A stretch of DNA of 64,000 bases from Callorhinchus milii (GCF_018977255.1 NW_024704755.1:15748001-15812000); one strand, 5' to 3'; positions 1-64,000 are shown, numbered from the stretch's first letter. Made by a program: numbers and translations. Notes: a model not told the origin generated them from the sequence alone.

Positions 1-890
1 TGAGGTCATAAGGCATCCAAACTGTGGGCATGTGTGGAGAAATGCACCTCAAGACAAACATGTGAGTCCATCTTCATGGCAGTTCCACAGATGGGGCATA
101 TGCCGACCTCCTTCCGGAAATTGAGGATAGCAAAATCCCAGTGGATCCAACAGATGGCCAAATTGAGAGTCCCAAAGGTTGTGGGACCATTGTACAAGAT
201 ATAGCAGAGCTCAAAACCAAAGTTTTCCCGAACCGCATCCATAACTACACAAATCATAAGTGTTCATATGAACGAGCAATCCTTGCTCCAAAAAATGAGT
301 CTGCCAGTGAAATCAGTTTCCAGCGACTCAATGCATCCCTGGCCAAGAAATTGTTTACAAGTCCATAGATATTGTTCCTCACATCGAAAATGCTGTCAAC
401 TACCCAAGTGAGTTTTTAAACTCTTTGCAACCATCCGGTATGCCTCCGCACAAACTCATAGCAGCTAAGGAATCTAGATGCACCAAAGCTTTGCAATGGC
501 ACAAGGTAGGTGGTAAACCAGTTGAGGCCACAGGTTGTAGAAGCAACTATTCTGACTGGTCAGTCAAAGGGGAAGAATATATTCATTCCTCGCATCCCAC
601 TGCTCCCAAATGATAGCCAGTTTGAGTTCAAAAGTCTCCAATTCCCTGTTCGAGTGTGCTTTACCATGTCAATTAACAAGGCACAGAGGCAGAGCTTAAA
701 GGTTGCTGGTGTTTTCTTGAATACACCCTGCTCTTCCAATGGATTTTGTATCTTGGATGCTCACGTGTGCATTCACTTCAATACCTGTACATCATGGCCA
801 AAGTAGGAAAAACTGCAAATATATACACGGAAGCCTTGCAATAACTCGAGTATCCGTCAGATCGCACAGTAAACCCCCTCAATTAGTGTA
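1..890 (+). mobile_element. Helitron remnant (Pif1-like helicase C-terminal part, frameshifted), copy A
   Basis: Translated pieces ERAILAPKN, YPSEFLNSLQPSGMPPHKL, VEATILTG..KGKNIFIPRIPL and QFPVRVCFTMSINKAQRQSL match Helitron RepHel helicase motifs; broken across frames. Confidence 0.85.
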
Positions 891-1059
891 GCTTTCATAG
901 GAACTTCTATCGTTGATGAGCTATGACCCAAACAAGCTCATTGCACATGTATGGTAGTTTTGCTTAAGTTGCACACACAGTGTTTATGGGATGTTAGATG
1001 GTTTGTGAGTGGTATCACTGAAATCTACATTCAATATTGGATCCTTTGGTTGCAAGGAT

Positions 1060-1300
1060 AATAATCCTTGCATTTGGTATAATGCCTTTCTGGTTGGGAG
1101 GATGTCCCAAAGCACTACACATGATTATTGCAAAGTGTAGTGACTGTATTTGTAGACAAACACAGAAGCCCAATTACTCCCAGCTACGTCCCACAAACCA
1201 GCATGAAAGGTATGACCAGTTTTAATTTGAGGGATTGTTGGCCAGGACACTGTGCAAACCTTCCTTCTCTTTTAAAGTATGCCTTTGGATCTTTAATGAC
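1060..1300 (-). mobile_element. SINE 3' fragment (L2-like tail)
   Basis: Reverse complement of the ...gctttgggacatcctccc...aaaggcattatac-caaatgcaaggattatt tail. Confidence 0.6.
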
Positions 1301-1305
1301 CAGAT

Positions 1306-1683
1306 TGCTGTAGCTCAGCAGAGTCCTATAGCACAATCATCAACGCACTGGACTCGCAAGCCAGAGACCTGGGTTCTATTCCCGGCAGGGCAAAATGTTG
1401 GGCAAGATTGCTTACTCCACACACCGCTGCTTACGTAGCAGTAAGCAGGAACCTCGTTGTTAGTCAATTGACGGATGGCTTTTCCGGGGATTATAATCTT
1501 CTCTAAAAAAATATAAATTGGTCACTCAATCCACAACTGTTTGTGGAACACTGCAGTGCGCAATTGGCTGCCACGTTTTGCCCACAAATATAAAGTCAAT
1601 TCATTTTACAGTATATTTTGTGAAACATTTTGAGACATCTAGAAGACATGAAAAGACATGCAAGAATATTATTATATTATTAT
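1306..1683 (+). mobile_element. tRNA-derived SINE
   Basis: tRNA-like head, central ctgtttgtgg-acactgc..caattggctgcc core, L2-like tail ending in (ATT)n. Confidence 0.8.
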
Positions 1684-2499
1684 CTTGTTTAACATCTCAT
1701 CCTAAAGACCACACCTTTGACAATGCATCATACCCCCAACACCGCATTGGAATGTCAATGTAGACTATGTGAGTTCAAGAATGTGCACAATGTGTGAAGA
1801 AGTGAAATTGAGAAATGGAGAGCAACAAATACTCTGAATGGGAATAAGTATTGCATAATTTTAGAGAGGACAGTAATATTGTTCACCTCCAAATGCTTTT
1901 GCACTGCGTCTGGATTTCATGGTTTGGATATTCTGTCCTCGGTTTTACCAGCGGATGTAAATTATCCAGCTACTCTGGCCCGCTGCCACTCTAAGGATTT
2001 CACCACAACAAAATGTACCTATTGCTGCACTTAGACATGTTAATTATGTCAAGTAATCAATACGAAGATAGCTTTGCAATGGTACAAACTTCTATTTTCA
2101 GGTGACAAGGTTAAATTGCATTGCCCATTGTATTTTGACAATGTAAAGTCCCTGTAAAACTACTTTTCAATGATAAGTGTCTTATACATTTTAGATTTAA
2201 TGGAGGAAATCACATTTGTATTACTTATCTTAAATTCCACCCAATGAAACATTAAATTAAGTTGATGTTTGTCATTTTGACTTCTTTAGTGTTTCACACA
2301 GTCAATCTTCTTTGATGGGAAAACATTCCATTGTATATGACCATCTGATATTAGTTAATCAGTTACAAGATAATGGACAGGAGGGTTCTTCTGGAGGAAC
2401 TTGTTCCTGGCACTTAATAATACTCCTGGATGCTGCAGTTATCCCAGGTAGACTAATGCAAGATTCAAAACAGTGTACATCAGTAAAGATACGGCAAGA

Positions 2500-2690
2500 T
2501 TTTGGTGTTTATTTAAGACAACGTTTAACATTCATCTTTACGGCTAAACTACACAAACCTAGTCATCATTTAAGTAGACATTTTCCTCCACAAATCCCAC
2601 CCAACAAAAAAGTTAATCGTTCTGAACGAAGAGGCGAAAGTCAAACTCCACTACCCCAACTTTAATTGTAAGAAACTACAAAGCCTTTTA
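2500..2690 (+). promoter_or_regulatory. Orphan copy of the G2 proximal promoter, with no leader exon after it
   Basis: caaatcccacccaac..gttaatcg..gaggcg.aagtcaaac..ttaattgtaagaaactacaaagcctt matches 19810-19910; cut off by a CR1 tail. Confidence 0.6.
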
Positions 2691-2770
2691 CAGAGAGTGG
2701 AGTGGGATTGAATTAGATAGCTCTTTTCAAAGGGCCGGCACAGACACGATGGGCTGAATGGCCTCCTTCT
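2690..2770 (+). mobile_element. CR1 LINE 3' end fragment
   Basis: gagtgggattgaattagatagctcttttcaaagggccggcacagacacgatgggctgaatggcctccttct, like 15430-15510. Confidence 0.7.
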
Positions 2771-2965
2771 TTCACACACATACTCTCTCCTCTCTCTCTG
2801 TCTACCCTTCTGTCTACCCATCTCTCTCCCCTCACTCCCTCATACCTCTCTTTCTCCCGCCTTCTCTCCCACCTCTCTCTCTCCCCCTCAATCTCCCCCT
2901 CTCTCTGTTTCTCTCACCCTTCTCCCTTACAATCACTCCCTCTATCTCAAACTCTCGCCCTCTCA
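2770..2965 (+). repeat. CT-rich low-complexity tract
   Basis: Nearly pure C/T. Confidence 0.85.
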
Positions 2966-3439
2966 CACTACTGAAAATTCTCTGTGGAGCGAGGGGAGGG
3001 GGGTGGGGACCTCCTGATCTCCCTCTTTGCTCCCTTGCTAATTGCTTTAAATTGATGCACTCTTGTCACTCATGCATCCATCTTACCTACTCCCTGGTGT
3101 GGCCAACCAGGTCAGTTTCATGCATTCTCATCACTGAATCAGAAATGCTGTGAGTTCAATTCCCTCATTAGATTTACAGCCCATATGGTAATCTGACGCA
3201 CCACTGCAATGCTGGAGTGCTCTAACACCAACAAGAACAAATTATATCGATATTGCACCATTTTAGGTGGGAAGGACATCCCAAGCCGCTGGAGAGTCAA
3301 GGGTATGCACTCGAGTTGGGAGTTTGATTTGGGAGAAGTGGGTCAAGGATTTTGGGGGTGGAAAGATGACCTTATATACATGTAAATGAATGTTATATAA
3401 ATGTTAATGACCTGATTCTCACACAAAAGATAAGGAAGA

Positions 3440-4010
3440 TAAATTTGATAGGGTATGTACATGGGTTGATAAGTGGCAAATGAAGTTCCATACAGATAAA
3501 TGCAAGCTACAACATATAGCAAGTAAGAAAAAAATATGCACTCTATATATATTTAAGCTATATTGTGTGCTGGTCAGGCCTCATATGGAGACTGCACAGA
3601 TCTCTAGTCACCAAAACATTAAAGGGCTTCCCAAACACGTGAAGCTACACTGAGGAGAGCAACAAAGATAATCTTCAGTGTTAGAAGAATGAGCTATGAA
3701 CAATGATAAGGAAAGTCAGTACTCTTCAGGCTTGAGAGAATAATCTCCAAGGGGAGCTTGTAGAGGTGTATACAATTTTAAATGGGATTGAAAAAGTAAA
3801 TCCAGAACAATACTTTCGGATGCACCAAAACAGTAGAACAAAAAAAAATAGGTTTAGAGTTGCAAAATACAATTTTAGGACCAATACCACCAAATTTCTC
3901 TTTACCCAGAGAAAAGGGTGGTGGAGGGCAGGTCGTGGTATTAATTTGGAAAACAGCCTAAAGGTGTGATGGGAGGTCAGGGGGAATGCTGTTCTGCAAG
4001 AATGAGAACA
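3440..4010 (+). mobile_element. Old CR1 ORF2 3' fragment
   Basis: Degenerate DKWQMKF..DKC, LVRPH.E and VYTILNGIEKVNPEQYF..FRTNTTKFLFTQR, typical of CR1 ORF2 ends. Confidence 0.7.
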
Positions 4011-4189
4011 GATGAGCTAAAGGATTAATTTTTGACACGAAATGCGACTCCTGGAGTTTGGACTAAGAGTAGTTCCCTTTGATAACTGTAGGAACAATGA
4101 CATCATGTTATATTCAGATACAATTTCAACTTTGCTGCCTATATAATAAGTGACAGTAATCAACTTTTAAGTTCACAATTGTCTTTGCA

Positions 4190-4270
4190 AAACCCCACAA
4201 AACATTGAGAGCCAATCATCTGACCTGACAGAGGCAGGAAGTCAGTCATCACTCCTTACATATAAAATCT
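4190..4270 (+). promoter_or_regulatory. G1 proximal promoter (CCAAT, ETS-like, TATA)
   Basis: gccaatc at 4211, caggaagt at 4235-4242, tataaaa at 4261-4267, ~70 nt before the ATG at 4331. Confidence 0.6.
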
Positions 4271-4330
4271 TAAACAACTATAATTACTTACTGCAGACCA
4301 GCAGAGTACAATCATTAATCTCAGTACGAG

Positions 4331-4391
4331 ATGACAATGTTGGCGAGTCTTGTGTTTCAGGGTGCATGTCTATTGGTGTTGATTTCCACAG
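4331..4391 (+). CDS. G1 exon 1, signal peptide (MTMLASLVFQGACLLVLIST)
   Basis: ATG, hydrophobic stretch, phase-1 donor g|gtgtat; homologous to the other leaders. Confidence 0.85.
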
Positions 4392-4544
4392 GTGTATATT
4401 CCTTCTTTACCCCAATTTGCCAAAAAGGGACATAGATTTCATAATTTTTTTGTGGATAGAATAAATCTGTGTCTTGCTCTGTGAATTACTTTGTCTCTTG
4501 CTGTAATTCTTTTTCTAATTAGCATTTGAATTTATTTCTGATAG

Positions 4545-4865
4545 TTGTTGACGATAGACTGATCAGAGTGACCCAACAGCCCGACCATGTGGAGGCAATT
4601 AGAGGCACTAACGTTACCTTCCATTGTATGTTTCCTGATGCCCAATCCAATTCGCGTATAAAAGTGTACTGGTGGAAGCTGGAAGACAATGGAAACCTGC
4701 AAGTGCAGCCGGATAAAAGAAAACTGTTTGGGTTCGACAGTGACCAAAAGAGCTTTTTTCAGCTCCTAAATGTGAGTCTCCAAGACTCTGGTGTGTATCT
4801 GTGTGTTCTCTCGCTTCAGGGGCAAATAGCAGGCAGTGGACGTGGATCACATCTGGTTGTACTCG
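4545..4865 (+). CDS. G1 exon 2, VJ-type Ig V domain
   Basis: ag acceptor, FHC, YWW, DSGVYLC, GSGRGSHLVV; 321 nt, phase 1-1, donor gtaagt. Confidence 0.93.
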
Positions 4866-5153
4866 GTAAGTCCTGTTTCAGTGGAGAACGGAAATATTCC
4901 AAATTAGATATTGTGATAAAAATTCTGAAAAAGTGTGAAGGGAGTTTTCATTAATTAAGAATATGAAACAGTTATTTTAAATTTTTATCCTTTAAAATAT
5001 ATCCTCCTGGGGGCAGGTGGGCTCTGTTCGGAGCTGAACTAGCTCCAGCATGAAATGTTTAGCAATAGAATATCTGAATCAAGATAAACCTCTGCAATGG
5101 TATCGGTAGTCTGGCTCTTGAGCCCGACGGGTCTGCAGTATTCTGGGGCACTG

Positions 5154-5720
5154 CTGATAATAATAATATTAATAATTCTTGCATTTGATATAGCGCTTTT
5201 CACGTCTTCTACACATCTCAAAGCGCTTCACAGAATATGCTGTCAAGTGAATTGACTGTATATTTGTGGGCGAAACGAGGCAGCCAATTGCACACAGCAG
5301 TGTCCCACAAACAGTCGTGGATTGAAAATGACCAATTTATTATTGTTTTTGTCTTTGGAGGCATTATGACCGCCCAGCCTGCCTGACTCATCAGTTGGAC
5401 TGGGAGAGGCAAGCGAGTCACTACGGGCAGGGAATCTAACCATTTAACTTCTGTTAATGCTACAAGCCAAAGCCCTGATGGGTACAGTTGTGTCACGTAG
5501 CTCATGCACTCTTATAATAATAATAAAATTATCCTTGCATTTGATATAGCGCTTTTTACGTCTTCTTGACATCTGGAAGCGCTTCACAGAATTGACTGTA
5601 AAGTGAATTGACTGTTTATTCGTGGGCAATTTGCTACATGTAATAGCAAATCTTAGTTGTATTATTCTTACATGTTTGGAAAGCGCATGCTTGCCCAGGA
5701 ATGTCAGGGAATGCGGCATT
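5154..5720 (-). mobile_element. Two tandem tRNA-SINE copies (one 5'-degenerate, one partial) in G1 intron 2
   Basis: Two (AAT)n-cttgcatttgatatagcgc tails at ~5160 and ~5520 plus the core sequence. Confidence 0.75.
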
Positions 5721-6500
5721 GCCAGAATTGCCTTTATTCGGATAAGATCAAGATTCCGTCTGCCATTTCAGATTAACGTTCAAAAAAATGACACTTTTTG
5801 AAACGAGAAGAGTTTCTCCTAGTGTAATAATGAACTCATTTACAATTTTACGTAGATTTTAAAAAACCTTTGTGATGTTAACATACCAAGGACCTATATC
5901 AAATGCAAGGATTTTTTTTAGAGATTTGTTTAGACCATTTCAAACTCCAAATTATTGGAGTTTAATTTTAATTTCAGTCCTAAATTAAATGCATTTAGTT
6001 AAATATTTTTTCAGTAATGAACTATTTCTTAATTTTACCGAGGAGGAATACAATAGAGCATATCAGCACTGGCTATATTGCTGTTGTGATCGTCTATGTG
6101 TCAGGAACATTATTTTCTTCAAGTTTTTTTTCCTCCAGTTCCATGTAGGGAAAAAAATGAAAAGATTCAATTTGTATTAATGGGGAGATGCAATTGGAAT
6201 TGTGTTAAACAATATTTTATTGAGTGGAGATTGAAACATTCGATGACAATGTGTGCTAGCTTTTCATGGTACTTATTTACTTTTGGGGGGATTTGTAGTG
6301 ATAAAGAATGTTTCCGATGACGCTTTTATAGTTGTTATTGATGGCGAACAAATCAATGTTAGACCTAAAGATTTTTTTAAGTACTAAGCAAATAAACCAG
6401 AATCAAAATGTAGTGAATGGAATGCTATACAAATCACAAAAGTTTAATCTCCACCAACTGAATGTAGGTTTGTTATTCTGCTGTACTGTTTGTTCTGCAG

Positions 6501-6812
6501 TTCCTCCAACTCCATTGAAGATTTTCTCCAAAGATCCTAAAATAGGTTCACCAGCGCCTCTGACTCTTGTGTGTGAAACAACTGCATTTTATCCAGAGAA
6601 TCTTAACTTCACTTGGTATAAAAATGGCACCAAAATTACATCTGGAATAAATATCACTAAACAGCAGAATGCAGAGGGATTGTATGAAGCTTCAAGCTTT
6701 GTGGAAGAGAACAAGCCTATCCAAAGTGGGGTTGATTATATCTGTGAGGTTTCTCACATCAGCCTTCGGATTCCAGAAATTGCCAACTACACAGTTCAGT
6801 GTTCTAAAACAG
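6501..6812 (+). CDS. G1 exon 3, Ig C1-set domain
   Basis: LVCETTAFYPENLNFTWYKNG..GLYEASS..YICEVSHISL; 312 nt, phase 1-1. Confidence 0.93.
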
Positions 6813-7153
6813 GTAGGACGCCAACAACCTTACTGTCAATTAATCTTTATTTTTTCACAAGAATATTTCCTACTATTAATTACAGAAAATGGTAACGTCC
6901 AATCATACATATGTTTTTCTATCAAATAAACTTAGCAATATAACCCCTGAAGCATTGTGAGACTTGTTCCTGATGTGAAAGGCACAATATTCAATGGTTA
7001 TTATTATTATTTACTATTATGTCTCTTTAATTGGGTATCAACAACAAATTACATTTGAAAAGCATCTTTCATAATCATTGGCATATTCTGCTTATAACAC
7101 TAAATGGTGTGAAGTAATGCTGTTTTACCTCTTCATTTGTATTGTTGTTATAG

Positions 7154-7258
7154 GAAATAATACTCAGTCCCATCATATGCTAATATCTAGATCTGCAGCA
7201 TTGACCGTTTTCGTGCCTTTAATCATTGGAATATCATGTCGATTAATGAAAGGGAAAG
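7154..7258 (+). CDS. G1 exon 4, stalk + TM (GNNTQSHHMLISRSAALTVFVPLIIGISCRLMKGK)
   Basis: tag|ga acceptor, g|gtaaga donor, phase 1-1, hydrophobic core then basic stop-transfer residues. Confidence 0.85.
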
Positions 7259-7983
7259 GTAAGACACATTCAGGTTTTATTCAGGCTTAGATTCTAGTTT
7301 TATTCTAATGTTAATACTTCAATGAGTAAATTAACGGGTCACTGGGTGGCATGGCCATTAAAGCGGTTTAAATGATAAAGAGTAAAGCAATGTGATTATT
7401 TTTTACTGGAATTTACATCAAATTTAAAAATGCAGAACACCAAACTGTGAATATAATTAGATGTTTGTTTACAGCAGAAGTTTAGGCTTGACAGCAAATG
7501 GCTCAAATCTTCTCATATCTATAAGTATCGGCAGAAATGTGAGCATAGAAATGTTAGAATTGATGTCAAACATGTCTTGTGTATGGAAGGATACACCAAC
7601 AGTGATGGGTGTAAATATTGCAGAACATTCTAGCAAAATGTGACATTAAAGATGTTTTTTAATCAAAACAAAACTGAACCAAGACACAGAGAGAAGGAAA
7701 CCAGGTTGGAAGGAGAGACAGAAAGAGATCATGATCGGTTTAAGTCGATGCGCTCTTATTGTGCTCATTGTTCTCTCATAGTTCTTTTCATGGTTCAGCT
7801 TGTAGCACATGACATGTGTCCAAATAGTTCTCTTTCTTGATTCGGAGCACTGGGTATGTAGCATAGATGGTTATTTTTGGTCATTTGTGTAATGCAGGAC
7901 CAAGCAGTGAGATGAATATTTTAGTTGCAGATACAAAGGATTAACAACAGGCAAGTCTATTTACTGATGCCCCTGGCATGAAG

Positions 7984-8400
7984 ACAACAACAACAATTTG
8001 CACTTATATAGCGACCTCCACGCAGGGTAGCATCTCAGAGCGCGTAACAGTGGCGGAGCCTGTCTCTGAGCCGGAGGTTGGGGTGGGAGAGGTGGATGGT
8101 CATCAGCATGGTCGAAGAGGAAGGTTTTCAGGCAGGACTTGAAAAAGGGGAGAGAGGGGGCAAGGTGGAGGGACTGAGGAAGAGCGTTCCAGAGTTTAGT
8201 GCAAAATGGCTGAAACCGCGACCTCCGATAGTGGCGTGGAAGGTGCGAGGGACGAGCAGGAGATTGGTGCCCGTCGAACGAAGGTACCGGGTTCTGGATT
8301 GGGGTGTTCGGAGGTCGGAGAAGTAGGGAGATACCTGAGAGTGAAGGGATTTGAACATGAGTGTGAGGATCCTGATTAAGTAATTTGGTTTTGAGTAAGT
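7984..8400 (-). mobile_element. L2-type LINE 3' fragment
   Basis: Minus-strand ILTLMFKSLH..PYFSDL..RYLRSTGTNLLLVPRT, with (TTG)n tail. Confidence 0.75.
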
Positions 8401-8959
8401 CAAGTGCAAATCGTTGCCACTAATTTCCCAACACAAACTTTGAAGTGCCTAAGCCTCCGCTATGGTCAAACTGCACCTAATGCTTTCCAGCATCTCTTCA
8501 GGGAAGAGGGCAAGTGTTTACATACAAAATACAGTCAATCCACTTTGCAGTGTATCCTCTGAAGCACATTGTGACATCCCTTGATGTCAAAGGAAAGCAC
8601 TATTATTCCATTCCATTTCCATGTGTATGGTATACATAAGTGGAACTCGCAGTCTGATTTGGATACTTTTTAGGTTGGTGATGTGTTTCTCCACATGTCA
8701 GATACAAGGCCCACCAAAAATATGATCCCTAGGTTATTGTACGTTTAATTATTGTTGTACTAAATTATTGTATATTTAATTATGAGGGAAGATTGATGCT
8801 GGCCTTAGCGTGCAGCAGTAAGCTTTTATATTTTATAAATCGTCCCAGAAAGCTCTTGGGCATCCAAATCATTTGCGTTCATTCTATCTGTTTTCTTCGG
8901 AATATAGACAACGTAGAAATTGAATAAACATTTCACTTTTTGAATTTCTTTCATTTCAG

Positions 8960-9003
8960 GTTTACACAGAAAGCTGAATGGTTGTGACATTTGTGGAGAT
9001 CAG
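8960..9003 (+). CDS. G1 exon 5, 44-nt cytoplasmic micro-exon (GLHRKLNGCDICGDQ)
   Basis: ttcag|gt..cag|gtaaag, phase 1-0; same length and start as G6 56247-56290. Confidence 0.8.
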
Positions 9004-9403
9004 GTAAAGTACAGAAGTAATTAGAGAAGATGTTTCCATGTTATAATGGAATAAGATCCTCTGTTATAATGTCATCAGAATATTATGAACAGGGACTGGA
9101 TATTCAAACCATTCTTAACATCGAATGCTGCATTTACCCTCTTCCATTTGTTATAATCCTTTGCCCCTTCACTGTGTCATTCAAATTTTTCTATAAGCTA
9201 TTCATATGCTTAATATATGGCACATGGTGCAATGCAGCAGTGTTGCATAAATCTGTGTAAAACATTGCAAGTGATATGTTAAATATTCAAAACATGGCAG
9301 ATGATGTTTATTTCTATCACATGGCTTTCTGCATCGGGTTACCAGCAGTGGAGACCAGCGAATACGAGGAACCAACCAAGTAACCTCACACTGTGTTTTG
9401 CAG

Positions 9404-9514
9404 AAAGTCCATGAAGCAATGTCTGAGACGGTGGGATATGTCCCATCTGATTTGAATTGTTCAAACAAGACCTCGAGAACATGATATCCACAGGAAATTG
9501 GAGTATGTGCCAAG
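9404..9514 (+). pseudogene. G1 motif exon A, disabled (in-frame TGA at 9482; motifs degenerate)
   Basis: 111 nt, phase 0-0; KVHEAMSETVGYVPSDLNCSNKTSRT*YPQEIGVCAK aligns without gaps to G6 exon A. Confidence 0.8.
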
Positions 9515-9660
9515 GTATACAAAATCCTGATACAGAGCCATTATAACTAATATGATATCTTGCTATATTAAATACAATTGCACTGACATTTATTCTTTAG
9601 GGTAAGCTTGTTTGTGTAATGCGATAGTTTTCCTCCTTCTATATTTCATCCTCTCCTCAG

Positions 9661-9846
9661 GTGCTTGTCTGGACTCGGTTACGTTTGCAAAGTAGTGTCC
9701 AAATAGTCCAAATAGTTATTCCTCGTGTGGCAGCCTCGCCAGTGAATGTAGCAAAATATGTGATGCTGGAGAGATCACCAATGGAACGTGTCCACAGCGA
9801 GAATAACACACCACTCCCCAGGGAATTAGCACTGACCACAAACTAA
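9661..9846 (+). CDS. Possible alternative terminal exon of G1
   Basis: Strong polypyrimidine ctctcctcag acceptor, open 61 codons in phase 0; no clear paralog. Confidence 0.3.
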   Translation: MLVWTRLRLQSSVQIVQIVIPRVAASPVNVAKYVMLERSPMERVHSENNTPLPRELALTTN

Positions 9847-10035
9847 GAGATACCAAGTCTAATTGCATTGATCCCCGCCAACTGTAATCGCTGGCTTTAT
9901 ATGTCTGAGTTCAGCATTAAGTGATGCTTTACCAGATGAGAAACAGGATCTGAAGATTCAAATAGTTACTTTTGGAGATTTCTAAATGCTGACGAAATGA
10001 ATTAGTAACTGAAGTCTCAATCATTACCTTTACAG

Positions 10036-10209
10036 ACCAAACAAGTGGCAGACGGTAACGTGCTGACGTATGCAAATTTGAACCTGTCTGGCTCCAAAAC
10101 AAAGGGAAAGGGAAATCCGAAATGCAGTGACACAAAAACAGAGTATGCCCAGATACACGTGAGAAACCATAGAGCAGCAGATCAGACCACCTACAGGAAT
10201 CAACATTAG
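10036..10209 (+). CDS. G1 motif exon B with ITIM (LTYANL) and ITSM (TEYAQI)
   Basis: tttacag acceptor; TKQVADGNVLTYANLNLSGSKTKGKGNPKCSDTKTEYAQIHVRNHRAADQTTYRNQH*; homologous to G6 58139; internal donor cac|gtgaga at 10159 possible. Confidence 0.82.
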   Translation, partial: TKQVADGNVLTYANLNLSGSKTKGKGNPKCSDTKTEYAQIHVRNHRAADQTTYRNQH

Positions 10210-10319
10210 CATAATGCTGCAAATAGAGGCTGACAGCTGATTGCTGTATGTTGGTATTGGTCTGTGATGCAGAGAAAATTGCATATCAGGCCTGTTTTGC
10301 TATTCTATTAAACATATCT

Positions 10320-10790
10320 CAAATATATCTGTACTTATTTGTGTCTTTACCTTTTCTGCCCATGGTCACCCAGCCCCCATTCCCCAGAGGAGTTCCAGAT
10401 ACTTCTCCTCTATTTTAAATCTCTCCACTGTCATGCCCATCCTACCTCTGCAACCTTCGTCAACCCTAAAAATCCACCCTTCCCTCTGTTCAGCGAGCAC
10501 TGACCTGCTTCACATTCCCTGTCACACCATCAGCAGTCAGGCTGCTCACCCTCTCTGAAACTCCAACCTGAAGCCCATTTGCCTTGTGCCATTTGCCTTC
10601 TCTCACCTCATTCAAGGTCCATCTCAAGACTTCCTCTTCGATCGGGCCTTCGGTCATCTAACCCCACACTTTCATCGGGAGCAATCCCTCCTGAATCTAA
10701 CCCCTAGCTCTGCCGCAAATCCTTGACTGTTCAATGCCTTGGGACATCTCGCCAACTTGAAAAGTTCTATATAAATGCTAGTTGTTGTTG
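10320..10790 (+). mobile_element. Degenerate L2-type 3' fragment
   Basis: C/T-rich L2 3' region ending aaatgctagttgttgttg. Confidence 0.6.
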
Positions 10791-11029
10791 CTGTTGATTT
10801 TTTTTTAAAAAAGCAAGTATATATTGCTGATTAGAGCAATATTACGCTGCTTCATCGCTAAAATAAAAGCACCATGTCTAATCCTAACTTTAGTCTTTAA
10901 ATCTAAGTATGAATGATTTAACCAAAAATAACTGATAAACCACAAAACAAATACCAATAAAACTATGTAATCTGTTTGAAAGAGATTGGAATAACTGTTC
11001 AACTTTTCAATCACCTATTTAATAAAGAA

Positions 11030-11300
11030 TAATAATCCTTGCATTTGATGTAGTGCCTTATCACATCGTCCAGACATCTCAAAGCATTTCGCAGGATTCT
11101 GTAAAATGGTGTGCCTCTATTCTGTGGGTGAAAGTACCACCAATCTGGGCACAATAATGTCCCACAATCATGGAGTTAGTGACTGATTCTATTTGGAGAA
11201 ATCTCCATTCTCTATTCCAATAGTGCCATGGAATCTTTAGGGTCCACTTAAACAGGTAGACGGGACCTCGGTTTAATGTCTCATCCAAAAAGCGATCATA
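11030..11300 (-). mobile_element. LF-SINE/Deu-like SINE
   Basis: Minus strand gatgagacattaaaccgaggtcccgtctacctgtttaagtgga..ccatggcacta resembles the LF-SINE core (from memory). Confidence 0.55.
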
Positions 11301-11561
11301 ATTCATAAAACATATTTTGCGCTTTCAAACACTTCAACCCTAAAATAGTAACAAAGTATTACGTAACATAAGTTAGCTTCAGACTTTGTTAATACAATTA
11401 ATCGCAATCAGCGATAAGCTTAAACAGTGGGCGTTCCAAAGGTCATGAATTTGCTATAGCATAATTTCTAAAAGTGCTATTTTTGCTGTGCTTGCAAGTG
11501 ACGTATATAATTCCACTGCAACCGTCTCGCTGCATGTGATTAAATATGGAACATGATTTGT

Positions 11562-12526
11562 TAACCTATGTTAACCCTCTATATGCTCCACCTTGGTGAC
11601 ATCATCAGCAGACATGGGGTTAACTTCCACATCTATGCGGATGACACCCAACTCTACCTTTCCTCCTCTACCCTCAACTCCACGACCACCGACGTCCTGA
11701 CAGCTGCCTGTCCGACATCGAGTCCTGGACGAGAGACAACTTTCTTCAGCTCAACGTGCGCAAAACTGAGGCCCTCCTGATTGGCTCACGTCAGTGCCTC
11801 CGCACCTCAGGCGCTGACAGCATCAGCATCCAAGGCTGCACTCTCCACCTCTCAAAGCCATCAGGAACCTCGGCGTTCTGTTCGAACCTGAGCTGTCCTT
11901 TCTTCCTCATATCCGCGCCACAACTGGCACCGCCTTCCATCACCTCCGGAACATCGCCAGACTACGGCACTACCTCACCCCTCACGCTGCTGAAACTCTG
12001 GTCCACGCCTTTATCACCTCAAGGCTGGACTATGGGAACTCTCTCCTCGCCGGCCTTCCCGGCCCTCCCTCCACAAGCTGCAGGTCATTCAGAACTCTGC
12101 AGCTTGTGTACTGTCCCGCACCAGGCTTCGGGACCACATCACTCCTACCCTCGCTCGCCTCCACTGGCTTCCCATCCCCCAGAGGATCGAATTCAAGATT
12201 CTCATCCTCACCTACAAGGCCATTCACGGCCTTGCTCCCTCCTATCTCTCCGACCTACTATCCCCCTACCTACCTGCCCGTACCCTCCGTTCCTCCAGTG
12301 ACTTTGCCTTGCTTCCTCCCTTTCCTCCTTCAAGCCTGGTCTCAAGACCTTTCTCTTTGACCGAGCCTTCAGCTCCCCTCTCGACTCTCTACCCCCTCCT
12401 CACTCCCTCCCTTCCCTCCCCTCACCCTGACCATTTCCCCCTGCTCGGGTCCTGACCCAACTGTCCAGCGCCTTGGGACGTCCTCCCGACGTGAAAGGCG
12501 CTCTATAAATGAAATCTTGTTGTTGT
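11562..12526 (+). mobile_element. 5'-truncated L2-clade LINE (RT C-terminus + 3' UTR)
   Basis: [17 protein letters not shown]; later SRLDYGNSLLAGLP, LHWLP; tail gtgaaaggcgctctataaat..(TTG)n. Confidence 0.88.
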
Positions 12527-14329
12527 CCTTCCATTAGCAGTGAACATTCAGTGTTACTCATTATGTAGTGATTCTATTTATTGCTGAATAAGGTTACACT
12601 GAAGTTATTCTCCTCATACGTTAAATAAGAACATTGCAGTACTATTTTTATTGTCTTAAAATCTGACCTTATTAAGGTCAACTAAACAAAGAAAATGAAG
12701 CAAAAGAAATGCGTTTGAAGTGCATCATATTCCTACATATTTTATAATGATGTATTTCCACTTCCACAACCATGATCATTGCCAGTGCAAACTATTTGTC
12801 ACGAGATATATGTCACCTCCCAATGTTTAGTGTTTCATCTTATTGTATTTAGCAAAGCAGATAGTGTATAGAATTCTGTAAATATTATCATCAATAGATT
12901 CCAGCTCAATATGGAAGTGGGTGGCATGTGGGCATTTCAGACTGACATGGAAAGGTGTTACATTCAATCCAAAACAAAGCAAAAAGGGAAAAGGAAAATC
13001 ACAGAGAATGGATTACGAATGAGGATGAGACAGCTGATTTGAATGCAATGTGATTTTAACTGATTAAACTCCAGCATTACCACAACACACATTCTCAGCT
13101 CTTGCCTATTATTCTCTCCCTCTGTGGCTCATCACAGCATTCTACAGCTACATGAAAGTAATCAGCAAATCCCATATCATGCTTCTTTTTTACATCTCAC
13201 ATAATCCTCGCCGAGGTGTCCGGATTGCAAGATAATTAGAAAACCTAAACTGAGGAAGAATGTAATGCAGTACATAAAGAGATATCTGAATCAGTAAAAC
13301 AGAGAAATGTGGTGCTGTCCACAGAGACAAAGGTGAAATACTGTTATTAACACATCTTGCTCCTCCCACCTCACGGACCTCCTAATTCCATATCAGGCCG
13401 TCCACTTCCTGTGCTTGGAGGACACTGGCCTGCTTCAGGTCCCCCGCACCTCCCGCTCCACCATTTGCGGTCGGGCATTCAGCATCTCTGCCTCCACACT
13501 CTGAACTCTGTCCCGCAATCCCTCCACCACGCTCTTTCTTCCCTCCTTCAAGTTCCATTTACAAACCTTCCTCTTGAACCGTGCCTTCAGCCACTTGAAT
13601 CCACACCCTTCTGACTGAGATGCGACAGTCCTACTAACTGAGTCAGAAAATCATTGTATTTCAAAATACAACTGGATAATTGCCACTAAAATAATTGAAT
13701 TCAGGTGAACTGATGTGATGCTTTTTGTACTCTATGCAAAAGATAGGGACTGCCCAATGTTGTTTATATCTGTCAGAAAATTCAAGTTGGTATTGAGATT
13801 CCAGCAATTATCAACTGCACGGTTTAATATTCCAAACAGGTATGCATTCTTATATCAATCGTTGTGAAATCGATTATTGTTAACTTGGTGTCATAAAAAT
13901 GTCATAAACGAATAAGATACGAGTTTCTGAGAAAACATTTTCCTCATGATATTGAAACAAAAATAAATCGCTACACACAGAGCAACGCACGCAGAAGTTG
14001 TTGTTTATACTGGGTGCACAATCTTCAACCGAAATAAAAAGAACATAACGGATTTTTCAAACAAAAGCCTAAAGCCTAAGGCCTGAAGTTCTCAGTAGAA
14101 GATAGGAGAAATATATATGTTGTGTCTGGTTTTTTAAAGGGTCATCAGAGTGAAAGTGCTAATAACAAGTTAATATGAAATAATGCAATGTAGATTGTAT
14201 AAATATTTAATACTGTTAACAAAGTTAGTGCTATTTCTGCTTCATTATAGGAGCAGAGAGCCCAGCACCGTGAGGAGGCACCTGAGTGAGGTGAGACAGA
14301 GTTAGAATTCTCTCCAGGAATTTAGTGAA

Positions 14330-15531
14330 AGTGGGAATTCGGTGCAAAGGGGGAAAGAGGTCCATAATTATAAAATATATAATAGTTATATTAAAATTGT
14401 GAAATGCAATTGTCATTGGGGACACAATATGAAAGGAGTGGACAGGCATTTCTGCAAAAAAAAGACGTAACTCTCACATAGTATGTTGCCTCCCCAGTGC
14501 CAGGGTTGAAGACATCATGGAACGGGTGCAAAACGTTCTACAGGAGGAAGGGGAACATCCAAAAGTCATGTTCCAGGTTGAGATCCATGACGTAGGGAAA
14601 AAAAGGCTGAGATCCTACAGATAGAGTATCAGAAGCTAGGGAAAAAGCTGGGTTAATAAAAGACAGCCAACATGGATTTGTTAAAGGCAAATCATGTCTA
14701 ACCAACCTGATAGAATTTCTTGATGAATTAACAGAGAGGGTGGATGAAGCTAGTGCAGTTGATGTGGTTTATATGGATTTTCAAAAGGCGTTTCATAAAG
14801 TGCCTCATAAGAGACTTGTAACCAAAATAGAAACCCATGGTATTAAAGGGACATTGGCAGCATGGATACAGAACTGACTGGGAGGCAGAAAGCAGAGAGC
14901 GTTGGTGAACGGTTCTCTTTATGACTGGAGGAAAGTGTTTAGTGGTGTCCCCCAGGGGTCAGTATTGGGACCACTGCTGTGATCGATCTATATAAATAAG
15001 CTGGACCTGGGTATAGGGAGTACAATTTCCAAGTTTGCAGATGATACTAAGCTCGGAAAAATAATAAACAGTGAGGAGGACATCGTGGAATGGGTGCAGT
15101 TATCAGGAAAAGCTAGAGAAGCTAAGATTATTCTATGGAGCAGAGACGGCTAAGAGGAGACTTAATAGAAGTTTTCAAAATTATGAGGGGATTCGATAGG
15201 GTGAACAAGGAGAAATTGTTTCAATGGCGGGTGGATTGGTAACCCGAGGTCACTGATTTAAAATAGTTGTTAAAAGAAACAGAGGGGAGGGGATTTTTTC
15301 ATACAGGGAGTTGTTCGGATCTGGAATGCATTGCCTGAGTGGGCTGTGGAAGCCGATTTGATAACAACTTTTAAGAAAGAAGTAGATAATTATTTGGGAA
15401 GGACAAGTTTGCTGGCTTTGGGGAAAAACGGTGGAGTGGGATTAAATTGGAAAGCTCTTTTCAAAGAGCCGATGCAGACTCGATGGGCCAAATGGCCACC
15501 TTCTGTGCTGCATAATTCTATGCTTCTATGA
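14330..15531 (+). mobile_element. Internally deleted CR1 LINE (ORF1 esterase fragment joined to RT and 3' end)
   Basis: CCLP.ARVEDIMERVQ (ORF1), then QHGFVKGKSCLTNL, VDVVYMDFQKAF, GVPQGSVLGPLL, SKFADDTKL; ends attctatgcttctatga. Confidence 0.9.
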
Positions 15532-15577
15532 ATATTTAAAAAATGGTTATTTTAACCCAAAAAAATTCTAAATTGAA

Positions 15578-17590
15578 TCTATCCTAATAAACACGAAATG
15601 TCTGTCTCTGTGTCTGTCTGCCAATGACACAATAACTGATTCAAGTAGATTGGCATAATTTATACCTTATTGGAAAGGCCTTTGGCGTTTTTTTTAGTGT
15701 GATCTCCTAACTCCTATCTTGATGACCTAAACAAGTTCATTACTCATGTATAGCAGTTTTGCTGAAGGTGTTCATGCAGAATTTATGGCATGTAAAATGG
15801 CTTGTGAGTGGTATCACTGAAAAACGCCAGCACTAAAAACTATCATAAAAATATTATGCAATCAGTATAATAATAAGAATAATCCTTACATTTGACATAG
15901 CGCTTTTCATGCCTTCTAGACATCTTAAATCACTTCACAGAATATACTGTAAAGTGAATTGACTGCATATTTTTGTGGGTGAAACGCAGCAGCCAATTGT
16001 GCACAGCAGTGTCCCACAAACAGTCGTGGATTGAAGTGAACAACTTATTCTTTTTTTTGTGGGATTTTTATTATCAGGCATGTATCTGTAATTGTTGATA
16101 AGATTATACCAAAATATGTTTTGCTATAAAATATGAAAATTACATCATGTCAAATACAACACTGTCTGTACGACTTAAATGGCACATTTACTCAAGATGC
16201 CCAAGAAGCAGATCCAAATTTTCAAGGACAAATCAAAAATGCCAGGGGAAAGAGAGAAGGCCGATTAAATGAAACGGAAGAACAAAGAACAGCATGGTAT
16301 GACTTGGACGCAGAAAGCCATACAAGAACCCAGCAAAATTAATGGCCCACTCAAAATACAGCAGCTGGACTTCGTTGCTGAAAGGACTGCAAGAGCACAG
16401 CAAAATGAGTTGCCCACTCAAAGAACAGCCCGCAGGACTTCGATGCAGAAAGAACTGTAAGAACACAGCAAAATAAGTTGCCCCATCAAACAACAGTTCG
16501 ACTGGACTTGAACGCAGAAAGGCATGCAAGAACACGGCAACATGACATCCAGCAGCAGCTGTGCTCAACTATGATCCAGGCAGAGACTACCCATCAAATT
16601 TGGAATGTGTTAAACATATGTGCCCTGTGTGGAGCCATGAAATGGGCAAAAGAAATTCCTTCCATGTGTTGCTTGCTTGGCCTGGTAAAACCAGAGCGAC
16701 TCAGAGGTCTTAAGGCATCCACGCTGTGGGTATTTGTGGAGAAGATGAGCCTCAGGACAAACATGTGAGTCCATCTTCATGGCAGTTCCACAGATGGGGC
16801 ATATGCTGACCTCCTTCTGGAAATTGGGGATAGCAAAATTCCAGTGGATGCAACAGATGGCCAAATTGAGAGCCCCGAAGGTTGTGGGTCCATTGTACAA
16901 GATATAGCAGAGCTCAAAACCAAAGTTTTCCCGAACCACAGCCATAACTACACAAATCATAAGTGTTCATATGAACGAGCAATCCTTGCTCCAAAAAATG
17001 AGTCTGCCAGTGAGATCAATTCCCAGCGACTCAATGACATCCCAAGAAATTGTTGCACAAGTCCATAGATATTGTTCCTTACATCGAAAATGCTGTCAAC
17101 TACCCAAGTGAGTTTTTAAACTCTTTGGAACCATCCGGTATGCCTCCGCACAAACTCATAGCTGCTAAGGAATCTAGATGCACCAAAGCTATGCAATGGC
17201 ACAAGGTAGGTGGTAAACCAGTTGAGGCCACAGGTTATACAAGCAACTATTCTGACTGGTCAGTCAAAGGGGAAGAATATATTCATTCCTCGCATCCCAC
17301 TGTTCACAAATGACAGCCAGTTTGAGTTCAAAAGGCTCTAATTCCTTGTTCAAGTGTGCTTTACCATGTCAATTAACAAGGCACAGAGGCAGAGCTTAAA
17401 GGTTGCTGACCTTTTCTTGAATACACCCTGCTCTTCCAATGGATTTTGAATGTTGGATGCTCACATGTGCATTCACCTCAATACCTGTACATCATGGCCA
17501 CGGAGAAAAAACTGCAGATGTTGTCTACACGGAAGCCTTGCAATAATTCGAGTACCTGCCAGATCACACAGTAATCCCTTTTGGTTAGTG
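15578..17590 (+). mobile_element. Internally deleted Helitron, copy B
   Basis: a|TCtatcctaataaa..tgtctgtc 5' end; ~60-bp coding repeats 16290-16545; CALCGAMKWAKEIPSMCC Zn-finger joined to helicase remnants; 3' end degenerate. Confidence 0.78.
15865..16075 (-). mobile_element. tRNA-SINE 3' part nested in Helitron B
   Basis: Tail and core on the minus strand. Confidence 0.75.
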
Positions 17591-18149
17591 TAGTTTACAT
17601 AGGAACTTCTATTGTTGATGAACTATGACCCAAACAAGCTCATTGTACATGTATGGCAGTTTTGCTTAAGGTGTGCACACAGTGTTTATGGGATGTTAGA
17701 TGGTTTGTGAGTGGTATCACGGAAATCTACATTCGATATTGAATCTTTTGGTTGCAAGTGTAGCTTCAATGGGTACAGATAGTATTAAATAATCATTAGT
17801 TTGTTTTCAGAGGCAAAGCTGAAGGAAAAACTGATGGAAACACACTAACTGCAGGGAACACGATATTCAAGGGAGTTTGTAATAATAATTATAACAATAA
17901 CAATAATCCTTGCATTTGGTACAATGCCTTTCTTGTTGGGAGGAAGTCCCAAAGTACTTCACATGGTTACTGTCAAATGTAATGACTGTATTTCTAGGCA
18001 AACACGGAAGCTCAATTATTCCTAGATACGTCCAACCAACCGGCATGAAATTAATGACCAGTTTTAATTTGAGGGATTGTTGACCAGGACACTGTGCAAA
18101 CCTTCCTTCTCTTTTAGAGTATGCCTTTGGAACTTTATTGACTAGATCC

Positions 18150-18540
18150 CTGTAGCTCTGTAGAGTCCTGTAGCACAATCGTTAAAGCACTCGCCTCAAA
18201 AGCAAGAGATCTGGGTTCTGTTCCCGCCAGGGCAAAATGTTGGGCAAAGTTCCTTATTCCACACACACCTCTGCTTACCTAGCAGTAAGGAGCAACCTAG
18301 TTGTTAGTCAATTGGCGGTTCACTTTTCTGGGGATAATAATCCTTTCAAAAGAAATAATAATTTTGTCACTCAATCCACGACTGTTTGTGAGACACTGCT
18401 GTGTGCAATTGGCTGCCAAGTTTTGCCCACAAATATACAGTCAATTCACTTTACAGTAAATTCAGTGAAGTGTTTGAGACATCTGGAAGACATGAAAAGC
18501 TCTATATCAAGGCAAGGATTATTATTATATTATTATTATC
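18150..18540 (+). mobile_element. tRNA-derived SINE (counterpart of 1306-1683)
   Basis: Head, core and (ATT)n tail. Confidence 0.8.
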
Positions 18541-18773
18541 TTGTTTAACATCTCATCCTAAAGACCACACCTTTGACAATGCATCATACCCCCAACACCG
18601 CATTGGAATGTCATTCTAGACTATGTGAGTTCAAGAATATGCACAATGTGTGAACAAGTGAAATTGAGAAATGGAGAGCAACAAATACTCTGAATGGGAA
18701 TAAGTATTGCATAATTTTAAAGATGACAGTAATATTGTTCATCTCCAAATGCATGTGCACTGCGTTTAGATTT

Positions 18774-19120
18774 ATAATAATAATCCTTGCTAGACGTCTC
18801 AAAGCGTTTCACAGAATGTACTGTAAAGTGAATTGACTGTATATTTGTGGGCATAACGCAGCAGCCAATTGCGCACAGCAGTGTCCCACAAACAGTCGTG
18901 GATTGAAGTGACCAATATTATTATTTTTTTTCTTGAGGGATTATTATCAGGCATGTATGGTTAGAAAACTTGCCCAAGGTTTTGCCCTGCCGGGAATCAA
19001 ACCTGGGTCTCTCGCTTCTGAGACGAGTGCTCTAACCACTCAGCTCCAGGACTCCCAGCGCCTTGGGATGTCCTCCCGATGTGAAAGGCGCTATACAAAT
19101 GTAATCTTGTTGTTTTTGTA
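18774..19120. mobile_element. Composite insertion: full SINE (-) joined to an L2 3' tail (+)
   Basis: Absent at the equivalent site ~1910; flanked by gtttagattt / gttggattt. Confidence 0.75.
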
Positions 19121-19809
19121 GTTGGATTTCATAGATTGATATTCTGTCCTCGGTTTTACCAGCAGATGTAAATTATCCAGCTACTCTGGCCCGCTGCTAC
19201 TCTCAGGATTTCACTGCAACAAAATATAACTATTGCTGCACTTAGACATGTTAATTATGTCAAGTAATCAATACGAAGATAGCTTTGCAAAAATACAAAC
19301 TTCTATTTTCAGGTGACAAGGTTAAATTGCATTGCCCATTGTATTTTGACAATGTAAAGTCACTGTAAAACTACTTTTTAATGATAAGTGTGTTAACCAT
19401 TGTAGATTTAATGGACAAAATTACGTCTGTATTACTTATTTTAAATTCCACTCAATTAAATATTAATTTAAGTTGATGTTTGTCATTTCGACTTTTTTAG
19501 TGTTTCACACAGTCCATCTTCTTCATGGGAAAACATTCCATTGTATCACCTTCTGTCATTAGTTAATCTGCTATAAGGTTACAATATAAGTTTATGGACA
19601 GGAGCATTCTTCTGGAGGAAATTGTTGCTGGCACTTAATGATACTCCTGGAGGCTGCAGTTATAGCAGGTAAACTAATGCAAGATTCAAAACAGTTTACG
19701 TCAGTAAACATATGGCAAGATTTTAGTTTTCATTGCAGACAACATTTAACATTCATCTTTGTTGCTAACTACACAAACCTAGTCATCATTTAAGTCGACA
19801 ACTTCCTCT

Positions 19810-19910
19810 ACAAATCCCACCCAACAAACAAAGTTAATCGATCTGAACCAAGAGGCGGTAAGTCAAACGTCACTGCCTCGGTTTTAATTGTAAGAAACTA
19901 CAAAGCCTTG
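19810..19910 (+). promoter_or_regulatory. G2 proximal promoter
   Basis: aagtcaaacgtcactgcc at ~19860, shared with other paralogs, ~80 nt before the ATG. Confidence 0.5.
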
Positions 19911-19948
19911 TCACAGTTGAGCCGGGGTTTCAAGGACAAGTGATCAGT

Positions 19949-20003
19949 ATGTTGGCCAATGATGCGCTTCAATATCTCTCTCTCATTAGGTTGATTTCTG
20001 CAG
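19949..20003 (+). CDS. G2 exon 1, leader (MLANDALQYLSLIRLISA)
   Basis: ATG..g|gtatgt phase 1, 55 nt like the G4-G6 leaders; hydrophobic core is weak. Confidence 0.75.
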
Positions 20004-20192
20004 GTATGTGTTTCTAATACACTGTATCCTGGATTGCTAAAAAAAACATGAAATCAATTCCATTCATGTAGCGTGAACCAAGCAGTTATCTTGTTCTGTC
20101 TGTGTTCTCCGTGTCTTACCGTATTTTATTTCTACTGTACCAATTTCCATCAGCATATTTAACTAATCTGTGTTCCAATTTATCTTTGATAG

Positions 20193-20516
20193 TTATTGGC
20201 GGCACTTTGATCACAGTGACCCAATATCCCAAGCTCCAGACTCCAATCAGTGGTACAAACATCACCTTCCACTGCATCTTTCCTGTAGCTCCAACCAATG
20301 TACGTATAAACGTGTACTGGTGGAAGCACGGGGAGAGTGGATACCTACAAACAGAAGAGGACAAAAGGAAAAATTTTGGTCTAGAACATGGAAGAGGCGG
20401 GGGCTTCTTCCATCTCCTAGATGTGAGAGTCGAAGACTCTGGAGTCTATCACTGTGCACTGATCCGTGAGGGAAAAATAGCAGGAAATGGATCTGGATCA
20501 CATCTAACTGTCTGTG
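20193..20516 (+). CDS. G2 exon 2, VJ-type V domain
   Basis: FHC, YWW, DSGVYHC, GNGSGSHLTVC; 324 nt, phase 1-1. Confidence 0.93.
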
Positions 20517-22571
20517 GTAAGTGTCATAAAGCCCAGATCTTGATTGATGTTATATTGGTGTAATGCACAAAAAACACAGACGAACAGTACAGAATATTTT
20601 ATAGTTTTGTTTTTAGTAAGCAAAATACTTACTGTGTAAATTGATGTTTAATTCTGCCTCTATATATACCAATTCTAGCACTACGCATGACATCAATGCG
20701 TTATGTAACTGCATGATTGTTACAAATTTCTTCTTTAATTGATGTGAATGTGCAAAGGCAACATGTCCATACCAAGCGCGTGTGGATAAAAGAAGCAGAA
20801 TAAAATCAAATTGTGTATATATTGAAAAGCTATAGCAGGAGAATGAGTCTCCAGCAGCATCAATAATGCATTTTACTCTTAAGTTCTTCCTAGTCGCTGA
20901 TGGCGAGGTTCAGCAAAATTTTGTTGATGGAAACTTAGATATTTACAAGTATAAGATTGACTGGAATTGTCAAGATTTAGCTACTGTGAAAACAACAACA
21001 ACAACTTGCATTTATAAAGTGCGTCTCAGAGCACTTAAACACTGATGGAGCCTGATTCTGAACCGGGGGTCGAAAAATAAGGTCTTAAGGCAGGACTTGA
21101 AAAAGGGGAGAGAAGGGGCAAGGCGGAGGGATTAAGGGAGAGTATTCCAAAGTTTCGGGCTGAAAGCCCAATGCTATAAAACAATATAGATGCGGGCGAA
21201 TATAAATAATGCAGCAGCTGTACATTGTTTGTCGTTCCAAACTGATTATTTTTAGTCTGTAACAATATAACTCTCATTGATTTCGAATTCGTCACTTTTA
21301 ATATATAGCTATAATTTAATTATAACAATACAATTAGTATACATGGATATTGTGCCCTAGATGATATGCTGGAAGTAATTATTCTTAGGAATTACATTTA
21401 TAACTATTCATGAAATGCAAAGCAAATGAACAGGAATCAAAGCGTTATAGCGAAACAAATTGGGTACGAAACTGAATAAAGTTTAATACTTATTTGAACT
21501 CCGGTTATGTGATCTGCTTCTTTTTTCTGTTCTAGAGTCCCCCACCTCAACCTCGTATTTTTTCAATGTCAGAAGTATTGTCCTTCAAATGAAACGCTAA
21601 ACCATAAACATAAGAACATAAGAATTTGCTAGGTGAAAGAAGATCAAGGTCTATCAGTTCGCCTTCCACCATCCTGGCAGTCATAACATTAACATACCCA
21701 GTTCAGCTGATCGCTCCTCATAGTCCAGTTTATTTTCTTTCCATTTAAATAATAGTCCCTTTCTGGATTTTTGTTTGTCCCCATGTGAAGCACTTTGCAT
21801 TTCTCTACATTAAGTTTCATCTAACAGCGATCTCCCCAATTCACAAGTATTTTCAAGTCCTTCTGTAACCATTCCTTATCATCTTTGCTAATCCTTGATG
21901 GGACATCTTCCTGACATGAAAGGCGCTATAGAAATATAATTTTGTTGTTGTTAATTAGGTTTGTGATCCAGTCTACTTGTTCAGGTGGATGCTAAAGAGC
22001 CATGACAGTTTTCGAAAAGAGAAGGAAGTTTCTCCTTGGGTTCTCATCAACATTCCCATTTTAAATTAGTAATTCACCTCCTGAATATTTATGCCTCATT
22101 GGCATGAGAAGATTGACTGCAGGGTCCCTCTACAATTAGAGGTGCTGCACTTGACAGAAAACCTCTGTGAAGAGCTTTGAGGTATTTGAACCTAATAAAC
22201 CAATAGACCGAATACAAGGCTTATCATTTTGTTTAATATTATTAGTACAGACAACCTGAATCTTCACTTTCATTAAATACCATTTCAGCCACAAACCATT
22301 TTTCCAGTTAATTGAGGAGGAATATAAAAGAGCTTCTCAGCTGAATTGTGACACGGTTTGAAATGTATTTTCTTGTCCTGAGATTCCATCTCAAATTCAA
22401 TTCCAACTATAAGACTATATAATAATAGAAATAATAAGTTATTAAAAATCCCAGATACACGTGCATTCAACTGGAACTTTCCGATTTACATGAATTGTGG
22501 GAGTTGATCTGTATTGTAGAAAATAAGTTACATAGAAGTTATGTAATTCTGCTCCATTATCTGTTCTATAG

Positions 22572-22883
22572 TTCAACCAACGCCGCTGAAGATTCACCCG
22601 AGGTTTCCTAAAAGTGATCCATCTGTGTCTCTGACTCTTGTGTGTCAAACAGCTGCATATTACCCGAAGAATCTCACCTTGATTTGGTATAAGAATGGCA
22701 TCGAAATTACAACTGGAATAAATATCACTGAACAGCAGAATGCGGAGGGATTGTATGAAGCTTCCAGCTTTGTGGAAGAGACACAGGGTGTCCAGAGCAA
22801 AGCTAATTATACCTGTCAAGTTTTTCACCTCAGTCTTCAAATTTCAGGCACTGCGTACTACACAGTTCACTTTTCTGACACAG
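22572..22883 (+). CDS. G2 exon 3, C1 domain
   Basis: LVCQTAAYYPKNLTLIWYKNG..YTCQVFHLSL; 312 nt; donor gtttga. Confidence 0.9.
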
Positions 22884-23339
22884 GTTTGATGGCAAAATTC
22901 TTACTGTCAATTAATGGCAATTGTTTTTCACACAAATATTTCCCTATTATCTGATTATATTTCCTGCATGTTTTTTTGTGGCGATATAGATCCCATAACT
23001 ATATTTTATTTCTGTTGCCATCGTCAGTCGGGATTTGGCTGCTCATTTTCCCTGAAACCTGGCTGAGACCTGGAGATTACTCTGTGGATGCGTCCAGCAA
23101 TCCATTTATAATAACAATAATAATACTCATCTTTGCATTTGATACAGCATCTGATCACATCATCGAGAGGTCTCAAAATGCTTCACAGGATATACTGAAA
23201 AGTGGATTGATGGTGTATTTTGACTTAAATATCACCTGCATTGAGCATTTTGACCCATTGATCACAGTTTACCAGCAGTAAATTGCTAGAAAATGCCACG
23301 AACTACACCAAACTAACAACCTTTATATATGTGGATTTA

Positions 23340-23820
23340 TATATATAATGCCCTTCACCCAGGGCAGTGTCTGAGTCAAATCTAGGGGATGACCATAGGC
23401 GCCGTCAAAGAGGGAAATCTTATTTTTTTTAAAAAATAGAAAGGTGTCAGGTGCAGAGATTTGAGGCAGGGAGTTCCAGAGATTATGGTGGTAGATCTGA
23501 AAACATGACCAAGATGATGGTCGGGAGGGGGGGAACGCAGCAGGCCTATATCAGCTGAGCAAAGGGAGCAGAGGCGTGAGGTCAGAGAGATTGGAAGCTG
23601 CTCGGTGAAGCGATGTGTATGTGAGAGTCTTGAAATCGATTCCTTCGGAGTCAGGGATCGCCAGCATGCGGATTTTGGAACCAGTGAGGACACCAGTGGC
23701 CCAATTTTGGATGATTTGTACCTTTTGGATAGTGCAACTGGGGAGACCAGTAAAGCATTTGTTTGACGTTGAGGGGAGATGGAAAAGGTGTGGTTGAGGG
23801 TTTCAATGGCATTTGGGGTG
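23340..23820 (-). mobile_element. Degenerate L2-type fragment
   Basis: Minus-strand L2 3' coding remnant. Confidence 0.55.
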
Positions 23821-24092
23821 ATGTAAGGTAAAACTGTCTGTGATGTTTAAGCTTCATAAATGGGTAGGTTAATTTTGACATATTATGTCACACAAATTTG
23901 TTGCTTTTTGAAAATCGTTTATGTCTTTTCCTTATCTTTTTAATATCACATTTTGTTCAAAATCATCCAAGTGTTAATACTTCTGTTGTGCCACATCATG
24001 ACATGTGCCACTCCTCAATCTAATCCACTTAATTTCAGTTAAATGCTAGTATGAACAGCGCACAGCCTAACGGTTCTGTCTTTGCTTCATAG

Positions 24093-24208
24093 GTTTTGAT
24101 GGAAACCGCTATATTATAATTTCCCGGTTTATATTGAGTGTGCTGGTATTACTACTCTTGACCATCATCATTGTAGACCATTTCAGAATTATTCTCCTTC
24201 AAAGGTAA
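24093..24208 (+). CDS. G2 exon 4, Arg-containing TM and short tail (GFDGNRYIIISRFILSVLVLLLLTIIIVDHFRIILLQR*)
   Basis: catag acceptor, phase 1; stop at 24206 overlaps a gtaaaa donor. Confidence 0.88.
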
Positions 24209-24304
24209 AATATGTATTACTTTTTGAGACTACTATTGTTTTAATATTAAATTGTTTGTGGTGTCGAACAAGAAATCAGAAATATACTTTCACCATCGTT
24301 TAAA

Positions 24305-24610
24305 TATAATAATAACAAAACTTGCATTTGATATAGCACCTTATCATGTCATCATTGAGATGTCTCAAGGTGCTTCACATAATACATTGTAAAGTAAATT
24401 TAATGCATATTTTGTGGGTGAAATGCAGAACCACTCAGCAGTGTCCCACAAACAGTTGGAGATTGAGTGACAATTTTTTTGAGGGATTATTACACCCAGA
24501 AAGCGATCCATCAATCGACTAGCAACCATGTTCCTACTTACTGCTCGGTAAATAGAAGCATGTGAAGTAAGGAAACTTGCCTAAGGTTTCGCCCTGCCTG
24601 GGACAAATCC
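24305..24610 (-). mobile_element. Degenerate tRNA-SINE
   Basis: Tail and core on the minus strand. Confidence 0.6.
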
Positions 24611-26249
24611 TTAAATATGTTAAGGCTACATTTAGAGTGGGAAAATTAAATATTTTGATGTGTTGTTTGAATAATCTTTCTATCCTAAATTTAACCAAAC
24701 TTGAAAAACGAATATCATTATAATCGATTTAAATCAATATGAATAAAATTATTCAACAAACTGATGGTTTCACATTTGGGTGAAGGACGTGTGGCAAATC
24801 ATGTAAGAAGCTCCATTGTCCAAAATCACAAAAAAGACCAATTTTATGCCAAACATTGCAATTAGTGAAATCAATAACAGAATGAATAATTCAGCAATAT
24901 TTATAATTATGTTCCGTTAGATCATGAAAGAAAGAGGTGCCAAGAAATGTCTGACTGCAGTACAACTGAAGAATCGAGGGAATGTACAGTTTACATCTGA
25001 GTGCATCAGAGAAGCAAACAATGTGTGTTATATATGAATAGTAAAATACAATCCTCGAATTCACCTGTGCATTATTGGTATTGTTACATTTATTGCTGTG
25101 ATCATATATAATAATATCCTTTGTTATAACATCTTATCACATTGAAATGTTTCAAAGCGCTTCAAGGAAATTAATGAGCAGCGCACGGATCATTTGTAGG
25201 CGAATGTGGGCACCAATTTCTTCACAAAAGATTCATGAACTACCAACAGCCATGAAATGAATAGTTATTGATGAGATATTGCATGTATAAAGTCGTGAAC
25301 ACAAAAGTAGCTTTGCAAACAAAAATCCAGCATTTCAAGAGACAAATTTAAATTAAGTCGACTCTCTATATGTGTATCTCTGCCTAAATACAGTGGAATC
25401 ATTTCTGACAATGAGAAAAACATGTCTTATATCACTATATTGAAAATTATATTTTCTGTCAATTATCTCGAATTGTATTCAATAAAATATTAGCTGAATT
25501 TAATACATCGGTTTGTTTAATAACCAAATGTTTGCCTTCCACAAAGGATTGTGTCTATGTATGACATGTTTCAAAAATATCAACTAATCCGGTTTTCACG
25601 TTTTGATGTTTTGAGTGTACCAATACTGTGCATAGCAGAGATAATGTTTTGGCAATGCACTTGTTTTATGTGAATATCTTACACGTGTCTGTCCAACACC
25701 AATAACAACTTGCATTTATATTACAAGTCGTTAATGTTACCCCTCCACACAGGGTAGTGTCTCAGGGAAGTGACAATGGTGAAGCAGGAGGTCAATCCAG
25801 AGGGAGGGGCAGATGACCATAGGCACAGTTAAAGTGAGAGGTGTGATCTAAAGATTGGGAAGAAGTGGGCAAGGGACGAGATAGAGGAAGAGTATTCCAG
25901 AGTTTCGGGGCAGGGTAGCTGAAAGCACAGCCAACGATAGTGGAATGGAGGGCATGAGGGAAAAGCAGGAGCTAAAGCTCGTCAAGCGGATGCAGTGGGT
26001 AGTGTGTTTGGGATTAAGCAGGTCAGAGAGGTAGGGAAGTGCCAGGGCACGAAGAAAATATAATTATTAATCTGCCTACAATTATTGTTCATTGACGTTC
26101 TTAATGGAATTTGTTATTTTAAGCAGTTTAAGCTTTTTTTCCGTAGCCGGGGGCAGAAGCTTCTGAAAGATTTTGGTTCCATTACATGTTTTAAAACACA
26201 AAATCACCTCATCAGTTCTTTACTGGTGAATTGCTGTACCGACAGTATA

Positions 26250-26554
26250 AGTCATAGTTTGGGTAACTCACACATTCTGTGAGAGACCTGAGTTCAATTC
26301 CAGGCAGAGGGCGAAACCTTGGACAAGTTTCCTTACTCCACACAGAGCCTAATAATAATCCCTCCAAAACAAAAAACAATAATAAATTGGTCATTTTCAA
26401 TCTACGACTGTTTGTGGGACATTGCTGTGCGCAATTGGCTGCCGCGTTCGCCCACAAATATACAGTGAATTCACTTTACAGTGTATTCTGTGAAGCGCTT
26501 TGGGACATCCTCCCAACGTGAAAAGCGCTATATCAAATGCAAGGATTATTATTT
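26250..26554 (+). mobile_element. tRNA-derived SINE
   Basis: gagagacctgagttcaattcc B box, core, tail. Confidence 0.8.
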
Positions 26555-28557
26555 TTATTCTGTTTTACAGGAAGGAAGGATAAGATGTACTGTGTTTTGG
26601 TTCAGATGTATTGCTTGCCATTGATATTGCCATCTGGCAAGTTTTCCTGCTGCTTGTCCAGCTTGACCCACCCAACCCATTAGGGCTTTGGCTTGCAGGG
26701 TTTACAGGAGCTGAATGGAATGATTCCCTGCCCCCAGTGACTGGTCTGCTCCTCCAGGTCCTGCCAATGAGCTAGGTTGGCTGTGCTGTCATCAGCAATG
26801 CCCATGGAGTACTGGAGACACACCTGGTGCAGGAATCGCACTACCTAGCCCACCATAGAAGCCTGGCTCAATTCCCACATTCTGTTGCAAAAAACATTTT
26901 ATCTTGGAGCCAGTTCAGCTTCAATGAGATACCGCTTAACCCCATCCCCAGATCATTCATTTTTTTTTCAATAGATTCAGAAAAGTAAAACTTCTCACAG
27001 AACCTTATCAACTCACATTTACAGCAGAGCAGTCTCAAGCACATTAGTACATAATTTTCTATCAATATTGGGCGTAAACATTTCAAATCATGCAAAATGT
27101 GGCATTGAATACCATGAGTTTTTTNGTATGTAAAATTAGGAAACCAATGACCATAATACAAGGAACCTGATTAAAAAGGCATAACAGAAAGAAAGCAAAT
27201 TAGGTTGGAATATTAATACAATACCAAGCTTGGCTGTTTAACATTGGTATATTTAATGATGAAAAGCATATCTTCAGTTCACTAATACTGCTGGAAACCT
27301 ATTTTATATCATCATTTAATTTACATGTAATTCAAAATATGGTTGCTGGAAGCTCTAGACGTCCAATCACTATGTTTGTTTCACCTAAACAACTTACAAA
27401 ATATGTAAATCATATTTTCTCCCTTATTCATCCTGCCTCTTCAATAAAATTGAAGGCAGAACCATTTGTCTCAGGTTAGCTTGAAACTGCTTAAATAAAA
27501 TAAATAAAATTCATCTGCTCCAGTGAATAAGCTAAATAGTGGTCGGTCTGTCTGTCACGTATCTGCTAGAACGTACCTAGCAGGATGTAACTAATCTCTC
27601 GCTCGTGTTGTTTGTGACAGCGACAATGAAAAAAACTTACCAAAGTCTTGCTCTTCACATTAAATATAGAGCCTGTGGTGAGCGGTTGTAGCTATTACGC
27701 AAATATTATTGCAACAACATATTTGCTCACACTTCAAGTGCAAGCTCCTTATGGCCATGTTCGAGTGTACTGGTTATCTCATAGAAGCCTGGACCGTATA
27801 ATTAATGCATAACAACTGGAAAATTGCCCTACACTATTTATTCACACACGATCTTCAAGAGCCAGTTTTTAAATATATTTTCTTGGAACTGGGTTATTAA
27901 TATGTCCGATGTTGTCATGAAATATTGCGAAATAGGTTACATTGATAGTCATTTCCTCTTGACTAGAGTTAAGCACAAACAATCTTTCAGCGGGTTCCAG
28001 TCTAACATCAATCCTGGTGCAAGATGGGTGAAATATATCCATTTGATTTGCTCCTTTCTCCGAATGTTTCTGGTTTGTTGTTTCTATCTTTTATCAGTAC
28101 AAATTGCACGAGATTAAACTCTATTCTTTTATCAGCTTCAGTGTTTCATATAAAAATTACTTATGAAGTTGCTCCATGGGGAAAAATGTCTAATGTATAA
28201 ATGGCTCTTTTGTAGCAACTCGATTGACCTAAGATTGTATACGTTAGAATGATATAGCTCTCATGAAATTATCCTTGGTTGCAGCTATCAGTTAAAACGA
28301 CCCTGACTCCTAAACATTTCAATTATGGTTTAGTAAACAAAACTTTGAGTATTACTTACGAATACAATTTACCTTTCATCTCTGTTGTCAATAAGACCTG
28401 AGATTCTAGTCACTCTTTAAGCCTTTATTGCAACCCACTCTCAAAACAAAAATAGACAAATCTAAACTCTTGAACTTGAACAGGAAATTGTACGTCACTC
28501 CACCATTGTTATGTCGAGCAATTGCAATCCCTTGTTGCAGACAAGTTCAAGGATAGA

Positions 28558-31500
28558 ATTTTGGCGAATTTTGAGCTTCAGCAAATGTATCTGATAGGGA
28601 TGATTTTCATAGGTATGTGTTTGTAGTATATTTCAACTTTCTGAAAAAGAACATAGAGGAAGTAGTTTTATGTTTTATGTAAAACAAGGGCAGATAAAAG
28701 GAAACTATTTTGGTTCGAAAGTACAAATAGAGGTTTCTTTCAGCTTCTGAATGTCAACCTCTACCACTGATTGTATCAGGGGAAAATAGCAGGAAGTGAA
28801 CCTCGATCGCATCTATCTATAGACCGAGGCCCTCCTGCTTGGCTTCCTCCTCATCGGCCTTCACTTCACAAGCTGCAGATCATCCAAACTCTGCAGCTCG
28901 TGTACTCTCACGCACCAGGCTCCGCGACCCCATTACTCCCACCCTCGCCCGACTCCACTGGCTCCCCATCCCCCAGAGGATCGAGTTCAAGATCCGCGTC
29001 CTCACTTTCAAGGCCATCCATGGCCTCCTACCTCTCTGACTTGCTGACTCCTTACCAACCTGCCCGCTCCCTCCGTTCAGCGGGCTCCTTCCTGCTCCGT
29101 GTCTCACGACCCTCCCTACCATCGGTGACTGGGCTTTCAGCCTCTCTGCCCCCACACTCTGGAACTCCATCCCACAGTCCTTTTGCCTCACTTCCTCCCT
29201 TGCCTCCTTCAAGCCCAGTCTCAAGAACCTTCTCTTCGATCGTGCCTTCAGTCACCCTCCCACCTTTCTGCCTTTCCTCACCCCAACCCTATCCCTCCCC
29301 CATGCTCCAGTCCTGACCCCTGACTGTACAGCGCCTTGGGATGTCCTCCCTACATAAAAGTCTCTCTATAAATATAATTTTGTTGTTATTTTTGTTGTCA
29401 GCACCTCCATGCCTCGGGAGCTGACAGCATCACCCTTCATGGATGTATTCTATACCTTATGAAGCCAAGATGGAATGTCAACCCTCAACTGTCCTTCATC
29501 CCCCACATCCGTGCCATAACCAACTCCGCCATTCCCCATCTCTGCAACATTGCCCAGCTCTACCACCATCTCACACCATGGACCACCAAGACACCCAGGC
29601 TCGACTATGAAAGCTCCCTGCTTGTTGGCCTTCCTAACTCCTCTCTCCACAGGCTACAGATCATCCAGAACTCTGCAGTCCATATACTCTCCCGCACCAG
29701 TCTCCATGACCATATTATCCCCATCCTGGCCCGGCTCCACTGGCTCCTCATCACTCAGAAGTTATAGTTCAAGATCCTGGTCCTCACCTTCAAAGCACTC
29801 CATGGCCTTGTTTCTCCTTTCCTATGTGACCTCCGAACCCTTTACTAACCTGTCTGCTTCCTCCATTCTGTGGGCTCCAGCCTGCTTCATGTTCCTTGCC
29901 TTGCCCGCCCCACCATTGACAGGTGAGCCTTCAGCCACTCTACCACCGCTCTATTGAACTCCATCCCATAGTCCCTCTGTCTCGCCCCCTCTCTTGCCTC
30001 TATCAAGACCATGTCAAGACCCTTCTCTTCATCCATGCCTTCGGTCACCCTCCTACCCCTACCTTCCCAGCCTTCCACCCCTCCTGATCCCAACCACCAG
30101 CTTGGGTGCAGATACTTGATTGTCCAGTGCCTTTGGATGTGAAAGGCGTGAAAGGTGCTATACAAATGTCATTTGTTGTTGTAGTATAAGGAGTAAATGT
30201 GGACTAGTGGACATCAGACTGTTAAAGATTTAGATACAATGCTGCAGAATATTTTCCATTTTTGAGAACAAGAAGTCCTGACTTTGTTGCCCTTTGAAGC
30301 TATGCAGAATAAGTAAATGTTTAATTTTCTGCTGTTTACATACAGATACCAATCATAATTTAATGCACAAATATTTAAATTTTACTTTTCTCACTATTAC
30401 TTAATTAAAGCATTATGCATTTGAAATTAGAATGATCTGAACTTGCACATGCATGTATGGTCGTGGAGACTGGTACAAATCAAATCCCTCCGCAAGACGA
30501 ACCTCTTTGACTGCGCATTTTATCATCTTTCCCATCCCTGCTCCCTTTGGCTTTCATGCTAACTTGGGTGCCTTATCAGCAGTATGAAGCAATTTGAGAC
30601 GTGCTGCCATGTGAAATGCGCTAAGTTAATGTCAGTTGTTTTCTATCTGTATGACACGCGAAGGGCTACATTTTGGGAAATACATTCCTAGAGTCCTGTA
30701 TTAAAATGCTATGAACATTCACTCGCATCAACATGGGGTTTTGTTCTGTCTGATTATCAGTCTGATTTTGTTTTGTCATTGTGCCTGACAGGAAATTTTA
30801 GCAGATTCTGCAATAACGATTCTACTTGAAGGATTTACATGGTGATCCCATTATATGGAAGGTGCTATCAAACCTTAAAGAAGATCGTTAGACAATCTCG
30901 ACATTAACCACTCACTCATTCCTCTCTTTAGCTCCTATTAAATAGAATATCAGATTCAAACTATTTCTCCAATTTAGGCAGAGTCGATAGAACAAAGCTT
31001 CTCAGCTATATTTCAGCTGTGATTCTCGGTTGTCATAAAAGCGATTTTCTTCTTCCGACCTTAAACAACAAGAAGAAAATTCCATTTTTATAACGCCTTA
31101 TATAGACTACATATTATCATATAGTTGGAAGGCCATAAATGGCAATATATAATCTGTATTTCAATCTGTAACTACAAGAGACTTACGCTTGATTATTTGT
31201 TCCATTGCCCCCATTTACACCTACATAAATAAATCTTTTAGATCTTTAGAAATAATAAACGTATGCAACTCTAAATAAAGTTTTATTTTAAAGTGATAAT
31301 TGAGACATTGACAAGCAATGTATTTTGGAGAGGAATGGTGCGTGCAAGCGCTTTGGGGTATACCTACTGTCCATATTTCTTCAATAATTCCACCGATAAT
31401 AACTCATTCATATGTGAAACCATGGTTATTGATGGCAAATAACTCAAAAATTATATTATAATAATGCATAAATTGCAAAGTAAATTTACCAAAATCAAAG

Positions 31501-31880
31501 TGTTGCAGAAAAATGAATCGATTACTTATCAGAATTAAGACTATTGCCCCTTAATGAGCCTAAGCAATGTGATTGTGGTGAAAATCTGTTCTACAGTTCC
31601 CCCAACTCTACCGAGAATCTTCTCCAGAGTTTCTGGAAGGGATTCACCTGCAATTTCAGTGTGAAACGACCACATGTTACCTGGAGAACCTTCACCCCAT
31701 TTGGTATAAAAGGCACTGAACTATCAATTGGAATAAATTTCACTGAACATCAGAATTTGCAGGGATTGAATGAAGTTTCCAGTTCTGTGAAATAGACACC
31801 GGTTCTCCAGAGTACTTGTCTGGTATCTCACCCCAAGCCTCCGGAATCCAGGAATTGCAAATTAACTTTCTGGACACGAG
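28558..31880 (+). pseudogene. G3 pseudogene of the same family
   Basis: Leader with ATG>ATT (28558-28612); 3'-half V relic with stop and no F-strand Cys (28684-28822); L2 insertions; frameshifted C1 relic (31597-~31880); no TM exon found. Confidence 0.85.
28826..30180 (+). mobile_element. Two tandem L2-type 3' fragments inside G3
   Basis: LHKLQIIQ, LARLHWLPIPQRIEFKI; two tails ending (TTG)n near 29390 and 30180. Confidence 0.85.
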
Positions 31881-32477
31881 AATGCAACAAATTTACAGTA
31901 AATTAGGATTAGCTACATTTTCACATAAATATTTTGTGAATTTATTTATAGCGTTAATTAGTCATACAGTTCAATTTTTAAAGATTTATCTACATGGCTC
32001 CCTTTCCTGCAACAGGTAGTTTGTCAAAAATCTTACTGTCAGTTCGCCTACAGGGTATACAGTCACTACACTTCAAACAAAAACATATGAATCACCTGGA
32101 GACGTCTCAACGGCGCGCTAAGGCTCTATATCAAATGCAAGAATTATTCATTAATAATATTGACTAATCTAGCAAATAAATAATTGCAACTATTAATTAA
32201 TATCACAATTTAGAGTACTACATGTGATGTCAATTTTTCATTGGGAAGTATTTGATTCATAGATATTGTAAAACTAAGATTTTTTTAAAAAAAGATAGAA
32301 CATTAAACCTCATCAGTTTTCCAACCAGAATTAATCCTCTTCAATGGTGAAATATTCATTAGTTTTAGGAACCGTTTTGGTTTAATTTACAGGACTTTGA
32401 ATCAGTCAATCAGTCGCCATTAAAGCTCCTCTCACGGTCACATCCCCTCAGCACCGCCGCCAACACGTGGGGCACAG

Positions 32478-33000
32478 CGGTGTGTGTGTACGTGACAGAG
32501 GGTGTGTGTGTGTATGTGTGAGAGGATGTGTGTGTGTGACAGAGGGGGTGTGTGTGATAGGGTCTGTGTGTGTGTGAGAGGGTGTGTGTGACAGAGGGTG
32601 TGTGTGTGACAGAAACACACACACAAAGACATACAAATACATATATGCAAACAAACAAACACACAGACACACACACACACACAAGCACAAAGGCATACGT
32701 ATACACACAGATATACATACACTGAGCCGTACTAACACAAACACACCCACACAGACAAACACACACGCAGACGCAGACACACACACACAGACACAGTGAC
32801 ACCACGATATAGTCTGATATTAACCGTGAGAACAATTAAAACACACAGTCACTACACTTTGCACACACACAGGCACAGACACACGCACGCACAGACACAA
32901 ACACAGAGTCACACAAACACACACACAGAGTTAGAAACACAGATGCACACACAGACACACAGACGCACAAACACAGACACACACAAATACACAAAGAAAC
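32478..33000. repeat. (GT)-rich then (CA)-rich low-complexity tract
   Basis: GT-rich to ~32610, CA-rich afterwards. Confidence 0.9.
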
Positions 33001-33054
33001 AGTGAGACCTCTATATAATCTGATATTAACAGTGAGAATCTCTATACAGACCAG

Positions 33055-33360
33055 GAGTCCTGTAGCTCAGTGTCTCGCCTTGCAAGTGAGAAACCTGAGT
33101 TCAATCCCCGGCAGGTCAGGGCCAAACCTTGGGCAAGTTTCCTTACTCCACACGTCTAATAATAATCCCTCCAAAACTAAAAACAATAATAAATTGGTCA
33201 TTTTCAATCTATGACTGTTTGTGGGACATTGCTGTGCGCAATTGGCTGCCGCGTTCGCCCACAAATATACAGTCAATTCACTTTACAGTGAAGCGCTTTG
33301 GAACGTCCTCCCGACGTGAAAAGCGCTATATCAAATGCAAGGATTATTATTATTATTATT
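33055..33360 (+). mobile_element. tRNA-derived SINE, near full length
   Basis: gagtcctgtagctcagt head, B box, core, (ATT)n. Confidence 0.88.
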
Positions 33361-34512
33361 GAATCGCTATTGGATCAGAAGAGAGAATTATCTGAGAATT
33401 GTTGTTAAAGTATACAAGTCTCACAGAATGACAAAATTAAGAAATTGTGTTGAGGTGTTGGAGCTAACCTAGTTGTAGAGTACAGATTAAGTAAATTTGA
33501 AGAAGCAATTTTGTTAGAAATAGTTAAAAACAATATATATATATACAGCATGATATAAACTGATGATTTTCACAATTTATTCTAGAATGAAAATCCCAAA
33601 TTTGAGAACTGCCATCTAGCATATAACGCTTATACTTTTGAGCAAATTAATTAAATCAGAGCCAGAAAATTAAGCATCAATCTCAAATGTTATTGCATCC
33701 TTTCATCCAGTCGTTGATCAAACACTTAAGATTTGAAGTTATTTTCTGGTTTTGTATCTGATTTTAATTTGTCTGTCTATCCTATGTGTCTATTATCTGA
33801 AGACATGTCATAATCGTTTACACTTAAGATTTACTTTCCAAGATGCAAGGATTGTTATTATTATAAGATATATTTATAATTGACCTAATGAAATATGTTC
33901 AAATGAATAACAATTTGAACAATTGAAACAGAAATGTAATACAATTCAATAAACTTGTGATTGATGATAATTCGGGCCAACAATACTTGTGTTTGATGAT
34001 AATTCATGCCAACAATCAGGCCAAATGTGCAAATGGGCTGCCGAGACCGCCTAAAGGCATTTCTCTTTATAGTTTATTCGGAGAAGTGCTTTGCTATATC
34101 CTCTTGGCAGATTTTCCACAAGATTAAACATGTGCTTATAATTCAAAAATGGTGCCCTAGCTTTTCTACTTAAACCATCTAATCACTCGGTGTAAGAGAC
34201 CCAATCATGTTTCAGAACATTCATTGTAATCTTTCTCTAAATCATTTATTTCACATATATTTTACTTTTCAGCATTGCTCCCCATAAGATATACAATTCC
34301 AGTACCCTTTAATCAGACAAATGTCAAATATCAATCAAATGTCACTCAACACAAGAAACCAAACTCCTGAGTCCACAGACTGGATGTCAAACGTCACTGC
34401 CGCATATCTCATCTCAAGGAACTTCAACTCTATGTTACAAACTAGTGACAGCTTCAGGGCTCATCTGGCGTGACCCAATACCTCAAACACCAGACTTTCA
34501 CCAGAGATCAGA

Positions 34513-34567
34513 ATGTTGGCGAGTCTCATGTTACATCACCTGTCTCTGATAGGAATATTCTCTAAAG
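34513..34567 (+). CDS. G4 exon 1, leader (MLASLMLHHLSLIGIFSK)
   Basis: ATG..g|gtttgt, phase 1, 55 nt. Confidence 0.82.
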
Positions 34568-35075
34568 GTTTGTGCTTATTCTATTTTCCCGTTTTCTGAA
34601 AAAGTATTTATTTAACTTATATTCATCATATAAAGTCTGTTTGTCAGCCTAGTTCAGTTGGTAACACTCTTAAGGCTTTAAACCTGTACAGTCTGGGATT
34701 GCACTGCAAGGTAATGTTTGGATCCTATTGCATTGTTGGAGGTGCAGGCTTTCAAATTAGACTTCAAATCGAGAATCCGTGTGGCATGGAAATGTTGGAA
34801 AAATATGTCCGATGTCCTGACCATCATCTCTCCGGGTAAAACTGATCATTCACTTTACAGCTGTTTGCGGAGCAAATTGTCTGGTTGCCTCATTCCCCAA
34901 CGAAATACACACTGATTACATTTTAGAGTATATGCTGTGAAGGGTTTTGAGGGGACTTTCCAATGTTAAATATACTACATCAAATGTAAGGAATTTTAAT
35001 TATGTCTCTATCTTGCTCTATATATCTGTCTTCACCATGTTATTTATAATCGATGTTTGAATTTCTTTCTGATAG

Positions 35076-35170
35076 TTGTTGGTGGTGCTTTGATTAAAGT
35101 GACCCAATACCTCGAACAACAGTCTTTCATCAGAGATGCAGAAGTCAAGTTCTGTTGCACCTCTCACTGA
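35076..35170 (+). pseudogene. Truncated V-exon copy in G4 intron 1
   Basis: ctgatag acceptor, then VVGGALIKVTQYLEQQSFIRDAEVKFCCTSH*. Confidence 0.75.
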
Positions 35171-35199
35171 TCCCAATTTACGTGTTTGTTGATCGTACT

Positions 35200-35535
35200 A
35201 TTGCCCCTGAATCCAATGGTTGTGGGTTCAAGACGCACCTAAGGACTTGGAACTCATATTGTCGAGGCTGACCATTCCATTAAAGATCTGTGATAACAGA
35301 GGTTCCGTCTGCCTGTTCAGGAGGATGTTTAAACATCCCTTGGAGCTTTTCGAAAAGAGAAAGGGGTTTCTCGCAGTTTGCCAACAATCCCCCAAATAAG
35401 GTTGGCCATTTATATCATGGCTGCTTATAGGACACTGTTACACACAAATTTGCTGTCTCATTTGCCAACTATATATGCAGTTACAACCCATGTCATGAAG
35501 CACTTTGAGAGGTGTTTGCAATATTAAGGGCACTG
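35200..35535 (+). mobile_element. LF-SINE/Deu-like SINE (counterpart at ~52700-53080; a related copy at ~34640-34990)
   Basis: ggttgtgggttcaag..ggacttg..aggctgac..ccgtctgcctgttcagg. Confidence 0.55.
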
Positions 35536-35629
35536 TATCAAATGTAACAATTATTAACTGTGTCTATCTTGCTCTGTGTGTATATCTCTTTAATATATTG
35601 TGTTAAATGTTTTAATTTATTTCTGGCAG

Positions 35630-35950
35630 TAGCTGGTAGAGCTTTGATCGAAGTGACCCAATACCCCGAACACCAGGCTGTAAGCAGAGGTACAGATGTC
35701 AAGTTGTACTGTGCCTTCCCTCTCCCTGACCCCAACTCATATGCTAAAGTGCACTGGTGGAAGCAAGGCGAGAGTCAATACCTGCACAGGAGGCCCGATA
35801 AGAGGAAAATATTCGGTTTTGACAGTAAAGCATGTGGTCTATTTCAACTCCTTGATGCCACTCTCCAGGACTCTGGAGTCTATCACTGCACACTGAGTAT
35901 TCAGGGGGAAATGGCAGGAAATGGAACTGGATCACAGCTAACTGTATGTG
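35630..35950 (+). CDS. G4 exon 2, VJ-type V domain
   Basis: LYC, HWW, DSGVYHC, GNGTGSQLTVC; 321 nt, phase 1-1. Confidence 0.93.
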
Positions 35951-36357
35951 GTAAGTGAGAATACAAGTTGTTTCAAGCGTAAAAATCTCAAAACTCTTCA
36001 GTGCCTTTATTATGATGTACAGTGAATATTTTTACAGATGCAAACGAGGTAGTCATATGCACAGAACCAGGTAAATAATAGATATGTATTTTGGAGGCCA
36101 GTTGGCCAGTTGGACACCAGTAAAAACTTCCTTCTGTTTCCAGTAATGCCCCGTTACATTTACTATATTTGGTGTCAACTAAAAAGGCAATCATAGTCTT
36201 GGTTAACATTTCATCCGCAAACAACACCTTCGACAATATAGTATAAAAATATAAAATACAGATAAGACACAATTATAGTGGCATCAAAAACAGAGTACAG
36301 TTTAATCCCATAACTGAATCCATGTAACCAGACTCTTCTCCGTTATTTGTTCTACAG

Positions 36358-36675
36358 TTCCTCCAGATCCGCTGAAGATAGACCGCACAGCTCCTCAGAA
36401 AAATTCATCCGCAACTCTGACCCTTGTGTGCAAAACAGCTGCATTTTATCCGGAGAATCTGACCCTCACTTGGTATAAAAATGGCACTGAAATTACAACT
36501 GGGATAATTACCACAAAGCAACAGAATACGGATGGGCTTTATGAAGTTTCCAGCTCTTTGGAGGAGACGCAGCCTGTCCAGAGTGGACTTGTTTATACCT
36601 GTCGAGTGTCCCATCTTATTAAGCAGACTGCAGAAATTGCTTATATTGTTCCTCCTCCAGAAGCAGAAAGTAAAG
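36358..36675 (+). CDS. G4 exon 3, C1 domain with GC donor
   Basis: LVCKTAAFYPENLTLTWYKNG..YTCRVSH; ends aaag|gcaagt, 318 nt, phase 1. Confidence 0.88.
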
Positions 36676-37887
36676 GCAAGTGGATTAGAGTTAACTATTC
36701 TTACTGGAATGTTTCCTTCTTTTATTCTGCATCTTAAAATATAGCCATACAATTTACTTCATGTAAAATACCTATAATAACAATTAATAATCCTACATTC
36801 GATATAAAGACTTTCACGTCCGGAGAACGTCTCAACACACTTTACGGGTTATGTTGTATTTTGTAGACCAATGCGGCAGGTAATTTGCACACAACAATGT
36901 TCCTTAAATTGCCATGAAGTTAACATTTGAGTTAATTTGGGGGATTGTTAACCAGAGCAGCTATTCTTTTCAAATCATGGCATGGCAAGTGAATTAGTTA
37001 ACTATTTTTACAGGAATATATCCTTCTATTAAGCCGCACCATATATAATAGGCATAATGTTTGATTCATTTAAACTCCCTTCAATAATAAATAATAGCTT
37101 TCAAGTTGGGATTAACTATTCTTACTAGAATGTTTCCTTCTTTTATTCTGCACTTTAAATTCTAGCCATACAATTTGCTTCACCTAAAATGACTATAATA
37201 ACAACTGATAATCATATAAAGACTTTCACCTCCGGAGCAGTTCTCAAAACGATTTACAGGTTATACTGTAAAGTGTAATGACTGCATTTTGTAGGCGAAG
37301 GCAGCAGCCAACTTGCACACAGCAATGTTCCATCAATGACCATGAAGTGAACCACCAATTTGGGGACCAGAGTACCAGAGCAGCTTTTCTTTTCCAACAG
37401 TGCCACAGGCTCTTTAACATCCACCTCAACAGGAAGACATGATCTGGGTTCATAATCTCATCTGAAGGATGGCACCCAAATATTTGACGCAGGCTCAACA
37501 TTCAATGGAGAATATTTGAACTCTAGAGATTGCAAATTAATGACACTTGCCCCTGAAAATATTAAAATCTCAGCTTTCAAACATTTAATGTATAACGCAT
37601 GATGAATGTGAGAATGGATTCTATTTTTGTATCCCATTCCCATTTTTGTTATACGCTAATACTATGTCCACGATATATAATTATTTCCTCCCATAATGTT
37701 GATTTCTTATTTCTTGTAAAGTTTTGCACAGAAGGCTAAAGTCGACTACGCGCCCATGCTTCTCTGTATTTGACCATCATATTTTCTTGCCGGTGCTTAA
37801 ACCACCTAATTACTATATTAATTAATATTAATCACTTAATGACATTGAGCAGAGAACACTGCTTCATGTGGTTGCTTTATTTTGCAG

Positions 37888-37991
37888 CTTCTTACGATGT
37901 AATGGCAATTTCTCGGCTTGCCTTTGGCGTATTCATAATACTACTGTTGGCCGTCGTCATTGTGGACCATTTCAGATTTTTTCATCTTTAA
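37888..37991 (+). CDS. G4 exon 4, Arg-containing TM and short tail (ASYDVMAISRLAFGVFIILLLAVVIVDHFRFFHL*)
   Basis: tttgcag acceptor, phase 1; homologous to the G2 TM exon. Confidence 0.88.
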
Positions 37992-40399
37992 ACGTGAGAC
38001 AGTTATTAACTTTAGTGACTGCAAATGCTTTGATTTTAAAATATTTGCTGAATAACAGCAGGAGCTCAAGTGAGAAATATATGTTCATAGTCATTAAGAT
38101 ATTCTGAGACTTTGTGAAAGGTATTGAAGTTGTGATGTTGAAGCATTTCCAATTGTGTGGTACAGTTCTGCAAATTTGAAAAATGAATTTCTTCATATGG
38201 AGTTCAGTTGAAATTAATGTAACTATCAGCATCATAAAAACAATTTTAAATTTGAACTTCCTCAAGTATCTGTACAGCGGATGATTGGAATAAATGAGCA
38301 AATTAAGTCAAAGATGCAACATTAAGAGTTACATTGAAATGTTAACTGACAATATTCTTTCGGGTTCTGATCTTTTATGCAATGTAATTTCTGTTTTCAT
38401 TTCTGATTTGTGTTTTCGGCATTGATCACTTAACATCATGTTCTCATTTTACAAAGCAGCTTTATCATTTCAGATCTTGATGGAATCAGTGAACTGAAAT
38501 CTGTTAGTGAGAAAACAATAAAACAATAATTGTTGTGGATGCTCAAAATATATTTAAAAAAAGACTATTTTTTATTTAGCGTGATAAAAATTCAATTAAT
38601 TAGCAACGTTCTTGACGCATGAAGAAATATATAAGATCCTGCCATTTAAAACAGACCTGACATAAAACAGTAATTTGTGTCAAATGTAGGAATTAATGAA
38701 ATCAATTATGGGAATAATTATTTAGTAATAATCAGAAATGTTTTCCTTTCTCATAGGCAGAAGCAGTGAGAAATTACTGACTACAAGAAATCAGAATCAA
38801 TGGAGAATGCACATTGCATGTTCCAGTACAGCAGGGGAATAGATAGAATGCGTTGTATACATGGAGAGAAAATCACTACTGTGAAATTCACCAGTGCATT
38901 ACCAAATTACCAAATGATGCAAAATAGTTATTATTGACATCAGCGGTGTTATACAGTATTATAACTACAGATGTGGTTTTATAAAATGTCAAGGTTTCCA
39001 TTTTTAATACATTAAACAGTCTCAAGATCTCAAACAATTTCCAGTTGTCATAACAATTATTTTGAAAAGAAGAACTTAATATTGTAAATTCCCCTAACAC
39101 CTTTTTTCTGACACAGTTACATATAATTACATAGAATAATGAAGTATAAAACAGGGCATTGAACCCAACTTGTTGGTACCGGTGTTTATGCTCTATATGC
39201 GCTTCAATCTCTTCTCAAAACACCTTTATTCCATTCTCCCTTATGTATGCTTACTGAAAGTACAAATCACCAACTGTAAATTAAAGTAAGAACTCTTGTA
39301 TTTTTGTTCAGATGTACTGCAAACGTTTACATTGGATACATTTCAATGAGTATATGAAACATTCCTGGGTGACACAAGGGGAAATAAGTTTGACTAGCAA
39401 AGTTCCGTAAAGATGCACCAATTATTATTCAATATTGCGATATTCAAAAATGCAACCCGCCTGAATAGTGATAGAAATGTGAATATAGAATTCTCTGAAT
39501 TGATGTCAAACATGCTACGATCATATTAGCACACTACGTTTTAGCACAATTATCAGTGGAGAAAATGAAGATTTCAACTATTCTGATAAAATGTGACCTT
39601 GAAGATGATTTTTTTTAAAAAATGGAAAAACCAAAGTGAAGGACCAATGTTCACAAAGCAGAAAACTTGGTTGAAAAAGAATCAGAAAGAGAATAACATA
39701 CTGATTGAGAAGTAACAGTGATATGACATTTAACATTGTTTTTTATAGTTGTACATGTAATAACAATAATAATCCTTGCATTTGATATAGCTCCTTATCA
39801 CGTTATTGAGAGGTCTCAAAGTGCTTCAGATAATATACTGTAAAGTGAAATGACTGTGTATTTCGTGAGTGAAATGCGATAGCCAGTTGTGCACAGCAAT
39901 GTCCCACAAATGTGCAAATCGGAAACGTGATTTAATGATGAAGAGCAGATTGCCAGTGTGTTAACACTTCTGGAAGACTGTTACATAGAAAAATCAGTCC
40001 CCAGAAGCTTCTGTACAACAACTTTGTGTTCCCTAACCCAAACACGTCTTAGAAATAAAATTTAGCAAATATTTTGTTTAGTCCATTTATTTCAGGTGTT
40101 CCCAAATATTGCACTTCCATGAAAGGTAGGTAACAACTTTCAAAACAGCTGGTCGCACATTTCTGAAGGGTGATTGTTTGAATGTAAAAAAAATTTTTAA
40201 AAATAATTATTCGAGAATGTTCTGAATGCATTTTGTATACAATTAATCAAATGCCTCGTTATGCCTTTCACATTATATTCATCCTAATATGTAGCTTTAG
40301 TGCACTGTCACATCAGACACAAATCAAGTGGGTTTCCTCGAAAATACATTTGGAAGAATAAGGTATAAATTTGAAATTTGGATTCTGTAATTTATAAGT

Positions 40400-40490
40400 G
40401 ATCGAGGTTTGCCAACTGTTTCGGTATTTATATCACACTGGATTTGAAAAAATTTCTAAGAGGAGAAGACAGTAGAAATCAGTAAAGTTG
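40400..40490 (+). pseudogene. Relic of ITIM exon A downstream of G4
   Basis: ttatatcacactggatttgaaaa..aagaggag and downstream flank match G6 56990-57150, with a deletion. Confidence 0.7.
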
Positions 40491-41059
40491 AAACACACAA
40501 CATTGAGATATAAATGATTTTATTTGCTATCAATTCTTACCATATTAATAGAGTTAATATTGAATTAATAACTATGAGCTTCTTTGTAGATTGCTGCTAT
40601 TAATAATAATCTTAATCATACTAAAAATAACAATCCTTGATATGATACATTTCGGTAAAATTCTCAGATGTTTCTTTGAATATACTGCAAAGTGAAGTGA
40701 TTGTGTATTTCATGGGCAAACATGGCAACCCATTTTATTTGGGAGTGGTTGGTTAGGACACCTTTTCGAAGAGTGAAATGGGATCTTTAATGAACACACA
40801 ACTGGGCCTCGGTTTAATGCTTCATCTACAGGATGAGACTTTCATCAAAACAACACTGCAATGGAGAGTTAGCATAGAATATATGGGTTCCAAGTCCTGG
40901 AACTTGTAACTCATATATTCTCTGCTAATCGTCTGATGCAGAATCGAGAGTGCTACCAACTCAGCCAGGCTGACACTCAAGGCCAGATTAAGGGTTAAAT
41001 CAGACCACTTTTGGGGGCCCTTTGAACTACACATGCAAAACATGTAACAATACCTTTTT

Positions 41060-41550
41060 AAGATACGTTCTTGGGTGACTTCATTCTTGCAAAGATGTCA
41101 GCTACATGATCAAAACTTCATGTGCTCAATGGACACTAGTGCGAGTCCATTCACGCTATCCTGGATCACTGTTGATTCGGGTGAGTTTTTGATGAGACTC
41201 ATCTTTGAGAACGAGCGTTCACCTTCACAGATGGTTACTGGTAATGTTAAGAACATACGAAAACAACTGCCCTATTTGGAAATGTTGATTCCACCAAGTG
41301 ATTCTATTTAATATACTTTAGCATTTCTCGTGGAGTTTTCTCACGCTTTTTATATGCAACCCAGAAAGTGCACAATCTGATCAACACCATCGACATCAAA
41401 AAAAACAGCACTACTATGATAAGCTCTATTGCTGCAGGACATGACATCTGCTCCCCACAGGCTGCCTATTACATCAACAGACCTCCTGGAGATACGACTC
41501 ATATCTCTAGCTCTGCCCCTTTTGCCATCACTCACGTGCACCAGCCTTAA
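41060..41550 (+). mobile_element. Possible Helitron-like Rep-domain remnant
   Basis: CQLHDQNFMC and MISSIAAGHDICSPQAAYYIN loosely recall Helitron/Helentron Rep motifs (from memory only). Confidence 0.3.
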
Positions 41551-42087
41551 CCGGTGAGTGATGGCAAGAGGGGCGGAGCTGGAGTCATAAGTCCAACTCT
41601 GCCCCTCTTCTCGCTTCTAAGCGCTGCCTCGTGCGTCGAGCAACCTTGAGGGGTAGAGCTGGAGGTACCACTCTCCGCCCAGCGACAGGGACAGTGGTGC
41701 AGCAGGGTGGTAAAGGTATCAATCATAGCCGGGGCCCCTCAGACCTCGGGTCGGTAAGGCATGGTTTACCTATTTATTGGTTAATCCGGCCTTTTTAATA
41801 CATCTAATCTTTTGTCTTCATCAATATCCTATCCTCCCTTCAGACCTGAACACAAGCACAATTAAACAGACCCCTCCACCACTTAGTTAAAGATTTATCT
41901 CCACGTGTGAGCCTTGAGTGCCACAAATTATATAACTCTTAAGGACATAAGTTCACGTAACAGCTGGGCAGCCTCCCAGCCACACACCAGCCATTAGGCC
42001 TAGAACCTCTGGGTTGCCTATAACGCATTTTGCACTGAGCAGGCCTTTACCAACAGAAGCGAAGTTTGAGATTCCTTGGTATTACAG

Positions 42088-42265
42088 ACAAAACAATGGG
42101 AAACCTGTAACTCTGTAGGAACTCTGTTTTGAACTTCTCAGACTCTCAAGAAAACTGAAAACCACAAGAGATACAAAAGCAGAATATGACGAGATACAGT
42201 TGAGGAAATATAAGAGGAGAAAAATAGGATCTACAATGAAGCATGAGCCACAAAATACCCGATAG
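42088..42265 (+). pseudogene. Relic of ITIM/ITSM exon B downstream of G4
   Basis: ttacag|TKQ.. then LNFSDS, KKTENHKR and DTKAEYDEIQLRKYKRR across frameshifts; matches G1/G6 exon B. Confidence 0.75.
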
Positions 42266-42637
42266 ATGGCTCACAAGCTATTTTTATATTGTTTTCATTG
42301 CCTGTCAGAGTCTGGGTATACTCATGTGCAACTGTAGTTTATTGAATCATAAAATAGCACAGCACAAGGCAGACTTGTCGGTGAATCATATCTGTCATGG
42401 TGCTTTTCTCCACATGAACCAATAATCTCATGTCCTGTTCACTCCCCTGAACATTCCGCTTCAAAATCTAAGAATCTATCGTTTTTTTGTTTGCATAGAA
42501 TGCCACATTCTCGGCAACTACGTAAAGAAATTTACACGTAACTGCGTAAACTTCCTATCCGTTCGTTTGACACTTATTTAAAATTGGTGTCCCCCCATCA
42601 CTGACTGAATCAAGAAGTGCAATAAGTATTCATTGTG

Positions 42638-42968
42638 GAGTTCTGTAGCTCAGTGGTTAGAGCACTCACCTTGCAAGCGAGACAGCTGAGTTCAGTTGCA
42701 GGCAGGGCGAAACCTTGGGCAAGTTTCCTTACTCCACACGCCTAATAATAATCCCTCCAAAACAAAACAATAATAAATTGGTCATTTTCAATCCACGACT
42801 GTTTGTGGGACAGTGCTGTGCGCAATTGGCTGCCGCGATTCGCCCACAAGTATACAGTCAATTCACTTTGCAGTATATTCTGTGAAGCGTTTTGAGACAT
42901 CTAGAAGACATGAAAAGTGCTATATCAAATGCAAGGATTACTATTATTATTATTACTACTATTATTAT
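42638..42968 (+). mobile_element. tRNA-derived SINE
   Basis: Head, core, (ATT)n. Confidence 0.85.
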
Positions 42969-43763
42969 GTTTACTCCCTATTTTAGTTTTCATTCAATAA
43001 AATAAAAATTACAAAAAAAGCACTCTTCCCAGTTCAGCCCATGTCACAAGATATATGCTCTCTTCCTTGTCTCTGGTCAGCTCCTTCTCACGCTAAGCAC
43101 CGATAGCATCAACCTTCAGAGACATGTACTCTTGCAGAGCCAGTCCAAAATCTCATCTTGTTTGAACCTTGACTGTCGTTCAAACCTTGCTCTCATTCAC
43201 AGATGATCTCATTCACTCACGTTTCCCTTACCTCTGCAATAATTTATGCCTGTCTCCCTCTCCCCTGGATGCTTATCCATGCCTTTATTGCATCCAGGCT
43301 TCATTAAGTGCTTGCCGGACTGCCCAATCTTGCCTGCAGAGCTTGTAGTTTACTCAGAAATCTGCCTGTCCCTACCAGACTCCACGAGCCTATCACTCCC
43401 ATTCTTGCCTGTTTCCACTGTCTCCCCATCCCTCAGGGTCCACCCCTAAAGTCCTCATTCTCGCATTTAATTCCCTCTATCATCTCGCACTACCCTATCA
43501 CTGCAAACAAACATGAAAGGCGCTATGTACATGTTTTGATGAATTAACTGAGCTGTGCTGCTCACCGGGAAGCTTCCAAGGAGCTTCTAATACTTGCTAT
43601 CCAACTCATGAGGGTTCAAACCCGGGCTTATCAAGTGTCAAATAGTCAATTAGTGAATAAGAATAACCTCGATAAAGCGGGCTTATCTAAAGGTAAAGTG
43701 GCTTCAAGGTTATATGTTTATATGTTGAAAACATTCTGACGTGCTCTGTTCTGGTATGTAGTG

Positions 43764-44120
43764 GAGACCTGTAGCTCAGTGGTTAGAGCACTCGCCTCAC
43801 AAGCAAGAGACCTGGAGTTGATTCCTGGCAGGACAAAATGTTGGCTAAGTTTCCTTACTCCACACGCCTCTGGTTACCTCGCAATAAGTAGGAACTCGGT
43901 TGTTAGTCGATTGTCAGATCACTTTTCCGAGGGTAATAATTCCTTAAATAAACATAATAAATTGCTCACCAATAAACAACTGTTTGTGGGACACTGCTGT
44001 GTAAAATTGGCTGCCGTGTTTCACCCACAAAATATATAGTCAACTTTACAGTATATTCTGTGAAGCTCTGTGAGTCGTTTCAAAGACGTGGTAAGGCACT
44101 ATTTCAAATGCAAGATTATT
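43764..44120 (+). mobile_element. tRNA-derived SINE (longer subtype, like 1306-1683)
   Basis: Head, extra internal segment, core, tail. Confidence 0.8.
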
Positions 44121-46399
44121 CTGTAGCACTGTTGAGCTGCAGCACAGTTTTGAGGGAATGCAGCACTGTCCAATGTGCAATCCTTGAGCTGAAACCATGG
44201 TCTGTTCAATGTCTGTTCCAATGGATGACATGATACCATTCGACCAAAAAATATTTTCCAGGCCAATATCCTTCGATACCAATTGGTCATTAACTTCTTG
44301 AATGTATGTGGGATCTACAGTACAAAATATGGTGGTATTTCAAATTCATGATTTCTCGTCTGACCGTTTATATCGCATAGCATGCTTGGGCTTCCAGACT
44401 TAACAGGAGTTGAGTGGGAAGAATCCATGCCCCCAAAGATGAGGCTCCCAATGAGCAGACTTCTCTGTTTACACTTGACAACAATTACCTGTGAACCACT
44501 TCAACATGAAAGGCACTGTATCAATGTTTTACTACATTTAACTTCAATAACTCAAGACCCTCCTCTTCGTCTGTGCCTTCGGTCGCCCTCTTTACCTCTA
44601 TCCTCCTAACCCTCCACTCTCCATAATGCCAACCCCCAGCTGCGGTCCAATCCTTGACTGTCCAGCACCTGGGGACGTTCTCCCAAAGTGAAAGGCGCTA
44701 AACAAATGTAATGTATTGTTGTTGTTATAAATGGTTCGCTTACACTGACCTGATATGATTGACACATGACCACTTGTCAATCTGGGCTGGACAGCACTGA
44801 CTTAGAGCAGTTTTGAACTTGTGGCAAGTCAAATTACAGAGAGTTTCCACTATAGACATTTGTTTGTCTGACAGGTGTTCTTTACATTTCACAATTAAGT
44901 TGAAGTCCAAAATTAACCATGTGGTCATGCTATCACCTTAAATACCAATGAAACATCAAAATAAGTAGCGCTTCACACTCCAGTTGTTTTATTAAATGTT
45001 TTTCATTGAATAAGAACAGCACACAACCTGTTGCTTCTGACTTAGTTTGAGATTTTGTTTGCGACTCTGTGTCACTATATTTTTGTTCCGCGAGGACACG
45101 GTGAGTTGGAATAAAAAATTGTGAATGTTGACCCAGGGGTGCCCGCAGTGAGTTAGTGCTGGGAGGGAGGGGCCGAGCAGGATATCCTCAGTTTTTTCAA
45201 CATTGGGTTGGAAAAAAGTAAAGCTCATCCTGGAATTGATGTCTGACAGGAACTTTGTCAGACCAACAGGGGTTCTAGAGCTGAGGGTGTTATCAAGGCA
45301 CAGAATATCACGAACACATGCATTTGTATCACGGACGAGGTGTAGGTGAAGAATTCAAGATGAAAAAAGATGTTGGTGACTTCAGATAGCAAGGGAAGAG
45401 AAGCAGCAGCTGGTTGTAGAGCAGCTGTTTGTAAACGGGGGCCAAAGAACCAGTGGTCTTTTTCATGTGGGAGATGAGAGAGGCAGAGATGAGGAAGATA
45501 TTTCATACAGTTCCTTACCACAGCATTGAGATGTCTGAAAGCGCTTCACAGAATATACTGTAAAGTGGATTGACTGTATATTTTGTGATCAAGTTGGAGG
45601 TCAAAGATGTGCGTTGTTAAGGTTGTGGAGTCAGCAGAATTGGAAGAGGTGGGAAGAGGAAGTCCAAGCAGTAGAGATGATTTGGACACCGGGAAATCCA
45701 ATTAACTCATATGTGGTTTCGGAGTCGAGGATGTAGGGAGCATGGGAGATGAAGACGAGTTTGGGATTATCTTATCCTTCAAGATGTTCCTTGGTGTATA
45801 AGAAGTGATAACTTCGATGCATTTTATCCAGACTACGAACTAAAATATTAGTTATGCATCTATTTATTCAATGAACTGAATGTTGATCTTAAGTAAAGAG
45901 TTTGTTTTATCTTGGTGTTACGTATGAAAATTGATTATGAATGTTGGTCTTCATGTGGGAAAAGTCCCTGAAATAAATGGTTATCTTACACCGATCTGAT
46001 ATGATAGACTTTAAGTAAGATTGCCTACATGAGAACAGATCTCACAGAATTAACCCTGGTTGCTGATGACACATAAATGACTCTTGGAGACTGGAAACAG
46101 CTAAGCTTCGCCAGAACTTTCAAGAGAGAAAATAATCAATTCATCAAAGATATTGTCAGCTTTGACGGTTACTTTCAAGCTCATTTTACTGTATTTGCTA
46201 AGAAATAGAAGACACAAGATTCTGTTAGTGCTAGGTAAACAAATGTATTTGCAATACTCCCCCCTCCCCCCACAAAAGAAAGAGGTGAATCCAAACTCCT
46301 GAAATACAGAGACAGGAAGTCTAATGTCACCACCACATGTTTTTTAACTTGAGCTTTTGCTATGCCTTGTTACAGACAAGCATCAGATTGAGGTTCAAG

Positions 46400-46454
46400 A
46401 TGTTGGTGATTTTTCTGCTTCAGCAAGCGTCTCTGATAGGGATGATGTTCACAG
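46400..46454 (+). CDS. G5 exon 1, leader (MLVIFLLQQASLIGMMFT)
   Basis: ATG..g|gtgcgt, phase 1, 55 nt. Confidence 0.85.
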
Positions 46455-46619
46455 GTGCGTGTCTATAATATACCCGATGTTCTGGAAAAGGACATGGAGG
46501 AAGTCGTTTTTATGTAGTTTTATCCATTTACATAGAGAGGACTGGTCTATTTATCAAGATTTGCTCTGTGTAGCTTTTTTTGTCTCTTTCTAATCAGGGT
46601 TTATATTTATTTCTGTTAG

Positions 46620-46940
46620 CTGTTGACGGTACTGCGATCAGAGTGATCCAACTCCCTAAACATGTTGAGGCAACCAGAGGTACAAACATTACCTTCTACT
46701 GTATCTTTCCTATCGATCAACCCAATCCGCGTTTAAAAGTGTACTGGTGGAAGCACGGAAATGATGAATACCTGCAAACAAGGAGTGATAAAAGAAAAAT
46801 ATTTGGATTGGAAAATAAACAAAGAGGCTTCTTCCAACTTCTTAATGTGAGTTTCCATGACTCTGGTGTGTATTACTGTGCTCCTGTACTTCAAGGAAAA
46901 CTGGCAGGAAGCGGACCTGGATCATGTCTAGCTGTACTCG
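46620..46940 (+). CDS. G5 exon 2, VJ-type V domain
   Basis: FYC, YWW, DSGVYYC, GSGPGSCLAVL; 321 nt. Confidence 0.93.
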
Positions 46941-47069
46941 GTAAGTGCTGATGCACAAGTTTCAAATTTCTCAAATTTCAACATGAAACTAAGAATCTAA
47001 AAACGGCGGAGAATATTTTGCAATTATTTGAGAATATGAAGCCTTTACTTTGATGCTTTTTAACTATAT

Positions 47070-47379
47070 AGTCCTGTAGCTCAGTGGTTAGAGCATTCGC
47101 TTTGCAAGCGAGAGACCTGGGTCGATTCCCGGCAGGGTGAAACCTTGGGCAAGTTTCCTTACTTCCACACCCCTGATAATAATCTCTCAAAAAAAGACAA
47201 TAATAAATTTGTCTTTCAAAACAGGACTGTGTGTGGGACACTGCTGTGTGTAATTGGCTGCCGCATTTCACCCACAAATATACAGTCAATTCACTTTACA
47301 GTATATTCTGTGAAGCGCTTTGAGATGCCTAAAAGACGTGAAAAGCGCTACATCAAATGCAAGGATTATTATTATTATT
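47070..47379 (+). mobile_element. tRNA-derived SINE with intact-looking A and B boxes
   Basis: tagctcagtggtt / ggtcgattcc, core, (ATT)n. Confidence 0.88.
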
Positions 47380-48363
47380 GCATCAGTATTTAATTACCTG
47401 CATACCAATTATAATGTCACATGCAAAACACACATATATTTCAATTCAACTTATTTTATCAACTTAGCTCAATTAATTTGCGTTTGTTAAAAGGTTGAGC
47501 TGAAGGTCCATATGCAGTGTCTATTTCTTATTTACAGGATTATATTTTGGAGATTACATTTATAATGTGTTGTATTAAAATGTTATGCATAGTCACCAGC
47601 ATTGACATGCAGTTGACTGAGAGACTGTGTCTCTATTTTATTCTGTCAGGATCATTGAAATACAGGTTTGGCACATACTACAATAAAGATTCCAGAAATT
47701 TACAATTAAGGATCTACATGGTGATTGGTTTGAAAGGCAAATGTTATTACCTCATAGACAGGTTCAACATATCCCCCTCACTATTGTCTATTTAGTTCCC
47801 ATTAAATGTAATATCAACTTCAAAATATTTCTCCCGTTTACTAAGGTCTGATAGAATGAAGCTTATCTGCAGTAGCTATATTTATCTGTGAATGTCTCTG
47901 TAGCAATGGAATTGATTTTCTTTCCCGACTTTCAATCTGCAACTACAGGCCCAGCTGGTTTATTACTATTTCCATCGTTCTCAGTTATATGTACCTGAAT
48001 GATTCGATTATATATTCAGAAGCAATAAATATATATATTCAGAAGCAATAAAAATTAGCAGCCCTCTTCTAAATTATGGAAAAAAATATTTTACTGAGTG
48101 GTAATTCAAACATTGTACTTCAGAGAGGATTGATACGCACAAGCTCTTTGTGTTACCATTTGCCACTCCCTGATAATAACTCATTCACAATTGAAAACGT
48201 TGATAGATTCCGGTGCCAAAGTTATAAGTTAACCAAATAATAGTTTGGAAAATATAAATGAATAAACCAGAATTAAAAGTGTTGCAGAGAAATGAATTGG
48301 ATACCTATCAAATTATATGATGTGCAATATGATATACTAGAAAAAGTAGTAAACAGTAAGGAA

Positions 48364-48666
48364 CACTGGCGGGTGGATCGGTAACCCGAGGACACTGATT
48401 TAAAATAGTTGTTAAAAGAAACAGAGTGGAGATGAGGAGAAATGTTTTCACACAGCGAGTTGTTGAGATCTGGAATGTATTGCCTGAAAGGCCGGTGGAA
48501 GCCAATTCAATAACAACTTTTAAGAGAGAAGTGGATTAATATTTGGGGAAGACAAGTTTGTAGGGCTATGGGGAGAGAGTGGGGAGTGGGATTGAATTGA
48601 ATTTTCAAAGAGACACGATGAGCCAAATGCCTCCTCCTGTGCTGTATAATTCTATGATTCTATGAT
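48364..48666 (+). mobile_element. CR1 3' fragment
   Basis: FTQRVVEIWNVLPE..; ends attctatgattctatgat. Confidence 0.85.
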
Positions 48667-48752
48667 AAACAAACTATGTTCCTAAATTCCTAATGTTAGT
48701 GCCCCCAACTGAGCGGAAGTGACTTGATTCTGGTCCATTATCCATCCTACAG

Positions 48753-49064
48753 CTCTGCCCACTCCACTGAAGATTTTCTCCAGGGTTCCCGAAAGATTTT
48801 CATCTGCCTTTCTGGTACTTGTGTGTGAAACTGCCATGTTTTACCCAGAGAATCTCAATCTCTCATGGTACAAAAATGGCATTGAGATATCATCTGGAAT
48901 AACTATCACTAAGCAGCAGAATGCCGAAGGACTGTATGAAGCCTCCAGCTCTATAACAGAGACACAGACTGTCAGAACAGAGACAGTATATACTTGTCAA
49001 GTATCTCACCCCAGCCTCCAGAGTCCAGGAATTGCCAACTATACGGTTAACTTGTTTGATGCAG
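48753..49064 (+). CDS. G5 exon 3, C1 domain
   Basis: LVCETAMFYPENLNLSWYKNG..YTCQVSHPSL; 312 nt, phase 1-1. Confidence 0.92.
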
Positions 49065-50213
49065 GTAGGAAACCAACAATCTCATTGTCTGCTACATTTT
49101 CACAGGAATATTTCCATATATTCATCAAATTAGTTATATAATTTGTTTCATGAAAATTCACTATAAATCTGGAAAATAATCTGGAAAATAATTAAGTTTT
49201 AAAGACTTATCTACATGACTTCCTTTCCTGAAGCTATTCGCCAGTGGTCTTAGTCTCAAATAATTTTAACTACTCATAAAGAAACAATTCCTAATTTTAA
49301 TTAACATTGCAAATCAGTCATGCAAGTAATGCATAGTCAATCCGCTTGAAAATATATTCTATGAAACACTTTGAGACGTCGCAACAAAATGACAAGAAGC
49401 TGTATCAAATGAAAGTTTTTTTATATAATGTTAAACTTCCATGGAATTACATTCCAATTAACTCATTTAAATTATTTAATCTGCACTTGCGGTTTGCCTG
49501 ATCGTGAGAGTTGCTGAAAGGTGTCATAAAATACAGCTGCCAGACTCTCCGCAAAGTAACTTGTAAACTGTTTTCAGTCCACAGCAAAATTATTGGTTTA
49601 CTAAATGGACAGGTACATTTTTGACTTTATTTCATATAAAGTTGGTGCTGTTGGAGTTCTTGTGTCTAAAATATTTTTCTTTAACTGTCACATTTAGTTC
49701 AAAATCCAAAATGGTGCATGCCTTCATGCTGTTTTGCAGGAACACATCATAAATTATTCACCTCTCAGTCTAGGCATTCAGCTATGTTTTAGTTGAACGC
49801 CTTCACGATAAGCGCGAAGTACATAAGAACATAAGAAATGCTAGACAGAAAAAGACCAAGATCCATCTAGTTTGCCTTCCACTTTCCTGGCGGTCGCATG
49901 CACATATGTCCCGAACTACCTATGTACTATATCCCATAATGTTATTTCCTAAAGGAAAACTATCTAATCTGTATTTGTAACTTCCTTTACTTCTGAAATG
50001 GTCTTTGGAACTACCCTTTGCATTAAATCCTATGCAGCACTGTGAGACACTCTCCCAACGTGAAAGGCGCTATATCATATGTCAGGATTACAAGAACATA
50101 AGTCTCACTGTTCGAAACACTGATTGTCCACCACGGTGGGATGTCTTCCCGCTGTGAAAGACGCTATACAAATGTAATTTTGTGTTTGTTGTTGTTCTAT
50201 CGTTACTTTGTAG

Positions 50214-50325
50214 GTTTTGATGATAAACCTTATGCTATTGCAATATCCGATTTACATTGAGCATGTTACTAATCCTGATCTTGGCCATCATCATTGTGGA
50301 CCATTTCAGAAAAAACCCTCTTTAA
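50214..50325 (+). pseudogene. G5 exon 4, TM exon with a 1-nt deletion (as read: GFDDKPYAIAISDLH*)
   Basis: Adding one C at 50248 restores ..AISRFTLSMLLILILAIIIVDHFRKNPL*. Confidence 0.82.
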
Positions 50326-51784
50326 AGGTAACACATTCATTGCTTTAAGTAACCATTTGGTGTAATTTCAAAGTATTTGCAGTAGGTAGAATAACTGTCG
50401 GTTCAGAAATGAGAAGTATATGATCATCGTTGTTAAAATATTCTGTGACTTTATTTTAGAGTCAGCTAGAGTATGGATACCTTAGGTATTAATGTGGCTC
50501 AGCAAGTGCTGGCAAGCCACTGAGTCGGAAACAGAATCGAAGCCTCACGTCGGGACTTTGAAGTCTCAGATGATACAATGCAATTCTGGGTGGGGGTCAG
50601 GGGGTGTTTACATTATTGGAAATGTCATCATTCGAATGAGTTATGCGAGACTGAGGTATCCTCTGTCTGTTTAGATGGTGTTTGTCTGATGGTTATTCTT
50701 TGACGTTATTCTCCGTTTTTATTTTTGATTTATTTTTGCTTGTCTGTCCTGCCTGCCTATCATTTGAAGACAAGTCATAATCATTTACAAGTAACATTTA
50801 TCTTATCAGATCTTGCCAGAATTGAAATTCTAACATATTTTCAATGAAGTAGCAATATGACCAATGAAACAGAAATTGTTGCGGAAACTCAAAAGACATT
50901 TTCTTAATGTAATTGTGTTTGATAATAATTCAATTAATTTATAGCACAGCCCAGATAAATGATGTCCTTGTCTGACTTTATATGAAAGCAGTAATTTGTG
51001 AATCCAATATTAGGATTAATAGATTAGCAAGATTCATAACTACATTCTTTTATTATAGGGAAAGAGATGAAAAGTGCCTGACTGTAAGAAGACAGAAAAA
51101 CTGAGGGAAAGTATTGAAAACGAATCGAGAAAAAAGGCGGAACAAATAGTCTGAATGGCAGCAAGCCATCATTATTGCTACTCATCTTCTATTTACTTAA
51201 ACTGCATCTGATAATCCTGATATATGATATAACGCTTTTCATGTTGGGAGAATGTCTCACAGTGCTGCATAGGATGTAATGTGAAGGGTAGTTCAAGTGC
51301 ATCTTTTGGTGAACTCTGTCTTTTGAATGTTTTTCTAAGCTCTGTGCAATACTGCGTGTCAAAGAGAAACATGTTTGCAAATGTGTAACGATTGTTCAAA
51401 AAAATGTAAAGATTACTTATAAACATCCGTGGAGTGTGATATCTAATATTGCAGATGTTGTACGGTCCATCTCGTTTTTTATTAATTATCATGAATTATG
51501 ATAAAAAATGTATTAGCTAACTAGACGTTTCAATTTATTCAAAACTGAATGTTCTCTCTTCATTAAGGATGACATTTTTTTTACCAGTAATATGTGCTTT
51601 GCTAATACCAAATATTCCAGTCTTCCCTTTTCCTTTTCTAATGTACCACTCCTGTAGGTGAAAGGGAAAGTTGTTTGGCAGTACATGTGTTTTATTTGCT
51701 TAAAACACCATCATATGCTGCACCTGAAAAGGAGAGATTGTGGGAAAACTGAGAAAATCAATGCCCTGGGCCAATGGAGACACT

Positions 51785-52340
51785 TAATCCCAATCTACTC
51801 TATCAAAATCTCTCATAATTTTGAACATCTCTTTTGAATCTCCCCTTAACCTTCTCTGCTCTTAGGAGAACACTCCCAGTTTCTCTAGTCTCTCCACATA
51901 ACTAAGGTCCCCCATCCCTGGTACCGTTCTGGTAAATCTCCTTTGACACTCCCCAAGTACTTGATATCCTTCCTGAAGCATAATGCCTAGAATTAGACAC
52001 AATACTCCAGCTGAGACCTAACAACAACATTTAATGAAAGTATGTATGAGGGTTTCGGCGACCTGCGGTGTGAGACAGTGGCAGAGCCGAGTGATGTGGC
52101 AGAGGAGGGGGAAGGCGGAGTGGGTCATGGAACGGATGTGGGGTAGAAAGGATAGTTGATGGTCAAACAAAATGCGAAGGTTCTGGACTGGCTTAGCAAG
52201 GTGGATGGTGCTGTCAGCGCCTGAGGTGAGGAAGCGCTGACCGGAGCCAATCAGGAGAGCCTCGGTCTTGTTGACGTTCAACTGAAGAAAATTAGCTCTC
52301 ATCCAGGACTTGATGTCCAACAGACATTCTAACCAATGAT
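51785..52340 (-). mobile_element. CR1 3' fragment (~51785-52020) next to an L2 fragment (~52030-52340)
   Basis: Minus-strand CR1 ORF2 end; L2 [25 protein letters not shown]. Confidence 0.75.
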
Positions 52341-52560
52341 TTATAAAGGTTTTGTAGTACTTTCTCACTTTTGTACTCTATGACTCTATTTATAAAGCCA
52401 GACAAATGTCTTTGCAAATGTCATCCAACCCAACGAACCAATCTCATGAGCCGATGCACACAGGAAATCAAACGTCACTGCCACTTATCTCATCTTAAGC
52501 AACAGCAATTACTTTTTACAGATCAGCAACAGCTTCAGTTAGTCTCAGTGGAAAATCAGA

Positions 52561-52615
52561 ATGTTGGCGATTCTCGTGTTTCACCGTCTATGTCTAATAG
52601 GAATAATTTCTAAAG
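52561..52615 (+). CDS. G6 exon 1, leader (MLAILVFHRLCLIGIISK)
   Basis: ATG..g|gtttgt, phase 1, 55 nt. Confidence 0.85.
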
Positions 52616-53174
52616 GTTTGTGGTTGAACAACTCAATTTTCTGATAAATAACAAAGATAATGTATTTCTTCTAGTTATATCCATTTATATAAAATCCACT
52701 GTCAGCCTTGCTCAGTTGATGATACTCGCATACTCGAGCCTGAAAGATTATGGGTTCAAGCCCTACGTCAGGACTTAGAACTCATATAACCGAGGCTGAC
52801 ATTCCATTGCAATGCTTGGACCATAAGAAGTGCCGTGAAGAGATGTTAACAATGGAGTTTCCGTCTGCCTGTTCAGGTGGATATTTACAAATCCCTTGGC
52901 CTTTTCATAAAGAGAAGGGTGTTTCCCTCAAATAAGGTTGGTAATGCATATCATGGTTGTTTGTGGTAGATTGCTGTACGCAAATTTTCTGCCTCATATT
53001 TAAATATACAGTTAAACATTTTGCAGTATATTCCGCAAAGCACTTGGAGAGGTGTTTGCAATATTAAGGACGCTAAATCAAAGATGATTAATTCTGTCTC
53101 TATCTTGCTCTGTGTGTATATATCTCATCATTGTGTTTTTGTTTGTAATCAATGTTTTAATTTATTTCTGGCAG

Positions 53175-53495
53175 TAGCTGGTAGAGCTTTGATCGAAGTG
53201 ACCCAATACCCCGAGCACCAGGCTGTAAGCAGAGGTACAGATGTCAAGTTGTACTGTGCCTTCCCTTTCCCTGACCCCAACTCATATGCTAAAGTGCACT
53301 GGTGGAAGCAAGGCGAGAGTCAATACCTGCACAGGAGGCCCGATAAGAGGAAAATATTTGGTTTTGACAGTAAAGCATGTGGTCTATTTCAACTCCTTGA
53401 TGCCACTCTCCAGGACTCTGGAGTCTATCACTGCACACTGAGTATTCAGGGGGAAATGGCAGGAAATGGAACTGGATCACAGCTAACTGTATGTG
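53175..53495 (+). CDS. G6 exon 2, VJ-type V domain
   Basis: As G4 except one residue (F for L); 321 nt. Confidence 0.93.
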
Positions 53496-53901
53496 GTAAG
53501 TGAGAATACAAGTTGTTTCAAGTGTAAAAATCTCAAAACTCTTCAGTGCCTTTATTATGATGTACAGTGAATATTTTACAGATGCAAACGAGGTAGTCAT
53601 ATGCACAGAACCAGGTAAATAATAGATATGTATTTTGGAGGCCAGTTGGCCAGTTGGACACCAGTAAAAACTTCCTTCTGTTTCCAGTAATGCCCCGTTA
53701 CATTTACTATATTTGGTGTCAACTAAAAAGGCAATCATAGTCTTGGTTAACATTTCATCCGCAAACAACACCTTCGACAATATAGTATAAAAATATAAAA
53801 TACAGATAAGACACAATTATAGTGGCATCAAAAACAGAGTACAGTTTAATCCCATAACTGAACCCATGTAACCAGACGTTTCTCCGTTATTTGTTCTACA
53901 G

Positions 53902-54219
53902 TTCCTCCAGATCCGCTGAAGATAGACCGCACAGCTCCTCAGAAAAATTCATCCGCAACTCTGACCCTTGTGTGCAAAACAGCTGCATTTTATCCGGAGA
54001 ATCTGACCCTCACTTGGTATAAAAATGGCACTGAAATTACAACTGGGATAATTACCACAAAGCAACAGAATACGGATGGGCTTTATGAAGTTTCCAGCTC
54101 TTTGGAGGAGACGCAGCCTGTCCAGAGTGGACTTGTTTATACCTGTCGAGTGTCCCATCTTATTAAGCAGACTGCAGAAATTGCTTATATTGTTCCTCCT
54201 CCAGAAGCAGAAAGTAAAG
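53902..54219 (+). CDS. G6 exon 3, C1 domain with GC donor
   Basis: Protein identical to G4 C1; ends aaag|gcaagt. Confidence 0.88.
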
Positions 54220-55553
54220 GCAAGTGGATTAGAGTTAACTATTCTTACTGGAATGTTTCCTTCTTTTATTCTGCATCTTAAAATATAGCCATACAATTTA
54301 CTTCATGTAAAATACCTATAATAACAATTAATAATGCTACATTTGATATAAAGACTTTCACGTCCGGAGAACATCTCAATATTTACAGGTTATATTGTAT
54401 TTTGTAGGCCAACACAGCAAATAATTTGCCCACAACAATGTTCCATAAATAGCCATGAATCGAACGACCAAGTTAATTTGGGGGATTGTTAACCAGAGCA
54501 ACTTCTCTTTTCGAATCGTGCCATGGCAAGTGAATTAGTTAACTATTCTTAGTTAAAAACTATTTTTATAACCTTCTATTAATCCGCACCATAAATTATA
54601 GGCATAATGTTTGCTTCATTTAAACTCCCTATGATAATAAACAATAATCCTCATATTGGATAGAAGTGGCTTTCAAGATAGGAGGATGGCTCATAGCGCT
54701 TCGCATGATGTACTGTAAAGTGTAATGATTGTATTTTTTAAGTGAACACAGCGGACAACAATGTCCCACAAACAACAATAAATAAATTACAAATTATAGA
54801 TGGGGGATTGTTGGTCATGTAACAGGAGAATTCTCTTCTCTTTTAAAATAGTGTCACGGTATCTATCATCCACTTAGGAAATATGAGCTCGAATTAACAT
54901 CCATCCTAAGGACGGTATATATAAATATAAAATACTCATGTTTTAATGGAGAATACATTAACTGCAGGGAATGTAAAACAATATAATTTGCCTCTGGAAA
55001 TGTTAAAATCTCATCCTTGAAAGATTTAACTTGTAATGAATGTGAGTAGGAATTGTTTATTTCCATCCTATGCTATTTGTACGAGTTAATATTATGTATC
55101 ATGTATGTTTTCTCTCAATGGGCTAAATACAGTTATTTGTAAATTGCCCTCAAAGTATATCTGCTCGCAGGCTTATCACAATTATGCTTAGTTCAGAACT
55201 GAACTCAGTATTTCCCCTGAAGCCAGAGCTGAGTTCGGGAGTTGAGTCTATGGGTTACACACACAGGAGCTGTATTTCACATTACCATGACACAGTTTAT
55301 GGAATATTAACAATACAATTAACAACGTATCTGCCTGTCCCTGTCCTTTACACTTCGGTAACAATAAATTAATGACTTATTTTAAACAAGTAAACCGTAC
55401 TCTGCGGGTGAAGGAAGAGACAAATCACTGAAATGTCCCGGTTACCATAATAGAACAAACATGATCGTGAAATCTCCTGAACTGTTTCTTTTCTGGTGAT
55501 GTGTGTACTTATGGAGATTATGAATAATTCTCAACTCTCATCTTTTTTTGTAG

Positions 55554-55643
55554 GGAATCCCAATAATTATTTAAGGATTGCTGGTTGTGTTGTAGGTGGA
55601 CTTGCATTTTTAGTGCTTTTAATAATCATTGGGAAAATGAAAG
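55554..55643 (+). CDS. G6 exon 4, TM (GNPNNYLRIAGCVVGGLAFLVLLIIIGKMK)
   Basis: ttttgtag acceptor, g|gtaaga donor, phase 1-1; 19 uncharged residues after the Arg. Confidence 0.9.
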
Positions 55644-56246
55644 GTAAGAGTTTGAAACTTTTTGTTCCGGTTAGTCGTAAGTGTTTAATTGTAATATAAC
55701 ATTTGAATGAGTAATTGAAACGATGACGCAGAATTAAAAAAATTGAGGAGTAAAATTTTCTTCGGCTCGGCGAAGTTGTTTGTTTTTTCGTAAAACTGCG
55801 TTAAGATTTATAGAATACTGCCGAGTATTCAGAAATACAAAACTCCTCATATTAAGATTGGTAAATCAAATCAGCTGCATTTTTACAGTTCGCAGTTTGT
55901 AGTTTACAACAGATGTATGGAATCTACTCTTGAGGCATGTATAGACAGGTCCGCCCATATTAGAAAGCTTTTTCATCAATGGTAGGCGTGATATTTTGAA
56001 ACCATTATTGCAAAATGTAACTGTAAATATCATGCCTTTTTACATTGAGAAGGTGAGGTGAAGCACTAAGGTTCATAGTGCTGCATACTTTGTTGATAGG
56101 AGAAACAGAAAGAGAGCCAGATAGATTGGGTTAGGTTTTAAGTGCTTGTATGTTTAATTATGAAGGGCGTTGAATTACTTACTAAAATATATTTAGAAAT
56201 AGGAGAGTAGTAAATATTTTATTCAATAAATTTCATTTCTTTTTAG

Positions 56247-56290
56247 GGTTGCACAGGAAACATAATGTATTGGACCATCGTGGCGAGCAG
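56247..56290 (+). CDS. G6 exon 5, 44-nt micro-exon (GLHRKHNVLDHRGEQ)
   Basis: ttttag..cag|gtaatt, phase 1-0; homologous to G1 8960-9003. Confidence 0.85.
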
Positions 56291-56387
56291 GTAATTATAA
56301 TATTTATCCAGTTTGATGTTTCATATCTGAAGTGTGATTAATAAAGTAAAACTTTTTTTTATAATTGAGAATATTGAGAATATTTTG

Positions 56388-56770
56388 AAGGTCTCGTAGC
56401 GCAGTGGTTAGAGGCACTCACCTTACAAGCGAGAGGCACGGGTTTGATTCCCGGGAGGGGCGAAACCTTAAGCAAGTTTTGTTACTCCAGTCCTCTGTTT
56501 ACCTAGCAGTAAGTAAACACTCTTGTTATTTGACTGGCGGATTACTTTCCGGGAGTAATAATCGCTCCAAAATGTTTTTAAAAATTGGTCACTCAATCCA
56601 CAACTGTTTGTGAGGTGAGTGACTGCATGTGCTGTGCGTAACTGATTGCCGTGTTTCGCTCATAATATACACAGTCAATTCACTTTACAAAATCTTATGC
56701 GAAGCGCTTTGGGACAGCTAAACCATGTGATAAGGCACTATATCAAATGCGGGGATTATCATTATATTGT
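56388..56770 (+). mobile_element. tRNA-derived SINE (longer subtype)
   Basis: Head, core, tail. Confidence 0.75.
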
Positions 56771-56958
56771 AATGTATTTCTTGCAAGTCATTACGTTTTG
56801 ACTGTGCAATTCAAACTATGTACACACTGACACGAGGCACCTGTGCAATGTACCGATCATTTGCACACAGCATCACAGGCAAGGAAACTGGAAAACTTCT
56901 TGAAAAACATTCCCAAATATTTGCGTAAAAATTGAAAGTTGCATATTGCGATTTACAG

Positions 56959-57069
56959 GGGGTGCAGGGATCAGATGCTGAGACGGTGGCTTATGTCACA
57001 CTGGATTTGAAAAGATCCAAGAAACATTCAAGACCTAAACATCAAGAGGAGAGTACAGTGTATGCACAG
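56959..57069 (+). CDS. G6 motif exon A, ITIM (VAYVTL) + ITSM (TVYAQ-V/I)
   Basis: tttacag acceptor, 111 nt, phase 0-0; donor gtagag is weak, and read-through stops at 57103. Confidence 0.85.
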
Positions 57070-58138
57070 GTAGAGCTGAAAAACACAAACTCCAGATATA
57101 AATAATTTATCCAACATCAATTATTACCAAAGTAAATAGTTAAAATTGCTTCAGTTGATAAGTTTAAGTTTTTTTTATGTATTGCTGCATTCAGTAATTT
57201 CCCTCCTCAAATCTTCGAGCATCCTATCCAGCACTGAACAGACCTCACATACGGTTACACAGATTGATGTGTGATCCTGGAGCCCAGGCAATGAATAGAG
57301 CAACAGTTGCGTCTCAATGGACGGCCGAGTGGAACCCCTTTTAGTGTATCCCTTTTGAGCAGGACAATTAACAATGGCCACACTGATTAATTCTGCCTTC
57401 TCTCCCACACCAAACTCCGCATACCAATCCTCGCTACACTCCACTGACCCTCTCTCTACCTTGAACTGGTCTATCTTTAAATAGACGTTAAAATCCCTAC
57501 CTCTTCAATAGGACAGAGGAATATAAGATGATGGGAGACTTTGACAGGGTGGAGAAGGAAAAAATATTACTGCGCACTTTGGAACTGGAGGGCATGGTTT
57601 TAGAATCAGAGTTGGGCGGTCCTGAACAGAGATAAGGAAAAACATTTTGGTATAGAAAGTGTTGGGAATGTGGAATTATCTACCACTCATTTTTTGGGGT
57701 GGCAAATAAGTACACCTTCAAACAAGAATGGGCAAATGGTTAAGAGACAATAAAATTGAGCATATTGGAAATGTACGCGAAATACTATATATACAATATG
57801 GGGGGAAACAGAATATGAGATCAGAGATAGGATCTTGGATCAACGCTCATATGGGACCTTAAACACCAGCTACACTGGAATAGCCGTACCAGTTATAAAT
57901 CTATGAAATTTGCTCCCTTTGTTTGGGCCACTCCCTTCACCAGCATTGTCAAGCATTTTGAGGCATTCTCCCGATGTGAATAGTGCTATTTAAAATAAAA
58001 TTGTACTGTGTTGTGGCAGACGGCTGCAGAGTACAAATGCAGCTCTCTCCGCATGAATCTGAGATGGAGATTCTAGTTAGTATTTTGTAGGTTGTTTTCA
58101 AGTTTCCCATCAAGAGTGAACAAAACCAATCATTGCAG

Positions 58139-58255
58139 ATCAAGCAAGGGGTTGCTCCAAACAAGCTGACATATGCTGCTCTAGAATTTTCGGAATCCAA
58201 GAAAACAGGAAAATTCAAACGTATCGACAAGGATACCCAGTATGCTGAAATACAG
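58139..58255 (+). CDS. G6 motif exon B, ITIM (LTYAAL) + ITSM (TQYAEI)
   Basis: In-frame acceptors at 58091 or 58139; donor cag|gtgaga; read-through stops at 58301. Confidence 0.82.
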
Positions 58256-58756
58256 GTGAGAAACTACAGAAGGACAGGGGAGATGTCACAAGGCGCACGC
58301 TGACACAATAATGGAAGTCACATTTAGTGTATCTTTCATAGAGACTGGTTTCACATGTATGTCTGTCTTCCACTGTTATCCTACTTGCGTACCATTGTTT
58401 ATTTCAGCCTGGCTCAGTTGTTAGTACTCTCAGCTAGGGCTGAAATCTGAGATCTATCCCCTTTTGTTTGTTTGATTGCAGAACAATTCACATTTTTACC
58501 AGTCTATGCATTCAGAAATTATCCAACAACCCTCTTTAATTTTCTGTGATTAGTTTAAGGTTGTGCCCGCTACCTAATCATTGGCTGACTATTGGGGAAA
58601 AAATGTATCAGTGTCCATTCAACAAAATACTTAAAATTAAAAAGTTTCCCTGCTTTACTTAACATTTGATTAACACCCACCATTTCATATGAATATATAT
58701 TTAGCACCTACCAAATAATATCATTATGCCTAAACATGGCACATTTTTTTTTACAG

Positions 58757-58792
58757 GTCAATCGAGGGGCATCCAGTAACAGGCTGATGTGA
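58757..58792 (+). CDS. Probable G6 terminal coding exon (VNRGASSNRLM*)
   Basis: Strong (T)n-acag acceptor, phase 0. Confidence 0.5.
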   Translation, partial: VNRGASSNRLM

Positions 58793-59154
58793 TGTAAATT
58801 TGCCCCACTCCAAGAAAATAGGAAAGCCTTATCGACAAGAATAGTATGCCGAGGTACAGATGAGGAACAGCAGCGGAGCAGAAACATCCATAGAGAACCA
58901 AATGCCCCAAAATGTTCCAATCTTTGTGCAGATTCTGATTGTTCAAGCAAAATAGTTGTAGTTCCCTACTGTATGGAGAAATGACTATAGTAGCCCTGTG
59001 TTGCTAATCCATTAGCATCTCTCAAGCACAACCGTAGTTATTATTATTTTAAGTATTTTAAGACGCTTCTTGTAGAAAAAAGCATCTTACTTATATTCCT
59101 TCTATTACTGTGTATAATATTAACCCGAGGTCTTTAAACTTAAATTGATACTCG

Positions 59155-59468
59155 GAGTCCTGTAGCTCAGTGGTTAGAACACTCGCCTCACAAGCGAGAG
59201 ACCTGGGTTCGATTCCGGGCAGGGCGAAACTTTGGGAAAGTTTCCTTACTCTACACGCTTGATAATAACCCTTCAAGAAGAAAACAATAATGATAATTTG
59301 GTCACTCAATCCATGACTGTTTGTGGGATACTGCTGTGTGCAATCGGCTGCAGCATTTCACCCACAAAATATGCAGTCAATTCACTTTACAGTATATTCT
59401 GTTAAGCGGTTTGCGAAGTCTTGAAGACATTAAAAGCACTATATCAAAATGCAAGGATTATTATTATT
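59155..59468 (+). mobile_element. tRNA-derived SINE with intact A/B boxes
   Basis: gagtcctgtagctcagtggttagaac..gggttcgattcc, core, tail. Confidence 0.88.
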
Positions 59469-59939
59469 AACAAGTGCTTTCTTTAATTACACATAGTCGT
59501 TATTACGCAACAACCATACTTATACAAAAATAATCTGTTTATATGTGTTTGACAAAATGCTATATCGTATTTGCCAACTTTTTAATGAAGAACAATTATG
59601 AAGATTGTATTTTTCTCCTTTAGTGCCCTTTCAATATTCACAAAGTAACAATTAGTATGGGTTAACTTCAAACTCAATTAACAAAATATGGCGGAATTCT
59701 TCTTTTGCAGTGAAAATGTTAAAGTGTGGGCGTTCTACTGTTCACACATCTACTAAAGTGTACCGAACAGGAAACAAATGAGATTTCACCTTTGTTGTTT
59801 CTGCGGCTTATGACAGTAATACTAAATAATTCCATTACAATCTCTCGCCCTCTCTCAGACTGAATATAAAGTGTGGTTTATTGTTCCCCTAGCTTTTGCA
59901 ATAATTGTTGCTCAGCTTTGATCAGTAGCTATACTATCA

Positions 59940-60700
59940 ATATAACAATGGATACCTGCTCACAGTTCATGTGAGAGCTCACCCTGAATATCGTGTGGTT
60001 ATTAAGTTTAGTGGAGGAGGAGGTGATCATAAGCACGGGCGAAAAGGAAGGTTTTGAGGCACGACTTCAAAAAGGTGAGAGAGGGAGCAAGCCGGAAGGA
60101 TTGAGGGAGAGTGTTCCAGAATTTTGGGGCAGAGCGGCTGAAAGTGCAACCTCCAATGGTGGAGCGGAGGGTGCGAGGGACAAGCAGTAGGCCAGTGCCA
60201 GTCAAGCGGAGGTGGCGGATTGGGGAGTGAGGATGTCGGAGAGATAGGGAGGTTCCAGGCAGTTAAGGGATTTGAACATGAGTGTGAGGATCTTGAAGTT
60301 GATCTGTTCGGTGTTGGGGAGCCAGTGGAGCCTGGCTATGTATGGTATGTGGGGGATGAAGGACAGCTGGGGGTCGTACCAGATGCCTAGATTGCGCAAT
60401 GGCTCAGAGAGTCTGAGGGAGAACCCAGGGAGGTTGAGGAGTTCAGAGTTCACTCCACAGGAGTGAAGACTTTGACAGGAGCCAACAAGGTTTCTGTACT
60501 GTCCACGTTAAGCTGCAGGAAGTTTGCGCTCATCCATGCCCTGATGCCTACCAGACATGCTTGTAGAACATCTGCGGACCTGGAGTCGATACTGGAGGAG
60601 GCAAAGTAGATTTGTTTGTCATCCACATGCATGTGGAGGTTTACCCCATGTTTGCAGATGGCTTTGCCAAGAGGGAGTGAATAGATGTGAAGTGGTGCAA
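59940..60700 (-). mobile_element. L2-type LINE fragment
   Basis: Minus strand IRAWMSANFLQLNVD, LHWLPNTEQINFKILTL, LLLVPRTL. Confidence 0.8.
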
Positions 60701-62399
60701 CTGCATTTCAAATGTGTAAAATAAATACCAGTTGATTTACTGATTTACACTGCTATCTGCTGATTTATTAAGTGTTGAAACACTAATATTTATGGTTTCC
60801 ACCACGTCAATAAAGAAATGGAAGTGTCCACCTCAGAAAAGAAATAAGCTCCGCCCTCTGCTGTGGGAAGGGGAAACGATTAACCAGACATTCAGTTATC
60901 AGCCTCTTTATTTTCTCTGCAAATAACTTTGCAATCTAATACTTCACAGCTCAACAGTCTGCTCAGACAGCATTATATAAGATCGTTGAAGACATTGAGC
61001 CACTCGTATAACACCTTGTATAAGACCCTGCTGTTTTAAAGAAAAAATGCTGACATGCTCCATTCTAGGAAGGATGGTTATTAAGACAGTTGCAAACCAT
61101 AACCAAGTGAAAGATGCAAAGTCTAAAGAGGGGATAGAATTAATAAAAGAGAGAAAGGCGGTTCTTAATACAGAAGAAAAGAAACAATTATAATTTAGAT
61201 TATTGAAATTACTGTTGAAGAATTCTTTCAATTTTATAATAATCATATAATTTGATACAGTACCAATAACACAATAAATGGTTCAAAGGCAATTATTGTC
61301 AAGTGCATTGTGCAGTTGTAGGGCACCTCCGGAATCATATTTCCCACAGTAGGATATCACGAGTATTCAATATGTTAAGAAGATTGTTGGTCAACATATT
61401 GGGAAAAAGATCTTCATTGAAACAGAATCGTAGAGTGCACCTGACAGAAATCAATTTATCATTTTAGCTGCAGAGTATGAGCTCAGGTCCAAGCATTGTA
61501 TTTGAACAGCCAACCTGCTCCTCCAGAGAGAGGAATGCTTCAAACTGAGCTAAGCTTATACTTAAATCACAACTTTATCTATCTCCAAATTATCACTTTC
61601 CCTCTTGACACAAATGTAATTCTACTCTCCACCCTGCGGTGGTCACCACATGAGTGCATGTACATTGCCTGTTCTTCTCTACAAGACCAACTCTGTTTCG
61701 GAAGTCACATCAGAACAACGATTTTTATTGGTGAATTTATGTTTCTTTCACAGTGCAATAAATGAACTATAGAGGTTGGCAAACTACAAACTACAACAAG
61801 TGAGTTAGATTTGTTGTCTATAATTGCATTGCCACTCTTCCTTCTTAGAATTGTGGATACCTCATTGAAAAAACGAATACTGAAGTTTAAAGGAAGTACT
61901 GACAATTCATAAAACGACTGATGCTGTGGCAGGGTCTGCAGCGCCAACCTGTGGTATTTCGAGGGAAAAGGAGCATTTGTGGTGGATGTACGTTCAAACC
62001 CCACATTATTTCCTTCAATCACCAGCTGGTCAGTTGTATTAATAATAATCCTCTTATGCATCATTACAACAACAACAACTTGCACTTGTATAGTGCCCTC
62101 CATATGGGGTAGTGTCTTAGAGCGCTTAACAATGGTGGGGCTTGACTCTGAGCTGAGGGTGCGGGGTTGGGGGAAGGTAGCCATAAGCACGGTCGAAGAG
62201 GAAGGTTAAGTCATAAACTCTCAAAGCGCTCTGCAGAAATTACTGTTATGTGTGTATTTGAAGGCAAGTTTGTATATGTTCCTTGATAAATTGCTCCCAG
62301 TTAAATCAACAGAACCATGTAGACCACTATTTAGTGCATATTCTAACATTAATTAGAAAGTACTCCCAAAATCCGTAGACAAAAGATTATCTTCTGAAG

Positions 62400-63150
62400 T
62401 CCGCTGAATTTGGTGTGTTCAGGCACAGGTTGCTTCACAGCATGTCATCTTGCAGCTACTGCAGCTCTAAGGAGATCTTGCTTACCTCCCCCCAAGGAGG
62501 ATAGTGGTCAGTTGATATCCAAGAAGCACAGGTTTGAGCCCTCAGTAGGTGGATGGCATCTACCAGGAACACCCTGCAAGTTTCCTCATGGGCAACCCAG
62601 CTAAGCATTACATTTGTGATAACATTGCCACCATCTTCCTGCCATAGCTAGGACACAGATCCCTTCCCATTGAGCAATGGGAAGTTGAAGGTGCTGAGTT
62701 TGAGCAGCACATGTATATGTCTCTGCATAACAATCAAGGTTGATTCCAAGCCCTGGATATATGAACCTGTGTTACCAATTCAGATCCAGGAAGCACCATT
62801 GTCCCTCCAAGCAGCTGTCTCTCCCCATACCTCAGCATTTCCTCATCAACAATCTGATGGACATATGCCTTTGGTGTGGTGGAAGGACCTTTACAGGTCC
62901 TGTACAACTTGTGATTTGCCAGCTGCCTCGGTCCATCTCCAATGCTATGCACCAGACACGTTCTGCACCAGCTGCTTAATCCAGGGCCTCATGCAAAGGG
63001 ACTTGTCAAATAGACATGCCTGCTTTGTGTCTTCCAATCAAAAGCCTCTTCGGCCATACAGAAACATGGTTCTGCACTTGTGGGCAACTACCATCTTGTC
63101 CCACTGTGATCCTGTGTTCAAGATGGTGGCATCAGCAATATAGTCACAAT
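62400..63150 (-). mobile_element. Possible decayed PIF/Harbinger-like transposase
   Basis: Higher GC; weak minus-strand resemblance (QLLG-DNG, H..T...AIHLL) from memory only. Confidence 0.22.
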
Positions 63151-63559
63151 GGTGGCTATGGCTTGATCTGACTGAAGCATGATGATGGGTGTTTGCATGA
63201 CAATCTTTGTGTCAGGTGCCCACCTGACAATATAAAAAATATTTTCGAAGCATAAAATTAAGCACAAGCTCATGCTATTGTGCAATAAATAAACCTGTGC
63301 CATTCTCATTCTACTGCAGTTATTAAATGCCATTCAGTTGAACAACTCTATACATATCAGAGAACCTAAGGATTTTGCCGTTACTTAGTCGGACAAAACG
63401 GAACCAGATACAGTCCCAAGATTAAGTCAAATCTAATCATTACTTTAATATCCTTATATCTGGTGTAGGGCTTTGTCACTTCATTGAGGTGCCTCAAAAT
63501 CATCAAAGGATTTTACTGGGAAGCAGCATTTTACTTGGATTTTTCTGTAGGTACCCAGT

Positions 63560-63750
63560 ATTCAATTTGCTCGCAGCATTATCACACAAACAGTCTTGAA
63601 GTAAATGACCAATTTTCTTTTGGAGGATTGTTGGCCAGGAGCCTTGTATCAACTCCTTTTTCTTTTTTGGATAGAGTCATGCAATCTTTAACGTTCACCT
63701 GAACAGGTAGATGGGACCTTGGTTTAATAGCTCCAAAGAATGGTATCTCT
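63560..63750 (-). mobile_element. LF-SINE/Deu-like SINE fragment
   Basis: cacctgaacaggtagatgggaccttggtttaa is the reverse of the core seen at 11260. Confidence 0.5.
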
Positions 63751-64000
63751 AACAATGTTTTCTCCAGTTACTGCTCTGTTTTTTTTTGTGGGCACCATTT
63801 ATTGTTTTTATTGCTAACTTCTGTCTTTTTTAAAAACTTAAATTGTAATTCTTTTTAATCTTATCTGTCTCTGAGGTTATAAAATAACCATGAAAGTTAA
63901 GCTTTATCCTTGCAGATTTTGTTAGAACTAACATTCTTATACATGCTGAATCAATGCTTTAAAAGTGTCATGTTTGGTACAATAAAAAATCTGAATTTTA

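Follow-up and report, generated by a model that had tools for sequence, protein, structure and literature searches.

We consider it probable that six genes in a 64,000-nucleotide stretch of Callorhinchus milii DNA (the window; positions are counted from its first letter) belong to a lineage-specific family of SIRP-like paired receptors, the ectodomain of which resembles an antigen receptor. The six copies, each combining V and C1 domains, lie head-to-tail on the + strand between positions 4331 and 58303, and are a 55-kb slice of a larger C. milii tandem multigene cluster that spans at least 400 kb (15.21-15.61 Mb of MU249845.1 or more), in which every gene sampled is co-oriented. Within ±10 kb of five family loci, gene calls are limited to one further Ig-domain gene or are absent altogether. 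A sequence-only reading of the window had proposed six head-to-tail paralogs with the same exon phases and domain motifs in a cartilaginous fish; the organism is one, and the spliced models and Pfam V-set and C1-set assignments agree with the proposal. New here are the G4/G6 tract, the pairing of activating and inhibitory ectodomains, the conservation of the transmembrane (TM) motif in elasmobranchs, and this extent of the cluster.

In the spliced models, each gene comprises a leader, a single-exon VJ domain, a C1-set domain, and TM/tail exons; every junction is AG/GT, and the V and C1 exons are both phase 1-1. In Pfam, the first Ig exon is a V-set match (E 3e-9 to 8e-7) and the second Ig exon a C1-set match (E 4e-13), and both exceed the gathering score. 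The latter assignment contradicts membership in the teleost NITR family (V alone or V plus I-type), compared here by description only. The V domain runs uninterrupted through J in one 321-324-nt exon in G1, G2, G4, G5, and G6; because V and J are contiguous, rearrangement is not needed, and the single V-J exon rules out a rearranging antigen receptor (IgL, TCR) with separate V and J segments. The V domain ends in a J-like motif, G-x-G-[ST]-x-L-x-V, which lines up with J in TCR and VH chains. Compared singly with the PDB, the V domain is closest to TCR-beta V with its J (about 43 bits) and the C1 domain to human C-lambda (46.7 bits), ahead of UrIg2 C3 (38 bits), with SIRP also among the C1 matches; these matches, together with the Pfam results and the J alignment, uphold the earlier description of the domains as VJ-type V and C1-set. 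UrIg2 (9dmx_A) heads the PDB sequence matches overall (2.8e-21), a rank that comes solely from adding up three C1 domains of 20-32 bits apiece with the single sequence. The AlphaFold model (pLDDT 81) is matched best in Foldseek by Fab light chains.

The ITIM/ITSM tails that had been ascribed to G6 and G1 are present in the spliced models. G6 (+ strand; exons 52561-52615, 53175-53495, 53902-54213, 55554-55643, 56247-56290, 56959-57069, and 58139-58303; 365 aa) has two ITIM/ITSM pairs in two exons, VAYVTL/TVYAQV and LTYAAL/TQYAEI, and a remnant of a third ITIM/ITSM exon (SKKIGKPYRQE*..YAEVQMRN; 58809..58871, +) lies 3' of its stop. G6 corresponds to LOC103185940, the public model of which runs through the C1 donor and therefore lacks the TM and tail. 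G1 (+ strand; 338 aa; AG/GT-spliced exons 4331-4391, 4545-4865, 6501-6812, 7154-7258, 8960-9003, and 10036-10209) has, in order across 4331..10209, leader, VJ, C1, TM (..MLISRSAALTVFVPLIIGISCR..), 44-nt, and ITIM/ITSM exons, the last with the ITIM VLTYANL and the ITSM TEYAQI. The 44-nt cytoplasmic exon (phase 1-to-0) was identified only through paralogues. A decayed first ITIM exon of G1 (9404..9484, +) reads ..ETVGYVPSDL.. and then an in-frame TGA, so that production of the G1 ITIM/ITSM tail needs this exon to be skipped. In G1 and G6, the tyrosines within an ITIM/ITSM pair are 23-25 residues apart, and inhibitory members have one to three ITIM-ITSM units. G1 reads as a hybrid, with a TM of which the 5' half is activating-like (xISR) and the 3' half, like the tail, is inhibitory-type, and so bears out the hybrid member anticipated earlier.

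Activating-type ends are found in G2 and G4, which had been described, correctly, as combining an Arg-bearing TM with a short tail: in both, a terminal TM exon encodes R-x16-DH and a tail of 8-10 residues. G2 (+ strand; exons 19949-20003, 20193-20516, 22572-22883, and 24093-24208; 268 aa; C-terminus ..SRFILSVLVLLLLTIIIVDHFRIILLQR before the stop) has a 10-aa tail and its stop codon within the TM exon. G4 (+ strand; exons 34513-34567, 35630-35950, 36358-36669, and 37888-37991; 263 aa; C-terminus ..SRLAFGVFIILLLAVVIVDHFRFFHL before the stop) has the activating-type TM/tail end ..AISRLAFGVFIILLLAVVIVDHFRFFHL, again followed by the stop. A putative relic of an ITIM exon lies 2.4 kb downstream of G4 (40428..40450, +; 23 nt with 95.7% identity to the ITIM exon of G6), on weak evidence (E 4.6e-5, matched by one of nine queries). 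In G5 (+ strand; exons 46400-46454, 46620-46940, and 48753-49064, with a TM exon from 50214; gene span 46400..50327), the expected frameshift is a 1-nt deletion in the TM Arg codon at about 50249 (TCC-GA-TTT vs. TCC-CGG-TTT in G2), which leads to a stop at 50258-50260. Three upstream stops close the G5 TM reading frame, and R-x16-DH is common to G2, G4, and, in the TM frame, G5. We regard G5 as a disabled activating-type gene, predicted either to yield a soluble V-C1 product or to be a pseudogene.

G4, an activating-type gene, and G6, an inhibitory gene, share a homogenised 1.2-kb tract comprising the V exon, a 407-bp intron, and the C1 exon (35608..36808, +, in G4; 53153..54352, +, in G6) that is 97-100% identical, as compared to 60-67% upstream and 85% falling to 76% downstream. 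Within the tract, dS is 0.03 for V and 0 for C1, and amino-acid identity is 99% for V and 100% for C1. G4 and G6 place near-identical ectodomains on modules of opposite predicted signalling type, as is characteristic of a paired cluster. In the ectodomain tree, each activating-type gene has an inhibitory sister, and such genes occupy six or more places beside inhibitory forms, including the pairs G4-G6 (support 100/100), G2 with the inhibitory P0006 (XP_007902824; 99/88), and G5-G1 (97/87). Activating and inhibitory neighbours may swap or homogenise ectodomain exons, and such exchange would imply that activating and inhibitory members see the same putative ligand.

Family members with sampled names are all chondrichthyan. 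On the family models, members score 82-163 bits per domain, and SIRP, B7-like, Ig, TCR, and UrIg2 domains score at most 53 bits; the comparison of domains with SIRP, B7-H6, and UrIg that had been suggested as a check reveals no one-to-one orthology at the domain level. The R-x16-[D/E]H TM is also present in five elasmobranch genera (Heterodontus, Scyliorhinus, Chiloscyllium, Heptranchias, and Carcharodon), and G2 is identical to Heterodontus P0043 at 19 of 22 TM positions, with 47% identity in the ectodomain. Judging from these comparisons, the family predates the holocephalan-elasmobranch split, put at about 420 Myr ago (PMC3964593). Public names of members are generic (SIRP-like/PTPNS1-like, NCR3LG1-like, tapasin-related-like, Ig lambda-like, and CD276), much as the earlier reading had foreseen in expecting only SIRP-like or NCR3LG1-like labels.

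Parts of the array are decayed. G3 (28553..31891, +) is a pseudogene, and the decay attributed to it earlier is evident at three points: its leader has ATT for ATG (about 28553); its V exon retains only a repeat-interrupted 3' part (28681-28821) that contains a stop and has lost the second-Cys region; and its C1 exon (31596-31891) contains frameshifts and a stop. No TM exon was found for G3. An orphan 5' fragment of a V exon (35075..35158, +) lies within G4, after the leader and ahead of the V exon. One could suppose that the array consists mostly of non-functional, unexpressed, decaying duplicates with a motif pattern devoid of present signalling meaning, a reading to which two broken copies of six (G3 and G5), the dead exon in G1, and the state of the public records lend something: gene models at these loci are incomplete or chimeric, and exact-sequence look-ups with two models, G2 and P0001 (the G6 read-through model), returned no record for either. 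However, the other four copies have intact ORFs and canonical splice sites, dN/dS among intact paralogues is 0.14-0.60, and conservation of the family and of its TM motif goes back to the holocephalan-elasmobranch split. We conclude that a largely non-functional array is very improbable.

The V-C1 protein B7-H6 (NCR3LG1) has a tail with tyrosine motifs, and Xenopus has clusters of B7H6 genes. The genes could, by this likeness, be B7-H6-type ligands co-evolving with NKp30, rather than receptors, and could represent the shark B7H6 expansion that Flajnik and colleagues are said to have reported in 2012; certain elasmobranch members bear the name NCR3LG1-like or CD276 homologue, and CD276 is among the PDB matches (1e-12). 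We consider this very unlikely, since the V domain ends in a J-like motif, aligned to TCR and Ig J, that is lacking in the lungfish, frog, and coelacanth B7/butyrophilin-like V-C1 sequences compared; since the family models give those proteins only 7-27 bits for V and 26-42 bits for C1; since a charged TM with a short tail is a hallmark of a receptor, not a ligand; and since B7-H6 is absent from the best 60 PDB matches. A B7-type grouping of the V domain is contradicted by the J-like motif and the low scores, with the B7/butyrophilin-like proteins standing in for human B7-H6.

The resemblance to SIRP is closer. If the genes were tandem-expanded chondrichthyan orthologues or co-orthologues of SIRPalpha/beta, they would belong to a paired family that has been characterised before. 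In favour of this, many members carry the names PTPNS1-like or SIRP-beta-like, the order of a VJ-like V domain and then a C1-set domain is that of SIRP, and SIRPa is the third-best PDB sequence match (3.2e-17). On the C1 model, SIRP d3 reaches 44-53 bits in four of five full-length SIRPa sequences; the fifth gives 29.6. The tails are colinear with both SIRPa ITIM/ITSM pairs, G6 aligning to possum SIRPa over 77 residues (32 bits) and G1 to mouse SIRPa at 30.8 bits, vs. 13.9±2.1 for shuffles (maximum 20.4); because tandem ITIM-ITSM tails are common among unrelated receptors, this likeness may be convergent. One skate model (P0038) is V-C1-C1, but its two C1 domains are near-identical to each other, suggesting recent duplication, and a single C1 exon is found in nearly all family representatives and in all window genes, ruling out for the latter the three-domain V-C1-C1 ectodomain of SIRP. 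On the family models, SIRPa does not group with members: d2/d3 score 27-53 bits, and d1 scores 10-27 bits, as compared to at least 82 for members and about 43 for TCR-beta V. The activating TM has Arg in R-x16-[D/E]H, whereas the TM of SIRPbeta has a mid-membrane Lys, and a search seeded with reptile SIRP returned only amniotes among the best 120 matches. We judge SIRP orthology unlikely.

For the lineage-specific family that we favour, activating and inhibitory functions, and expression in cells that would merit the term "innate", are read from motifs. The earlier suggestion of a possibly undescribed innate paired-receptor complex stands as regards the paired motifs, and a full-text literature search, of incomplete coverage, found no description of the family; its "innate" has the same motif basis. 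The products would be type I membrane receptors with one non-rearranging VJ and one C1-set domain, the layout of a single antigen-receptor chain, and the family would work as a paired-receptor system. The ITIM/ITSM tyrosines of G6 and G1, when phosphorylated, would recruit tandem-SH2 phosphatases (SHP-1/2). In G2, G4, and formerly G5, a single terminal exon replaces TM and tail, encoding a predicted membrane segment whose Arg sits some six residues deep in the outer leaflet and is followed by 16 hydrophobic residues and D/E-H, and then the 8-10 residue tail; such members may pair with an adaptor of the FcRgamma or CD3zeta type, which has an ITAM and an Asp in the membrane, and signal through it. 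The step from charged TM to adaptor is by analogy only, because the Arg is near the outer TM boundary and an Arg is also present at the TM edge of the inhibitory G6. Gene birth and death would be ongoing, as G3 and G5 exemplify.

Non-rearranging VJ-C1 genes are sought as clues to where immunoglobulins and T-cell receptors came from, and the published shark examples so far are the secreted UrIg and the long, multi-domain UrIg2. The present family has the exact V-J-C1-TM single-chain layout, yet a KIR- or SIRP-like organisation (tandem genes, ITIM vs. charged TM, gene conversion, pseudogenes). That it is a surviving membrane-bound relative of the pre-RAG antigen-receptor precursor, with a TCR-like basic TM in activating and ITIM tails in inhibitory members, strikes us as doubtful; were it so, the antigen-receptor layout would first have served germline-encoded paired innate receptors in the gnathostome ancestor, and the R-x16-[D/E]H TM would be the trace of an old partnership with an adaptor. 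The family would supply candidate NK- or myeloid-type paired receptors for cartilaginous fish, a little-known area, and allows a concrete test of whether SIRP and antigen receptors had a common paired-receptor ancestor. The public models of these loci need manual curation.

Like SIRP of amniotes, the genes encode V(J-like)-C1 proteins with two ITIM/ITSM pairs in inhibitory members and charged-TM, short-tailed activating partners, in a cluster of paired genes; unlike SIRP, they have one C1 domain, not two, a distant V domain, an Arg-based rather than Lys-based TM, and dozens of genes. Like KIR, LILR/PIR, teleost NITR, and hagfish APAR, they exhibit tandem birth-and-death, a mix of ITIM-bearing, charged-TM, and pseudogene members, and ectodomains homogenised between activating and inhibitory neighbours. 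V domains of NITR and APAR are J-like; KIR and LILR have C2/I-type domains, and NITR have V or V plus I. To our knowledge, none of these families has a C1-set membrane-proximal domain, and in this the window genes differ from them (by Pfam for the window genes, and by description for the other families). UrIg, an elasmobranch non-rearranging protein, is a secreted, liver-made VJ-3xC1 homodimer, and nurse shark UrIg2 has VJ and nine C1 domains (PMC12227049). The window genes share with UrIg/UrIg2 a single-exon VJ, a split leader, a following C1-set domain, and a cartilaginous-fish host, and differ in having one C1 domain followed by TM and signalling modules, no ITIM or paired organisation being reported for UrIg/UrIg2, and in forming a large tandem family present in a holocephalan as well; the single C1, then TM/tail, rules out membership in UrIg/UrIg2 (VJ and at least three C1 domains; secreted UrIg or long membrane UrIg2). 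Finally, the genes share with TCR and Ig light chains a V(J)-C1 architecture, Fab light-chain fold matches, and, in short-tailed forms, a basic TM residue, and differ from them in having V and J in one exon and, in some members, ITIM tails.

The sequence-only reading described six head-to-tail paralogs in the window, and ORF listing, self-BLAST, and an all-against-all comparison of ORFs bear this out: the V and C1 exons each occur in six copies (G1-G6), all on the + strand, and tblastn over the window with every exon type yielded, beyond these six, only a V-exon fragment at 35075-35158. Domain 1 matches the Pfam V-set family (3e-9 to 8e-7) and domain 2 the C1-set family (4e-13), both beyond the gathering score. 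Guided by paralogous proteins, we placed a cytoplasmic exon of 44 nt (GLHRK...), which switches phase 1 to phase 0, and its inclusion allowed complete gene models to be assembled with AG/GT at every junction. In a homology search the spliced window model is 97% identical to UniRef A0A4W3H454 (LOC103185940, Callorhinchus milii), which identifies the window as elephant-shark DNA. The public G6 model, P0001, runs past the C1 donor into the intron, and the Callorhinchus Gnomon models P0036 (XP_007904055) and P0004 (XP_007902905) are chimeras that join a family gene's tail or C1 domain to the gene that follows. The locus requires manual annotation.

The spliced models contain the ITIM/ITSM-bearing tails that had been read in G6 and G1: G6 (365 aa) has two ITIM-ITSM units, and G1 (338 aa) has one such unit together with a decayed ITIM exon at 9404-9484 that has an in-frame stop. 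A tandem ITIM-ITSM motif scan of the + strand of the window finds the three tail exons of G1 and G6 and two matches outside any exon, which we take as chance. The label "hybrid" given to G1 is fair, inasmuch as its transmembrane segment (TM) starts as activating-type (..LISR) and ends as inhibitory-type. The Arg-TM and short tail ascribed to G2 (268 aa) and G4 (263 aa) are likewise seen, encoded by one final exon comprising ..ISR, 16 hydrophobic residues, DHFR, and 4-6 further residues, with the stop codon within the same exon. A 23-nt stretch at 40428-40450, 2.4 kb downstream of the G4 terminal exon, matches the G6 ITIM exon at 95.7% and may be a relic of inhibitory ancestry of G4.

The two remaining genes are broken in the ways the earlier reading had indicated. 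The frameshift in G5 is the loss of one base of the Arg codon in a terminal exon that is otherwise the same as in G2 and G4. The correct upstream frame ends at a stop 3 codons further on, and three stops block the TM frame upstream; G5 therefore either encodes a soluble V-C1 product or is a pseudogene. Rescue of G5 through another acceptor is ruled out, in that the TM frame contains the three stops and there is no AG upstream of the TM. The decay of G3 includes replacement of ATG by ATT, truncation of the V exon with loss of both cysteines, and frameshifts and a stop in the C1 exon.

In each of the two domains the paralogues share 48-61% identity, and their dN/dS is 0.2-0.6, except for G4 vs. 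G6, which are 99-100% identical. Window-by-window alignment limits this near-identity to 35608-36808 in G4 and 53153-54352 in G6, that is, to the V and C1 exons with the intron between them; just upstream of the tract, the two genes are 60-67% identical, and downstream their identity drops from 85% to 76%. The tract is the trace left by a recent gene conversion, or a partial duplication, that involved one activating-type and one inhibitory gene. A maximum-likelihood tree built from 78 family ectodomains requires at least six placements of the activating-type TM label, and each activating-type gene adjoins inhibitory forms. The ectodomain sister pairs are G4-G6 (support 100/100), G2 and P0006, the protein XP_007902824 (99/88), and G5-G1 (97/87).

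The TM pattern R-x16-[D/E]-H is seen in Callorhinchus, Heterodontus, Scyliorhinus, Chiloscyllium, Heptranchias, and Carcharodon, and the activating TM thus defined is a conserved module. Its occurrence in both Callorhinchus and elasmobranchs places the split between activating-type and inhibitory-type genes before the divergence of holocephalans from elasmobranchs. Between G2 and Heterodontus P0043, 19 of the 22 TM residues are the same, vs. 47% identity in the ectodomain. The constraint on the TM is stronger than that on the ligand-binding part, which would be compatible with an intramembrane partner. The outer-leaflet Arg suggests an adaptor for the activating-type genes, presumably of FcRgamma or CD3zeta type, and the signalling polarity of activating-type and inhibitory-type genes is a predicted one.

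Searching 1.84 billion representative proteins by profile gave 252 matches at E <= 1e-30. Among the best 150 of these 252, together with the matches of the homology search, 78 sequences have both family domains. Among the matches listed, all family members checked by name (sampled names) are chondrichthyan, and the non-chondrichthyan matches are amniote SIRPs or multi-Ig B7/butyrophilin-like proteins (lungfish, coelacanth, bichir, frogs). Three more Callorhinchus members lie in one common orientation at 15.21, 15.47, and 15.59 Mb of the scaffold MU249845.1 (18.1 Mb), and the window overlaps none of the three loci. At five family loci, the flanks within ±10 kb have at most one further called gene, which in each such case encodes Ig domains.

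Two further kinds of family-related gene were encountered. At MU249845.1 ~15.23 Mb (L002 1-4546), the gene adjoining P0028 encodes 268 aa with V-type Ig matches only; it is probably P0111, a protein of 268 aa in which the V domain is joined straight to a TM and ITIM/ITSM tail without a C1 domain, and which represents a V-only variant or, alternatively, a model in which the C1 exon was skipped. P0073, P0077, P0148, and P0114 (Hemiscyllium, Chiloscyllium, Hemitrygon, Hypanus, Callorhinchus) make up a sub-lineage that is more conserved and has the canonical J motif GNGTGTxLxV. Its three elasmobranch sequences have a "WWIY" TM and a Lys/Arg-rich tail that lacks ITIMs; the basic tail is also present in Callorhinchus P0114, where no TM is evident. 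The sub-lineage shares a chromosome-sized record with other family members in two Chiloscyllium species.

A SINE-like repeat of ~310 bp is present in the window in at least eight copies, 77-91% identical to each other, at 5158-5367, 15867-16083 (- strand), 18790-19058 (- strand), 26281-26559, 33054-33360, 42637-42954, 47070-47379, and 59154-59469. A stretch next to the white-shark family member (L003 18310-18508) matches the core of this repeat at 91.6% identity, a conservation that is unusually high given how deeply the white shark and Callorhinchus lineages diverged. The 5' flanks of G1 (2-2687) and G2 (16704-19909) have in common a ~3-kb block in three pieces of 87-92% identity, well above that of the genes themselves; the block could have arisen by recent segmental copying or be a large repeat present in both flanks; ORF 510-806, the sole ORF scanned from it, has no Pfam match. 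A LINE reverse-transcriptase fragment (RVT_1, 5e-8) lies at 14611-14874 on the + strand, and related ORFs, rich in proline and serine, lie at 11645-12452 and 28771-30165; the LINE fragment and repeat-derived ORFs occupy the G1-G2 spacer and break up the G3 V exon. A long imperfect CA/TG-rich low-complexity tract at 32410-33050 yields spurious ORFs on both strands (e.g., "CVCVCV" on the - strand), and position 27125 is a single N.

Among non-rearranging VJ-C1 genes of elasmobranchs, UrIg is a secreted VJ-3xC1 protein and UrIg2 in nurse shark comprises VJ and nine C1 domains, described in a paper that makes no mention of SIRP, ITIM, or paired forms (PMC12227049). Our full-text literature search yielded no account of the present family in the papers it covered, and the family may have been named before. 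Tests of the family for membership in SIRP, B7-H6, UrIg/UrIg2, or the rearranging receptors were negative for each. In the BLASTP/HMM-type domain comparison that the sequence-only reading had named as a check, family members score 82-163 bits for either domain on the family V and C1 models, vs. 10-53 bits for bona fide SIRPa (10-27 for d1 on the V model; 27-53 for d2 and d3 on the C1 model) and 7-42 bits for B7/butyrophilin-like proteins (V model 7-27; C1 model 26-42).

The V profile searched against PDB gives multi-Ig proteins (titin, Robo) first through summed weak matches, and among single-domain matches, which are the informative rows, TCR-beta V with its J region scores highest (~43 bits). 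With the G6 V domain alone, GNGTGSQLTV aligns with the J regions WGQGTLVTV and FGKGAKLTV. For C1, human C-lambda ranks first (46.7 bits) and UrIg2 C3 next (38 bits); for the whole ectodomain, the list is led by UrIg2 (2.8e-21), Ig chains, and SIRPa (3.2e-17). AlphaFold predicts two beta-sandwich domains (pLDDT 81), with Fab light chains as closest Foldseek matches, in a comparison with PDB that Fab light chains dominate and that does not tell SIRP, UrIg2, and TCR apart.

For the tails, both ITIM/ITSM pairs of amniote SIRPa are covered by colinear alignments with the family tails (30.8-32 bits, vs. 13.9±2.1 and a maximum of 20.4 for shuffles), a likeness that may reflect convergence, because tandem ITIM-ITSM units are widespread. 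The G6 tail alone as database query returned a single match, the Callorhinchus paralogue P0036, through a word index too coarse for SIRP tails. Taken together, the family would resemble SIRP or KIR in its mode of working, as judged from predicted signalling, and it resembles an antigen-receptor chain in its ectodomain.

Follow-up and report, generated by a model that had tools for sequence, protein, structure and literature searches.

A homogenized ectodomain tract between a predicted activating and a predicted inhibitory V(J)-C1 receptor gene of Callorhinchus milii

A cluster of V(J)-C1 receptor genes

The window, a stretch of 64,000 nucleotides of the chimaera Callorhinchus milii (GCF_018977255.1 NW_024704755.1:15748001-15812000), contains a tandem cluster of six V(J)-C1 immunoglobulin-superfamily receptor genes, all of them non-rearranging, and no neighboring genes from outside the family were found within it. 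One member of the cluster, G3, is a pseudogene, and the transmembrane (TM) exon of another, G5, carries a frameshift. Gene-wide dN/dS among the cluster copies ranged from 0.14 to 0.56, which at this coarse level gives no signal of gene-wide positive selection. Two members, G4 and G6, lie 17.5 kb apart on the same strand. Judged by gene structure and divergence, they are a sister lineage with derived features in common, because both have a short intron 2 (407 nt, versus 1.6 to 2 kb in G1, G2, and G5), both have lost the ancestral C1 donor, which is absent from either gene, and their dS to the other cluster copies is 0.6 to 1.4.

An AlphaFold model of the ectodomain (pLDDT 89) was matched in a fold search only by antibody light chains, which establishes a V-C1 two-domain fold and assigns no family. 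By sequence, the best match among solved structures is shark UrIg2 (9dmx), with an E-value of 3.6e-22, followed by immunoglobulin constant regions (1e-19 to 1e-16) and SIRP (1.6e-16). Relatives in sharks have been automatically annotated as [quoted passage not shown] or "SIRP beta-1-like." Membership in the SIRP family was considered but is not supported by the sequence: the genes encode one C1-set domain rather than two, and UrIg2 and immunoglobulin chains score equal to or better than SIRP-alpha and SIRP-gamma. A literature search for a V(J)-C1 receptor family in sharks or chimaera, or for SIRP in the elephant shark, returned nothing relevant.

G4 has an intact open reading frame and intact splice sites throughout and encodes a protein of 265 amino acids on the plus strand. 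Its leader exon (34513 to 34567) encodes MLASLMLHHLSLIGIFSK and ends in phase 1 at a GT donor; the V exon (35630 to 35950) encodes a V-set domain with the J-like motif GNGTGSQLTV and a leucine in the BC loop; and intron 2 (35951 to 36357) is followed by the C1-set exon (36358 to 36675). The donor of the latter, AAG/GCAAGT, is the one used in the RefSeq model P0031, with a GT donor as an alternative 6 nt further upstream; the C1 donor common to G4 and G6 is either noncanonical (GC) or weak (GTAAAG). The last exon (37888 to 37991) encodes (A)SYDVMAISRLAFGVFIILLLAVVIVDHFRFFHL and a stop codon, with the TM segment AISRLAFGVFIILLLAVVIV followed by the tail DHFRFFHL. The product therefore combines a basic residue, an arginine in the outer part of the TM helix, with a short cytoplasmic tail of eight residues lacking signaling motifs. 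TM exons of this type are also present in G2 (24093 to 24213), in G5 in its frameshifted form, and in the sharks S. canicula (P0025) and H. perlo (P0029), and the arginine and a VDH motif are kept in G2, P0025, and P0029. The G4 TM exon belongs to an exon lineage separate from that of G6. These features predict that G4 pairs with an adaptor of the FcR-gamma or DAP12 kind bearing an immunoreceptor tyrosine-based activation motif (ITAM) and would be activating.

G6, also on the plus strand, has an intact open reading frame of seven exons with intact splice sites and encodes 367 amino acids. The leader exon (52561 to 52615) encodes MLAILVFHRLCLIGIISK, the V exon (53175 to 53495) has a phenylalanine in the BC loop, and the C1-set exon (53902 to 54219) is identical to that of G4. 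The TM exon (55554 to 55643; NPNNYLRIAGCVVGGLAFLVLLIIIGKMK) is of the type that bears tails with inhibitory motifs (ITIM) in relatives. It is followed by cytoplasmic exon 5 (56247 to 56290), by exon 6 (56959 to 57069), with the ITIM VAYVTL and the ITSM-like motif TVYAQ-I, and by the last exon (58139 to 58303), with the ITIM LTYAAL and the ITSM-like motif TQYAEI ahead of the stop codon. The tail thus contains four tyrosine motifs, two ITIM (VAYVTL and LTYAAL) and two ITSM-like (TVYAQI and TQYAEI). Annotated relatives in C. milii and sharks have conserved counterparts of its ITIM-tail exons, with exon 6 sharing 53 to 67% identity with the C. milii tails of P0007, P0011, and P0013, and the G6 tail is predicted to recruit SH2 phosphatases and hence to be inhibitory. 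The G6 TM segment also contains an arginine, at its outer edge, and TM charge alone therefore cannot tell the two genes apart. Opposite signaling tails had been proposed in an earlier sequence-only reading of this DNA, and the predicted motifs bear this out at the sequence level; the exon coordinates given there were about right.

Two public protein models correspond to these genes. P0001 contains the G6 leader, the V domain with phenylalanine, and C1, and ends by read-through into intron 3, so that the G6 tail exons are absent from it. P0031 is a chimeric read-through model that contains the V domain with leucine, C1, and the G4 TM segment, spliced at the GC donor, and differs from the window at two other residues. 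Both models probably derive from another assembly.

The homogenized tract and its flanks

The top internal match of the window in a self-BLAST search joins 35220 to 37096 with 52748 to 54646. Within it, MAFFT alignment and a change-point scan delimit a homogenized tract of 1,186 bp in G4 (35606 to 36791, plus strand) and 1,185 bp in G6 (53151 to 54335, plus strand), with 1178 matches, 7 mismatches, and 1 gap (99.3% identity). The tract opens in intron 1, 24 nt before the V exon, runs through the V exon, intron 2 in full, and the C1 exon, and extends 116 nt into intron 3. The V exons differ at 3 of 321 nt (35670 A/G, 35722 C/T, and 35814 C/T, G4 base first), the C1 exons are identical at all 318 nt, and intron 2 is identical at 402 of 406 positions, with substitutions at 35978 (C/T), 36319 (T/C), 36334 (T/G), and 36335 (C/T) and a 1-nt indel at 36029. 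The sole nonsynonymous change in the V exon is CTC (Leu) in G4 versus TTC (Phe) in G6. In the AlphaFold model this site lies between strands 23 to 28 and 38 to 44, in the CDR1-like BC loop. The single residue difference between the ectodomains falls in a likely ligand-contact loop, a caveat for any common ligand.

The edges of the tract are sharp. Identity per 100 nt of the MAFFT alignment is 96 to 100% from 35606/53151 to 36791/54335 and drops immediately beyond, to about 60 to 80% on the left and 77 to 92% on the right. In a two-change-point likelihood scan, the left boundary fell precisely on 35606/53151 and the right one within 36791 to 36828, with an LR of 411 compared to a maximum of 25 in 300 column shuffles, and the contrast in identity between tract and flanks is pronounced (p = 4e-55, Fisher test). 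K is 0.006 in the tract, versus 0.32 in the left flank and 0.16 in the right. At the left end homology collapses into indels, whereas the right end falls within sequence that is still similar. These data reproduce what had been read from the sequence by eye, namely, V exons differing at three positions with one L/F change, identical C1 proteins, a nearly identical intron 2, and a loss of identity at about 35606/53151 and 36790/54335. They also agree with the divergence reported for the leaders, intron 1, and everything from the TM exon onward: the leader exons are 80% identical in nucleotide sequence and encode the peptides MLASLMLHHLSL (34513) and MLAILVFHRLCL (52561), and the TM exons are of different lineages. 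A sliding-window type of alignment had been suggested as a check, and the per-100-nt profile indeed shows high identity in the tract and not uniformly across both genes.

The sequences that border the tract are themselves related. The left flank, in the 3' part of G4 intron 1 (35220 to 35605, plus strand), shows old paralogy to G6 positions 52748 to 53150, with 265 matches, 92 mismatches, and 75 gap columns (74% identity). Independent insertions of short interspersed elements (SINE) alone were rejected as the source of this similarity: the intron 1 match between G4 and G6 spans 459 columns, the SINE match only about 100 nt, and the G4 left flank is closer to G6 intron 1 than to any SINE copy. 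On the right, a shoulder in G4 (36792 to 37096, plus strand) is 86% identical to G6 positions 54336 to 54646; it is significantly less diverged than the left flank (p = 3e-4), and K rises to 0.45 further 3'. The less diverged shoulder hints at an earlier, longer conversion. The two genes can be aligned from about 34315/52400 to about 37640/55070 and, by these distances, are old paralogues over a stretch that begins with the leader and takes in the initial ~1 kb of intron 3, with K at about 0.2 to 0.45.

Other copied sequence was found nearby. G4 intron 1 contains a V-exon relic (34938 to 35165, plus strand), consisting of the end of intron 1, the acceptor, and the initial ~90 nt of a V exon; it sits within a 520-bp insert present only in G4 (34699 to 35219). 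In addition, a 45-nt V fragment has been copied upstream of the G4 ATG. The repeats of intron 3 are degenerate units of ~310 bp that are visible only in BLAST; TRF found none.

Gene conversion and alternative explanations

Purifying selection can be rejected as the cause of the tract identity because intron 2 and the adjoining intron ends are as identical as the exons. Since both flanks are homologous, the event replaced sequence in a gene that was already present and did not bring in new DNA. The relationships of the gene segments are also discordant: in the ectodomain tree G4 groups with G6, independent of tail type, whereas the TM exon of G4 groups with those of G2, G5, P0025, and P0029 and that of G6 with those of ITIM-type genes. 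Recent gene conversion, as the sequence-only reading had proposed, is the best explanation for a homogenized intron 2 between older paralogous flanks ahead of TM exons of distinct lineages, and we regard it as probable that the tract arose by recent interlocus (nonallelic) conversion between G4 and G6, acting on a receptor pair. One of the two genes would have suffered a double-strand break and been repaired with the other, 17.5 kb away, as template, and the repair would have overwritten 1,186 bp covering the ectodomain exons, intron 2, and the adjoining intron ends. The outcome would be mature ectodomains set apart by a single BC-loop residue (Leu/Phe) and a few stalk residues, with G4 then running into a different, anciently conserved Arg-TM exon and G6 into an ITIM/ITSM-like tail. 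The repair mechanism is something that we infer, as are the signaling polarity, a common ligand, and any selective reason. Attempts to polarize the conversion were uninformative, as the other paralogues share 50 to 62% amino acid identity with both copies, with no close third copy among them, and nucleotide identity of the other paralogues or the V relic to both copies is 69 to 72%.

The conversion could be real and yet incidental, arising neutrally from ectopic repair in a tandem cluster rich in repeats, with neither selection for a shared ligand nor a decoy role, and one of the partners may be poorly expressed or decaying in the manner of G3 and G5. Nonadaptive copying and decay are evident in the V relic of G4 intron 1, the 45-nt V fragment, the G3 pseudogene, and the G5 TM frameshift; a single recent tract is seen between G4 and G6; and dN/dS among the copies is without gene-wide positive selection. 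We nevertheless consider this account unlikely, as both reading frames and all splice sites are intact, the tract coincides exactly with the complete unit that codes for the ectodomain, the lower divergence of the 3' shoulder points to earlier conversion too, and the Arg-TM exon is conserved across Chondrichthyes. Much less credible is an artefact of assembly or polishing in which reads of one copy built or corrected the other and so created false identity. Near-identical paralogous tracts are a known hazard of this kind, but the copies differ by 7 substitutions and 1 indel scattered over the V exon and intron 2, and the edges jump from about 74 to 86% identity to 99% within a few bases, unlike the polishing of divergent sequence. 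Moreover, there are no gaps near either tract, the sole N in the window being at 27125, and models apparently from another assembly keep Leu with the G4 TM segment and Phe with the G6 leader. The mosaic structure of G4, the 5' part of which resembles G6 and the TM exon of which resembles G2 and G5, would fit a gene newly built by one unequal crossover or exon shuffling event, with its 5' half taken from one gene and its 3' half from a second. After such an event, identity should stay high all the way from the breakpoint to one gene end. Instead, it declines both to the left and to the right of the tract, into flanks that are alignable old paralogues. The mosaic junction itself, between 37640 and 37888, is also old, K being about 0.3 to 0.45 on each side, and we give this explanation almost no weight.

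The sequence-only reading had gone beyond a conversion event, holding that conversion keeps an activating and an inhibitory receptor binding the same ligand, as expected for an activating decoy against pathogen mimics. For recurrent, selected homogenization, the evidence of one recent tract and a 3' shoulder is only suggestive, and the decoy is the usual counterbalance argument made about paired receptors. One tract by itself may be neutral with respect to selection.

Relation to known paired receptors

The closest parallels in process are Siglec-5/Siglec-14 and Siglec-11/Siglec-16, the N-terminal immunoglobulin domains of which are near-identical through sharp-edged gene conversion (PMC4042635, PMC5701461). 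Like G4 and G6, these human pairs are linked genes, one with ITIM and one with a TM arginine and a short tail, and have distinct TM and tail exons. They differ in being primate sialic acid lectins in which C2-set domains come after the V-set domain, and their ligands and the DAP12 adaptor have been demonstrated experimentally, whereas G4 and G6 belong to a V(J)-C1 family in a chimaera host, with signaling partners that are predicted. SIRP-alpha and SIRP-beta resemble G4 and G6 in having an N-terminal V domain with a J-like motif and then a C1-set domain, in the four cytoplasmic tyrosine motifs of the inhibitory form, and in the basic TM residue and short tail of the activating form. SIRP, however, has two C1 domains where the G4/G6 family has one, and the ectodomain sequence matches UrIg2 and immunoglobulins at least as well as it does SIRP. 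Pairs of the CEACAM1/CEACAM3 type, including those of Xenopus, show species-specific expansions and coevolution of the ligand-binding domains, read as a response to pathogens that exploit the inhibitory member (PMC2832619, PMC5112662). CEACAMs differ from G4 and G6 in having an IgV-like N domain without C1 and in that activating CEACAMs have ITAM-like tails of their own. Shark UrIg and UrIg2 likewise come from cartilaginous fish and have a non-rearranging V(J) followed by C1-set domains; gene conversion among their C-domain exons has been reported, and they have been described as candidate relatives of the antigen receptor precursor (PMC12227049). They are multi-C-domain, antibody-like molecules rather than TM receptors with ITIM or Arg-TM tails.

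The pattern described here is therefore one already known from Siglec-5/14, Siglec-11/16, CEACAM, and other pairs, and it introduces no new principle. What G4 and G6 provide is a base-resolved case of interlocus conversion in a chimaera that couples two receptors of predicted opposite polarity, one inhibitory and one activating. The case indicates that the genomic mechanism known from the paired receptors of mammals is at work, too, in the living jawed vertebrates that branched off earliest. They also constitute a concrete pair for ligand and adaptor studies. A further possibility, which we hold tentatively and on balance doubt, is that G4 and G6 are a working activating/inhibitory pair that has been repeatedly rehomogenized, in a holocephalan V(J)-C1 family related to the UrIg- and SIRP-type relatives of antigen receptors. 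If this were true, the two tail modules conserved across Chondrichthyes, one of the ITIM type and one of the Arg-TM type, would be in use, and the concerted evolution of paired receptors, together with its host-pathogen logic, would already have been present at the base of the jawed vertebrates.

Tract shared by G4 and G6

The strongest internal match in the window (35220-37096 versus 52748-54646) joins two of its six tandem V(J)-C1 receptor genes, G4 and G6. In a global alignment, identity is 96 to 100% per 100 nt from 35606/53151 to 36791/54335 and falls immediately on both sides. Within this tract the copies differ by 7 substitutions and one 1-nt indel. The V exons differ by three substitutions, two synonymous and one Leu/Phe change positioned in the B-C strand loop of the AlphaFold model, and intron 2 by four substitutions and the indel (402/406 identical); the C1 exon, the final 24 nt of intron 1, and the opening 116 nt of intron 3 show zero differences. 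The Jukes-Cantor distance (K) between the genes is 0.42 in the 5' region and leader, 0.32 in the 3' part of intron 1, 0.006 in the tract, 0.16 in the next 305 nt, and 0.45 in the following 500 nt (tract versus flanks, Fisher p = 4e-55). In a two-change-point likelihood scan the left boundary fell exactly at 35606/53151 and the right one within 36791-36828; the likelihood ratio was 411, and 300 shuffles gave no more than 25. The sequence-only reading had described a common ectodomain on divergent surroundings with a sharply homogenised tract, and all of its statements about the two sequences were borne out by the alignment, the segment distances, and the scan. Intron 3 of both G4 (36675-37405) and G6 (54219-54700) begins, from the C1 donor, with two to three degenerate tandem units of ~310 bp, which are visible by BLAST and were missed by TRF; the first unit contains the right edge.

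An assembly polishing effect is unlikely, as the tract boundaries are too sharp for it; eight differences separate the copies, and no gap lies near either. Public model P0001 (XP_007902895) has the Phe variant behind the G6 leader, and in P0031 (XP_007902897) the Leu variant precedes the G4 transmembrane (TM) segment. Since P0031 also departs from the window at two further positions, a Glu/Asp difference in PPPEAESK within the tract and a Ser/Pro difference in the TM segment, both models probably derive from another assembly or haplotype with the same two copies. Purifying selection as the source of the identity is excluded because noncoding intron 2 matches as fully as the exons. Insertion of a new piece of DNA is ruled out by the flanks, which are old but alignable and resemble each other more closely than they do any SINE copy, so that a preexisting paralogue was overwritten. 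A single crossover is excluded as well, as it would have left high identity through to one end of the gene, yet identity drops on both sides. Interlocus gene conversion, as had been proposed, is thus strongly supported as the explanation of the tract.

In both G4 and G6 intron 2 is short, intron 1 carries a SINE, and the ancestral C1 donor has been lost; given these common derived features, the 5' parts of the two genes were already sister sequences. Homology between them stops beyond ~37640/55070; the TM exon of G4 groups with those of G2 and G5, and the TM and tail exons of G6 group with ITIM-type genes. The simplest history would have two steps, an old mosaic in which an Arg-TM module became attached to a G6-like ectodomain and then a recent interlocus gene conversion of 1.19 kb. 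Divergence in the right shoulder (K = 0.16) is significantly lower than in the left flank (p = 3e-4) and in sequence further 3', a pattern consistent with a longer conversion at an earlier time and a hint of recurrent homogenisation. In Scyliorhinus canicula, relatives P0024 and P0025 are ~92% identical in leader, V, and C1, with unrelated TM segments; exchange or homogenisation of ectodomains across tail modules may be common throughout the family.

Gene models and tails

G6 encodes 367 amino acids on the plus strand, with canonical acceptors and donors: leader (52561-52615), V (53175-53495), C1 (53902-54219), TM (55554-55643), cytoplasmic exons 5 (56247-56290) and 6 (56959-57069), and last exon (58139-58303). 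Its tail exons, 53 to 67% identical to annotated relatives' tails, contain two motifs matching the ITIM consensus (VAYVTL and LTYAAL) and two ITSM-like motifs (TVYAQI and TQYAEI). An Arg lies at the outer edge of the hydrophobic run, three residues outside the Arg position of the short-tailed shark relatives P0009 and P0010.

G4, also on the plus strand, has an intact reading frame of 265 amino acids: leader (34513-34567), V (35630-35950), C1 (36358-36675), and TM/tail (37888-37991). Its C1 donor, AAG/GCAAGT, is the one used in P0031; an alternative GT donor, lying 6 nt upstream, is in frame as well and would yield 263 amino acids. The last exon encodes SYDVMAISRLAFGVFIILLLAVVIVDHFRFFHL. Because the hydrophobic stretch after the Arg, ahead of an 8-residue tail, is just 16 residues long, the predicted membrane-spanning helix has to include it. 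This exon type, I-(S/T/V)-R-(L/F)...IIVDH, is found in G2, G4, P0025, and P0029 of Heptranchias perlo and is thus conserved across Chondrichthyes. Intron 1 of G4 alone carries a 520-bp insert (34699-35219), within which lies a relic (34938-35165) made up of an intron 1 end, an acceptor, and the initial ~90 nt of a V exon; its identity is 72% to G4 and 69% to G6. A 45-nt part of the relic V is copied at 89% directly 5' of the G4 start codon (34470-34513), and both are small ectopic copying events at the same locus.

The six-gene cluster and other repeats

Searches by tblastn with V and C1 peptides found six copies, all on the plus strand (V start/C1 start): G1 (4559/6503, ITIM-type exons), G2 (20198/22577, Arg-TM exon, intact), G3 (28687/31600, a pseudogene with stops), G4 (35632/36360, Arg-TM exon, intact), G5 (46637/48758, Arg-TM exon), and G6 (53177/53904, ITIM tail, intact). 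In the ectodomain tree the copies of C. milii fall into a species-specific group, and the tree is not concordant with tail type; dS between G4/G6 and the remaining copies is 0.6 to 1.4. The G5 TM exon (50214-50325) has a 1-nt deletion exactly at the conserved Arg codon (TCC -GA TTT versus TCC CGG TTT in G2), and because the resulting stop precedes the TM segment, G5 is a pseudogene or a soluble form. One ITIM-type cytoplasmic exon of G1 (9383-9517) has an in-frame stop (...SNKTSRT*YPQE...), and an exon further downstream retains LTYANL and TEYAQI; G1 may be decaying. Public models here are poor: P0031 (9294-37991) is a read-through chimera of G1, G2, and G4 exons, and P0001 (52561-54278, G6) continues into intron 3, with the TM and ITIM exons missing.

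The window is 39% G+C, with one N (27125) and zero gaps. A second large duplicated block (2-2687 versus 16704-19909, 87 to 92% identical) repeats the region upstream of G2 at the window start; its end lies 40 nt short of the G2 ATG. The motif TCAAACGTCACTGCC lies ~70 to 130 nt 5' of the ATG in G2, G4, and G6, with a diverged form, TCAAACTCCACTACC, at 2641, and may be a shared promoter element. A tRNA-headed SINE of ~300 bp has at least eight copies (1322, 18164, 18982 on the minus strand, 42640, 43765, 47070, 59156, and others); ARAGORN and Rfam "tRNA" matches are its heads and were rejected as tRNA genes. Strongly C-rich stretches at 10000-14000 and 28000-30000 (GC skew -0.23 to -0.32) contain Pro/Ser-rich low-complexity open reading frames and internal matches (12060-12292 to 28855-29078, 81%; 28861-29344 to 29642-30140, 73%) and are probably a repeat element.

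Receptor family and predicted paired signalling

The V-C1 protein of 35632-36677 is a 99% match to UniProt A0A4W3H454/XP_007902895 (LOC103185940, Callorhinchus milii). Its next relatives, at 40 to 60% identity, come exclusively from chimaera, sharks, and rays and carry the automatic labels [quoted passage not shown] "SIRP beta-1-like," "tapasin-related-like," and "NCR3LG1-like." Pfam assigns a V-set/Ig domain and, after it, a C1-set domain; the V domain ends in the J-like GNGTGSQLTV. The AlphaFold model (25 family members, pLDDT 89) is a two-domain V + C1 module that superposes on antibody light chains. Among solved relatives in the sequence search, shark UrIg2 is the best (E = 3.6e-22), ahead of SIRP-alpha (E = 1.6e-16) and Ig constant regions; identity as SIRP proper could not be demonstrated by this search. 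On this ranking, the V-C1 fold, and the J-like end, the genes represent a nonrearranging V(J)-C1 receptor family.

If phosphorylated, the ITIM/ITSM motifs of G6 would recruit SH2-domain phosphatases and dampen signalling, whereas G4 would be activating, its TM Arg pairing with an acidic residue in an ITAM adaptor. The earlier claim of opposite signalling tails stands only at the motif level, on the sequence-derived ITIM/ITSM motifs of G6 versus the TM Arg and 8-residue tail of G4. Practically the same ligand-binding surface would be presented by both; the one Leu/Phe difference, placed in a CDR1-like loop of the model, could itself alter binding. The predicted arrangement of G4 and G6 is that of classical paired receptors, for which the "activating decoy" suggested earlier is the usual evolutionary reading. 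Gene conversion of ligand-binding exons is known between inhibitory and activating partners in Siglec-5/14 (PMC4042635) and Siglec-11/16 (PMC5701461), as well as in CEACAM families, including those of Xenopus (PMC2832619, PMC5112662). G4 and G6 would add to this well-known kind of receptor pair, and their interest lies in their phylogenetic position.
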